Shown piece by piece: positions 1-64,000 of a stretch of 64,000 nt of DNA; within the stretch, counting starts at the first letter, position 1; each line of letters starts with the position of its first letter. The DNA lies in NCBI GenBank assembly GCA_038496445.1, contig JALMLS010000510.1, positions 62,001 to 126,000 of the forward strand. Direction: 5' to 3'. This DNA comes from Trichosphaerium sp. ATCC 40318 (Eukaryota > Protista > Tubulinea). The notes under the pieces were generated by a model. The model had not been told where the DNA came from. It made no database searches and saw only the letters and a list, made by a program, of their open reading frames with translations. A program made the translations under genes and the position numbers.

Positions 1-139
1 GTGACGCTCAGATATTACTATTCCGACCTTAATATTACGAGAAAACGCAACTTCAACCGCTTTGGATTGTACTAACGCTGTACGGTAACCAAACGCAGGA
101 AAACGTGTAAGTAATAGTTGTAGTGGTAGAATAATCAAC

Positions 140-934
140 ATGAGTGCAAGTCCAGTAGAAAAGAGTGCAATATCGCTACTATCAATGCCAGTGGAGATAG
201 TTGTTTGTATTCTGAAGAAAGCTGACATAATTACAATGATGTCGGCGGCTTATACTTGCGATTTTTTATCACGTGTTGCACGTGGCCATTTAGTTTTTCC
301 TAATCGTCGTCCTCAAGTCTTATTGACAAGTTCTAAGCACATGAAGGAGATCTCGAATCTGATATCTTTGCCGTTTATTGACATTGTTTGCTATTTCGGA
401 ATGGTTGATGAAGACTTAAAGAGGCTGTCTGGTGCTACCTCTGTAAATCTTCGTTTCTGTAAGCGTATAAGTGATAGAGGTATATCATACCTTGCTGGTA
501 TTCATAAAATAGATCTGGCAGAGACTGATGTTTCTAATAAGGGTTTGAAAGCATTGGCAGGCGTTCACACTATAACTTTATCGAATTGTAAAAAAATTGG
601 TGATAAGGGTATAAAAGCACTTGCTGGAGTTCATACTATATATCTAGATCATACATCCATTACAGATAAGGGAATAAAGGCATTACAAGGAGTACAGAAG
701 ATTATATTAACTAACACGAAAGTTACAAACAAAGGAGTAAAATTTCTTGTTGGTGTGAAGTATATTGACGTTAGTTTCACTTCTGTAGATGGTAATGGTA
801 TTAAATACCTAGTAGGAGTACGTAAAGTTATTGCAAAAGGTACTACGATAAAAACAAAGGATATGTATCGCATCATTGGGTCATGTAAAGAACTTGTATT
901 ATCAAGTGGTGTTGTAACAAAAGACAACTTTTAA
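140..934 (+). CDS. F-box + leucine-rich repeat protein ('GVHTI' LRR family), intronless
   Basis: Single 264-aa ORF. N-terminal F-box (LLSMPVEIVVCILKK...AAYTCDFL) followed by about 7 repeats of GVHxIxLxxTxxTDKGIKAL. Confidence 0.85.
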   Translation: MSASPVEKSAISLLSMPVEIVVCILKKADIITMMSAAYTCDFLSRVARGHLVFPNRRPQVLLTSSKHMKEISNLISLPFIDIVCYFGMVDEDLKRLSGATSVNLRFCKRISDRGISYLAGIHKIDLAETDVSNKGLKALAGVHTITLSNCKKIGDKGIKALAGVHTIYLDHTSITDKGIKALQGVQKIILTNTKVTNKGVKFLVGVKYIDVSFTSVDGNGIKYLVGVRKVIAKGTTIKTKDMYRIIGSCKELVLSSGVVTKDNF

Positions 935-1328
935 TCAATAATAATGTAGTCCCCTTGATTCACTTACACGTGCTACAGTTCGTACCGTGTTTAAGTTGTT
1001 CGTTCAAACTACATTAAACGTGCACTAGAGAATAGCAACAATCTCTTACGACACTGTTCGCAGCATTGAGTGGAGCGGCTGCGAAAAAAAACGAATCACT
1101 ATTTTTACAACAGTGCCAAGATACATAGTAACAATCACATGTCTTATTTTCTAACCAAAAAAACTCCGCCTACCGATTTCATTATCCAATACATAGCACC
1201 ATTAGCATCCCTTCTACAACGGGTCTTTTTTAGACCATACACGCACAAAATCACAATCCATCTTAAAGATTTTTAACCATATCTTTATTATATCTCGCCT
1301 TTAACCACCAGAGCACACACAACTAAAA

Positions 1329-3200
1329 ATGAAGGTTATTTTACTCCTAGCAGCATTACTGCTGTTTTTTGTATCAGCACAAGAGATTCTAGATGATTTT
1401 ACAGACTTTGGACAGCTAACAGCAAGCGCAGATGGCCAAACAGTCGAAGAAACTGTCAGTGGACCTGGTATTCTTGGGGGATCGCGTCTAATGGAGGTTA
1501 CAAAAGTTTCTGGTGGTTCAACCTCTTTAGAAGTATCCTGTACTACTGTAGCTGGCTTTTTCGCTCTTAGTACAGATGTAACTGTTATTGGTGGTTGTCA
1601 ACTTACCTACGCTGGTCCTTCAGGGACAGGCTTCAGTCCACCTATTAATTTCTTACAATACGGTTGTGGTACGCATAAGAAGAAGTACTTCGCTCAAAAA
1701 GAGCGTCACAGAGTGTTTTTTTTTAGTCTCGAACGAAAAATCTTTTGAGATTTTTTTTTTTGTGCGCACGTGATTTTCGCACTTTGGGTTGTATTTTCTG
1801 ATCTTTTTTAGATTGCTGGAATATGCGTATTTTAGAGTCAGATAATAATGTTGGACTTGAAGTTGTAGCGAGAAGTGCTACAGCAGGTGATTTGATTAGT
1901 GCTTTTACTCTAGAAGTCGATATTGCTGAACCAACCGATGTATGTTTGCCTTTTGATACATCAATTGAGAATTATCAAAATATCGATCAAGTAGACTTTA
2001 CAGTTAATGGAAACGTTGCTAATGTTGATGTTAACCTTAACTACGTATGTTGTCAACCATCTCTATCTTGCTAGTACGTCAAACACAGTCAAAAAAAACT
2101 GAATGAAAAATGTCACAGAAAAAAACCAACAAACCGTTTTTTTTTTCAGCCTCCAAGATTCCTCCTTCCTCAGGAATTCTTTTTTGGTTGTCTATATCTC
2201 CGATGGTAGTACTTATTCATTGTTATAGTCACTCTATTGATCCACTCTTCGGCGCTGATCTAGACAACTTAGCACCTGGAAATACAATCAAATTGACACT
2301 CACTTGCCTAAACTACATCTCAATTCCAGCTGGTTTAGAAAGACTCCGAGCTTCATTCCCTTTTGATTCATCTATTGGTACAATGGACTCAGCCACAATA
2401 ATGTGCACTGGCGCTCGCGTAATCTCATACTCCGAAAAATCACGTGCTAAAGATTTATTAATAGGCAAACGGACAAACAGTCGCAAACAATGCCCTTGAA
2501 TTTAACAGCGAACTTGCTGATGGCGAACAAGTAACTTGCATGGTAAACGTTAACTTGTCTGGATCTGGAGACATAGATGATATTCAAGCTCGTATTCTCA
2601 CAGACAGAAGCGAACCAAACCATCCTATTCTATCTCACGCTATGGGAGACAGGTGCGTGACTTATACACTTTTTTTTTACCTAAAGTTTGTACTTGTAGG
2701 TCTGGAACACCTGATTTCTGCAATCCTCCTGTTTCTTCTTCCCTTATAGTGCAAAACCCTCCAACAACGTTACCTCCAACCACACTTCCTCCTACAACGT
2801 TGCCTCCTACAACACTTCCTCCAACGACACTCCCTCCAACAACGCTTCCTCCTACAACCTTGCCTCCAACTACTTTGCCTCCAACTACACTTCCTCCTAC
2901 AACACTCCCACCTACAACTTTACCTCCAACTGCTAGAGAGACAGTTTGTGTTTCCCCTCGCATCATTAATGGAGAGTGCGAGTACGTGATGACCAACACT
3001 TAAAACAAAAAAAACTGCCTGTACTACTTTTTGCTTACTTTTTTTTTTTTAGCTGTCAGACTTTCCCATGTTCTACGTATCCTGATGGTTCAATCCATTG
3101 TGAAACTAGTGAATGGTACTGCTGGTTCATAACAAGAGTACCTACTTCAGGTCGCTTCAGAGTATCTTACCGTGGACACATGTGCTACTGTGACATTTAA
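1329..3200 (+). CDS. Secreted protein with beta-rich domains, PPTTL mucin-like stalk and C-terminal Cys-rich domain (6 exons)
   Basis: Signal peptide MKVILLLAALLLFFVSA. GT-AG introns at about 1668-1811, 2074-2228, 2419-2464, 2653-2699 and 2982-3052 join the ORF fragments in frame; protein ends ...HMCYCDI*. Confidence 0.8.
2758..2931 (+). repeat. Coding 15-bp tandem repeat (PPTTL) x~11-12
   Basis: Directly visible cctccaacaacgtta-type units with synonymous variation. Confidence 0.95.
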
Positions 3201-3395
3201 ACAAAAAAGCAACACGTGAATCAAGACACATCTAAAACCCTTTCTCGTATCATTCAAAAAAAACCCACAACACTAATCGTTGCTTATGTTTGTTACTGAA
3301 ATAAAGTGGTATCCGTTGCACTAATCATTTGAGGCATTACATAGTGAGAAAAACGCAAAGCAGTGAGTGGAAAAAAATGTTGTAAGTTTTTTTTT

Positions 3396-5984
3396 TTATA
3401 GTTCTTCTTTCTTTGATGCTGTTTCGCTTTCAAGATTCTCTCTTAAGAACTGTACAATAGGCTCAAGTTGTAGTTCACCTTCATATTTGATAGGTGTAGT
3501 TTTATCTTCATTTGATAGAAGAACGATTGTAGGAAAGTAGATAACACCATGCTTGGTTTTGAGCTAATTCTAAAAGTCAAAAAAAAAAAAAAAAGAAAAA
3601 AAATCTCATGTTCTTTGGCGTACCTCTTCGTCTTGTGTGGCTGTTACGATCACATTTTTATTTACTCTGTTAATAACAAGAGCCAATTGCTTCATTAGAG
3701 GAGCAGCACGAACAGCTTCAGTTGTGTTCATGTCATAATGATAAACGAGAACATCCTTTGTATTTTCGATGACATTTTCTTCATAATTTTCCTTGAAAGA
3801 AAAAAATAAGTCACAACTGATTTCTCCATTCAATCATAAATAATTTTCTCTTCGTACCTCTGTTAGTACTTCAACAGCATCAACAAATGAGAAAAGATTC
3901 TTTTCTAGTGTTTTATCCTTATACCCTTGGATCCATGACTTAAGATTTGCTGAAGTTATTTTTTTTTGGTCACTTGGGAAAAAATACTCTTCACCACCCA
4001 TAGGATCAAGAAGTCTGTTAAAACACGTGTTAGTATCAAGTACGTGAATACTTAAAAATCGTTTAGAATACTACATACCCGAATACAGGCATCTGAGATG
4101 AAACAATACCAACACTAAAGATGAACTCATCGTAATGTGCTGAATCAACAAGAACGCAGTTGATTCCTTCAATTTTTTGCTTTGCTATAGCCTTGAAGGC
4201 AGAAAAAGCTTTCTGATGAGCAGATACTTGTTTAGAGTCTGTAAACAAGAGAAGGGAAGCAACATTTCTTTCCCAGAAACCGAAAGTGTTGAACTTTGTT
4301 AAAAGAACCCATAAAGATCTTTTACTTGAAACAAACCATGAAGACAGATCGTCGAATGTAAGTTCACCACCATCTTCCTCATAAATGGTTGTCTTCTCAT
4401 TTGGTTTTATTAAAGCGATTTGACCGTTTCTTTTCAATTTAAATCTAAAAGACAAGTATATAAGTGATAAAGAAGGATCACTTTTTTGGATATTTTTTTT
4501 TCATCAACTTTTTTCAAAAAAAAATTTCAAAGAGACACCAAAGCAAGGGTTGACAGAGTCAAGGAGGTACAAAATTTTTGTGTCAATATAAAGTTAAATG
4601 TATTGGTAATAGGGTTTTTATGTATATTTGGTTTGCTGGTGATGTGTACTTGTAAGAAGAGATCGAAAAAGAAAAAAAAATAGTGCGCACGATTTAGCAA
4701 CTTTTGCATCAGTTGTTGCACCGAATACTTGGTCAAGTTGATGCGCTCTGGCAAGTTTTTTGTATGTATCATACGCTAAAAACATATAAATACGTAGAAT
4801 AGGGATTGATAAAAAGAGGTAGTACCTGGATTGTCTTCAAAAGATGAAAAGTAGCCCACAACCTTAACAGCAATTGGTGCTTTAAGGAACGCTTGCTTTG
4901 ATGCTTTAGAACCAATGCTAACAACAGCTGGTTGAGTAGCAAGTGATGTAACATAATCCAAAAGAACTTGAGGCATACGTTGCCCACGGAAGGATCTAGC
5001 ATTACCATCTCGGATGCTACAAAACGAAAAATCAAAAAAAGTCGAAAAAAAAAATAAAATCGAAAAAAAAAAAAGGTTCTCTTGAGCATCTCCTACTACT
5101 TTATACGTACGCAACGATTCCTGGCATATCAGAGTAGTATATAACCTCCTATTAGAAGATATTAATAATGTCAAAAACCAGGAAAAACGTGACAATCAAA
5201 TCATTTCAGAAAAACTTTTTTCGGGTACAAGTTGATGTTCTAAAGGCGAAACAGGAATTGTTTGCCAGAAACAGACGCGATTTTGAAAGAAATAAAAAAC
5301 AAAACTGAAGGAATGGCCTCAGAATCTCTTTTAAAGTCCAAATACGTACAATAGCGTTAGAAAAGACCATGTAGAAAACCTCAGCAGACATCTTGACGTA
5401 TGCTACGTTTAGTTTGGCTTGGTCTGTACGTTGTTTGACCTAAACCGTTGAATACGCGTTAGCAAACACGTCATAATATGAAATTGATACGAAGAAGCTG
5501 TTTGGTGAAGGATTGTTGAGAAAAGTTTTCCTTCAGTCAAGAAAAAAGCCACGTCACGCCCTGTGTTTGTAGTAGAAAAAGAGTGTTTGTGGCGTTGTAC
5601 TGAACAACAAAAAACACGTTCATTTTTCTGATGCTCGCTGCGCTATGAAAGTAATATGATACACTGCAGAGCGATTTTGATGGGTTTGGGAAGTGTCTGG
5701 ATTCGTACTTGGTTTAACATCATTACTAAGCGCTCAGAACTTGGTATATGCTTTGGTTCTTCTCCTTTAACGCTAGAATATGTTAGTATGTTTACCTTGA
5801 ATCAAACAGCGACAAGCCGCTACTCAACGTTAAAACTTGCTGTAACGTACACAAGGGCTACGATAAGATCTTTCTTCTTTGCCAGCTTTTCATACTCGCC
5901 AATAGTGACAAAGTTAATACCTCCAGCGGCAGCGCTTAGTGCTACAAAAAGGCCCAACGCAGCGAGAACTACTAGTGTACGCAT
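3396..5984 (-). CDS. ER-resident protein disulfide isomerase-like (thioredoxin-fold) protein, probably redox-inactive
   Basis: Signal peptide MRTLVVLAALGLFVALSAA. Thioredoxin-like segments (ENYEENVIENTKDVLVYHY...; YFPTIVLL; PIKYEGELQLEPIVQFL) and a C-terminal KEEL* retention signal. No CxxC seen. Multi-exon. Confidence 0.75.
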
Positions 5985-6249
5985 CGTAAGGGTAACACAA
6001 CAAAGAAACGTTAAGTGAGCTATCCTTACGCAACAGCTTTCTACTTGGTCATATGAGTACACCAGAGCCGGATAATGACTATTACGGTACTGTTATGCTG
6101 TTAACGTCATCTTATTTTTAGTACAGACTATAACGACGCAGATAGTCAATTAGACTCTTACGAAGATCAAATAAGCACCGCTGTTAGTATTCATCAAATG
6201 TTGTAATCAACTTTAACTGCAAAAGTAGGCAAACGCATACTCTAGCTTC

Positions 6250-9200
6250 ATGGAAGACTATAAAGATTATTCGAACGAAAAAGACACTTATTTATCAACT
6301 TATGGTGACAATGACACGTATTCCTCAGGATACTCAGATTGCGGCAGTGAGAGCGACTCGGAGCTTAAAAAGGACGGAAAGAAGAAAAGGTGACAGGCCA
6401 ACGCTCACCAAAATATTCTAAAATATGTTTGTAAGGAACAGCAACGCTCAGTATACATCAAACGTGTGGAATACAGAGTTTCAATCAGCAATTGCTGATA
6501 TTACTCGACTACCCGAGTTAGCGGCTACTATTACGTACAGCGAACGAGAGAAGATATGGCATCGCCTTGCAAGCTTATCCGAGGTAAACAACGTTCAGAA
6601 AAGAAGAAAAAACGTGTAAACGAAAAAAGATTTTGTTGTGACTTGCTTTTCTTCTCATTACTCACTTACCTGCTTCTCTTCAGGACTTCATCTATGCTGC
6701 ATCTCAGTACGGAAAGATAATAATCAGCGAGGTTGCTTTACCACCTGAACATAAGGTTAGTCAGTTATGAAATTGGTGAAACGTCAATTGACTTTTTTTT
6801 TTTTTCTTCAAGTTTTTATCAAGATTTCCATAAGAAACGCTTGATACCTTTTTTATTTATCATTTATTTAGACTATAAAACCTGCTAAACTTTCAGGCAT
6901 CGCTGGTGGTGAGAAGTATATCGGTACGCTTAAAGTCAGCCTGTTATTGTTATATTTTTTCTAATACATTTTGACTTGTTTTCCGTTTTACTCACGTTAG
7001 TCAACTAGTTATTTCGCCAGTTATTTTTCGCTCCTCAAGCACTTCATTTGTATCTTTGTATGCATTGGAGCACTTACAACGAAAAAAATAACTGGCAAAC
7101 CAACGGTTGCTAACGTGAGTGAAATGGATAATTTTTATTTTTTACTTACATTCGCATGGTATAGTTAATGGTATTCTCTTCAAATTCGCTGTGGATGTTA
7201 TAAATCTATTTGGTGGCAACGAATTAGGAGCATCAAAGGTAGGAACCCCTTGTTATTTATGAAAATGTATTCAAGTCTTTTTTTTCTTTCCAAACTGTTA
7301 ACGTGATTTTTTTTTGACTTCCTCATTTCCAGGTCGCTTCTCATGATTTACTTTGCCTCAATAATTACTTCCACTGTGCAGTTGAAGGATTACATTACCC
7401 AATGAGTTGTATAGTAGATTATAGAGGTAACATCTTGGCCGCTTTACTTTTCTTCTCAACAGTTGTTTGAAAGCTTTGTTTATACGTTGACTTTAGGCTT
7501 TCGTTTGACAGCAATGAGCCTCCTACCTATCCATAAAGATAGTCAGGTACTTTTCTAATCTATTAGAAGTTATTTACGTTGTCACTTAGGTGTACGGAAG
7601 CTTTAATGCTGCTCAAACAGTTGAAAGCTCAAACAAAGAACTTAATAAAAAAATGAAGGAGTGTGGCGATATATTGAACCTTAAGACGCATATAATTGTA
7701 GAAAAGTCTAAAACCAATATAAACCCAGTTACTGTAGACAGTGCAGTTGATGTAGAAGGTCATCTAGGATTGGTACAACACAACCTCATCGAACTTTGTT
7801 TTTTGTTTAGTATTTTGTGCTCACTTTTTTTTTAATAGGATGGCAAGTTCTACCTACTGGGTAAGTTTTGAGACTTAGTTATACTGATTTACGAATATTA
7901 ATCGCATTCAAAATAGATTTTAGTAGAGCATTCCCACCTCAGGACACCAAGACTCATCCGTACGAAAAAACTTCGTTTTTTTTTATATTCTTCAGCTAAC
8001 CATTCCTAGAATAAAACTTGGTCATCTGTTCCGTATGCTTAGACCAGAACTAGTTCAAGCAAATGACGTGGTAAGTGTATATTCACGAATAGAGCTTATT
8101 ACGGAGTACATTCCTTGCTAAGTATGATAGCCCCTTAACTCAGATGCTCAATCTCGGTTCTTGTTCATAAAACAACGAGATGTGGACTTAACACCTCAAG
8201 ACTTGGCTTTGAAGAAGAAGATTCTCGCACAAAATGAACAAGATAACAAAGATATAAAAGAAGTAACACAGTAAGGATATATTTGATGTTAATTGCCTAT
8301 TTCTGACGGGTTTTCTTACTGAAGAAAATTGTTGACAAAGAATGTACCTATTCTTGCTTCAAAACTGCTCGAAATCACAAAAGACCTGCCAGAAAAAGAA
8401 CTCAAGATTGTCTTTTTTGATTGTCTTGCATTTATTGTACATTATTATGGAGTAAATATTAGATTTCTTGGATGTGTAAGACGTGCTATGCCTGCAAAAG
8501 AAGAGGTACGACAGACTAGTTTTGAATTTTCGAAGTGGGTCATTTTTTGCTCTTTTGTGCGCTTCCTCATGCCTATTAAGCAATGGCGTATGATGCTACT
8601 TCTTGAGATGATATCTAGAGTGATTAAGAACCAATTGAATCAACTCTTAAGGCACGTGTAACAAAGAGGAGTTTTTGAGAGGAAAAAAGAATCCAAGAAT
8701 CTTCTGATTTTTTTGTAAGGTTGGAGATGCGTCGATTGGCATACACAGGTCAAGGTCCTTATGTCAGTCTTGTAGTTTATTATCTAAATCTTGTATTCGG
8801 AGCTTCTGAACGATCTACAGGTAAGTAATCCATCCACATTCTTTGGCGCTCAACAACTGTCCGAAAAAAAGTTTTAATGTTTTTTTAGAGTATTGGAAGA
8901 CAAAGTTAACACCTTACCTTAAATTCCATTTTATGGATGCTATTGATGATAGTGAGTCTGATAATCTCAAAGTGAAATTAGTTTCGTTTAAGGTATGTTT
9001 AATTAGTGCTTGAAGGAGCGAAAGCAATCCGAGCTGTTGTACTATTTTTTTTTCCTCGCATTTGTTTTTCTCTGCTATAAATACACTAACAGATTTCTTT
9101 AAGATGTGGAATACAAATGCATTATGTGTATTGTATAAAAAATTTGTTAAAATCCATCCTATGAAGTTTAATGGGACGACAGCACGTCAGTTTAGGTACA

Positions 9201-10634
9201 GCTTATTTCCATTTTTTTTTCTTTTTTTCTCACCTGTGATAGTACTACCCCTTCTCTATTTCAAGTGTCAATGCCATTTGATCCAATGGATTTGGTTTCA
9301 ATTGATGAAAAAGTTAAAAAAATGCAGATAATTGCACACTCTCAAGGTACACGTGACAATTGGTTTTTTTCATCTGAATTGGAGGGTTTTTTTTTGTTTT
9401 CTTTTTTTTTGATCCGAAAATAGATTCATCACGTGATTTAGTTAATGTTTTTTGTTCATGTTGTTGCTGTGGAGGTTTTTAACTATTAAATAGGTGTTAT
9501 TAGAAGGATGAGAGCTAGTGCTATAACAAAAAACAGAGGTAAAAAATATGCCATGAGTATTTACAACAAGTCTTTGGAAATGGTAAGTTTTGGTTTTTTA
9601 GCCTTCAACTTTCTTGTGACTTCAATAATTACTTTACAAATCTACAACGAATTGAAAAGGTCACAGAATAGTCATTTTTTTTGCGTTAAATATGCACCAC
9701 AGTTGGTTTCTTACACATCAAAACAGCTCGAAGAACTTGAACTCTTTTTGAAAAAAAAAAACCTGCTTATCTCCCTTTATCTTACCCTTGTTTTCGGTCA
9801 GTTTGTTGAAAGTTTGAGAGGTATTCCTAGAGACCAACGTACATTACGTAATGCAGGTACACAACCACTTTTACAAGGCTGATAAAGCCAATCATTATCA
9901 TTTTGTTCTTACTTTGTTTCAGCTGATGTTTGTCATCACTTGGACTACATATCGCTTGCAACAATGTTGTACAAACTTGCCATTGATGTAGAACCAAGTA
10001 CGTTTATTCTACACAACATTATATTCATTACAAATACCATAAGCAAAGCTCAAAATCTTCACGCTTTAAATTGTTCTTTGTAATGTTAATTTTTTTTCAA
10101 AGCGGACTGTGTGACGTTGTACAAATACGCCTATTTTCTTCATATGGTTACAGGTGATAAAGAACAAGCAGAGATATTCTATAAGAAATCAATAGAGAAT
10201 GGACCTACAATAGGTGCACTTCTTAATTATGCATCTTTCTGCATCTCAAACAAAGTACGAACCCAAACCAACAAAAAAAAAAATTAAGTTGCGTGCCCTT
10301 CGCTTAACTCGCCTTGTTTTAGCGGTTGGATGATGCAGAACAGTTGTTCAAGATTACTATTACAGGGTTCTCTCAGAGTGAAGAAGCGTTGCACCATTAT
10401 GCACGTTTTCTTGAGTTAACAGGAGACTATAAACAAGCTGATGTTTATTATGCTTCTTCTGTTAAAGGAAAACATGCTCAGAATATGGCATACCTTGAAC
10501 GTTATGCTACATTCCTACAAGAACGTATAAATGACCAAGTACGCGCTGATGAGTACTGGGCTAGATATCATACACAGAAACAAAAGAAACATGCAAGTTT
10601 TTCTTCTAGTTTCCGCCTAGATGCAACTCATTAG
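6250..10634 (+). CDS. Clu (clustered mitochondria) domain protein with C-terminal TPR/HAT repeats
   Basis: Spliced motifs GIAGGEKYIVNGILFKFAVD, IVDYRGFRLTAMSLLPI, DVEGHLGLDGKFYLLDFSRAFPP, HLFRMLRPELV, HYYGVNIRFLGCVR; C-terminal LxxYAxFL helical repeats. More than 20 exons. Confidence 0.85.
6980..7130 (+). other. Long intronic hairpin (pre-miRNA-like or MITE remnant) in Clu gene intron 6924-7164
   Basis: Arms tttccgttttactcacgttagtcaac / gttgctaacgtgagtgaaatggata and gccagttatttttcg / cgaaaaaaataactggc. Confidence 0.75.
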
Positions 10635-10965
10635 AATACAACAACAAAAAAAATAAACAAAAAAAAAACTATTCAAAAACATTTGACTTGTTTCAGTATC
10701 ACTACACAAAGCGGCAAGTATGGGAAGTTCAAAAACATAAGAATCAACCATTGCTTAACATACTCCACGCATCTTCAATTGCTGTCACAGAAGATATGTC
10801 TTGGCTAATTCAAAGACAAGCTATGCCTACCGTACAACAAATGAAAAATTCACAGTTAATTAATTTGACTAAAATAGTTGCGTTTTGTATCAAGTCGTAC
10901 TGACACAGTAAGAAAGTGCGAGTGTACGAGTATAAGCTAAGTCTGCACGTGATCTAAAAACAACT

Positions 10966-12254
10966 TGACTTAAACACAGGCTTTGAATCACGCCATTGTT
11001 TTAAAGAAAATCACGTGCCAGTAAAGGATCACGTGCAAATATAATAACTAGGTACCTTTTACGAGACGATATTATGCTTTCATCCTCAAAACGTGTTAAA
11101 ATCAATGACATTGCCAGTATGAGTTTACTACAACTGCCTACAGAGATATTAGCACATGTACTACGCCAAACAACCAAATCGCGATTTACAGCTTGCCAAA
11201 CATGCCATTTGTTTGCATCTATCGTCCATGATGTTATCGGATATGAAACTATCAGGATTACAACAGTAATTCAAGCGGAATCAGTTCTAAAACATCAGGG
11301 CATTCTCAGACACACTAGAATCGTGCTTGATGGTGGTTGCTTTGATGATAACATCATTAAAAAGTTTGCAAGAGCTCATACACTTGATCTTACGTTCTCT
11401 GATGTGACTGATGAAGGACTGAAAGCAATTGCAGGTGTTCATACCATTCTCCTTAGTCATACTTCAGTATCAGATGAAGGTGTAAAAGCACTTGCTGGTG
11501 TTCATGAAATTAGTCTTGGTAACACTTTAGTAACAGATGAAGGGATTAAAGCGCTTTCTGGAGTTCATACTATTGACCTTTATAACACTTCAGTAACAAA
11601 CGAAGGAATAAAGCTGCTCAACGGTGTTCACACTGTAAATCTTGTCGGGACAACAGTAACAAATGAGGGTATTAAAGCACTTGCTGGAGTACACACTATA
11701 AATCTTGGAGGCACTTTTGTTACAGATGAAGGTTTAATAGCACTTGCTGGTGTTCATACGATAAACCTTGGTGCCACTTTTGTTACAGATGAAGGCATTA
11801 AATGGCTTGCAGGTGTTCATACGATAAATCTTCTGGGCACTTTAGTCACAGATGAAGGCATTAAATGGCTTGCAGGTGTTCATGCAATAACTCTTGAGGG
11901 CACTTCAATTACAGATGAAGGTTTAATAGCACTGGTGTTCATACGATAAACCTTGGAGGCACTTTTGTTACAGATGAAGGCATTAAAGCTCTGAAGGGTG
12001 TTCATGCGATAAATCTTCAAAGAACTTCAGTTACAGATAAAGGCATCCAAGCTCTTGCTGGTGTTCATACGATAAATCTTGAGGGTACTTCAGTAACAGA
12101 TGAAGGCATTAAATGGCTTGCAGGTGCTCATACGATAAACCTTGGAGGCACTTCTGTTACAGATGAAGGCATTAAAGCACTTAAAGGGGCAGATTACATT
12201 GATGTCAGGAATACTCATGTAACAAAAGAAGGAGCTGAAGCACTAATTGGAACC
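10966..12254 (+). repeat. Direct segmental duplication, copy 1 (~110 bp upstream + F-box-LRR); partner 15786-16894
   Basis: Shared upstream sequence (ctttgaatcacgccattgttttaaagaaaatcacgtgccagtaaaggatc), near-identical N-terminus and C-cap; similarity ends at gcactaattggaacc. Confidence 0.9.
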
Positions 12255-12302
12255 TGTGGCTCTATAAATTTAACAACTGGTGAGAGAAATAGCACAGCCT
12301 AG
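11074..12302 (+). pseudogene. F-box + LRR gene (GVHTI family) with a 4-nt deletion frameshift at ~11933
   Basis: F-box LLQLPTEILAHVLRQ and 21-aa repeats. At ~11933 gcactggtg replaces the usual gcacttgctggtg. Repeats and the C-cap continue in another frame to TAG at 12300-12302. Confidence 0.8.
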
Positions 12303-12548
12303 CACATATTTTCGCATCTTGTCACTTCTGTACACTCAGTAAATCTTCAGCTCATGTTTACATCAAACCTAGTGTTCATTTATTTCAATACGTTCATTGT
12401 AAAAATGTGTCATATGCTATTCGGCATCACATACTGCTTGTAGTCAAGATGTAAGAATAAACAGTAAGACACAAACCAAAATCACAAGTACTAAAGAAAA
12501 ATTCTTGGGTAGTAAATTATCTTTATATGAGTGTGACAGTGTCTTTTA

Positions 12549-13719
12549 CTAACTGATAAACAAGTTAAGACAACACAAGAATACCAAAAAGTTGACCACT
12601 AAACAACAAATAGAATTTAACGTATTTGATGAGGAGGGTGTAGCTACAGGTGCACTTGGCGTTTGTGTTGTTGGTGCAGTTGTTGGTGTTGCGGTTGTTG
12701 GTTGTACTGTTGTTTGTGATATTGGAACTGTTGGAACAGCAGTTGTTGGTGCTAGTGTCGCTGGAAGTAGCATTGGAGGTTGCGTTGTAGGAGGTTGCGT
12801 TGTAGGAGGTAGTGTTGTAGGTGGTAATGTTGTCGGAGGGGACGTTGTTGGAGGTAGTGTTGTGGGTGGTAATGTTGTTGGAGGGGATGTTGTTGGAGGT
12901 AGCGTTGTTGGAGGTAATGTTGTCGGAGGGGACGTTGTTGGGGGCAGTGTTGGAGGGAGCGTTGTAGGAGGTTGCGTTGTTGGAGGTAGTGTTGTAGGCG
13001 GTAATGTTGTTGGAGGGAGCGTTGTTGGTGGGGACGTTGTTGGAGGTAACGTTGTTGGAATCAATGTTGGTATCTCAAAACTTACAGAAAATTTATGTGG
13101 GGGTAAGCTTGACTGTGCCGCAGTTACAAAACTACAATACGAAAGAGTTTATATAAATTAACAGAGATTGTGCTATTCGAACATACCTGAATGACGTTGA
13201 ATCGAAAGTGATATTAGTTGGAGGGTTTGTAAAATTATGTGACAATATAGTAAATCCTCAAAGAAACGTTAGAGTACTTAGTTAGGCAAGCTCTAAATAT
13301 AGCATGTTTGGATAGGTACCTCCTATTACTGGTTGATCCATCACACACTCCATTATAAGAGTTGCTGTTTGGCCACTCGTGAAGGTTTCAAGGTCGTATT
13401 GTAAGGAATTTGAGTTAATATCAATTGTATGCTGTATTGAACCTGTAACTAGATACTCTATAGCCGTATCATTAACGATAAAGTTAGGGTTGTTTGGTTC
13501 ATTAGAACTAGAAGATAAAAAATCATTGAAGCCTGGAACACGCAATGTACATATCCCTGAATCGCCTTCGCCTATGTGGATAGGTTAATGAAATGTTACT
13601 AAAAACAGTGCAGCACTCTTTGGTTGTTGTAGCGCTATACAGCTTCTTTGAAATATGTACGTACTTAGAGAAAGCGTTAATGTGAACAGAGTACATAAAC
13701 ATAGAAGTGCTTTAATCAT
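12549..13719 (-). CDS. GPI-anchored mucin-like surface protein, copy A (signal peptide, beta-domain, long PPTT stalk, hydrophobic C-terminus); 4 exons
   Basis: MIKALLCLCTLFTLTLSL signal and three GT-AG introns giving an open frame. About 19 PPTT(L/S/Q) units; ends SSSNTLNSICCLVVNFLVFLCCLNLFIS*. Confidence 0.8.
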
Positions 13720-13804
13720 CGTGAGAAAATGATAACAATAGATCATCTAATTGACAAAAATAGTAACCAAAATAAAAATTTCAATTAAAAAAAAACTGTT
13801 GCAG

Positions 13805-14238
13805 AGAAATAATTCTGTGTTGTATATGTCGGATGAGTATCTATATGTAGGCGGTGGCGCCAGTGATACTATTGTAAGATAAAAGCAAGCACTCCGTGTC
13901 ACGCGACATTGACACTCTATTTTTAGAATATATACAACTGGAATGGAATTGTGTTTTCTTTAGTTGATGGCTTTGTTATACCGGATGTAGACAGTAGTAC
14001 AATAGGTCCTTATACCAACTATACAATAACCTTTGTACTTGAACATTTTCGTAATTTAATTTTTGCGGCTTCCACTTTTATTACAGAGCCTTTAAAAAAC
14101 TCTGATTTTTATCCTATTTTTGAGAAACTACCACAGTCGTACTACTGGTTTTTACCCAATTGTCAGTTTAATAACACAAGCTTGTGGCTCCTGTGTCCAC
14201 ATCTAATATTCGTGCTCTTAATAATGAGTTATTCCTAA
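13805..14238 (+). pseudogene. Orphan two-exon reading frame (small gene or gene fragment) divergent from the mucin gene
   Basis: Acceptor at 13804 and GT-AG intron 13874-13926 join RNNSVLYMSDEYLYVGGGASDTI to NIYNWNGIVFSLVDG... in frame. The homologous sequence in copy B carries deletions. Confidence 0.4.
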
Positions 14239-15900
14239 TATAGAAGGTAAATGGTGTAAAGAAACCGTTTTGTAACACCTGGTTTCTAAATTTAGCGATT
14301 GTAAAATACACTTTTACCGACAGCTTGTTCTACTGTACGGTTTCAGAAAGCTTTCGGTTTTGTTGCCGAAATTACGGTAGATTAGCACTGGAGCTCTAAG
14401 AAACTGGTTTTCTACATAACTTGGCAATTCATAAACAGTTCGGTTATGGTTGCGGTGTAAAGGAAAAGTTGTTGGCATTGGAAGCCACTAGACACGTTTT
14501 TACATCCAAACTACTCTCAAATGCTGTTAAAAAACAGCAATCTACAAGTTGAGTGAAAGGACAAACTATTGTCATTGACTCAATTTTTGCTACAGTTTGA
14601 CCTGTGCTGGTGAAGCACAAAATTAGTAGGACTTCAGTAGTCGAGGTTAACCGGCTTTCAAAACCTAAACGCTTAACCGTTTGTAGCTGGAAAAGTATGA
14701 CCTCTAATTTGTACTAACCCGTATTTTGCAGATGCAAATACCACATGTACACTTTTCAGTGTATCAGTAAGTTGTAGCCTACAATTCTTTTTGAAGTGCA
14801 CAAACTTCTTTAGTAAGTAATGCCTTGACTAATTATTCGAGATGGTAGTGAACAGAGCAATGTTCACTCTTGTTCAACCATGCAAGATATGCATTCGTGA
14901 AACATGCCACACCTTATGTAATTTACATGCATGCTACAAATCAGGATTGGTAAAAAGTAGGCTATTGTTAATATAAAATAAGCGTATTCCAGGTTAAACC
15001 TAATGTTCTTCTGTTGTGAATACAAGCAATAATACTCCATTCGAACACAAAAACCCACAAATCCAATAAATATCAGCCCATCAAATTGACCAATTTTCGA
15101 CTGTTTACTGTCGCAGCCAATGTTCATGAAAAATGGAAAAATATTTTAGTAATGTGTACTGCAAATATTACATATTCATTCATAAGTGAAGAACATTAGG
15201 CAGAGCCATGGTTTCAAAAGCATGGATATGTAATAGTGTACTTTGAAGATAAGAGAACTGTCACTATTGTGGCTAACGAAACATAAGGTATAAACTCTCC
15301 TTTACCAAAACACCACAACGAATTGTTTTCTGCATGAATGGTCAAAGACAAGCCATTTTTGCCTAATTGGGTAGTTATTCCTTTTAGGTTGGATACTTTG
15401 AACAGAGTGCAATAAGGAAGTTAACTTGTAACAGTTATGTATCGCATAAATACAAGCTCATTAGGTATATTACTAGCAACCTTTGCTGGTACACTCTTTT
15501 TTAGACGAAGTTTTGTTGTAAGATCTCAAACCACTGATAGCTATTCAAACAAAGGGTCAACTGTCTTCGAATCTTGAAAAAGATGTTGCTTTTGTGTTAC
15601 AAGGTACCACGTACGACTACCCCAATAAGAATAACGACATGCAACCGTACTTTGTATCTTGGAGCCAGCGTAGATAATATCAGAGCGTTAGCACGGTCTA
15701 CCACAGAATTTGACCCAGCCCAGTGATAGACTTAACACCTGAAAGGCAACGCTCTGCTCTCATTTTAGCTGAATTTGCCACGTCATGACTTAAACAATCG
15801 CTCAAGCTAACAGCTTTGAATCACGCCATTGTTTTAAAGAAAATCACGTGCCAGTAAAGGATCTGCAAATATAATAACTACCCTTTTACGAGACGATATT

Positions 15901-16912
15901 ATGCTTTCATCCTCAAAACGTGTTAAAATCAATGACATTGCCAGTATGAGTTTACTACAACTGCCTACAGAGATATTAGCACATATACTACGCTAAACAA
16001 CCAAATCGCGATTTGCAGCTTGCCAAACATGCCACTTGTTTGCATCTATCGTCCATGATGTTATCGGATATGAAACTATCAGGATTACAACAGTAATTCA
16101 AGCGGAATCAGTTCTAAAACATCAGGGCATTCTCAGACACACTAGAATCGCGCTTAATGGTGACTTTGATGACAATATTATAAAAAAGTTTGCAGGTGTT
16201 CATACTATTCTCCTTAGTCATACTTCAGTATCAGATGAAGGTGTAAAAGCACTTGCTGGTGTTCATGAAATTAGTCTTGGTAACACTTTAGTAACAGATG
16301 AAGGGATTAAAGCGCTTTCTGGAGTTCATACTATTGACCTTAAGGACACTTCAGCAACAGGTAAGGATAGTAAAGCGCTTACAGGTGTTCATACAATTTA
16401 TACTTGCTAACACTTTAGTCACAGATGAAGGCATTAAATGGCTTGCAGGTGTTCATGTGATAAACCTTCGGGGCACTTCAGTTACAGATGAAGGTTTAAA
16501 AGCACTTGCAGGTGTTCACACTATTGATCTTTGTATAACTGCTGTAACAGATGACGGCCTTAAATGGCTTGCAGGTGTTCATACAATAAACCTTGGAGGC
16601 ACTTTTGTTACAGATGAAGGCATTAAAGCTCTGAAGGGTGTTCATACGATAAGTCTTCTGGGCACTTTACTTACAGATGAAGGCATTAAAGCTCTTGCTG
16701 GTGTTCATGTGATAAATCTTCAAAGAACTTCAGTTACAGATGAAGGCATTAAAGCTCTTGCTGGTGTTCATACGATAAATCTTGAGGGCACTTCAGTTAC
16801 AGATGAAGGCATTAAAGCACTTAAAGGGGCGAATTACATTGATGTCAGGCATACTCTAGTAACAAAAGAAGGAGCTGAAGCACTAATTGGAACCGGCATT
16901 TTTTTATTTTAA
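15901..16912 (+). pseudogene. F-box + LRR pseudogene (GVHTI family), paralogue of 11074
   Basis: CAA>TAA stop at 15994-15996 within the F-box and a +1 frameshift at ~16401; 10 GVH repeats plus C-cap. Confidence 0.85.
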
Positions 16913-17166
16913 TTTGCTCCCAAATCTAAGCTGAATACATCAAGCTGTAGCTCTACTGAAAGGTGACGGATGGTAGTCATTTTTCATTAGATTGTTAACA
17001 TGTTTAAGGGTAAAAAAGCAATCACCTAGAACTTGGCATTGTATGTAATCCTAATTAAATAAATATGCTCGAGATTGTTTATTCTTGTTTTTCCAACAAT
17101 AAAGTACAGTAGTCCTAAAAGCAAATTCTTGAATTTGAGTACTTTTTCACGTGATTTCAGGACTCC

Positions 17167-18302
17167 TCAGAATTTCTGAGTCCCTGCTTTTTCCAGGACT
17201 CTCTAACAATACAAGTCATAAGCTCATCTACATTTCGACATGTCTTGGCTGACGTCTCAAAGAAAGGAACCTTGTATTGATCTGCCAGAGCTTGAAACAC
17301 AATTATGAGAAGATGTAAATTTTTTTATTTTATATCAAATGCTTGGCTCACCTTTCCCTTCTTGAGTACTCACTTTTCTTCTTCCATCAAGATCCACTTT
17401 ATTCCCAGCAATAATAACTGGTATCTTGTATCAATAATTAGCTTACAAGACTTTCACAATATCCAATTTACCTTTTCGAAATCAAGTGTTTCTTTTACCC
17501 TCAAAATATCTGGTATATGTGTTGAGATGCATTCTTCAAAACTCTGTCTATTGAGTATAGAATACCCGACAACGAACATATCATATTCTTGTAGATACGC
17601 TGGCCTCAAAGCAGAGTACTATGAAATTCTTACATAAACGAATAGACCTGTGCAGCTGAGTACTTACCTCTTCCTGCCCGGCAGTATCAAGAATTTCTAT
17701 ACGAATGAGCTTTCCATCCACCATGTATTTCTTGCTGCAATGAAATGAGCTGTCACAAAGTACCTACTGTTCACAGCGTACGCATAAGACTAAATAGAAT
17801 ATTAATTTCATTGCTACAATCAAGTGGCATCACGTACGTCTTCAATAGTTGGATCATAATTTGGAACCTACAAATCGTATTTTAACAAGAAAATCAAACC
17901 GTTTCGAATCACGTGCGAATTCGTTGGTCATAAATTGGATAATGAAAGCAGACTTGCCAGCGCCTGTAACCATTAATTATTTTCTCACGAAAAACAATTA
18001 CTACTTGACATACCGCCAACACCAATAAAACATACTTTCATGCTAGCGTCGACGCCTCGAACGAAGTTTAAGTTCTGTCAGTGATTAGAAACTTACAAAC
18101 AACAAGAAAAATGTACCCTATCCTTTGCTATGAGTTTAACTACCGCCTCGCATTGTTTACAAACAGTTTTGATATCAATAAGGGTATTATTACTACATTC
18201 ATCCAATACCGCCTTCAATACTTTTCTTGGTAACTGTAAAAGCGGAAAAGACTTTTTAGAACGCTTTTTGTTCTTTTTTGTTTTCCTAATCTTATTACCC
18301 AT
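17167..18302 (-). CDS. F-box / Ras-family GTPase fusion protein
   Basis: Exon 1 is MGNKIRK...LLQLPRKVLKAVLDEC...IKTVCKQ (F-box). Spliced exons give GVGGAGKS, YDPTIEDSY, DTAGQEEYSALR, GNKVDL and ETSAK; ends KAGTQKF* with no CAAX. Confidence 0.85.
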
Positions 18303-19020
18303 CCCTTTTGACTATTCACTTGGTTTTTATGAGTCTTAGTATGTATGGGTATTATTGCTCGCGTTTTATGAATTCTGAAATATCATGTCACGTGTGCACA
18401 AATTTATTCTGTAAATTTTTCCGAACAGATTCGTGTGGGGGACAATCCTGTTTTTTCTTGTTCATATTTGTAGTAAAAATACATGTCAATAAAAGTTCAT
18501 TTGTGCTTTAAACTAATGGTTCCAGATAATTGTTGTATTTTCCTAATTGTTTGTGAGTCTCCGTTTTACCTAGTAATTGTTTTGCTTGTTCATTTTAGCT
18601 CTTTAGCTCCACTAAACGCCGGTGTATTGGTAAATAAAAACGGATTAATTGGTTTGCCATGTGTACCTGTTTTGGAACAATTTCTCTTTCACACATTTTT
18701 TTTTTTTTCAAAACTTACTTTGTCAGCAGAAAGTTGAAGTGAACTTCAAAGCAGCATTGTCACGCAGGCTAAAGCGTTGATATTCTCAGTTGAGGATTGA
18801 AACGGTAGTTTGTTGTTTGCAGTAGATTTTTTCACACTTGCTTGATACGGACAAAACGACCATGACATTTACAAGTCATTAGAGATATACATATGTAAAG
18901 TAATGTTAAGACATTAGACTGTTAGTTAATTTGCTATGTGATGAAAAAAAACAATTACTAACAGAGACTTTTTTGTGTTGAAACGGTTGTAAAAAAAATT
19001 TCCTTTTTTTTATTTATTAT

Positions 19021-20443
19021 TTATTGCTCAACAACAGTAAATGTGTTATCACATTCAGCCAATTTGTATGAATCAGCATGGATGGATCCGCATTCACCTT
19101 CACATACTTCAACCTTGGTCTTGTATACACCAGGTGGGAATGGGTAGAACTAACACGAAGATTAATAAAACGCATAAAAACCCAAAGTAGCACGTGAGCA
19201 TTTTTTTTTCGAAGAAAAAGAATTGTAGTAGTTTGAATTGCATTCGGAAAGGATTTAACGTACTTGTTGTGGTTTCAATTCAAAGGTGACACCAATGGAG
19301 TATGTACCAGGTTGTTGGTCAATGATGTAGTGACCGTAACCTTCAAAAAAGAGTCAATCAAAAATGAAATTCAACAAAAGAGTCCCAAGCAAAGCTTGAC
19401 GTACCGACAGGAATACCCTTGGTTGGGAAGATGGAAAAGTGGACTTGACCGGTACCAGTGGCGTTGGTGATCTTGTAGAAAGCTTCAAGGGTAACTTTGC
19501 TACCTACACAACCTTGTTAGCACTCCAATACCGAACTAAAAAAAACTAGAAAGAAGAATGCGGAATTGCTGTATTGTGTACCTCTCTTGACAGTTCTTGG
19601 TTCAACGTTGCAGTTAGCAATAGAACCAGCAGCGTGCTCGGTGTAAGGACAGACTTTGAGGTCTTCACAGGCAATAACTGGCTCAGGATCAATTCTAGAA
19701 GATCCGTTAGAAGTGGTTTTCATCAAATTGTTACGGTTTACACCCAATTCGTTACGAAACGACTTGGAAGTCAACTAGATATGCTACGTACGTATCAACG
19801 GCCTTAATGAAACCTTCAACACCGACAGCATCGCAAACTAGGTTGCATGCAGCACTTTCGAGTCTGTTATGGATTTGGGAGCACAAGGCATCGCAAGATC
19901 CCAAGACACCGCTGTCTAATCAAGTTATTAGTCGTTTTCACCCCGAAAAATGCAACTGCGGCTTTCGGAACTTCTTTTAGAAAATACGCCCTTGTAAGGC
20001 GCTTATCAGCGCCTCAGGCAATGCAACGATTGCAAGAGCTGGTGTTTTAATCAAAAGTAGCACAAAAAGAGCTAAAATGGACTCAGGAAAAGTCGAAAGA
20101 TAGTTCTTTCTCTAAAAAGGCTTTGTTTCGTTTAAAACTACTCGTTTCAGGTTTACGTACTGACGATAATCTCAATAACTTCGTGGATGGTAGAGCCCAT
20201 AAATTCTAGCTAAAAGCTGGAGTAAGAAGGTCGTTTCTTTGGTCGTTGCAAATAAAAAACCCGCCCGCAGGAAGTTTACTCCGAAAGCGGTTTATTGTAT
20301 CGTAGAGCTGATGTACGTACACAGACGTTGCAAACTTCATTTCCCTTGGTAGCGGCAACGCTAGCAGAAAAAGGGGTGATTTGCGTGGAGATAGCAGCAA
20401 ATGATACAGCTAGGACAGCGAGGACTAATAGTGCGAGTTTCAT
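19021..20443 (-). CDS. Countin-like secreted protein (saposin-like domain + C-terminal beta domain)
   Basis: Signal peptide; CNVCVQFM...IIVNSGVLGSCDALC...CNLVCDAVGVEGFIKAVDTIDPEPVIACEDLKVC; C-terminal CEGECGSIH, matching the pattern of Dictyostelium countin. Confidence 0.8.
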
Positions 20444-20604
20444 GGTGTCTAACAAGGAAAAGTCTACGAAATCACCTAAGTTAGTATAACGTTAAGTCAA
20501 TCATAGGCTAATGCTAGCATATTCCTATTTTGGAAAGTTCCTCCGTAGTTGTACAAACACGTTAATGCATTGGTGTAGATGATGAGTGACGCGAATATCA
20601 TAGT

Positions 20605-22153
20605 CTACAAAGATTCTAACAAAATGACTCGTTTTCGTTTATGGATACCAGAAGTAGCCCTTACACTTCTTTGTTTGTACTTTGAACTGGCTTAACATCG
20701 TCTTTGTTTTGAGTTCACAGTTTAGTTTATTAGTGATAGTACTAACGTTTACCGTGTGGCAGAACCGTATGGAGAAAGTACTGGAGACCTTAAGAGACAA
20801 CAAGATAAACCAACCAGAAACGCTTGTGTAACTTTTTTTTGTAATTTTTTTTATTGTTAATCGTCTAATTCGACATTACCTTCAATATCGCCATTGATGC
20901 TTTGCATAAGCTCAACTTCATCGTCTTCACTTTCTACATTTTCCAAAGGTATAGCTGTACCGATTGTAGCTTCCTTTTTCTTCTTCAAATACCGTCTAAC
21001 TATCAAAATGATAGCAACAACTAAAAAGAAACAAAAATAAGCACCAAACTTCCAGTACCAAAAAAAAAAAAAAGTGAAAGGTCAAAATGTCAAAGAAATT
21101 ATGCTTGTTTTGTACCAACACCACAACAGAATACTAAACCGCCAAACAACTCAGCGAGGATAATAACTATAGCAATCTTTGGATGTAATCTGAACTGTGT
21201 ATTAGGGCATGTCATGTGGTATTTACAGCTGGTAATACCGGCTTGTAATGTGCACTGCTCCTAAAAGAAAAAAAAAAAAGTCATCACAACAGAAATCAAC
21301 AAATCCACAAAAAACAAGCGTACGACAGCCTTCTCATTGATAGATTTGATATCAAGATTGTTATTACAATCTTTAGGTATACAATACGAGCTTGTAACAA
21401 GAACTAAATTAAACAATCAGTGGTGTGACATGAAAGATTTGGGAGAAGAGCTTTAACTTACTTTCATATTTTGGAGTGTAGACAGTTCCTTTCTCACTAC
21501 AAAGTTCTCCAATGAGAAGACAGTTTTCTCTGTAGGCTTTGGTAGGTTCTATATGACAATGAAAAGATGCTTCATCTTTGTGTGCATAGAAACACTGGAA
21601 GATAAAAAGTCAACAAACGATGCACGTGAAAGTCCGGTAAAAAAGACAAAAAAAAAGAGCCAAGAGCTGCCTTGTTAGCTTGGCGAAAGTCTTGCAACTA
21701 CCGTAGGTAGTTTTACATTAACACTGGCGTGTATGACACGCCGTGTGGGAAGAAAAACTGCAGTGTGGCGCGTGTCACATAATTCGTTTAAAAAGCGTAC
21801 CTTTGTCATTTCAAACGTTGTATGAGTCACTTCGCCTGTGTACCAAGCCGGAGTGTTGGCTGCGATTGACTTGAATGGGTTTAGAGACTTTTTGTTATGT
21901 TTTACACCCAGTAATACGTACGTTAAGAACGCGAGCGCAACCGCGTGTAACGTTTACTTTTATATCAAGTAGAGAACGTTTTAAATCTAAATAAATTGTA
22001 AACAAGCTAAACGAGCATATGAAAGGATATCAAGCCATGTTTTGATGGAATACGGCATTAACGTAAAACAATTGCACAAAATAACATACTCAATTGGTGC
22101 TGTGCTATACTGACGCATATTAATAGCGATATGAGAAGGATTGCTCGGAACAT
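20605..22153 (-). CDS. Type I single-pass membrane protein with Cys-rich ectodomain, unknown function (3' end uncertain)
   Basis: Signal MFRAILLISLLICVSIA; in-frame spliced exons with several Cys; TM IAIVIILAELFGGLVFCCGVVVAIILIV followed by RRYLKKKK. Confidence 0.65.
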
Positions 22154-22360
22154 CGTTGTGTAAACTGAATACTTGGACAACCGCTTAATCACTCTTAGCT
22201 TAAGTCAAACACTGTCACAAAACCTGACAACTACTCGCGTAGTACTCACTCAAAACGGCTTTTAAAATCTAATGATTTCGTGGTGATGAGTCATCAAAAT
22301 CAAGGTATTCAGAGAAGTATGCAGGGGCACGCGCTCAACAAGTTAAGAATTTAAATTGTT

Positions 22361-25300
22361 CTATTGTACATGTGATGCTAGGATAAGTTCACTAGCCTTT
22401 TCACCAATCATAAAACAAGTGGCCATAGGTGCACCATGAATAGGCCTATGTAAACAAAAAAATGAATATACAACAAAATATTTCAGAAAGGTGAAAACAA
22501 GCGTACTTTGGCAAAACGGAGCAGTCGGCAACACGGACGCCATTTACGCCACGTACTTTAAACTCATTATCTACTGCGCCACTTGCGCTAGTACCTAAAG
22601 GCACTGTACCAGTGAAATGTCTAAAATAAAGTAAGGATGAAGACTGCTTTAAAAAAAGGCTCAAAATTGTAACAAAAGAAATTTCAACTTTTTCTCGTCG
22701 TACTGGTCTGCTTGAACATTCGCCTTTATAAAATCTAATAAAGCAGTACCATTTACATTAGCACCTTAAATAAAAAATGTGAATAAATGGAGGAAACAGA
22801 GTAGACCACAAAACAAAATTCGAACAAAAGAAAAAAAATTGACATACCTGGGATAGTTTCAATTGCTCCATAATCAGTGAACGGCACTGCATTCACTATA
22901 GTTCTAACGTAATCAACAGCACTTTGAAATGCAGTAGCATCAGCATCATCCAAGGTATCAAATGAGACTGAAACAGTAGTTTCGTCATCTCCGAGTTTAG
23001 ACAAAACGAAATGACCCTTAAGAAAAAATTGCATCAGAATTGCGGTAAAAAGTTCTTTTAAAGTACCCTTGTCGCTGTGTGTTGCAGGTGAAGTATGAAA
23101 ACAGCTTTGGATCTACCATCTATTGCTGTTGGATACGCTTCAATCGTGAAATCAGGCGATAAAGGGGTATTGGCAGATGACCAGACGAAGATTGGTTTTG
23201 CTGTGAAAAAAAATTAGTGGAAAGTACACGATAAGTGCCTTAACGTACGTGATGCAAGGCTAGGTTGACCCATAACACCTTCTCTTGTACTCTTGTACAT
23301 GTCAAGCTGCTCTTGAAAATCAACAAAAAGCTCAGGGATCGGTGCGTTATCATTCAAATCAAACTCCATACGAATGTTGAACTGATCAATAACACTAGCT
23401 CCAACCACTTCATAACAAACAAAAATGTCAATCCAACGCAAAACATGAAGATCTAGAGTATCATTCTGACGTACATGGAGAATCCTGTATTACGTTTATA
23501 CCCAGGTTTGTCAAGGTCGTCAAATTACCAATACCAGAGTCCATAAGGATTTTAGGAGAGTTCAATGCGCCCGCTGATATGATAACCTCGTTTGCAACTT
23601 TTGCTGTGTATTCAACTCCGTTTTGTTCATAAACAACACCTAAATATATTTAGTAAGAAGGAGGTAAGGTAAGGCTATCGATGACAGTGAATAGCACATG
23701 CCTTCTACGTTGTTTGTTAAGTCAAACTCTACTTTAATAACTTTTGCTCCTGTCCTCAATCTCAGTTCTTCAGGCGCGTTGTTAAGGTATCCTAGGGCTG
23801 AAGACTTCCTGAAATATAGGTAAGAATAGTTAAGGTTTGAAATGTGGTAGAATATTTGAGTGGGAGCGATGAAAATACCTTATGCCGTTCTCAATATTGT
23901 ATTGTACTGAAGACAGTCCTTCTGTAAATGCTGGGTTGTTACTGTCGGGGAATACTGATATACCAAGTGTTTGAGCAGTGCTGATTAGCGTTTGCATAAA
24001 TTCGTTGATGCCATTGGCCAATGGAGGCTGGGAAACTGGAAAAAAATACAATTACAACTAACGAAATAGATACTCTTTTTTTTACCTGTTATTTTTCCGT
24101 CGTAGCCACGGTATAGTGTTGAATTAGGTAAACTTGGTACATCCACCTTCTCTATTTTTCTATAGTAAGGTAGTAATTCGCCCCAGGACCACCCTAAAAA
24201 AGGTCAGTACTTTAAAACGAAGTTCCAACTGAACTTGAAAACAAACCGAAATAAAAAAACCAAGTTTACATTTATCGTCTTGATTTCGGCGCAGGGTACT
24301 ATACTGCTTGTCTTACCTTCAGGAATATCTTCACCAGTAAAGTCGTTTGGTCTTGGACGGACAAACTTCATACCATTTGTATCTGTATAGGTGTCATTAA
24401 ACAACAACAAGTTCATTTGAGTTTTTTGTAAAAAAACTAGCGCTTAAAACATCAAACATTGTAGTATTCGTACCTGCTGTTCCACCAACAATCTTAGCTG
24501 CGCTGTTACTATGATAAAAAATCAGAAGAATCCTCTTTAAAACAAAAATAAAAATGTCACGTGACAAATTTTTTTGTTCAAAAACTAGCTGTTCACACAG
24601 CTCATCTTCGTCATAAAAAGATCATTGTAGGACATTGACGTACATGTATTCTGTACCAAAAAGGTTTACTGTATAATTCCAAAAAAACTGTGGTTTGGTA
24701 GCAATAGATTGCCAATAAAATGGCACGTCAAAAATACTGAAAGGTACAATCTCCTCTTCACAGTCTACTAAACCTAATATAAAATTAATAAACCTCACGT
24801 GATTTAAATGTCGAAGAGAAAATGTCAAGGTAATAGTTGAGAAAAAACACGTGATTTCAAAATATGCCAAAGTAAGTGGAGTTTTCGCCTTTTGATTTCA
24901 CTTACAAGGTCCAAACAGCACCTGTTCTTCGCTACCGCCTAATAACGCTATTTCAACTTTAGTATAATGCCTAAAAAAGTAACTACGCACTCTGTGCTTG
25001 TTCTCCAGCTTCTAACAGAAGAACACTATGTTTTTCCGCCAATCGAGCTGCAATGATACTACCAGAAGCCCCAGCACCAACTAGAACGCGTCAGAATCGA
25101 AAAAAGAAATTCCACGCAGTCAATCAGTTTGGGCTTTAAAAATCGCCTCAAACTTCATTTTGTAAAGTCAATGTAGTCGCAATGTACCCACTACGTAATC
25201 AAAGTCATCCTTGAATGGTTGTTTCTCGTTTGAGCTCGGCTGGGCATTAAAAATGACAATAACGAGGATCAGCCCTAGTAATATCACAGCTACAACCCCA

Positions 25301-25443
25301 AATAGCGCTATACGCCAATACTTAGCACAAAACCCATCGGGCGTATCACTTTCTTCGCTGAGCTCTGAAATATTGTCATCATCCATAGAAATCAGCTCAT
25401 CGTCTTCTGTATACAATGGCTGTATGCTTGCCGTTTTGCTCAT
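22361..25443 (-). CDS. GMC (glucose-methanol-choline) oxidoreductase with N-terminal membrane anchor
   Basis: DFDYVVVGAGASGSIIAARLAE...LLLEAG, KIVGGT, GWSWGELLPYYRKIE, EVIISAGALNSPKILMDSGIG, HFTGTVPLG, GVNGVRVADCSVLP, MIGEKASELI. Confidence 0.9.
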
Positions 25444-25786
25444 CGAAAAAAAATTACGCGTAGGTGGGTTTTACGCACTGATCAAAGCAATTTAAGTTTT
25501 CTTTAATTTAACTTTTCGCATTGTAAGAATTTTCCAAGTGAACTGCTACGCTGATTGGTTTATCCGTCTACAAAATGACACGTAAACGTCACAATTTGAC
25601 AAATCTCAAAAAAAATAGTACACAACGACTGTAATGGGTAGGTTGTGCGTATGTAGTCGTTTGGGAGCAAGTTAGGGCGCTTTTCGCTTAAAAAAGTCGT
25701 CTTATTTTTACTTTCGATTCTAATGCGTTTTTTTTTACTTACAAACAACGCTTGTCGTAGTGACAAGGTGTAGACGTCATTTTAAT

Positions 25787-27139
25787 TTAATACATTTCTA
25801 TCAAGTCACGGAGAATTGCTATCTTGGATTTACACCTACAAAACAGTTATTAAAACCACGTCACGTTTAACAAATAACAAATTTGACACGTCAGTAAAAG
25901 AAATGTGACACTTTGAACGTACACTTCCAAATCATCAAGGACAGGTGGCATAGACTCTCCAAAATCGTGTGGGATAACCTAGATAGTAATGAGAACAAAG
26001 AAGGTTGATTGAAAAAATGAAGCGAAAAGTCGCCACACAGAACTTAAAATAAAGTCTTTCTATCCTTTCTACGTACCGTGTAGTACTCGTTTGTTAGGTC
26101 TTTAATCTTCAAATCATCTGTCTTGTCTTTAGCCAATTCAGCTTTAATCTTGATGAGCACATCTAGGCCTTTACGGAGCTGGGACTTCTTCAACTTGCCT
26201 AAATAGAAAGTTGAGAACACAACACCAAAAATTATTTTGAAAAACTTGGTGGGTTTTTTTTCGTTCAATAAAGATTAGACGTACTGACTGTTTGTTGTGG
26301 ATACTGTACAATATGCGAGTCAAAGGCTTCGTCAAGCATATCTTGACTTTGTTGATTCATATGTAGAGGTACATCAACTACAGCAAACTCTTCTTGTGAT
26401 GACAAACTTTGAGACTCATGAATAGTAGAAATGGATTGCTGACGCTCAAAATCTAAAGAAAATGCAGGTCAGACACAAACGATCATCACGTGATAATTTA
26501 AATGCTACAAAAATGATGACCAAATACACGAGCACCGATGAGGTAAACAACATGGCACAAAAGAAACGAAGACAGCATTTGGCAGATTGAAATTTTTTGT
26601 CAAAAAATATCAGTCACGCGACGTACTGTGCGCTCTCCAATCGCCACGTTTATAATTTTCAACAAACCAATCAGCATAGAGCTTCCTCCCTCTAAACACT
26701 GTACCGTTTGTGCTATTGCTTGTTAGTGAAAAATTTTTCAAACGAAAAAACGATAAAATGCAGCCAATAACGATAATAAAGGCTCCACCCACAATTTTTT
26801 GCGTTTTCAAGCGTTTTCTTACCCTTGTATAGCGCTCTTGGCGTCAAGTGTGCTAAAAAATTCTACAATGCCAAAACCTTTTGGTTTATCTGTTTGGTAA
26901 TACGTTGGTACAGTTAACGACTTTATACGTCCAAATCGTGTTAGTGCTTCACCAAGGTTATAAGCGTCTAGCGCATTACCAAGGTTTTTAACCACGATTT
27001 TGCGGTTAGAAGCATCTTTCTACGAAGAATTTCGGTTAGAACGTTTGGTTAACGGACAAAGAACGCTTACAGAAGGGGATTTGCCATGAGGGCTTGAGGA
27101 TGTGCTTGTCTTCGCTGCTTTGCGTACTGGGGTGCTCAT
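25787..27139 (-). CDS. RRM + PARP regulatory (helical) domain protein lacking a PARP catalytic domain
   Basis: RNP2/RNP1 (KIVVKNL; KPKGFGIVEF); then GKLKKSQLRKGLDVL...KDLTNEYYTVIPHDFGESMPPVLDDLEVCKSKIAILRDLIEMY*. Confidence 0.75.
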
Positions 27140-27223
27140 TGTGTCTCAGTCAACAAATTCTCGAGCAACCTGACTTGTATTGACTCTTATCCAAGTACCA
27201 CTTCCTGTTAAAGCTCTAGCACT

Positions 27224-28473
27224 ATGGCAGCTCCTGCACCTGTAAAGAATACAATAGAGTGGGACGATAGTTGGACAGCAATTCTTGAAAAATCGTTTGA
27301 AGATCTTTCAAGTACTACTTAGCGCTTTACCAATTGTTTATTAACATATAAAAGATCTTGCCGCTTCTGATGGCTGGAATTTGGTAAAAGAGCAGTACAA
27401 CATCACTATCTCAAGTAAGATAGTAGAGGGCTCTCCTTTGAACGTAATGAGAGGTAATTAAAACGAAAATTATCCAAAATGTAAAGCATTTCCTGTTTAT
27501 TCGTTTAAAAACGTTTAACTTTGCTTCGATAGGCGAACTTGAGTTTGATTTCAGCGTTGAAGAAGTTGGTTTGGCAATATCTGACATCCCGGGAAGAAAA
27601 GAGTGGGACAGGCTTCTCGTTGAAGTGCCAAAGGTAGCCGCATCAAAAACAACAAAAAAACCGTTTTGGAAACCAACATTTTTTGAACTCTAAACTACAG
27701 TTTTTATATCATAGTGACGCCTATTTCCTGACGCTGTGAGTACTTGTAGGTTCTTTCTCAATGGGAAGATAAAAAGGTTATGATTGGCTACATGAAATTC
27801 ATTGGTCAATGGCCTATTGCCCAACGTGACATGTGTGTATTGAGTACGTTCGCTTTAGAACCGAATATTATAGCGTCAACCGTATTTTTGCTGAACGCGT
27901 AGACGCACAACCTGTATTACTCTTTTCGCCAAAGCATTCCTGTAGCGTTGAGCCACTATACCAAGCCATTAGTTTCCTCTTTCTCGAATTACTGATTTCC
28001 TAACTCTTTATGATTAGTGTCCTTTAAGCGTACTGATGGCGAGAACAGCAAAGCGCTATGTATTGGCACGTCTATTGTTAATCCTGGTTGCCCAGAAGTC
28101 AAGTAAGTCAACGATGGAGTAATATCTCACAAACATATTCTTTTTTCGAAACCTAATTTTTTGGTGTGTTTAGCGGTATTGTCAGAGCTAATATATTAGC
28201 TTCTGGATTTGTTTTAGAACCACTAGGTCCTAATAAAACGAAAGTAACATACTTGATTCAATTAGAGCTTGGAGTACGTCAGCAATTCACAAATTTCTGT
28301 CACGTGAAAAATAAAAATTCATTAATATTTTCTTGTAGGGTTGGATACCTGCTTGGGTTACCAACTTTGTTGGTACAGAGGCACCATTGGCATTGGGAAG
28401 ATTACTTCGTGTCATGCGTCAAAAACGAGATGCTCAGAAAAAGACTGCGGAACAAGGCGAGACCAAAGAATAA
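27224..28473 (+). CDS. START domain lipid-transfer protein
   Basis: GWNLVKE, RKEWD, WPIAQRDMCV, GIVRANILASGFVLEPLGPNKTKVTYLIQLELGGWIPAWVTN; multi-exon. Confidence 0.9.
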
Positions 28474-29087
28474 GCAGACTGTACTTTGCTTGGAAGCCAA
28501 AAGAAACCATTAAAAAAAGGTTTCAATTAAATGACAATAAATTGTTTTTAACTCTATCAGCTGTCATGGTCATCCACTATGCGTATGTGTACTAGTTGTG
28601 TTGTTTTGAATAAGGGAGATGTGTCAATTGTGTAAGACGGATCCTGTTTTCTTTTGCTGCCATACAATTAGGCGCAGTTGCACTGCATAGCAGGCTACAA
28701 TGTTCTGTTGATCGACACTATTTTGAAACAAAAGCAAATGGTCATCACTTTCAAACACATCAAGGATATCCAGTGTATCATCAACAGCACGTTCAAGAAG
28801 CCCTATGATTATCATCAGAATTTAATAGTATAACATATCTTCAGCCTTCTTGGTAGGCACGTGATACTGAGATGCATACTAGGTAATAAGGAGTAGTTGG
28901 CTCTTGTTGCCTCGTTAGAACGCTTAGTCTGAGAGACACTGTCGGAAACGTGTACTTCCAGAAAAAAGTTGTTGCTCGTCGACTTTTGTGATTGTTTTAA
29001 GTACTTCCAAACCAGATTAAGTTAGAACTTACTCACTACGACTTCTCCGCGTGTTTAGTACTGCTTTATATCTTTCTAAACTACTTA

Positions 29088-30438
29088 TGACGTCTAACGA
29101 AACAACAGAACAAGAAAAAGAACCAGGTAATGTTGTAAGTACGTAATTATCCTAATTGTACAGTTTGTCAGGATTCTACGTTACCTACTGAAGTATGGAG
29201 TATAATAATCGCTAAAATACATCAAATACCTGATGTAGTGTCTGTTGCATGGACTTGTTCATTATTTACAACCCTGTGTTCGAACAAACTGTCTGAAGAA
29301 TCAAAGTCAACTGGTAGTGCAAAAATAGTCCTCAACACAATTTTTTTTTGACTGCTGTTACAGGTGTGTATGACTACAGCCATGTAAAGAAAGATAAGTT
29401 CCAAAGAGCTTCAGCTCACGTGTTGTTGTTGGGTATGTCATCAAATTATAAAAAATCACGTGCGTTTTTGCTAATGTTTATAAATGAAGAAGAACTCAAG
29501 AAGCCAAAAGAAAATAATACTCAAGAGCATCCTTCCAAAAAAGTTTCTTTCTTCAGAGCACTTCTTGGAAAAAAATCTCAAAAGCATGAGCCTCAGGAAC
29601 CTTTGAGATACTTTGACAAGGTCCCTGTATCTTCGGGCTCTTCAATAGACATTGGTTTGATGGGCGACGCACGAGCTGGTGAGCGTTTGCAGTCATTGAA
29701 AGGTTAACAAAAAAAAAGGTTGCACGCAGTTGGTAAAGAGGTTCACCGAAAATACGTTTAGTGAAGTCAGCCAATCAAGGAATGGCGATTCTAGCACAGT
29801 AAAATAGTTTTTGTTTGCCCAACATAACCCAGTTTTAGGAGGATACAACTATTCGGTTTGGCAATGCTAGCTTGACTTGTACTCTGGTGAGTTTTGTGTT
29901 TTGTTTTAGTTTGTTGACATGCCTTCAGCGACACCCGCGCTTGTATACTTTCAAGTCTGTCCAGGGATACTTGGGGAAAGAGAATAGATGTTTTTTGGTT
30001 TGTTGTGACACTACCAGCGAATTCAGTACGTCCAGTACATTCAGATTACTTCAAAAGTTTTTTGTGTTTTACAATTCAGCTTAAACTTTATTTAAGGCTG
30101 GGACAGAGTCACAGATAGATGGCTTCCTGATATTTTGGCTATTTGTACTGGCAAACCAATCATTGTTATTGGACTTCTAAAAACTGATTTGAAGGAAGAA
30201 TGTAAAGTATCAATTGAGAAAGTGAAGGTACCTCTTCGCACAAATCGATTTTATGAAAAAAAAACCCCAAAAAAAACCAAAGGTTGATTCATGTTTATTT
30301 TAGGCGTATTGCAAATTACACAATATGTGTGCAATAGAAACTAGTGCTAAGACAGGAAGAAATGTTAAATATGTATTTGAATACATTGCCGAAGCATATC
30401 TAAGATCAATTGTCAACAAAGTTGAAGAAGAACAATAA
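29088..30438 (+). CDS. F-box + degenerate Rho/Rab-like small GTPase (pseudo-GTPase)
   Basis: F-box LPTEVWSIIIAKIHQIPDVVSVAWTCSLF; C-terminal CFLVCCD...WLPDILAICTGKPIIVIGLLKTDL...IETSAKTGRNVKYVFEYIA. No intact GxxxxGKS or DTAG recovered; middle exons uncertain. Confidence 0.7.
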
Positions 30439-30516
30439 ACCAGTTTGAACAAAAAAAACTTACTAGTAGATTTTGACAGAGGCAAAAAAAATATAAGTTA
30501 GCAAATAAATATGCAT

Positions 30517-32376
30517 TCTTACTTTACGGTTACAAACCGGTTAACTGTTTAGGTTTGAAAGCCGGTTAACTTCGACTTCTTAGCGACTAATATTGTGCTT
30601 GACAGCGTTGGATAAGGGCAAACTGTAGCAAAAATCGAGTCAATAACAATATTTTGTCACTGTCACTCAACTTGTTGATGGTGTTTCAGCGTATGAGAGT
30701 CTGGATGTAAAAAAACGTGTCTAGTGGCTTTTGATGAAGCTAACAACTTTTCCTTTTCACCATAACCATACCCGAACCGATTACTAATTGCCGTAACCTT
30801 AAAGTCGAAAAACGGTTTTCTTAGAGCTCCAGTGCAAATCTACCGTAGTTTCGGCAACAATACGGGAAAGCTTACCGAAACCGTACAGTAGAAGCCGGTA
30901 TAAGTGTATTTTACAATGCTAAATTTAGAAACCAGGTGTTACAAAACGGTATCTTTACATAGTACCATTTAACTTTTTTAATAGGAATAACACATAAATA
31001 TTAAGAGCACGAATATTTGACGGCGACACAGTCACAAGCGTGTGGTATTAAACTGACAATTGGTAAAAAACCAGTTTCCCAAAAATAGGATAAAAATCAG
31101 AGTTTTTTGAAGGCTCTGTAATAAAAGTGGAAGCCGCAAAAGTGAAATTACGAAAATGTTCAAGTACAAAGGTTATTGCATAGTTGGTATAAGGACATAT
31201 ACAACACAGAATTATTTCTCCGCAACAGTTTTTTTTTTAATTGAAATTTATTTTGGTTACTATTTTTGTCAATTTGATGATCATTTTTTTAACTATTGTT
31301 ATCATTTTCTCACGATGATTAAAGCACTTCTATGTTTATGTACTCTGTTCACATTGACGCTTTCTCTAAGTACGTACATTGTTTAAAGAAGCTGTATAGC
31401 GCAACAACAACCAAAGAGCGCTGCACTGTTTTTAGTAACATTTCATTAACCTATCCACATAGGCGAAGGCGATTCAGGCATATGTACATTGCGTGTTCCA
31501 GACACCGATGATTTTTTATCTTATTCTAATGAACCAAACAACCCTAACTTTATCGTTAATGATACGGCTATAGAGTACCGAGCAACTTTTGCAGGTTCAA
31601 TACAGCACACAATTGATATTAACTCAAATTCCATACGATATGACCTTGAAACCTTCGCGATTGGTACAACAAGAACTCTTATAATGGAGTGTGTGATGGA
31701 TCAACCAGTAATAGGAGGTACCTATCCAAAACATGCTATATTTAGAGCTTGTCTAACTAAGTATTCTAACATTTCTTTGAGGATTTACTATAGTATCACA
31801 TAATTTTACAAACCCTCCAAGTAATTTCACTTTCAATTCAACGTCATTCAGGTATGTTCAAGTAACACAATCTCTTTTAATTTATATTAACCCTTTCGTA
31901 TTGTAGTTTTGTAACTGCGGCACAGTCGAGCTTACCCCCACATAAATTTTCTGTAAGTTTTGAGATACCAACATTGATTCCAACAACATTATCTCCAACG
32001 CTCCCACCAACAACGCTCCCTCCAACAACATTACCACCTACAACACTACCTCCGACAACACAACCTCCAACACTGCCCCCAACAACGTCCCCTCCGACAA
32101 CACTAGCGCCAACAACTGCTGTTCCAACAGCTCCAATATCACTAACAACAGTACAACCAACAACCGCAATACCAACAACTGCACCAACAACGCAAACGCC
32201 AAGTGCACCTGTAGCTACACCCTCCTCATCAAATACGTTAAATTCTATTTGTTGTTTAGTGTTCAACTTTTTGGTATTCTTGTGTTGTCTTAACTTGTAA
32301 ATCAGTTAGTAAAAGACACTGTCGCGCTAATACAATAAAGATAATTTACTGCCCAAGAATTTTTCTTTAGTACTTG
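30517..32376 (+). repeat. Inverted segmental duplication, copy B; partner 12485-14700 (-)
   Basis: See copy A. Confidence 0.9.
31315..32300 (+). CDS. GPI-anchored mucin-like surface protein, copy B (shorter stalk)
   Basis: Introns at about 31370-31462, 31718-31780 and 31852-31906 give an open frame from the signal peptide to ...FLVFLCCLNL*. Confidence 0.8.
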
Positions 32377-32468
32377 AGTTTGCACTACTTTTCGACATTG
32401 ACTAGAGCCACGATTGACTAAAAAATGAACTGTTTTTTGGTACAACAATGAATTTTTTATTTTCGAGG

Positions 32469-33613
32469 CTATTTGAAAACCTTATCCCAGAACTTTTTCT
32501 TCTTCCTGGAATTAGGGTCCAGTATCTCATCTTCGCGCTCAACATTGACATATTTATATTTACGACGTACTCTCCCGTCATCATAAACTAACTTGTGCTC
32601 TCCTTCTAAGTTACCATCAACGTGACAACTGCTTTCATGTAGTCTACCGTTTTCAGACCATTTTTTGCATTCGCCTTTTTGAATACCATTGACGTAGTGA
32701 CAATGTTCCCTCAATTGACCTTTTAGATACCAACGCTTACTCTCCCCTTCAAGGACGCCATTGACATAATATTGAAGGTCACATAATTGACGGTTAATGT
32801 AGTACAACTTGTATTCTCCATTAAGCTTGTTGTTTGAGTAACAACATTTTATCTTTAATTGCCCACCTTCGTACCACTCTATGTGACCTCCTTCTCGTAT
32901 ACCATTTTTATAGTTATACTCTCTCTTTAACTGACCATTTTCATACCATTCTTTGTGCACTCCGTGTGGTACATCACGTCTGAAATGATACAACACACAT
33001 AATCTACCACATCTATAACGTTGATCTAAAAACTTTGCTTCTTCGCTATTCACTTTGTACCACGCCTTGTACTCTCCTTCTCTTTCCCCGCCAAGGTAAT
33101 AATATTGTTCCAACAGTGAACCGTCATCATGATAAATTGTATACTCACCTTCAAGTCTACCAGTCATATAAAAACAAAGTACTCCCAATTCACCAGACAA
33201 ATGCCAATGTCTGTACTTTCCTTCTCTTTTGCCGTTGATGTACTTACACATCTCCTTTAACTTGCCGTCAGTGTACCATCTCTTACAATCTCCGTGCAAT
33301 TGACCGTGTTTCCAACACTCTGTAGCGACAACTAGACGTGAATCTGTAGTGTGAAGTTTTTTCCATTTTCCATTTTTTTCCAAATCGTAATCGAACCTTG
33401 TTGACATTGCTGTTTGTTTTGACAAAAGAGGAACTTTGACATAAAAATCAAGGTCGTAATCGATTATATCCAGTAGTAGTTCAACTGGAAGGTTCGAGAA
33501 GTAACACTGACGTGAGTCTGCCTGAGCCTATCAGTACACATTAGAAACTAACCACGAAAAGACGCAAACAGTCCGTTAGTTTTATTTTTATTTACCTTTT
33601 GCTTTTCTGCCAT
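32469..33613 (-). CDS. F-box-like + MORN-variant repeat protein
   Basis: Short exon MAEKQK is spliced (intron ~33528-33595) to AQADSRQCYFSNLPVELLLDIIDY, which is in frame with the 318-aa ORF of GxxKxWYxNGQLxxxxxYxNGxxE repeats. Confidence 0.8.
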
Positions 33614-33967
33614 GTGATGTGGATATTGTACTTGATCAACCGTTTTCACTGTATTTTTAGTCTGAACACGTCCTGGGTTTATGTACACGCTTAATAGAAC
33701 GTTTGTCTACTGTTGCTAGCGAGCTAGCGGGTTCTGTCGTACTTAAAGTAGAAACGCCTTAACAAAACTGGATTTTTGTTGGTGACTGCAATCTACTGTT
33801 ACGAGAAAAGGTGCGGGGTACGAGTTGTAGTTAACTGTGTTTTATTATCTAAGTACATTACGATTATCGTGACGTCTACCTGCTGTTTATGATGTTGTAA
33901 GGTGGGAATCAATCAGTTAGCGTAGTCTTCTTCAACTAGAATCACTTGACTACCTTACCTTCTTACA

Positions 33968-35282
33968 ATGTCGGAATCCAAAAACGTCAAGAAGGAAGCT
34001 CCTTGCTATCTCCTCCATTGTTTTTTGGTAGTACGTAGTACCGTTTACTGTAAGTTGTTCATTCAATAAAACCTACTAGATGGAGATACGTTGCTTCATT
34101 GGGCTGCTTCGAGAGGTGATTTTAAATTGCTTACAGAATATATTGATAGAATAGATGTTAACTGCGCTAATTATAACGGTGAGACTCCACTACATGTAGC
34201 CGCGGCAAATGGAAACATATCAGTAGCTAGTTTCCTTGTGGAAAAAGGCACGTGATAATTTTTTTTTTTTCTTTGTTCACTTGAAGCGATCTTAAAGTAG
34301 TTTAGGCTCCAAGTCTAGTAAAACAAATAACGGCAAGACACCTGAAATTCTTGCGAAACTTTTGCATAGCAACAACCCACACAAATTAAAGCAACTTCTA
34401 CAAGTGTTATGTCCTCGTCCAGTGTGTAGAGAAACGGAAATACAAGAACAACATCAAACGAATCACCTCACCACGGCAATGGCGACAAGGGACAATCCTG
34501 TGGAATCCACAATAAACCGTAAGTTCACTGAAATACAAGAAAAACTGAGGTGTGTTTACCAATTATTAGCTCCACCACATGAAACTCACCTTGAAGAATG
34601 CAAGTACATGTATGTAAAAATGGTAACGCAAATGAGGTATGAAGGACCTCTTAAGAACAAAGCACACATATAGTTGTTGTAAACTAATTGTATATTTAGT
34701 CAAGAATGGAATGGTATAAATGGGCTGTAGACAAAGATAACGGTAAAAGAGAAGAAATCACTTTTTCTTTGTGTGCGGGCGTAAATTACAAATGTGAGGT
34801 TTCCGGCAATCCCAAAAGCAACCACAATAAATTTCCTAGTTGCTCTTTTATTGTACCTCTGGGGGTATTAATGATGAGTTTGCTGGCAGCGGTCTTATGA
34901 TAAATAAGTGGTTCAATAGTGGTGAAGATGATGATAGTATTGAGTATAATATTTTGCTTGCTTTTGCTTTTCCTGGAGAGTACTATGCTACATTCCGAAA
35001 CAAGGACACTAATGAAATAGTATGCTTGATTAAGATATACGTTACAAGTTGTCGACCTGCCAGAGGTTGTACAGTGGATACAGGTGATCATATTGTGATA
35101 TGTACCTCTGAAGCAGATATGAAAAAGCATGAAGAAAGACTAAAGGGGCGAAAGAAGAAGCTAAAAAGACGACCACAAAACGAGTAAGTTGTTTCTCTTT
35201 TTACTTACTTTTGGTCTTATTCCAAAATAGTCTTAAAAATGTGGCAAAGAAACAAAGAAAGTCTCCTTTAAAAAACCAATAA
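33968..35282 (+). CDS. Ankyrin repeat protein with uncharacterised C-terminal domain and basic tail
   Basis: GDTLLHWAASRG, DVNCANYNGETPLHVAAANGNISVASFLVEKG, NNGKTP; KGRKKKLKRR may be an NLS. Confidence 0.8.
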
Positions 35283-35467
35283 TTTTAATCTTTCTTAACT
35301 AATCGTCAAGTACATTAGTGGGCTTTGTAGGAAGTAGTTACAGGAATTTTGTTTCACAAATTTGGTTTGTTTTACTAACATGCTGACTCCAAGTAGTATT
35401 TAACAAACCAACACTCCCATTCCTCATCACCGTCTCCTTTAAGTAGCTTTAGAATATCCATCGTCTA

Positions 35468-38400
35468 ATGCAGCGCTTCATAATCACAGTATTCTGTCAG
35501 ACAGTATTTGGATCATTACAAAAGACAAATTGTGAACAGTTAACTGCCTCTGTATTCAAGGTACGCATAACCTTGAGGCGTTTTCAGTGATACAGCAGAG
35601 GACTGTTGAGATTGCGTCAGAAAGGTTTTTTGAGAACACGTGATTTTTTGCAAACTTTCCTAAACACAGCATGCAAATACCACTAATGCGCATAACTTGG
35701 TGCCTACACAAGAATATTTACCTCAGTTAACAGCATAAATTGACACTCACTTAAAAATTCAATTGTTCGTTGTCACCCAGAATTGTTTTTAGACTGTTTT
35801 CATTTTATTTCTAAGCCAAGTGTGCCTATACACTGAAATGAAGTACACATGGAATGGATATGAATATTTAAAGGTAGAAATGGGTTTATAAATTCAGATT
35901 TAACACTTTAGAGGAGGAGTGCGTTTAATAGTATCACGTGATCAGTTGTACTTTCACATAACCATTTTCATGGTCTCAAGTTAATTCAAAAGTATGGGCA
36001 TAATAAAGCTAGTCCCGAATAGGGACAAGTATACGATGGGTTGCTATTGCAACTTGCAAAAAAAAAGTTTAAGTTTATTTTTCTCAAGAAAGGCTTCTTT
36101 TTCGTATCACACATTCATACCTACAACAGATAGCACGAACCTCAACGTTTTGTTATGGAGCTAGCTGACCCACTGATTGAGAAAAAGTGTATTAACAAAA
36201 CCAACCCATCGTGTATTGGCTGGAAAGCAGTATGGGAACCACTCTCTGCCATTGAACGCAAGAACACTGCTACAGCAAATTACTTCTATCTAATGGTTAG
36301 TTTTAAAATCACGTGTTGTGTGTTATTTACCTAATCAATCCAACAGAGGTTTTTGTTGATAACTACAAGCGTCATTGGCATTTTCTACACTATCTGGGCG
36401 TTAATATTATCTGTCATGTATTTTAAAGCAGTGCCTTACGAGAAGTTTTCCCAAATATTCACGGTTCTCTATGCTGTTTGTTTGCAGTACTGACTTCCTT
36501 TTCTTGTAGAGCGTTTCGTTAGCAGTTTATTTCACAGGTTATAAACCAGTACAACATCTTTTGTTTATTCAACCTATCAGCTTTTTTGTCATGATTGCGT
36601 TTACTTGTGTCATCGCAATATATCACGGAGTGATTGTAGTAAAGAACGCCAAGTATGTCATGTGATTGCATTACAATAAACCTAATAACCATGCATTTAG
36701 AAATAGCAAAGATGTCATCCCTCAACTGAAGCACTACACTCTGTATCTTACAAATGTCAAAAAGTTAAAAAGTGAGAATGAAAGTATTGCTAAAAAGATT
36801 GCAGAGGAGTTTTCTCAGTACGGAGAAGTGGCAATGGTTTCAGTGCCTTTGCGTCAAAAAGATCACGTTGAGTTATTGATGAAACGGGATGCCCTTTTAA
36901 AGAAACGAGAAGATCTCGAGTATTCAGAGAAGATGATTCCTATCAGCAAAAAAGGTAGGTAATCAATCACGTGTCTTTATGCACTAATACTATATAAGAG
37001 AAACTAGACGTTAAAATTGGAGATATAAGTGATAAGATCGTTGAACAAGAACGGTTAGCAAAACCTACTTATGCAGGAGATGCTTTTGTTACATTTTCTT
37101 CAACGGCTGGTCCTTGCTCAGTTTACTCAAACAGGAAATATAAGATAAGGTTAGGACCACGTTATACTATTCTCAAAAAATCTAACAATTGGCGTACCTA
37201 GAGGGATTAACTACAAGCAAGCGCAGAATCCTGATAGTATGGACATGAACAATTACACAGTCAGAAAAACAGTTCTTGTTCTGAAAATACTATGCACGTG
37301 ATAGAGATTTGTGCATTCTTTTTTTTTTCGCACAAAAAAATTCTTTTCTGGGTTGTGCTTCACTCTTATTTCTTTAATAGTCACACTGGTGATCGATTAT
37401 ATACTAACTGCATTTTTATCTTGTCTCATTGTGTTACCAAACATTTTAACAAGTGACTCTGTACGAAATATTTTTTTGAACTTTTTTTTTGTGATTGTTT
37501 CTAATTGTTTTGTTACAGGAGTGCTACGAAGTAATCAGTTATGATAATATACCTTCTTGGTTATCAATCATAGTTACCTTATCTAGTAGTATATTCTTTA
37601 CTATTGCTGAAAAAGTAACACATTTTGTACAGAACAGTACGTGACTGAGGCTCTTTCTTGTGTAAAAAAAACCCAACTTTACTAATTTGTTCCTAGAAAT
37701 GTGTGATAAACTTGTTCACTTTGTGACCTACGACTCCAAGGTACGGCACCAAATCTCATAATCAATTTAATTCAACTTGTTACCTCATGTTTAGAGTATT
37801 CTACTATGCATTAAGTATATCAATATCCGTGTTACATTTGTGTTAACAATATTTTTCATGTACTACGCTTGCTATATTTCAGACATAGTCAACGCTTTTG
37901 ACAACAACGAAAAACTAGAAGATGCTATTCAGCCGCTTGGATCAAGTACAAAAGCTATTGTATGTGTCAATATTGATTGATTAACAGTATCTTTGTTACA
38001 AGCTCATCTTTTTATTTTATTTTAGCTTGTGTTTTATTTATCGTCAATTTGTATTGGGAACTTTATGGAGATTTTCAGCCCTAAAGATCGGATCTTTGCT
38101 CTTATTGGCCTGTACCTACTTTCATATAATCCTTTGGGAAGATGAGTTGACTAATCAGTAACATTAGGAAGGTTGAAAAGGAGCCCGAGTTCCCTTTGAC
38201 AGATAGATATGGTGATTTAGGCTTGGAGCTTTTTACATCTATTTTGGCTCTTATTTCATCACCTGCAATATTTGTATTGTTTTGGATAAACCTGTTTATC
38301 AAGTATTGGAGAGACAAGTACTTAAGTACGATAACAGCAAATACATGCCACTACAAATGGTTTTTTGTTCCTTAACTAACACTTTTTTTTTTGTACTAGT

Positions 38401-38968
38401 TTTTAACAAATACAAAACAAGACTTGGATCTGGAGATTTCGCATCGCAGTGGATATCTGCATTTGTGCTTGCTGCTATTGTGTTTTTTTTTATTTTATTC
38501 TCAACAGTGATGAACCTTCACCATATATGGGGGTCGTAAGGACGTCAGTTGTACAATAAAAAATACTAACTTTTGTTTTTTGTAGCCTTACTGGTTCAAA
38601 AGTTGTACAAGTGGTTGAAGGCCCGTTGGTTGGTTCTTTACTTTACTCTTTACCTCTCGTTGTATGGGCTGTTTCTATCATATCAGCAAGTATATACGTG
38701 AAACGGTACAGAAGAAAACAAGCATTTGATGACCTTCTGTGGACTCTACAAGATGGTGATTTTGATACATACCTCGGTCCCAATATAACGTATTTACAAA
38801 CAATGAGTATGCCTAGGTGTGGCATGAATGCTTGTGCGTTAAAACTTATAATCACTAGAACACTAACTTGTCTTTTTTAATACAGACTGTGAGTATTACC
38901 TTATGGATCACGTTGACTGCGAAAGCCCAATTACAACTGCAAAAGATTCATTACTTGCTGTAAATTAA
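35468..38968 (+). CDS. Polytopic membrane protein, OSCA/TMEM63 (TMC/anoctamin superfamily)-like; 5' end uncertain
   Basis: YTLYLTNV...FSQYGEVAMVSV, coiled segment, GDAFVTFSS, AQNPDSMDMNNY, multiple TM exons, FIKYWRDKYL. Confidence 0.6.
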
Positions 38969-39240
38969 GGTGGATTCATATTAAATAAATCGAGAACATA
39001 CTAGCACATTGAAAAGCATACCAGATTACAAAGTACCATTCAAACCTAACTGACAATATCGGCACTAGTTCAATATGTTTTACGCTGGCTTTAATCAAAA
39101 AATAGCATTCAATCCTTGCTGCATTTATATGTCGAACCAATACGTGAAATCAAACAAGAGTTGATTAAGCTTTAGTTTCCAAAAACAAGATGACAAGTGG
39201 AATAGTAACACTTTATTTGTTGGGTTTTTTTTTTTTTAAT

Positions 39241-42200
39241 TTACACGAATATAATATCATTACTCGGATCTTTCCTATGAGCAGTAGAACTTCTTGACCT
39301 TGGTTGTTGCCCACCAGAAAGTTGTGCAATCTGTTGCATCTTAAACATAATATCACCTTCTTCTTGATCAGGCTTAGGCTGTTCAGCTGTTGATTCATCA
39401 TCACTTGAAGAAGCAGCAACATCTTCTTTGGCAGTAGCATCTTTCGAAGCTTCAGCTTGGTGCTCAGCTTCAGACCCATCCGGGTCAAGTTTTCCCTTTG
39501 ACTTTTCGAGCCTCTTAATCAACTCTACTAAGTCATCCATTTGCTCATCTTCACTCTCACCTGCTGCCATGCTCTCAGATGGAGGATTATCGAGCATTTC
39601 TTGTAGCTGTTCCATCCTAGTACCCTCACTATCTTTGCTCTGGTCCATCTGTGATTGAGACTCGAATCTAGAATCCGCTGATCGTACAGAGTACGGTGCA
39701 GATTCCTTACGAGCACCAATACCTCTTGCTGAAAATATTCTGCGTTCGGAATCAGAACCTAGTATGAACACATGAGTAAACAGAAAAAAAAAATTAAAAA
39801 AAAAAAATAAGGCCTTGGTCTTCGTACGTTGTCGCTCTATGGCTTGAAGTTTATGCCATAAGTCAATCTTACGGCGTAAGAGTTGCTTCCAAGAGTCACA
39901 GGAAGAACTAGATGGCGCTTGCATCCAGTACTTTCGCACTTTTGTATTAATGTAGAACGAATGTCGTTTACTACAAAAACAAAAAAAAGTAAGCAACAAA
40001 TATTTGCCAAAAGCAGACATTGACATGACTGCCGGTATTGTCGGAAAACAAAAAGAATAACTCGTACCCAGGGTGTGAATCGTTGTCCGGGCTAATAGTA
40101 GCATCTTTGAGGCTAATAACACCACCCAAGTCTACAAACTAGCGCAAAAAAGTGTTAGTAATGAAAAAAAAAAGAGATGATTGTGCTTCTAAACAAAAAG
40201 TTGGCTTACCCTATCGCTTGAATGTGGTTTTTTACGTAAATAATACATATCATAATCATGCAGTATAAACCACAACTTCTTCCAGTGCTGTACGAATGCA
40301 CCTACAGGCCTACTTTTAGAACCAAAGCAAATGGAGGAAAAAGGTACATTGTATGTACATACCTTTTTTAGCCAAGTAGCCTTCTTTCTCCTTTTTTAAT
40401 CCAAGAAGGAAAGGTAACTCATATACGGGTGTCTTTTTACCCATAAGGCTACCCTGAATTTTAATTTTTTGTTCTTCAACGAGTGCAGCCAAGTCAGTCT
40501 GTCGCAACAATTTGTCAATACAAAAAAGGAAAAAAAAAAAGATGTATGAAGATATTGTAGATTTAGGTATACCTTTGCAGTCTTAACCCTTTCACCACTG
40601 ACACCAAACTCTCCAATGACGTAATCAAAAAACTGCTCTATACCCTGAGGAGCAACTTCAAGATCGGTCATACAGCCAACTACAACGTCATCTCTTAGTA
40701 AGAAAAAAAAACCAACAAAAAAAAATCACCAAGGTGGTGGTTTTTATTAAAATGCGTACCAAAGTAACCCAAAGCCCTGCTTACTAATCTAGATGTATAC
40801 GCTATAATCTTTGGAGAGAGCGCAATATCATCACCTCCAATTTTTTCTGTAAATTCGGTAGAAATGCCGTCTAGACAAGAAATAAATATGACACACAAGT
40901 CAAACTACTAACAACAAAAGAATTAAGAATTAATCCTTACCCCAAAAGTACTGCTCCCAAAAAGCTAGACTAAGCCATACACGATGTCCTCGTATAAACT
41001 CCCTCAATGGTACGGATTTCTTACTTTTACAGCAAATGACATTTGCGTATTCTAGTACTGTCTTTGCCATCAAGAAATCCACTCTGAAAAAAAAACTTTA
41101 GACAAAAGATACAGTTTGAGTCTCAACAGCATTGTTCTTCAAGTACCTCTCCTCAACGTCCACATCTGCCAAAAGCAAGTCAAGGAAGTACAATAGTACA
41201 TCAAAAGAGTCTTGAACAAGAGAAATCTCATTACCACTGCTCGCGCCAATAGCTTCAGCACATCTCAAAAACAAGAACAAGAAAATTCGTTTCCCTTGCT
41301 CCTGAGTTAACATAGTCGAATATTCCTCTTTTAATGAGGCTGACATTTCTTCAGGTTGCTGTGAAGTGAATATCATCATGAGACTAAACCAAAAAACGTT
41401 AGTACCACCTCTAGAGAAGATATAACCAACAACTGACGTACGTATCTCTCAAGTGGAAAATGAGCCTCTTGTTTATCTTCTTTTCATAGTAGAAGAATCC
41501 AAAAGGTTCACTATCACCTTCACGAGTCGTAGTCGCTATTTCAAGGCGTCTTTTAAGACCAAGAAGGTCTGCATCATCTTTCTTCAAGTCTAAAAAGATA
41601 AAATTTAGTAAAAATAGGGTTTTCACTGAAAACAATCTATTAATACTCACCTGATATTGCAGAATTATCAACGTCATAACACGTGTTCAAAGCATATGTT
41701 TTTGCCTAATAAAATAAGCTCTAGTAGTCAAAACAAAAGAGAAAAAATTGCAAGTTGTAGTTAAGTACGCACTGTTTCAACTTGTTTTGACAATGCTACA
41801 ATATGCTCTTCTAATCGCTTGGCCATCATCGTATCACCACCTGGTGACCTTGCTGACAGAGGAGCTTGTCCAACTATTTCTAGAGGCTCTAAAAATGAAT
41901 TGGTCATTATTACAACAAAAGATCTATGCGAGAGAGATTGCCATTACCTTCACTAACTGAGCCCTTCCTTGATGATTTTTTGTTAAATCTCATAGACTTA
42001 CGCCATGATTTCTTGGCCTTTTTTAAATCGAGATCAGGCATATTAATATTAGTATTTGACCTGGTATGTCTAACACCATCTCTAGGAGGTGATGTCATCT
42101 TTGGAGGTGTTGAAGACATATCAGAACGATTAAATTCAGATGACAATTTACGCCTCGAAGATCCTCTCTGAGACGACCTTAACGAAGCCTTCTTGTCTGG

Positions 42201-43572
42201 TGTCGTTCTCTTCTCTGATCTACGCTCTAAAGAGGTGCAACAGGTCAGTAAAATACAGACTCAAACTCGAACATTGCGTACTCTTTGAGCTCTTGGAGCC
42301 TCGAAGTGTTAGCGTCTTGCTCCTGTGTTCTCGCGTTTTTGGTGCATACGATTCGTTCGCTAGTCTTAGCTGAAGTTCATCATTCTTTAACTGGAGAAGA
42401 GTTGCAGCCTTGGTCCTCTCACTTAAGCATACTTTGAGTTGCTGTACTTGAGCTCTTAAAGCAGCAACTTCGGAGTCTTCTCCTCGGAATTCGTCGAAAC
42501 GAATAAACTTTGCTTTTGTATCAACTTGAGCCATATCATTCACGTCTAATGGAAAAGTTGCCATGTCACCTTTAGGCGCAAGACCTTGTGTAAGATATGG
42601 AGATAGTTTATTCAACGCATGAATGTTATGTGAGACCTAGTGATGAAACAAATTAATTCACTTTTGTCTCCTTTGAATATATTTTTTTTGAATTTTTTTA
42701 GTGATGAAAGATACCTTTGTAATGCATCTACCAGAATAAAGATCCTGTAGAACGAACATATCTGATGAAGCCATACCAAGGCGCCAACAAGCGTCAAGAT
42801 ACTTTTCAATATTTTCCTATTTTGACAAAAGTCAGAGAGAAACCAATAAAAACAATGACGTAATGAGAGGAAGGAAAGAGAAAACAGCAAACTTGTCTTT
42901 TTTTTCGGTTTTGGAAATCTGCGAGTGATTTCTTGTTTTTTTGTGTACTGAGCTTGCTTTGTCGTTAACTAGGCGTGAGTGTTACGTACACATTCTTGTA
43001 GCATATGCAGATGATCTTCAGTGTTGAATTTTTTTATAAAGTTCGGAAGAAGCTTGTTAATCAACCTGTTAAGTATAAATAAGATAATCTACAGTTACAA
43101 CGCGATCGCAGACAATAATTTTTTTTGCAAATTCGGTTTTTTGGCGCTTTTTGTTTCAAAACAGTTTGTACGCGTTCACATATACGTACTTGCATAATAT
43201 AACACCAGTCTTCAACGATGCGAAGATATCATGCTGGTTTGGTACCGGTTCTTCAATAACCGCCTCTATCCACTGCAATAAGCGTAACTCCCACGTAATA
43301 TCGCGTTTTTCATGCTTCTAAGGGATGTTGTGAGTAACAAATGTGACAATTTCTAATAACATGTACAGTCGCATAATAACCAGAGCCTTTACCTAACAAG
43401 CGTATTAGCGGTACGATAAAGCAGATTTTTCTGAAAACAAAAAGACTTTGAACAAAAAAAAAGCGCTATCAGCGCAGCAACGACAAGAACACATGATAGC
43501 AAACAAGTAAAGACAATACTAACCGAAAGTTTTTTCTTTCGTTTTGCTGGTATCTGCAACGCCGTTGAGCAT
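39241..43572 (-). CDS. Calponin-homology + coiled-coil + helical (SBF2-like) + PH domain protein
   Basis: CH: LLQWIEAVI...FASLKTGVILCKLINKLLP...ENIEKYLDACWRLG...DLY. PH: KEGYLAKKGAFVQHWKKLWFILHD...GVISLKDATI...SFYINTKVRKYWMQAPS...DSWKQLL. Confidence 0.8.
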
Positions 43573-43820
43573 TAGCTTATTGTACAAATTCTCCTTTAAA
43601 ACAGCGCTAGCAAGCCAATTCCGCCTCCCTCAAAACAAGATTACCCCGAGAATTTGCAAGAATTTCAAAAAACAAAAAAATCTTGCTATTGGCTTAAAAC
43701 TATCCTACGGTATGCTTAAAACCACTGTGGTGCACTAGAAACAACTCCGACGCAGTTTCCTTAAAGAATCGAAGGGTTTTTGTTGAAAATTTTTTTATAT
43801 CTACAAGTTGTCAACCTCTA

Positions 43821-46800
43821 TTATCTCATCACTGTCTTCTTTCTTATGAGGCACTAATAAGCAAATAATCTAGGTCAAAAAAACTTAGTTTCATGTAACC
43901 GCGTAGATAGGTTCTACAAGTAGAGAAAAAAAAAACCCAAAAGAAAAACGTACAAGGCATACGAAACAGATGCAGGCAAGGCTTAGAAGTACAATACCGA
44001 TAATAAGGTACGTTCTATACTCTTCCCAAAATTGCGTGTTACTGTCATTAATCTGAGCAACTGGCGACGCTGATACCGCCGTTGCTATTTTGAATCGACC
44101 TACCCCAGTTTTGAGTACTTCATTGCTGTCCAGGGACAAAGGGTAGGTTCCAAGTTGTATTAAGTACTCCTAATAAAATCGTTAAGTCGGAGTTGTAATA
44201 CAATTTTTTTTGGGGCTGTTTTTTAGTGTACCTTTCCCACTTGCGCTTTAAAGGTAACTCTACTTTTAAAATCGCAGTCATCTGAACTGCATTCAAGTAA
44301 TGTTTCTTCTTTGAGCGATTGACAGTCATTAGTGGCATAGACAGCCATCTGCATGCGACACATTAGAAAAAAGAAGAAAAAAAAAGGTTTCTTCTTTTTC
44401 TTAAAGTAAATGACACGTGCCTTTGTGTCAACATCAGTGAGTTGGCATGTGTCAATTGTCACAGAATTATTTGTTGTGGATTTCCACTTGAACCATATAT
44501 CAGCTCCTATACCCGACTCTCCTGCTATAATACAACTAGACAAATTTTGTGCAAGAATTCCGGTAGTAGCCCTTTACAAAAACAAATTATGATATGTAAC
44601 CGTATTTGGACGTACTCTGTATTATCCCAAGGAAACAATCCAAAACCAGATATATTTAACGCTCTAACGCATTCATCGGCGACTATAAGGGCGTGTCAGA
44701 ACAGAACGAAGACGACGGAAAAAAAACCACAAAAAGCGCTTGGGTTTTTTTTTCCAAAAACTTCATACCTGAGACTGTTATTGGTAACGGTGCTTCTGGT
44801 TCTGATTCAACAAGACAATTGGGATATCTATACCTGACCTCTTGTTCAATAAATTGTCTTATAACCCAGTTAACCCTTGAGCTGTTATTTCCGTAATAGT
44901 TCTCTCTTCCCATGTACAAATTTATATCATCAAGACTACCACCGATTTTACTGTTATCACAATAGCTCATGATAGATCCTACAATGTGATAAAAGTGAGT
45001 GATAATGAGTTAGTTTACTAGATAAAGAAAAAATTACCTCCTGTCCCAGGAATGGTTTCTTCTCCGCTGTAGCAATTATCTTCCTGAACAAAACTTAACA
45101 AAATTTTGTACTGAAAAAAAAAAAAGTTTTTGATGAAATCTACCTCATTGTTACATTGGTCAATTGGAGGTGTAGGAAGCTTTCCATAGTCAAAACAATC
45201 CAAGTCTTCCTCTTTATTGTAGCAATGTGTATGTTGACTATTAAAGTTGTGGCCTATAATAAACGAGTAAGTAATGGTTTTTGTCACAAGCAAAAAAAAG
45301 CGAAAAACTGTTTCTTTATCAGTTTTTTAACGGTGTTTTTTTTTCTTGCAAACCTTACCAATTTCGTGGCCAATAATTACAGTTTCCCATTTCAGATCTA
45401 ATCTCCTTGTACCTGAAATACCTTTTGGATATCAAAATGTGAGTCATACACAACAAAGACAACAACGGTCGGCAAGAAAATGATTGAAAACATACCAAAT
45501 GGACTTTGTGTACAAACATCTCCAAGGTAAGCTTCACCGCCAACACCAACACCTATTATGAGATGTACTATCCCAACGTTGTTTTGAGGTATTAAAGCGC
45601 TCTTGGAGCCACTGTTGATGAACAAGAAAGATTAGTTATGAAAGTTGTTTTTTGTATTTAATGGCAATGTGAGTGTACCTCTTATACTCCAAAGCTAATC
45701 TACGTAAAGCAGCAGCGCGATAAGAATCATAAGGAGCATTATATTGTGCATCAGAGGGCCACGGTTGTGACTCTAAGATGGGAAAATTAGTTCATTTTAA
45801 GGAGAGGTAATGCTTTAAATAAATATGGGTTATTCTTTGTAAGGCACGTGCCTAGTTCTGGGTAGAACGAAGATTCTGCTATTATTAGACGCACACCCAA
45901 GTCTCTTACATACATTGTATTTATACGGTTAACTACAGTAGCAATATGATCGCTAGCAGCCCGATCTGCGTGGTCACCACTATCATTAAAAAATTTGTAG
46001 AATGTGTGATCTGTCTCAAAAGACACCTATGAAAGGCATTAATATCCTTGGTTTATACTTTAATATGGAAGGGTACCCTGACTTCGTATACTGGTTGCCA
46101 GTCAGAGAAAGATGTTGGACAGTCTCTAAAGTACTTGTTAATGGTTTTTGATGCGTTAGTGGCCACGTGCTTGCACTACAAATGACGTACATCTCAAATC
46201 TGCGTTTGCCCCTCTTTTTACCACGTTTTTTATACGGGTAGCTTTTAGGGTGGTTATGTGTTCCACATTTAAAAGAATGCATTGGATCCTCATATCCAGG
46301 AATACCTTCTTCATGACTATTCAATGCTAACGTGTCTCCTTGTAGATGACCAGTAAACCAAGATTTCTACAAAAAAAAATCATCAAAAAAACGTCTCCAC
46401 AGTACTACTATTGTGAAACATTGCTGCTTTCAATGAAAAAACCCTACACCATAGATCACGTGTATTAAAGATATTTAAACATAAAATTCCCGCCACCACG
46501 TGATCACCATGTGCATCTTAAAGACTTTTTGTTTTTTTTTTTCTTGAAAGAAACTAACCTTGTCGTGTATCCAAGCTGTCACGTTTCTAGATTCGTGAAG
46601 CGTCAAAAAAACTTGAGATTCAATATCTGACGTGATACGGCCTGTAAAAAAATGGGACTCTAAAGAAAAAAAGGTAGTTAGCACAGAGGGAGCAGTACGT
46701 CAATAAAAAGATGATTTTTTTTTTGAACTGAATTTTCTTTTTTCAAAAGCCTCTTATAAAGTTGTAACTCCAGAAAAACGCGTAATCTGATATCTTGTCA

Positions 46801-47225
46801 TTATCGGCGATTTTTCAAAGCGAGTTTGAACGATAAACCAAAACTAGCCAAATGTACTTTAAACCATAAGCTAATAGTATTTTTACCTGGTATGCGCTTA
46901 TACCCTTGTCCAGCAACGAAGATCCGTGCGTCCTTTGCGTATGGACTGTGTTCCTTGTGTAAAGTATATCCACGCCTTTCAACTACCCCACTGTGCTCCA
47001 GTGTAAGTTTCGCCGGTGTTTTTAATACAAATGTACCGTTTATTGGTGTAAGCGTGTAATTCAAACTCCACACCCTCTCCATGCGCGTGTGGGTTTGATA
47101 TTAACTCCTCAAATGAAATTGATTCTGTAGAGACACTTACTATTACAAAAAGCAACTACCTGTAGTTAGAATGATAAAAAAAGGTGTATTAAAGGCCATA
47201 CGATTAAATACAAAGCACAATTCAT
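43821..47225 (-). CDS. Membrane-anchored M12B/reprolysin-like zinc metalloprotease
   Basis: Signal peptide; cysteine-switch-like FKCGT; GEAYLGDVC; HEIGHNFNSQH zinc motif (spliced); Met-turn GSIMSYC; C-terminal TM LIIGIVLLSLACICFVCLIICLLV. Confidence 0.85.
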
Positions 47226-47731
47226 AGCTTGTAGTAATTACGGGGATTTTTGGGGCCAAACGCTTACACTCCCAACGTAGAGCCCAAATACGCCGCAATA
47301 CCTGCCGTCTGTTGGTGGTCTTTTATAGATTTTACTTAACTAATTTAAGCTCAACAACCTCAATACACGTCACTTGTTATCAAATGCAACTTGAAGATAA
47401 TACGCAGTATCTAGCTGGGCCTATCTACTATTAAAGTACTTTTACAAGTTTCCTTTTTTGAGAAGTTCTGTCTCAATTTTTTTGTGTTTTTTTTTGGTTC
47501 AGCTTCTAGCAAGATGCATCATATTGTTCTGGAATTATTGAGATACTCAAAGAGTATACGCTGACAAAAGTAAAGATTTTTGACGTCCGTATTCTATATT
47601 TATTCTTAAGACCGCTATTAATGCTCAAGAAAGCGTGCTTGCCTTTCATATTGTTATATAAATGCGTCGTGGCATACTTTAAAAGCAAGTCGTCATAGTA
47701 CATTTCTGTGACAATATTGCATGCAATCATT

Positions 47732-49447
47732 TCACTTTTGTAGAGAAGGTAGCAACCCTGGCATAGGTAACTCTGGAGACGGTTCCAGATCTGGTAGAGA
47801 ATCGAAATCTCCTATTTCTTGAGTAGGTTCAAGCTCTGGCATTGAACTTGAATCGTCTTCAGACTCTGTGACTGTCCTCCCTAATTCTTGAGTACGTTCC
47901 AACTCTGGCATTGAACTTGAGTCTTCTTCTGACTCTGTGACTGTCCTAATGTTATCAAGAGCTTCCTGTTTAGTGATAACAACAAAGCCACCATTTGGTA
48001 GACTTTGTACGACATAACCTGGAGGTATTACAGTACCATCATGATACATTTCTTCCTTTACTAGAACACCATTTATATCCCAATCCCTATACCATCCGCA
48101 AAATTCACCTTCTTGAATCCATCTCTCTGCACTTCGTTGACCATTATCGTACCACTCAACATGTACACCTTCTCTTATATCATTTTTTTTCTCTATTATA
48201 CTTCGAACCTTTCCATTCTCATGCCATGTCTTGTGTTCACCTTGTATCTTGTCTCTACGACAATAGTATAACTCTTGTAATTGTCCATTAGGATACCACT
48301 CTTTATGCTCACCTTCTTGGCGTCCACGCCTGAAAAACATTTGCATGTGCTGAACTCCATTTTCATACCAACGAGTTACAGTTCCTTCAACACGACCTCT
48401 TCTGATATGACACTGTTCCTTTAAAGTACCATTTCTATGATACGTACTTACTCTACCAACCCTTTCACCATGGCTAACATAATACTCAATCTTGACTTGA
48501 CCGTTACGATACCACTCTTTGACATCTCCTTTTTCTTCACCTCGTTTAAACTTTTTTTGTATTTTCATCTGACCATTAGTAAACCACTCTGTTGATAGAC
48601 CTTGACGTATACCATTCTTGAAATTCTGTTCTGCCTGTATTTGACCAGACTCATACCAAATTTGTTGTTTTCCATGTCTGATACCTTGTTTGAAGTTCCC
48701 TTCCCTGTGCTGTGTTCCATCCTTGTACCACATCTTCACAGTGCCATGTCGCCTATCCCTTTTCATAAAACTCTCTGTTTGAAGCTGTCCATTCTCAAAC
48801 CAACTCTTGTGAGGACCTTCCCTTTTCCCTGCAACAAGTTGTCCACGTTTTTTTATCTTACCATTCTCATGCCAAAACGCCCACTCTCCTTCCGGCACAC
48901 CATTATGTACAGTCTGTATAGCAGCGAGATTCCCATTTGGATGCCATTCCCTCATCGTACCGCCCATAACACCGCGTTCTGCAAATTCAATCCTCCGTCT
49001 CAACGTTCCGTCTTCGTACCACTCTGTGGACCTTGTATCGCGTGTTTCTACTGCTACAGCACCGCTTGGGTACCATTTAATCCAAGGACCAACGCGATTA
49101 AGATCATAGTCGAAATGAGTCTTCACAGCAGCTTCCTTTGATAACGTGTGCCTATTTAATGCGTAAACAACGTAAAAAGAACGATTTTTAAAGTTGTTGT
49201 ACCATTTCGTAAACGGTTCTATCCCAAAAGTGCAAATATACTGCTGTATCTCGTTTGGCAAGTCTAATAAGCGCGTTGCGAGTAGTCTAACTACAGTTGA
49301 TTGTAAGTGTACAAAAAAAAGCCTAGATCGTCTCGTACAGTCTCTAGGCATTGCTTTAGCCCTAGGGGGTGCAAATGATGGTCTGTTCGCTAGAATAAAG
49401 GCCGCATCAACTTCGATAGATTCCTCGTTTAGGTGGAACTTCTTCAT
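47732..49447 (-). CDS. F-box + MORN-variant repeat protein, intronless, with acidic repeated tail
   Basis: 571-aa ORF; F-box core LLDLPNEIQQYICTF; about 14 repeats of GxxxxWYxNGQxxxExxFxxG. Confidence 0.85.
   Translation of the reverse strand: MKKFHLNEESIEVDAAFILANRPSFAPPRAKAMPRDCTRRSRLFFVHLQSTVVRLLATRLLDLPNEIQQYICTFGIEPFTKWYNNFKNRSFYVVYALNRHTLSKEAAVKTHFDYDLNRVGPWIKWYPSGAVAVETRDTRSTEWYEDGTLRRRIEFAERGVMGGTMREWHPNGNLAAIQTVHNGVPEGEWAFWHENGKIKKRGQLVAGKREGPHKSWFENGQLQTESFMKRDRRHGTVKMWYKDGTQHREGNFKQGIRHGKQQIWYESGQIQAEQNFKNGIRQGLSTEWFTNGQMKIQKKFKRGEEKGDVKEWYRNGQVKIEYYVSHGERVGRVSTYHRNGTLKEQCHIRRGRVEGTVTRWYENGVQHMQMFFRRGRQEGEHKEWYPNGQLQELYYCRRDKIQGEHKTWHENGKVRSIIEKKNDIREGVHVEWYDNGQRSAERWIQEGEFCGWYRDWDINGVLVKEEMYHDGTVIPPGYVVQSLPNGGFVVITKQEALDNIRTVTESEEDSSSMPELERTQELGRTVTESEDDSSSMPELEPTQEIGDFDSLPDLEPSPELPMPGLLPSLQK
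47810..47947 (-). repeat. 69-bp coding tandem duplication (RTVTESExDSSSMPELExTQExG x2)
   Basis: Two near-identical units visible in both DNA and protein. Confidence 0.9.
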
Positions 49448-49882
49448 AGTACGTAGCGTAACGGGAGGTGATTTTTATAGTTCAGTGTTTTCGAGACTTG
49501 CCAAAAAAGGCAAGACTTAGCATGGTTAAGTCATTATCATTCCTCGTGATTTATACACGCTTAGCCGCTTCAGGTATTGTTCAAGATGTTGCACTAAGCT
49601 GTTGCCACCAAGGATCCAACGCAGAACGATGAAAAACACGTTGCTTTTATATGTGATCAAGTGAAGTGTAGCGGCACGCAAAGCGTCGCAAACTGACGTC
49701 AACAATACATAAATATGGGACAATACATTGTAGTTGCGTAATTGTCGTAGTCAAGTTGTGTTAACCAATGGAGTTTGTGGTATAGTACACAAATGGGTCT
49801 AGAAATAGCTCGTGTATGAAGTAGGTTGACTACGTAGAAAAATGTGAAATACCAAAAACGTGATAATTACGGCATACTCAGC

Positions 49883-51152
49883 ATGAATAGTTTCAAAATT
49901 GTATTACTGGGCGGTGCTGGCGTAGGTAAATCGTGTTTATGCCTGCAGTATCTGCAGGGGAAGTTTGTAGAGGACTACGGTACGTACAACTGAAGAGAAA
50001 TTAAACAAAAAATCGATGTTCCTTTGTGGCGGTGACATGCTCGCTACTGAATAGTGGCGTTATCAGCTCCTTCAAAATTAATAATATAGTAATAACCGCT
50101 CAAGCTACTTCAAAATTATATTAGACCACGTGTGAGGAATAAATAGCTTGCGGTTTGGACGAGAGTTTTGGATTTTTTTTTTTTGTTTTTGTTAAATTCG
50201 TTTAAACCATCCCTATTGTAGACCCACGTGCTAATTTTTTATTTTTTTACACTTCAGACCCAACATTAGAGGATTCTTATCGTAAACAAGCGAGTGTAGA
50301 TGATCGCGACTATGTTTTAGATATTTATGATACTGCAGGTATTCACCGAAGGATATTTATGGTTTCACCATCCAAAAGGGACTTGTTTTTTATCACAAAC
50401 AAGCCTGGTCCACTGGACCGTTTTTTTTTTTTTTCTCTTTTTTCTTTTACCGGTAGTGTACGTCTTTGTTTTCTCAATTTCCTTCTTCAGGTCATGAAGA
50501 TTTTTCAGCTGTAAGAGATTGTATTACGAGAGGAGGTGATGGATTTATATGTGTATACTCTGTAACTGACATGGTACGTCTTGTTTGTAGTATAAGAGTG
50601 GTTCTCGTGGAAACAACGTGAACTTGCTTTTGGTGTTACCATTTACAGTTAAAATATTTCCGCAGGAGACGCTCCAACTCGTTGAAGGATTACATGAACA
50701 CGTGTTGGCTATTAAGGATAAAGAGTCAGACGAACTACCTTTTGTCATGGCTGGAAATAAATGCGATTTAGTAAAAGCCCGAGAAGTTGAGACGGAGACA
50801 GCTGTAGCTCTAGCTACTAAATTAAATGTTCCACACTTTGAAGGTATCTAAAACAACAAAGACAAAATATCTTTTTTTTACTACGAAGCGTGTATCTCTA
50901 AAAAGCCTTAGTATCGGCAAAAACACGCTTGCACGTGATTGATACTTTCGAGTCAATCATTAGAGAGATGGTACGAGACTAAGGAACTAACAACAATCTT
51001 TTTTTTTTGTTCCGCAATTATCACGTGTTACACAACTTTATTTTTGTTTTCTGGTTTTTTAAGATGGCTCGTAGGTTCGTATAAACGCCATGCGAAAGAA
51101 GTCTTTCTCAGGACCTAGCAAGCACGATAAACGTCGTTGTGTTGTACAGTAA
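49883..51152 (+). CDS. Ras-family small GTPase with CAAX
   Basis: [38 protein letters not shown]; ends RRCVVQ*; 6 exons. Confidence 0.9.
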
Positions 51153-51329
51153 ATTAAAAGAGTTACATGTATTTTTCAAACGTTTAGGTTTTTTTTTTAG
51201 ATCTTCTTTACGCCCACTTACGCTATTGGTTGGCGTATTAAACCTCAGAAAAAAATTTACTCTTTGTAACTCAAGTTGCTAAATCAATCGTCAGAGCATG
51301 TTTTAGGAGTATTCTTTGTCTGATTTGTG

Positions 51330-53641
51330 ATGTGTGGAGAAACTGGAGGGCTAACAAGCAACTTAGTGTTGGTACCCCTTTTATCTCCTTAAAGTAGTCT
51401 AGCAATGAACTAACATGCGTGATCACGCGTGTAGTGTTGCGTCTGCTTGTTTTCGGAGCGATAAACGAGATAAAAGTCTGTTTTTGTTTTTGACGATCAA
51501 AATCGGCGAAAATTCAGGACGAAGAAAGAGGAATTCGTTTGGCGTAGTGGCAGCTTAAAGAGAAACTCATGTATACTTCTACGTGCGGTTTGTCGTATTG
51601 TTGCGTTTTGTGTGTCATCGTATGCTTGCTTTCTTTCTTTAATGTTGTGTTAACACTCATACGGCTAGGTTTTGGCGTATGCTTTAGTATCCGATGCTCA
51701 AGGTAGGTTGAATTTTTGATAAAACGTTTGGTGACGTTTTATTCCATTAGGCATACCTGCAACCGCTGTTTTACATCAAAAGCACATTATTTTAAGACAT
51801 GGCAGTCGCGAAAATACAAATGATAGCAGCAGCGACCTACACGCTCGCGATGGTAAACTAACAATACGGGGAAGGCATCAGGTTAGTATTAGCATCAAGC
51901 AGTGTTGTTTTTACTCCACAGAACTTTGAACCGTTTATACACGCGTATACAACTCACACGAAGCACCAGCACTTTGTATTAGGCGGTTATCTCAGACAAC
52001 TTTACATTGAAGGCGCAACGACCAAAATAGATGGTATTGATACTGTATTTAATGAGGATCAAACAATCGTGAGGTCAACTGACTTTGAAAGGACGCTCAT
52101 TTCTGCACAGAGGTAAATCTTTATTTTTTTTTTTTTTTTTTTGTTTATTTTTTGGTTTGTTTTATTAACAAGTTTGCGCTTGTAGTTTGCTCCTTGGATT
52201 ATACCCACCAGTAAATCAAACAATTCAAACATCAAATGGAGATGTATTTTCTTCACCATTTGATATACAGCTTGTACCTATTCATACTGTAAGAAGTGAG
52301 GATGATGCGTTGTTACGTGGGTTTGATTCTTGCCTTAAAATAGAACAAAACTTGTATGTTAGTTTCAAAGAACTAATCAACTTTGACTCATTCATCACCC
52401 TCATAGGAATACGTTCATATCCTCCAATACGTATAAATCTAGACAAGCAGAAGAATCTGTATTCCTCAAGTCTGTTGAAGATGCAACATCTTGGGCAGAG
52501 ACAATCGAAGTGCAGAACAGTCAACAAGTGTACGAACTTAGGTTTTTTTTGTTTTTTTGGTGGTAAAAACGTCTTTTTTGACATTCGTTTTGTAGATGGG
52601 ATTATTTGAATGTCAGGCGTCTTTATAGTTCTCTTCCAAATATTATAAGTGATAATGACTTTGCACGATTGACTACAATTGTAAATTGGTGGGAGAACGA
52701 GAAATACAGTCACGACATTGTTGGTACAAAAACGCTAAAATTCGAAATCCGAATTCTTGTTCTTATGTTTGTGTAGGTGATGCTGGTGCAGGTATGCTTG
52801 TTAGTCAAATTTCAGACACTATGGATGACAACCTTAACTTAATCAATTCCGAAAAGGTAACGCCCAGTATATAATCAACAACCAAAGTTGTTTGGCATGC
52901 CACTTCCATTGTCTTATTGTTGATATTTCTTTTTTAGCTGTTTTTGTATTTTGGACATTTCCCTACATTGAAATCCTTGGTTTCTCTTCTTGATTTGGAT
53001 AGAGGAAGGGATAGTTCCCTGTTTGGTATACCAGACTATGCATCATTCATCTCAGTGAATCTATGGCTTGATGGAAGCAGTGGATATGTCTCTGTTGATT
53101 ACAGAAACGGAGATGATGCTTTGGTTCAGAATATCAAGGTTGCCAAGTGTGCAACAGCGCCTTGTACTTTTACAGAGTTCAGAGATACTATTGCATCAGA
53201 ATTATCAGTTAAAAATTTAGTCGATTGGCATTTGTACTGCCGTGTGTTGTACGATTGATATTTTTCTGATTTTATTCTTAAAAAACACATTTCTTTTTGA
53301 AAACTCTTTTATTTCTGTACAAATTGTGCTCACGTGTATTTTTTTTAGCACAATTCAAGGATTTGCAAAGAGTACACTTGGAGAAGTGGTAAGTATTTAT
53401 ATTTTGATTTTACAGAGGTAGTGTTGTGTTTGGTTTAATGGGATTTGTCTAGATTATCATAATGACATTTGTTGTTTTATTTGCGGCAATCATCATTGCT
53501 GTAAACGTGCTCTTCTGTAAAAAACCTAAAGTTCAGCCAACCGCAACAGCCAGCAATCAACCTGACGATGATGATTCAGTTGCCAACAATGATGATGACA
53601 ATGATGATATAGAGGCTATTGAACTTGATGAAAAGTCATAA
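51330..53641 (+). CDS. Histidine acid phosphatase (lysosomal-type, C-terminal TM); start uncertain
   Basis: LRHGSR, GKLTIRG, VRSTDFERTLISAQSLLLGLYPP, VPIHTV, YFGHFPTL, IPDYASFI; TM then acidic tail. Confidence 0.85.
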
Positions 53642-53879
53642 ATTAACTTGGTTTTTTTACAACCGATTTTTTTTTCGAGGCGCGACTCTCCTCTTGATGT
53701 AAATGTACATAAAGTTGCTTGTTCAGTTGTAAAATACAAATTAAAATTGTGCACGTGCTTGGTCCAGTGAACTATTTGGATGTCTCGGCTAAATGACATT
53801 TGTCCGCACAAGAAACTGTATTTACCCGTTTAAGTCAACTTTTTTCATTGTCTGTCACACTATAAAAGTGATCACAACA

Positions 53880-54916
53880 ATGGATGACCATATGGAATTA
53901 CGTATGAGAAGTAAATCAAGTACTAAGATACCTTCAAATCAACAACAAGAAAAAAATAGAATCAAACCAAACAGAAAATCCTGGCTAAGTGAACGCAACC
54001 TAATAACCCTACAAGCTGGTACAACAATGTTATAATAGACTACATACGTTTACTCATTATTGTGCGCAGCATCTGGATTGGTTTTTGCAACCTTTCTAAG
54101 CGTACACTTGGTGTCTGCTTTCGCATGTAATTTTGGACCAGAGTATATGTATGCTATTCAGGTAATCGGCTTGTGCATGCTATTCTAATAGTATTCTAGA
54201 ACGTGTTGCGAACCTACTACCAATATCCCATGATAGAGCTTACAGCGATTGTAGCAGCTCTTGGTGTACACCTATTCTCATCCATCATACGCTGGAGGAG
54301 ACGTCGAAAAACACTATCTCAAGTGTCTTGGGCTTCACGGTTACACAGATACTCAGCGTACGTTCTATCAACCGCTATACCACGTGTTTTCTATTTGTGA
54401 CTTTTTATAAGGTACTTCTTACTTTTTGAACTTACTCCACACGTGGGATTTGCACGTGTATTCCCGTTTCTTTATAATTTTTCGGCAAACTACTATTTTG
54501 TCCACTTGAGTATTGTTTACTGGCCTTACTACTTTTACCCGTACTATGCACTCCTAGCAGCTTGTGGGTAAGTACAATTCAGTCTATAAAACCCCTTGTA
54601 GCCATGACTGCCTATTCAGGTTCTATCACATGGCGTATGGAGTTTTCAAAGCGTTGAGAGTGTTAGGCATTAAGATACCTCAACAAACTTCTTTGAATAG
54701 CAACTACTTTTTAGTCTTGGCATTGGTTGGTCTTCTTGTTTCTATTTCGACGGTACGTGACACGTGCACATGTAATTTTTTTTTATGTGTTTCTAGACTA
54801 TTGCTTTTGGTGGAAATTATGTAGCAAAGGATGCTTTGGACCTCAGTGAGTTTCCTTTGTTTAAGAGCAAATACGAAGAAATAACTCCTGCTGCGTTTTT
54901 ACCATGGAAAAATTGA
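53880..54916 (+). CDS. Multi-pass membrane protein, DUF1691/MCP1-like
   Basis: SGLVFATFLSVHL, RTYYQYPMIE, LHRYSAYFLLFELTPHVGFAR, FYPYYALLAACGFYHMAYG (conserved TM His residues). Confidence 0.65.
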
Positions 54917-54985
54917 ATCTTGAAACCAACAAAAACTAAAAGTTGCTGGCTGCAGCACACTTTTTTATGTTTATAAACAATTAGT

Positions 54986-57900
54986 CTATAAATCGTTTAG
55001 CGGTTTTGTATCGCTGTAATTTGATTGTATTAAAGCAACCTCTGTATCTTCAAAAGTGCCTGCTAACACGTGAGTTACATTTACAAAAAACGGAAAAAAC
55101 TCTGAGAATCTTTACCATTGTTAGTTGATGAATCATCATCGTCCAACAACTTTTTATCATCATATTTTGTATCACGTTCATGTACTTCAACAACACGTGC
55201 TAATTTAATTAGTTAAACGAGACAAAAAATAAAATATAAGAGTACCTGTGTAGCGCCACCATATGACATACAAAAGAATTGATGATAACACAAAGATACT
55301 AAAAGTTACTCCAAATCCAGGCCACCCTAAAGGATAACGCTTAATACAATATAGCTTGGGCATTACATGATTATAATGGCATACTTTGAAGGGAAGCACA
55401 TATAGCAAATAAAAAGAGTGATACTTGAAATGGCCATGCAACAAAGTACGCTGTGATCGCATCTCGAACATTTTCAGCGAATATCAGTTTTTTAGTTGTT
55501 CTTGTCAACCGCCTGCTCTGTTTTGGCCAATATCCTGGAGGCCTCGTTTGTTTATAAAACTAAACAAAAACTAGATGTTAATCACGTGTTCACCTAGTTT
55601 TGGCAGTGGCTCTTCGTGCGACAAGACAATACAGTAAACATACATTAAATAGAACTTGTTCATCTGTTGGTGATGATAGATACATTCCAACAATCATACA
55701 GATCAAAGAAGCACCTACTGACTATTTCTAAAGTTAACACACCAATATGGAGTTACTATAGGTCATTTTTAGAGAACACGTGCCCAAAGAAGAGACATAT
55801 ATGTCGGACTGTTTCTGAAGGCGAAATGTTGTATAGTCGCAGCGGCCATGCCTCCTATAGTACCTATGTAATACAATTAATAAAGCCCAATTCTGTACAA
55901 CGCATTTTTGACCTAACCTGAAGCATAAGCGATACCTACAGTTGTCATATTAGAATAGAATGCGAAAAAGGGGATGTACCATTGACTCTCCAATAAAACC
56001 ATCTTGCAACCATCGGTACATACAATGCAGAACTCAATGCAACTTGTAGAAATCCCCATACATCATTAATGTTTGAGAATGCGAGACTGACAGCCTACAC
56101 GTTTGGTTGATTGTGCAAAAGAATCCAAAAGACTAAAAAAAAAAAAAAAGAATGCTTACTACACCTGCAACCGTGATGACTAGAGATGATACACGGCTAT
56201 GTATTAATAGTTTTGTTTGTGATGCTCTAGGGTTAATAAAAGCTTGGTATATATCTTTGACATAGTAGGCAGCACCAGCGTTCACATTGCTAAGAAAAAA
56301 GAGTTTGAGTTCATTTTTATGTTCAAAGATTTGTTTAGTCTCCCTAACCTATCAAAAGTAGACATCCCTGCAGCGACAAATCCGCTCACGAGGAACCTAC
56401 AGATATATCAATTACCAAATACAGTTCTATCACGTTTTGGCTCTGACAGCAAGAATTCCAGGAAACTTTGAAAGTGTTCTTTGTTATGCCGTACCCACGG
56501 AGTACAATTGGAGTAAATTGTGAAAGCACTATTGGTACAACCCTCTCTGGGTCTTCTATAAAATTTTCTTGGTTGTAAGTATGTCCAAGAAGTACCAATG
56601 CTACTGTAAAAGGCCAACGAAAAGTTAAAAGTACTATCCATATCATAGACATTTTAGCAACTTCTTCATCGTCTTTTGCTGCAAAATATCTACAAATCAA
56701 CAAAAAAAGTCACGAAATCGGTGTGTCTAGAGATCTTATATGACATGATTTTTATACCTTTGTGCACCATATCCTATAGGTCCTATACGAATAAAAACGT
56801 TAAGTAACAAAATTAAAACAGTTGTGTACCTCCTGTGCCTTCAAGAAACAAACGAATCAAATAAACCAAAGTTGTCAAAATCAATAAATCAAAAGTAGCA
56901 TATTGACTATCTGGCGGTACACCAAGTTTCCATCTAGGTACCTAAAACAAAACCACAAAGAGTTAAACTCAACAAAAAAAAAAATCACGTGTCACTGTGA
57001 ACACTTACAGGATTGCTCCAATCCTTGTATGATATCGAATAATTCACAAACTTTAATTCTTGTGCATCATCTTTTGGCGGTAATGCTATATTGAGCGTTT
57101 CTGGTACATTGCTCTTGATGAATGCATATATGATAAACGCAATACCGGTTAAAAGGACAAGAACAGCTTGAAAGACATCAGTCCACACAACACCTAACAC
57201 AGAATTGTCAAACACGTGTCAACCAAAAAATACTTCAAAATAGAAGTGGACGTAGACAGTTCACTAGAAATATGATCACGTGCAAGGTACCTTGAAATCC
57301 ACTCACTACAGTGTATATAACAGCAAATAGACTGATCGCTGCGCCAGCATAAAAGTCTACACAGGGTACTTAGTCGGAGACAAAATCGAGACCCCATTTT
57401 TTTTTTTATTTACCTTGCATTCTACTATCATGAACGCCAATATCTTCCCACGGAATAAACTCAGATAAAAACTTTCCGCTTCCAATAGCAAAGTAAGTGA
57501 CACCTTAAAGTTGGAGCATTAAAACAGCATTGTAAGTTTACACCAATGTTTTCTGTTGCACCTATAATTATCGTGATAATGTTCGATACTGCGCTTATAA
57601 CACGTGCTATCTTTCCTTGTAAGCCATTACCAAACCGAAGAACCATCCACTAAAAGAAGCAATTAACACGACACATTGTGCCCATGTGCGTTCCAAAAAA
57701 AGAAATAAAACAAGATGCACATGCCTCTGCTGTTGTCATTACTTTTGCTCTTCTAGTCCATTTTCCTAAAAAAAACGCACGTGATTAAAAAAAAATAGCA
57801 ACAAAAAATATCTTAACCCAACTCACCGAAAATAAGCATAAGAGCCATAGATAGAGTCACACCTCCTCTAAATTCTATGTAGAATCCTGTTTTCGACTGA

Positions 57901-58220
57901 TTTAGCTTACAAAACCTCAACGCTCGTAATACGCCGTTTTACCTTGTACACCTAACGCATACAAAAGTGCAGCGTTGATGGCAGTGCCAGAAATATCAAA
58001 GGAAGATGCCAATCCTACCAAAACGTTATTTGTCGTTTTTGAAGCCCTTGAACAAACCGGAAATGCCCAATGCCCACCATGGTAGTTTTCTGTTGCCTAA
58101 GAAAAAGCCTTCAATTGATTTCGAACGGGTTTTAGCTAGAATCGTTGGAAGTAGGCCAACTATGATTATTGATAGTAAATATATTGCCACAATGACATAG
58201 TCAACAACAGCAAGCGCCAT
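54986..58220 (-). CDS. Sodium:solute symporter (SSS/SLC5 family)
   Basis: VDYVIVAIYL, FFLGNRKLPWWALGISG, TTAEWMVLRFG, GVVWTDVFQAVL, FAAKDDEEVAK, GFVAAGMSTFD, LKWPGWRF; more than 15 exons. Confidence 0.92.
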
Positions 58221-58553
58221 ATCTGTAACAAAACGGGTAAAACATCGGTCAAATGCAGTCCCGAAACACTAAAAAGGAACAGCCTTATTTGTTCGTGATC
58301 ACGTGACTAGACTATAAGCGAGATAAATTGGTGTAATTGGGCTGACATAACCTTTTGCTGTATTTAGGCAGTGGAGGCTTACCACATGCAGATAGTGAAC
58401 ACAAACTCTGGTTGAAGTTAGTTGACTGCCGCTAGTTACAATTCATTCTGAAAACCAACAAGAATACATAGCAGCTTATGTACGAAGTGTTAAACCGTTC
58501 CTAATTGAAGACAACTCACATACAAAACTGTTTAGAGCTGATTGCTTTAACAA

Positions 58554-59984
58554 ATGGAAGAAAAAGATATAAACTATACAAATCAGTGTGTTTTCAGCCT
58601 CATTGCGCTACCTATTGAATTAATAGTGCATATTCTGAAACAAGGAACAAATACAATCCGTTCAGCCCAAACGTGCCACTTTTTGCGAGATATCATCCAC
58701 AAACATGTTGGATACGGTCACATCTATATTAGAAGCGAAGATGAGGTTCATATGCTTTCTGGTAGTGCATTGCTCCAGAACTCGATTATTGACATTCGTT
58801 GTAAATCAATAACAGATCAATGTTTAAAGGCATTGGCGGGTGTATATTACATTAGGTTGTGTTGTTGTACTTCAATAACAGATGAAGGATTGAAGGCGTT
58901 GGCACGTGTACACACTATTTATTTAACATCTACAAAAGTAACGGATTCGGGATTGAAGGCATTGGCAGGTGTACATAAAATCAATTTATATTTTTGTGAC
59001 AATATAACAGGTGAAGGATTGAAGGCATTGGCAGGTGTACACACTATTGACTTGGGTCATTGTACATCAATAACGGATTCAGGTATTACGGCATTGGCAG
59101 GTGTTCATGAAATCAATTTATCTAGTACAAAAATAACAGATGAAGGCTTGAAGGCATTGGCAGGTGTACACACTATTGACTTGAGTCATTGTAAATCAAT
59201 AACAGATTCAGGTATTACAGCATTGACAGGTGTGCACAAAATCAATTTATCGTTTACAAGTGTAACAGATGAAGGATTAAAGGCATTGAAGGGAGTACAT
59301 GAAATCAAATTGCAATCTTGTGTTTCAATAACAGACGAAGGATTGAAGGCATTGTCAGGTGTACACTGTATCAAATTGAGTCATTGTAAATCAATAACAG
59401 ATGAAGGATTGAAGGTGTTGGCAGGTGTGCACACTATTGACTTGAGTCATTGTACATCAATAACAGGTTCAGGATTGAAGGCATTGGCAGGTGTGCATGA
59501 AATCAATTTATCGTTTACAAGTGTAACAGATGAAGGCTTGAAGGTATTGGCGGGGGTACATTACATTGAGTTGCGTTATTGTAAATCAATAACAGATGAA
59601 GGATTGAAAGCATTGTCAGGCGTACACTATGCTAATTTGAATAATTGTAACCTTCTAACAGATTTGGGTATTGCAGCATTGGCAGGTGCACACACTATTT
59701 ATTTATCTGGCACAAGGGTAACAGATGAAGGTTTAAAGGCACTGGCAGGTGTACATGATATTAACTTGCGTTATTGTACAGGAATAACTGATGAAGGCAT
59801 TACGGCATTGGCAGGTGTACATGATATTGATTTATCATTTACACGTGTCACAGAGGAAGGTTTGAAAGCGTTGAAAGGTGTACATACCATCATATTACAT
59901 GGTTGCTTCTTAACAACAGATTACAATGGTATCAAGGCATTGACTGGTGCACATAAAATTGTACCTGATTATAAATACAGATGA
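58554..59984 (+). CDS. F-box + LRR protein (GVHTI family), intronless, intact, ~17 repeats
   Basis: 476-aa ORF; F-box LIALPIELIVHILKQ...AQTCHFL; mixed 21-aa and 22-aa repeats. Confidence 0.9.
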   Translation: MEEKDINYTNQCVFSLIALPIELIVHILKQGTNTIRSAQTCHFLRDIIHKHVGYGHIYIRSEDEVHMLSGSALLQNSIIDIRCKSITDQCLKALAGVYYIRLCCCTSITDEGLKALARVHTIYLTSTKVTDSGLKALAGVHKINLYFCDNITGEGLKALAGVHTIDLGHCTSITDSGITALAGVHEINLSSTKITDEGLKALAGVHTIDLSHCKSITDSGITALTGVHKINLSFTSVTDEGLKALKGVHEIKLQSCVSITDEGLKALSGVHCIKLSHCKSITDEGLKVLAGVHTIDLSHCTSITGSGLKALAGVHEINLSFTSVTDEGLKVLAGVHYIELRYCKSITDEGLKALSGVHYANLNNCNLLTDLGIAALAGAHTIYLSGTRVTDEGLKALAGVHDINLRYCTGITDEGITALAGVHDIDLSFTRVTEEGLKALKGVHTIILHGCFLTTDYNGIKALTGAHKIVPDYKYR

Positions 59985-60227
59985 TGTTGGTATTTAACAA
60001 GAACAACAACTTGATTAAAATCCAATTGCAGGAAAGGACATTAAAACAAAATTAAACTTTTGGTAAAACATAATTAAACTTTAAATTACAGATTGAGCAT
60101 TGAAGGTTGAGATTGAAGGTTGAAGGTGAAACAGGGAGGGGAGTATTATTTAAACTTTACAAAACAGGATATTACAATACTCAAATCAATGTACACAATT
60201 TTCGTCAACATGCCAACTAAATAGAAG

Positions 60228-62602
60228 TTAAAATAAAATTCTATCAATACAACGTGAAGTTGTATAAGGAAAAAACCATACCAAAGAGATAAATATCCAT
60301 ATTGCCAACAGATAGTATTTAGCTTGTGCAGCACCACGATGAAACTTCTCACCACTAACTGGCGTTGAAGGTGTAGGTGATGTCGATGGTGAGGTAAATC
60401 CGGTAGATGGCGTTGGTGGTGGCGTTGATCCAGTGGATGGCTCCAGTTGTGCTACAGGAGCAATTGCTGTCTGCGTTGGAGAGTTGGTGGCAATTGTTTG
60501 GGGTGGATTTGTTAAGAAACGTGTTGGAGGTAGCGATAAACTATAACAAGATGGTGCCAAAGTGTTATTGAACACCCAACCAAGACCTTAATTGTAAAAA
60601 TTAGCCAAGAGCTTTTCTTTTAGTTGTAGTTAATGACTTACTTTCAAGAATTGAAATCTCTGCTGGTTGCAACTCTCGTTTAAGTTGACCATGATATAGA
60701 CCATGGTTCATTACAGCTTGTGGCATAGCTGTAGCATCAATATGTGACATGCTTGATCCTCTATAAAATAGTATTTAATCACGTGATTTGCTTTAATTGG
60801 TAGGCATGTCTTTGTTTGTATTATTTTGTTTGTAAGCTAGTTTTACAAAATATTGTACCTCCTAAACGTTGAAGGGAAATACAGTTGGGGTAGAGTATCA
60901 CAAGCTTCAGTTTCATGTGATTTGTATACTATTGGTCCAGCGGCACCTCTTCAAAAAGTTAGCTTCAGGATGATAGTTTTTTCGATAGGAGCGTTGTACG
61001 TTAATCCGCTAGTTGGGGTACGCAGTGATCCAACGCTACTAAATAACAATGTGGTAAAATTTTGAAGATACATTGAACGCTCAAATCTTGTTCTGAAGTT
61101 CGTAAGCTAAAACAAAGACAATCAGCTAGTTTTTGTGTTTCTTTTTTTTTTTCCTTGTTTTTTTTCTGCTCTTTTCCACATACCCCAGTGCTTGACGAGC
61201 CATCTGCAACTACAAAATAAGTTAGATGACTGAAAAATAAGAATGTAACAACGCACGTGTAAGACTAGTAAAGCCAAATCCGTGTATAATCTCGTGAAGA
61301 AGAACAGTATAAAAATCATACCTACATAGAAAAAATTATGTCTTTGCTTACCAAAACGTTAAGTAGTTAGTTTATACGTAGAATTTGTTATGTTGGTGCC
61401 CATAGAGAAATGGTATTCTACGTTAAAAGCATAAGTACAAAAAGAAAAGCGGAGCTTCAGTGATAGTGAGGAAGTGTTTCCAAAAACAAAGTACTATCTG
61501 CATCCTTCACAGTTTTTTAAAAAAATCAAAAGCCCTCTAAAGTATTTTCTACAGACGAGGGCTAAAATAATACACTCGTGCCTGAATGATACGGACAAAA
61601 GATCCCAAAAAACCCGAAAATTTTGGTAATTTTTATTTCCTTTTGGGTTTTTTGAGATTGTACACTCATTCGGTACTACTTTTACTAAAATAATAAACGT
61701 ACCTGCTCCAAAGTTAACAGTAACAGATATATCAGGGTTACTAAATTGAGGAAACGGCTTGACATTGCGCTCATAACGTAATGTAGCAGCACCACGGTTA
61801 AAGCTGTTTCTGAAACCAACCCAGAATGTTCCAGCTGATGCTAACCTTGATCCATTTTGCACATTTTCAGAAGCCTCAAAAGTAACTGACAGAGTTCTCT
61901 TTGCTAAAACACAACACTTGTTTAGTTTTGTACTGAATGACGTAGTAGTACAATAACAAGGTACCTTTGTTTCTGTTTGGAAAGTCAAGAATACCTCCTA
62001 AGTATTGTAGTACCTCAACAACTATAGCTTGCGCCTAGACTTCCTTGTTAATAGATTTTTGGACATGACCACAACTGAAAATGGTATAATCTCCTGAAGT
62101 CTCCACATTAGTATAAAACTTACCTGATCGCCGTTTGTAGGACTATCAAATCCAATGCCTGTACCATTGACGCAATCTGTAAAAAGCACTTCCCATGAAA
62201 TAGTACGAGAATCAACCTGTTGAGGTGAGTTAGAGGCGCTGGTAGAGATTTCGAGTTAAGTGTTGCTTACAATCAGTGTAGGTGTTGACCTTTTCTCAGT
62301 GCTAGACAGCGATTTGTATATTTGTTTACACTCTGTGCCGTAGCACTGGAATGCTTGTGGCTCTGTAAAAATATTAGATGGGTGATAAGAACTCTGTGGT
62401 ACCTTCTTCAGACGTGGCATAGATACTCAAAATCAGAGTTAATATGATTATAACGTACAAGCACTTTGGTGTCATGTGGCTTTGTGTAAAGAGTGAGTAT
62501 ATTATGTACTTCCTTTAAAAAAAAAAGTCCACAAACTTCGTTTGTAAATTCTTCGAGATTTCTAGTGTCTATGACGCTATTTTGTAGCACAAGTATAGAC
62601 AT
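60228..62602 (-). CDS. Surface zinc metalloprotease-like protein (HEIIHGFGF) with Pro/Ser/Thr stalk and hydrophobic C-terminus; 5' exons uncertain
   Basis: Exon at ~61257-61321 reads YDFYTVLLHEIIHGFGFTS; later LYFPSTF..GSSMSHID...AVM...LGW; PST-rich stalk, then YYLLAIWIFISLVWFF. Confidence 0.7.
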
Positions 62603-63270
62603 GTAACGACACCGCTTCTAAAATCGCTAGTGATTGTAATCAGCTACTAAAATAAGGTTGTAAGAGCCCGAATTGTAATCCTACATTTTTACTATTTAAT
62701 ATTTTTTAGGCAACCCACGTGAGTTTCTCAAATTTTAAGAAAAACCCGAAGCGGTGTAAACGATACCCGACGTAGGATTTCACTCAAAATCACACATTGG
62801 GTAGTTAAGAAATGATGTAATATACTTGGTACGACCTTGCTGCTTTTATTTTCAGAAATGATCACTTTCCTCATCATTCGTGACGTAAGTATCATCTATA
62901 CTGTAATAGCACAGTGGGATTACTGGTGCTCCGGATAGTTAATAGACGTTAAACATGCTATAGAAACTGTAAGTTCAGCGTGTAAATGAGGGTTAAAAAA
63001 AATGGTTACGGACGTGATGAGACGTTTTTTGAGGTTCGATTCATTGATCAATCGCATGCTTATAGTTCTTGTCTTTGTTGTTATGAACTTTACCGAAAAT
63101 ATTGTAAAGAGGTGTTTTATATCCTTCAGTTTTCCACAACATACTACTAAACGGCAATATTACAAGGTTGAGTAAGTGACAGCATTCGAACAAAAAGGTT
63201 TATTGATTTGTTTTGCTTTGAGGAACACGATCCAAAGCAAACAGCTCTGAGATGTAGTCGCTGCGGTTTT

Positions 63271-64000
63271 TCAAGCATCTTGTACCTTCTTGGTAACTGA
63301 TTTAATGATACCTACAGCCACAGTCTAGATATAAAAAGTAAGCACGTGAAGGAACAACCGATGAATAGTTAAACAAAAGAAATGGTACCTTGTTCATATC
63401 ACGGATTGCAAAACGACCAAGAGGAGGCATATCCTTGAATGCTTCACAGCAAAGTGGCTTGGTAGGAATTAAGCGAACCATTGCAGAGTCTCCTTGTTTG
63501 AGATAAGCAGGATTCTTTTCTGTCACTTCGTTCGTCTTGCGATCAAGCTTTGTCAAGAGTTCGGCAAAGCGGCATGCAGTACGAGCAGTGTGAATGTCTA
63601 GAAGAGAAGAAACGTAAGTATTAAAACACAAAAAGCTAAAAAAGACAACTTACCAAAGACCGGGCTGTATCCAGCAAAGATCTTCTTTGGGTGGTATATG
63701 ATGATGATTTGAGCAACGAATTCAGTCACTTCAGCAAGAGGTACTGACCCACCAATCTCACCAATGACTGTACCACGTTCTACTTGCTTTACAGAGACAC
63801 CTCTCAAGTTTACACCTACATTGTCACCGGGACCAGCCTGTGTCATCTGGGTATTGTGCATCTCTATAGATCTCACTTCAGCCGTTAAACCAGACGGTGC
63901 GAGTTTCACCTTTTGGCCGGCTTTGATAAGACCTGCTTCGATACGCCCAGTGACAACAGTACCGTAACCTTTGATTTTGTAGACACTTTGAATTGGCATT
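63271..64000 (-). CDS. Divergent EF-1alpha-like translational GTPase, domains II-III (5' part outside window)
   Basis: [55 protein letters not shown]; two introns. Confidence 0.88.

Follow-up and report, generated by a model that had tools for sequence, protein, structure and literature searches.

Why should eight genes within 64 kb of an amoeba genome each begin with an F-box, or with something resembling one, and what might the amoeba use them for? The window analysed here, a 64,000-nucleotide stretch of Trichosphaerium sp. contig C134 in which ~25 genes are expected, given the 27,369 transcripts published for 70.9 Mb, contains four genes that join an F-box to 21-aa GVHTIxL leucine-rich repeats (LRRs), two that join an F-box-like segment to MORN_2 repeats, and two that join an F-box to a small GTPase. 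The LRR genes, all on the plus strand, are g140 (140–934), an intact single-exon gene with six 21/22-aa units that is a divergent member of its family; g11074 (11074–12299) and g15901 (15901–16912), both disrupted; and g58554 (58554–59984), intact, single-exon and with 17 alternating 21/22-aa units. The MORN_2 genes, g32469 (32469–33640) and the single-exon g47732 (47732–49447; 571 aa), are on the minus strand, and the GTPase genes lie at 17157–18302 (minus strand, ~7 exons) and 29088–30438 (plus strand, multi-exon). Pfam identified strong LRR_6 arrays at 140–934, 11074–11949 (continued at 11919–12299), 15901–16912 and 58554–59984, with E-values from 5e-13 for g140 to 4e-53 for g58554, and MORN_2 arrays (PF07661) at 32469–33425 (E 4e-23) and 47732–49447 (E 4e-46). 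Family HMMs that we built locally and ran over the whole window matched exactly these four LRR and two MORN loci (A2 and A6 at g140, A5 at g32469 with E 2.8e-22, and matches to both pieces of g11074); g47732 is itself part of family alignment A1. The repeat-array genes have zero or one intron, as the original prediction held: g47732 and all four LRR genes consist of one open frame each, leaving aside the lesions described below, and g32469 probably has one 5′ intron, which would place its start codon in a small exon upstream, near 33640. The genome mean is given as 8.7 introns per gene in the 2023 genome paper (PMC10521059). The repeat genes occur singly, their neighbours being unremarkable host genes rich in introns (START, PDI-like, GTPases), and GC content is flat at 36–39%.

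To what extent these N-termini are F-boxes differs among the three classes. With Pfam (PF00646/PF12937), only g11074 scores above the F-box cut-off, at 25.9 bits; g58554 (18.7 bits), g140 (15.3 bits, F-box-like) and the GTPase genes at 18302 (19.5 bits against a cut-off of 20.5) and at 29160 (14.7 bits, F-box-like) fall below it, with no match to any non-F-box family. Profile–profile comparison by hhalign with 20 Pfam-validated F-boxes from the Trichosphaerium genome gave 96.6% both for the LRR family and for the N-terminal exons of the GTPase genes, and 87.7% for the MORN N-terminus (E 3.4e-6 over 49 columns), and reversed and shuffled controls reached at most 5.9%. In the MORN family the N-terminus of g32469 (LPVELLLDII...LSKQTAMST) aligns with that of the other members, and g47732 has a 17-aa insertion inside the F-box-like module together with an acidic, Ser-rich tail. 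Pfam found no F-box match among 18 members of this family, F-box-like_2 reaching 13.8 bits in one of them and only 13 bits in g47732. The AlphaFold model of the MORN N-terminus (pLDDT 53) was too poor for a structure search, and a profile search of the PDB with this N-terminus found no F-box proteins; the same search missed F-box proteins with the validated LRR family as well, so that nothing can be read into its negative outcome for the MORN family. For residues 1–225 of g58554, AlphaFold returned a model with pLDDT 88.9 in which three N-terminal helices (21–30, 32–38 and 42–51) are followed by an LRR solenoid, and its best PDB matches are the SKP1-bound proteins FBXL2, FBXL17, KDM2A/B and Skp2 (E 1e-9 to 7e-7, with only 12–19% identity). 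The LRR type, and of the three classes only this one, is thus modelled with the three-helix F-box fold of SKP1-binding FBXL proteins. Taken together, Pfam, the family HMMs, hhalign and AlphaFold bear out the eight F-box genes at the places predicted, with the MORN N-termini F-box-like only, and all eight genes are predicted to carry an F-box or a divergent F-box at the N-terminus.

The original prediction had described the repeats and the GTPase as three interchangeable substrate modules. This description is not supported: the profiles of the LRR and MORN classes can be aligned over only 15 columns, and there is no sign of module swapping. The F-box subtype differs from class to class, so that the eight genes fall into three distinct families rather than into one F-box family with swappable modules.

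Two of the four LRR genes are broken, as had been predicted. In g11074, a member of the core 'QTCH' group, the first open frame ends at 11949 and the LRRs and C-terminal cap go on in another frame (11919–12299); the spacing between units at this point is 185 nt (3 × 63 − 4) instead of 189 nt, which indicates a 4-nt deletion near 11936. The pseudogene g15901, a tandem duplicate of g11074 situated 4,827 nt downstream, has a CAA-to-TAA change at codon 32 and a 1-nt insertion, visible as a spacing of 127 nt (2 × 63 + 1) instead of 126 nt, and is left in three open-frame pieces (15901–15996, 16036–16410 and 16298–16912). It matches 11055–11335 at 98% identity over 281 nt, and the pair arose by a local DNA duplication that took in the upstream region. 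Broken copies are not confined to the window: among the best 150 of 1,157 N-terminal candidates in the genome, ~15% have open frames of less than 200 aa. Copies of the repeat genes are born by duplication and lost through stop codons and frameshifts.

How large are the families to which these genes belong? Exact GVHTIxL units number 5,231 genome-wide (7 in the control) and exact PTEI..QTC motifs 129 (0 in the control); N-terminal searches gave E < 5e-22 for all of the 150 scored, the best of the 1,157 candidates, and a second LRR subfamily adds 87 loci. By extrapolation the LRR superfamily has about 700–900 loci and the MORN family about 190 (194 N-terminal motifs, 1 in the control), figures that are inflated by duplicate contigs or haplotigs, which turned up repeatedly. 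Both families are intron-poor, dispersed across the genome and locally in tandem; contig C87 (243 kb) has 8 N-terminal matches among the best 150 of 1,157, where ~0.5 are expected, and a 98% copy of g47732 lies on contig C388. The prediction of a genome-wide repertoire is therefore upheld for the LRR and MORN classes and not for the GTPase class, which comprises at least 8 intron-rich genes that lie outside the expansion. A word search of a 5.8-billion protein set returned only bacterial MORN_2 arrays for g47732 and nothing for the MORN N-terminus, and a full HMMER search with the N-terminus plus MORN profile was swamped by 52,736 MORN proteins, with a single match, P0383, covering the N-terminus. 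P0383 is a Trichosphaerium transcript; it and a second MMETSP transcript, P0121, map at 100% to the Trichosphaerium genome and are spliced, and an origin of these MMETSP relatives in other species was rejected on the strength of that mapping.

The repeats themselves vary in a structured way. LRR units are 21 aa (225 units in 24 genes) or 22 aa long, with the consensus GVHTIxLxxTSVTDEGvKALA. Entropy per unit exceeds 3 bits at positions 6, 8 and 9 and is 1.8 bits at position 4 and 1.6–1.9 bits at positions 11, 17 and 21; positions 4, 6, 8 and 9 correspond to the x residues of LxxLxLxxN, which canonically line the concave face. The 219 MORN_2 units of 24 aa in 20 paralogues have a pattern of variability like that of the LRR units. 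The repeat scaffolds are strongly conserved, and each repeat has a small number of surface positions that are almost free to vary. Between the closest LRR paralogues omega is 0.84–1.74 at variable positions and 0.04–0.13 in the scaffold, values that come from the six closest pairs, which are not independent and whose repeats are possibly not orthologous. In one close group (L025, L028, L029 and L031) similarity is ~10 times higher in the N-terminus than in the arrays, which casts doubt on the orthology of the repeats that are aligned. At the level of single units synonymous sites are near saturation. The concave-face variability fits a diversifying binding surface, and an omega near 1 could equally reflect relaxed constraint. 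Of the predicted diversification, then, the concentration of variation at predicted binding positions stands, and positive selection is not supported, with omega ~1 at variable sites and synonymous sites near saturation.

The two GTPase genes in the window belong to the small, ordinary, intron-rich family noted above. The gene at 17157–18302 encodes YDPTIED, DTAGQE, NKVD and ETSAK motifs, and its exons are colinear with positions 43–159 of PF00071 (43–79, 64–102, 107–128 and 128–159), which places it in the Ras family; its start, MGNKIRK, is of the myristoylation type with a basic patch, and a C-terminal CAAX is absent. The gene at 29088–30438 is divergent and Rab/Ras-like: its G3/G4 motifs look degenerate (GLLKTDL replacing GNKxD), and in exon-wise searches only the G5 exon, with its ETSAK motif, and the paralogue of that exon matched a GTPase profile. 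This paralogue, L044, is 74% identical in the last exon, and the genome has seven paralogous F-box exons. By analogy with a proposal made for Naegleria, the F-box-GTPases would probably couple a nucleotide switch to the SCF. Naegleria likewise has N-terminal F-boxes fused to Rab-like, Rho and Ran GTPases, with divergent members and birth and death noted (PMC8296547, Additional file 4), but it belongs to another supergroup, the Heterolobosea, whereas Trichosphaerium is an amoebozoan, and one of the two window genes is of Ras type (YDPTIED) and has a lipidation-type signal at its N-terminus.

The original prediction also cited F-box plus repeat proteins of giant viruses as known, and the matches found here agree with it. 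The top viral match of g58554 is Hyperionvirus A0A3G5A7S5 (40% identity); g58554 also matches an open frame of a giant-virus metagenome-assembled genome (GVMAG; L076:790–1863) at 41% end to end, g140 matches an open frame on a giant-virus contig (L075:2765–3403) at 39% from the F-box onward, and g32469 matches a GVMAG open frame (L080:6030–6893), in which an LPxD-type N-terminus is paired with MORN_2, at 32–35% across the MORN repeats. These proteins, of Mimiviridae/Klosneuvirinae and Pithovirus-like type, have the same F-box + LRR or F-box-like + MORN_2 architectures and the same 21-aa GVHTI unit, but they lack the N-terminal signatures QTCH..DxIGY and LSKxAAxxTH. Pattern scans of IMG/VR and JGI metagenomes with these family-specific N-termini gave no matches; because the viral kin were found with an exact two-unit DNA pattern and in BFVD, this blank marks a limit of the method and not an absence. 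Three IMG/VR candidates were set aside: a phage with MORN repeats only (L041), a GVMAG protein that lacks an F-box and whose LRRs are of the RNI type, ~25 aa long (L053), and a simple repeat (L074).

Could the amoeba genes, then, be for the most part viral genes for host manipulation, acquired again and again (the reading of the 2023 paper), that now persist as passengers or decaying copies? That paper names F-box and MORN as the most frequent domains in its 1,568 'giant-virus LGT' gene models (PMC10521059), and TRSP3900, on this very contig, is listed as LGT from Hyperionvirus; the best matches are to Mimiviridae-type viruses at 30–41% identity, and the genes contain few introns although the genome is rich in them. 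We nevertheless regard such an origin as fairly unlikely. In the phylogenetic tree, in which only two viral sequences are present and the base is unresolved, the 20 core amoeba LRR rows form one 'QTCH' clade, outside which the two viral sequences pair with each other, as would fit a core LRR expansion inside the amoeba. Scaffold omega values of 0.04–0.13 point to lasting purifying selection, some members are spliced and expressed, the genes sit singly among intron-rich host genes with flat GC, and g11074 and g15901 come from a local duplication that included the upstream region. The amoeba family and the viral genes appear to share an old ancestor, most copies having probably been duplicated inside the amoeba. 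Counts of 'viral LGT' genes in the Trichosphaerium genome should be treated with caution, as they are inflated by within-genome duplication.

The explanation that we favour, with reasonable confidence, is that the eight genes are members of three separate F-box families of this marine amoeba that encode putative SCF substrate receptors. The F-box would dock on Skp1–Cul1 (the genome has 3–4 Skp1 and at least 5 Cullin loci), the repeat array would recruit a protein for ubiquitination, and many repeat variants would yield many specificities. What these receptors would recognize is a separate matter. Adaptors for the amoeba's own proteins, serving the cell cycle or the complex life cycle and expanded by drift, would follow the general rule that F-box proteins regulate endogenous substrates; a link to the cell cycle is suggested by Tekle et al., and the F-box-GTPases resemble normal regulatory genes. 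Families of hundreds of paralogues, in which pseudogenes are frequent and most differences lie on the binding surface, do not resemble conserved regulatory adaptors, and we consider this account improbable. Among the plausible uses is a role against intracellular bacteria or viruses. A dedicated intracellular immune repertoire, in which variable LRR and MORN arrays recognize giant-virus proteins or those of intracellular bacteria and hand them over to the proteasome, in an arms race against pathogens equipped with look-alike genes, is a possibility that we entertain tentatively: family size, surface-focused variability, pseudogenes and clustering, as on C87, point towards it, giant viruses and amoeba-infecting Chlamydiae have expanded F-box-LRR families, and nematode F-box genes have been interpreted along the same lines (PMC8120010). 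Against it, omega is not clearly above 1, Skp1 is unexpanded, and Tekle et al., in the excerpts consulted, mark several F-box and other virus-like models as not expressed. More speculative, and in our judgement doubtful, is a germline-encoded repertoire of nearly a thousand SCF receptors with surfaces diversified by point change and reshuffling of 63-nt cassettes to catch such proteins, the viruses holding captured copies as decoys or counter-weapons; if true, it would be a protist innate immune system built on F-box/LRR proteins.

How do these families compare with known systems? Large, fast-changing F-box families have been known from plants and nematodes, and in amoebae attention has focused on the F-box proteins of parasites; here the host itself may devote perhaps 3% of its genes to F-box-repeat proteins of giant-virus type, which offers a tangible setting in which to ask which side copies the other in the amoeba–virus conflict over ubiquitin. 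The expansion is large, real, lineage-specific and of a known kind, with no new mechanism established. Like the FBXL receptors Skp2, FBXL2, FBXL17 and KDM2A/B, the LRR proteins have an N-terminal three-helix F-box followed directly by an LRR solenoid, but their unit is 21–22 aa (GVHTIxLxxTxVTDEGxKALA) rather than ~26 aa and cysteine-containing, and their paralogues number hundreds against ~20; they would be FBXL-like in working, yet form a distinct LRR subtype. As in the expanded families of nematodes and plants, the expansion is specific to the lineage, genes are born and die, copies cluster, and variation is concentrated in the substrate-binding part (PMC8120010, PMC3719486), whereas the substrate domains of those families are FTH/FBA, kelch and others, and positive selection is backed by population data there and not here. 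By description they also resemble NEX1 of Neochlamydia, symbionts of amoebae, a family of 138 F-box-LRR paralogues in which the N-terminal F-box and a ~50-aa linker are conserved, the number of LRRs varies and purifying selection predominates (PMC4209131), except that NEX1 proteins are bacterial effectors injected into the host, whereas the genes described here are in the nucleus of the amoeba.

Pfam gave strong matches to LRR_6 arrays at 140, 11074, 16298 and 58554 and likewise to MORN_2 arrays at 32469 and 47732, and HMMs built from genome paralogues found exactly four LRR and two MORN family loci in the window, bearing out the repeat-array genes of the original prediction (named here by coordinate: g140, g11074, g15901 and g58554 for the LRR class, g32469 and g47732 for the MORN class). 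Their neighbours are intron-rich genes of ordinary kinds (START-domain, PDI-like), among which they stand singly, outside any virus-like island. GC content is about 37% and flat along the window; the published draft genome has 37.69% GC and 8.7 introns per gene (PMC10521059). The density of LRR genes is about five times the genome average, in part because of one tandem duplication: g11074 and g15901 lie 4,827 nt apart and share 98% identity upstream and through their first 280 nt, beyond which the arrays diverge. As predicted, two of the four LRR genes are disrupted. In g15901, codon 32 is changed from CAA to TAA and a 1-nt insertion is a second lesion, and in g11074 a 4-nt deletion leaves the later repeats and the C-terminal cap, to 12299, in another frame. 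Of the 150 top-ranking genomic matches to the LRR N-terminus, about 22 have open frames below 200 aa and five carry internal stops. Two MMETSP transcripts, P0383 from the MORN family and P0121 from the LRR family, match the genome at 100%, each with an intron-sized gap. The local cluster reaches past the window, since C134:55595-56737, 5 kb to its left, is a further F-box-LRR gene; it belongs to the P0121-type subfamily, with 46% identity and a single TGA within the match. Between the tandem LRR genes, a 15-nt tandem repeat at 12549-13161 encodes a Thr/Pro-rich, mucin-like ORF on the minus strand (TTLPPTTSPP..., 171 aa) with a hydrophobic C-terminal end, and a 294-aa open frame at 39241-40125 (minus strand) is acidic and Ser-rich in its C-terminal half.

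The F-box of g11074 scores above the Pfam cut-off; for g58554, g140 and the two GTPase genes the score is slightly under it, with F-box families as the sole matches. When compared by hhalign with a profile of 20 diverse F-boxes from the same genome, each above the Pfam cut-off, the LRR family and the GTPase F-box exons both scored 96.6% (E 6e-10), whereas reversed and 20 column-shuffled controls reached at most 5.9% in all cases. The MORN N-terminus, which received no F-box call from Pfam alone and gave a poor AlphaFold model, scored 87.7% (E 3.4e-6, 49 columns) and is probably a divergent F-box. A confident model of g58554 residues 1-225 (pLDDT 88.9) consists of three helices followed by a solenoid, and its closest PDB structures are SKP1-bound FBXL2, FBXL17, KDM2A, KDM2B and Skp2. 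Skp1 is present at 3-4 loci in the genome and cullins at five or more. The proposal that these genes encode SCF receptors has good support in the LRR and GTPase classes; for the MORN class it is probable.

The idea that the substrate modules are interchangeable was not supported. Each class has its own F-box signature (QTCH..ASIVHDxIGY for LRR, YICTFN..FTKFHTLSKxAAxNTHFD for MORN and LP.EVW...AWTC for GTPase), and the LRR and MORN profiles share only 15 alignable columns; judged by these signatures, the classes are three families with no sign of module exchange. The GTPase gene at 17157-18302 (minus strand) has an F-box exon, MGNKIRK...LLQLPRKVLKAVL, and about six further exons that contain YDPTIED, DTAGQE, NKVD and ETSAK and are colinear with PF00071. 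Its product starts with MGNKIRKTKKNKKRSKK, combining a myristoylation-type Gly2 with a basic patch, and has no CAAX box at its end; it may therefore be targeted to membranes through its N-terminus. The second gene, at 29088-30438, joins the F-box exon LPTEVWSIIIAKI to a divergent GTPase. Paralogues of the F-box exons of these two genes number only 2 and 7 in the genome; GTPase exons are present in six of the fetched loci, giving at least 8 F-box-GTPase genes.

Genome-wide searches covered one assembly (70.28 Mb, 642 contigs), in which the window occupies C134:62001-126000. With the first 100 residues of g11074 as query, the 150 best of 1,157 candidates were scored, all at E < 5e-22, with open frames mostly of 250-580 aa. 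Exact DNA motifs gave 129 copies of PTEI-16 aa-QTC (0 in the control) and 5,231 GVHTIxL units (7 in the control). From the roughly 16 loci on the 1.255-Mb contig C1, and from the unit count at about 13 units per gene, we extrapolate to about 700-900 LRR loci. A second LRR subfamily with a 100-aa N-terminal extension adds 87 loci at E < 1e-40, among them one 5 kb left of the window. For the MORN N-terminal signature LSKxAAxxTH there are 194 occurrences (1 in the control). The predicted genome-wide expansion applies to the LRR and MORN families but not to the GTPase class. Numerous matches recur with identical statistics on one large and one small contig (for example C294:20661-20945 and C459:1053-1337; C88:17040-17138 and C430:17197-17295; C98:73642-74292 and C421:2893-3543), so uncollapsed haplotypes, which the assembly probably contains, raise the copy counts somewhat. 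The genome's top Pfam F-box scores (35-40 bits) belong to a sister subtype, LPPE(I/T)LTHIL.YL.RKERIRAS.VSH.FN.IIR.NIGF, at C1:16231-16404, C385:5209-5379, C6:649319-649492, C179:63411-63575, C81:57141-57314 and C44:121715-121888; the C1 copy adjoins a GVHTIxL unit, and the subtype is probably another large LRR subfamily.

Across 225 LRR units of 21 aa, entropy exceeds 3 bits at positions 6, 8 and 9 and is 1.6-1.9 bits at positions 4, 11, 17 and 21, the remaining positions being nearly fixed; MORN units show a comparable division into fixed and free positions. On an LxxLxLxxN mapping, positions 4, 6, 8 and 9 correspond to the exposed residues of the concave face. Synonymous differences between units are near saturation, making unit-level ratios barely informative. 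For the six closest LRR gene pairs, omega ranges over 0.84-1.74 where positions are variable and over 0.04-0.13 in the scaffold, a pattern that fits the predicted diversification of the LRR surface and falls short of proof for positive selection. In the same pairs, dS is 0.015-0.06 in the nearly identical N-terminal 99 codons and 0.16-0.32 in the arrays, about ten-fold higher; the young clade with this contrast lies at C109:51529-53629, C87:228782-230882, C19:125783-127883 and C87:107848-109948. The contrast points either to gene conversion in the 5' portion or to 63-nt cassettes being reshuffled.

The 2023 Trichosphaerium genome paper counts 1,568 gene models as virus-like, among which F-box and MORN domains are the most frequent, and lists TRSP3900, on this contig judging by its model number, as a Hyperionvirus LGT (PMC10521059). 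Language-model look-alikes led to Nucleocytoviricota F-box+LRR and F-box+MORN_2 clusters. The top Foldseek matches in the viral structure database BFVD were Hyperionvirus, Barrevirus, Tupanvirus, Pithovirus-like and Catovirus proteins (E 1e-17 to 1e-13, identity 23-40%), ahead of every cellular FBXL in the PDB. An exact DNA pattern of two adjacent 21-aa units matched the giant-virus MAG GVMAG-M-3300007519-48 and a 102-kb viral contig, in both of which the ORFs are F-box + GVHTI-type arrays, one 41% identical to g58554 end to end and the other 39% to g140. A GVMAG ORF with an LPxD-type N-terminus and MORN_2 repeats is 32-35% identical to g32469 over the repeats. Pattern scans of IMG/VR and JGI metagenomes for family-specific N-termini gave no matches and were too narrow, given that the other searches found viral kin. 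A maximum-likelihood tree was built from 28 N-terminal halves, only two of them viral. The viral rows pair (support 98/94) and lie with divergent amoeba members in an unresolved base, separate from a clade of 20 core-family rows (83/87). This topology argues that the ancestry shared with viral genes is real, an old transfer in either direction being compatible with it, and that most copies are products of duplication inside the amoeba.

F-box families are likewise expanded in nematodes and plants, and amoeba-infecting Chlamydiae also have F-box-LRR expansions (PMC4209131). Naegleria likewise has F-box-GTPases, which evolve by birth-and-death (PMC8296547), and fusions of F-box or BTB domains to ARF GTPases are a further known parallel.
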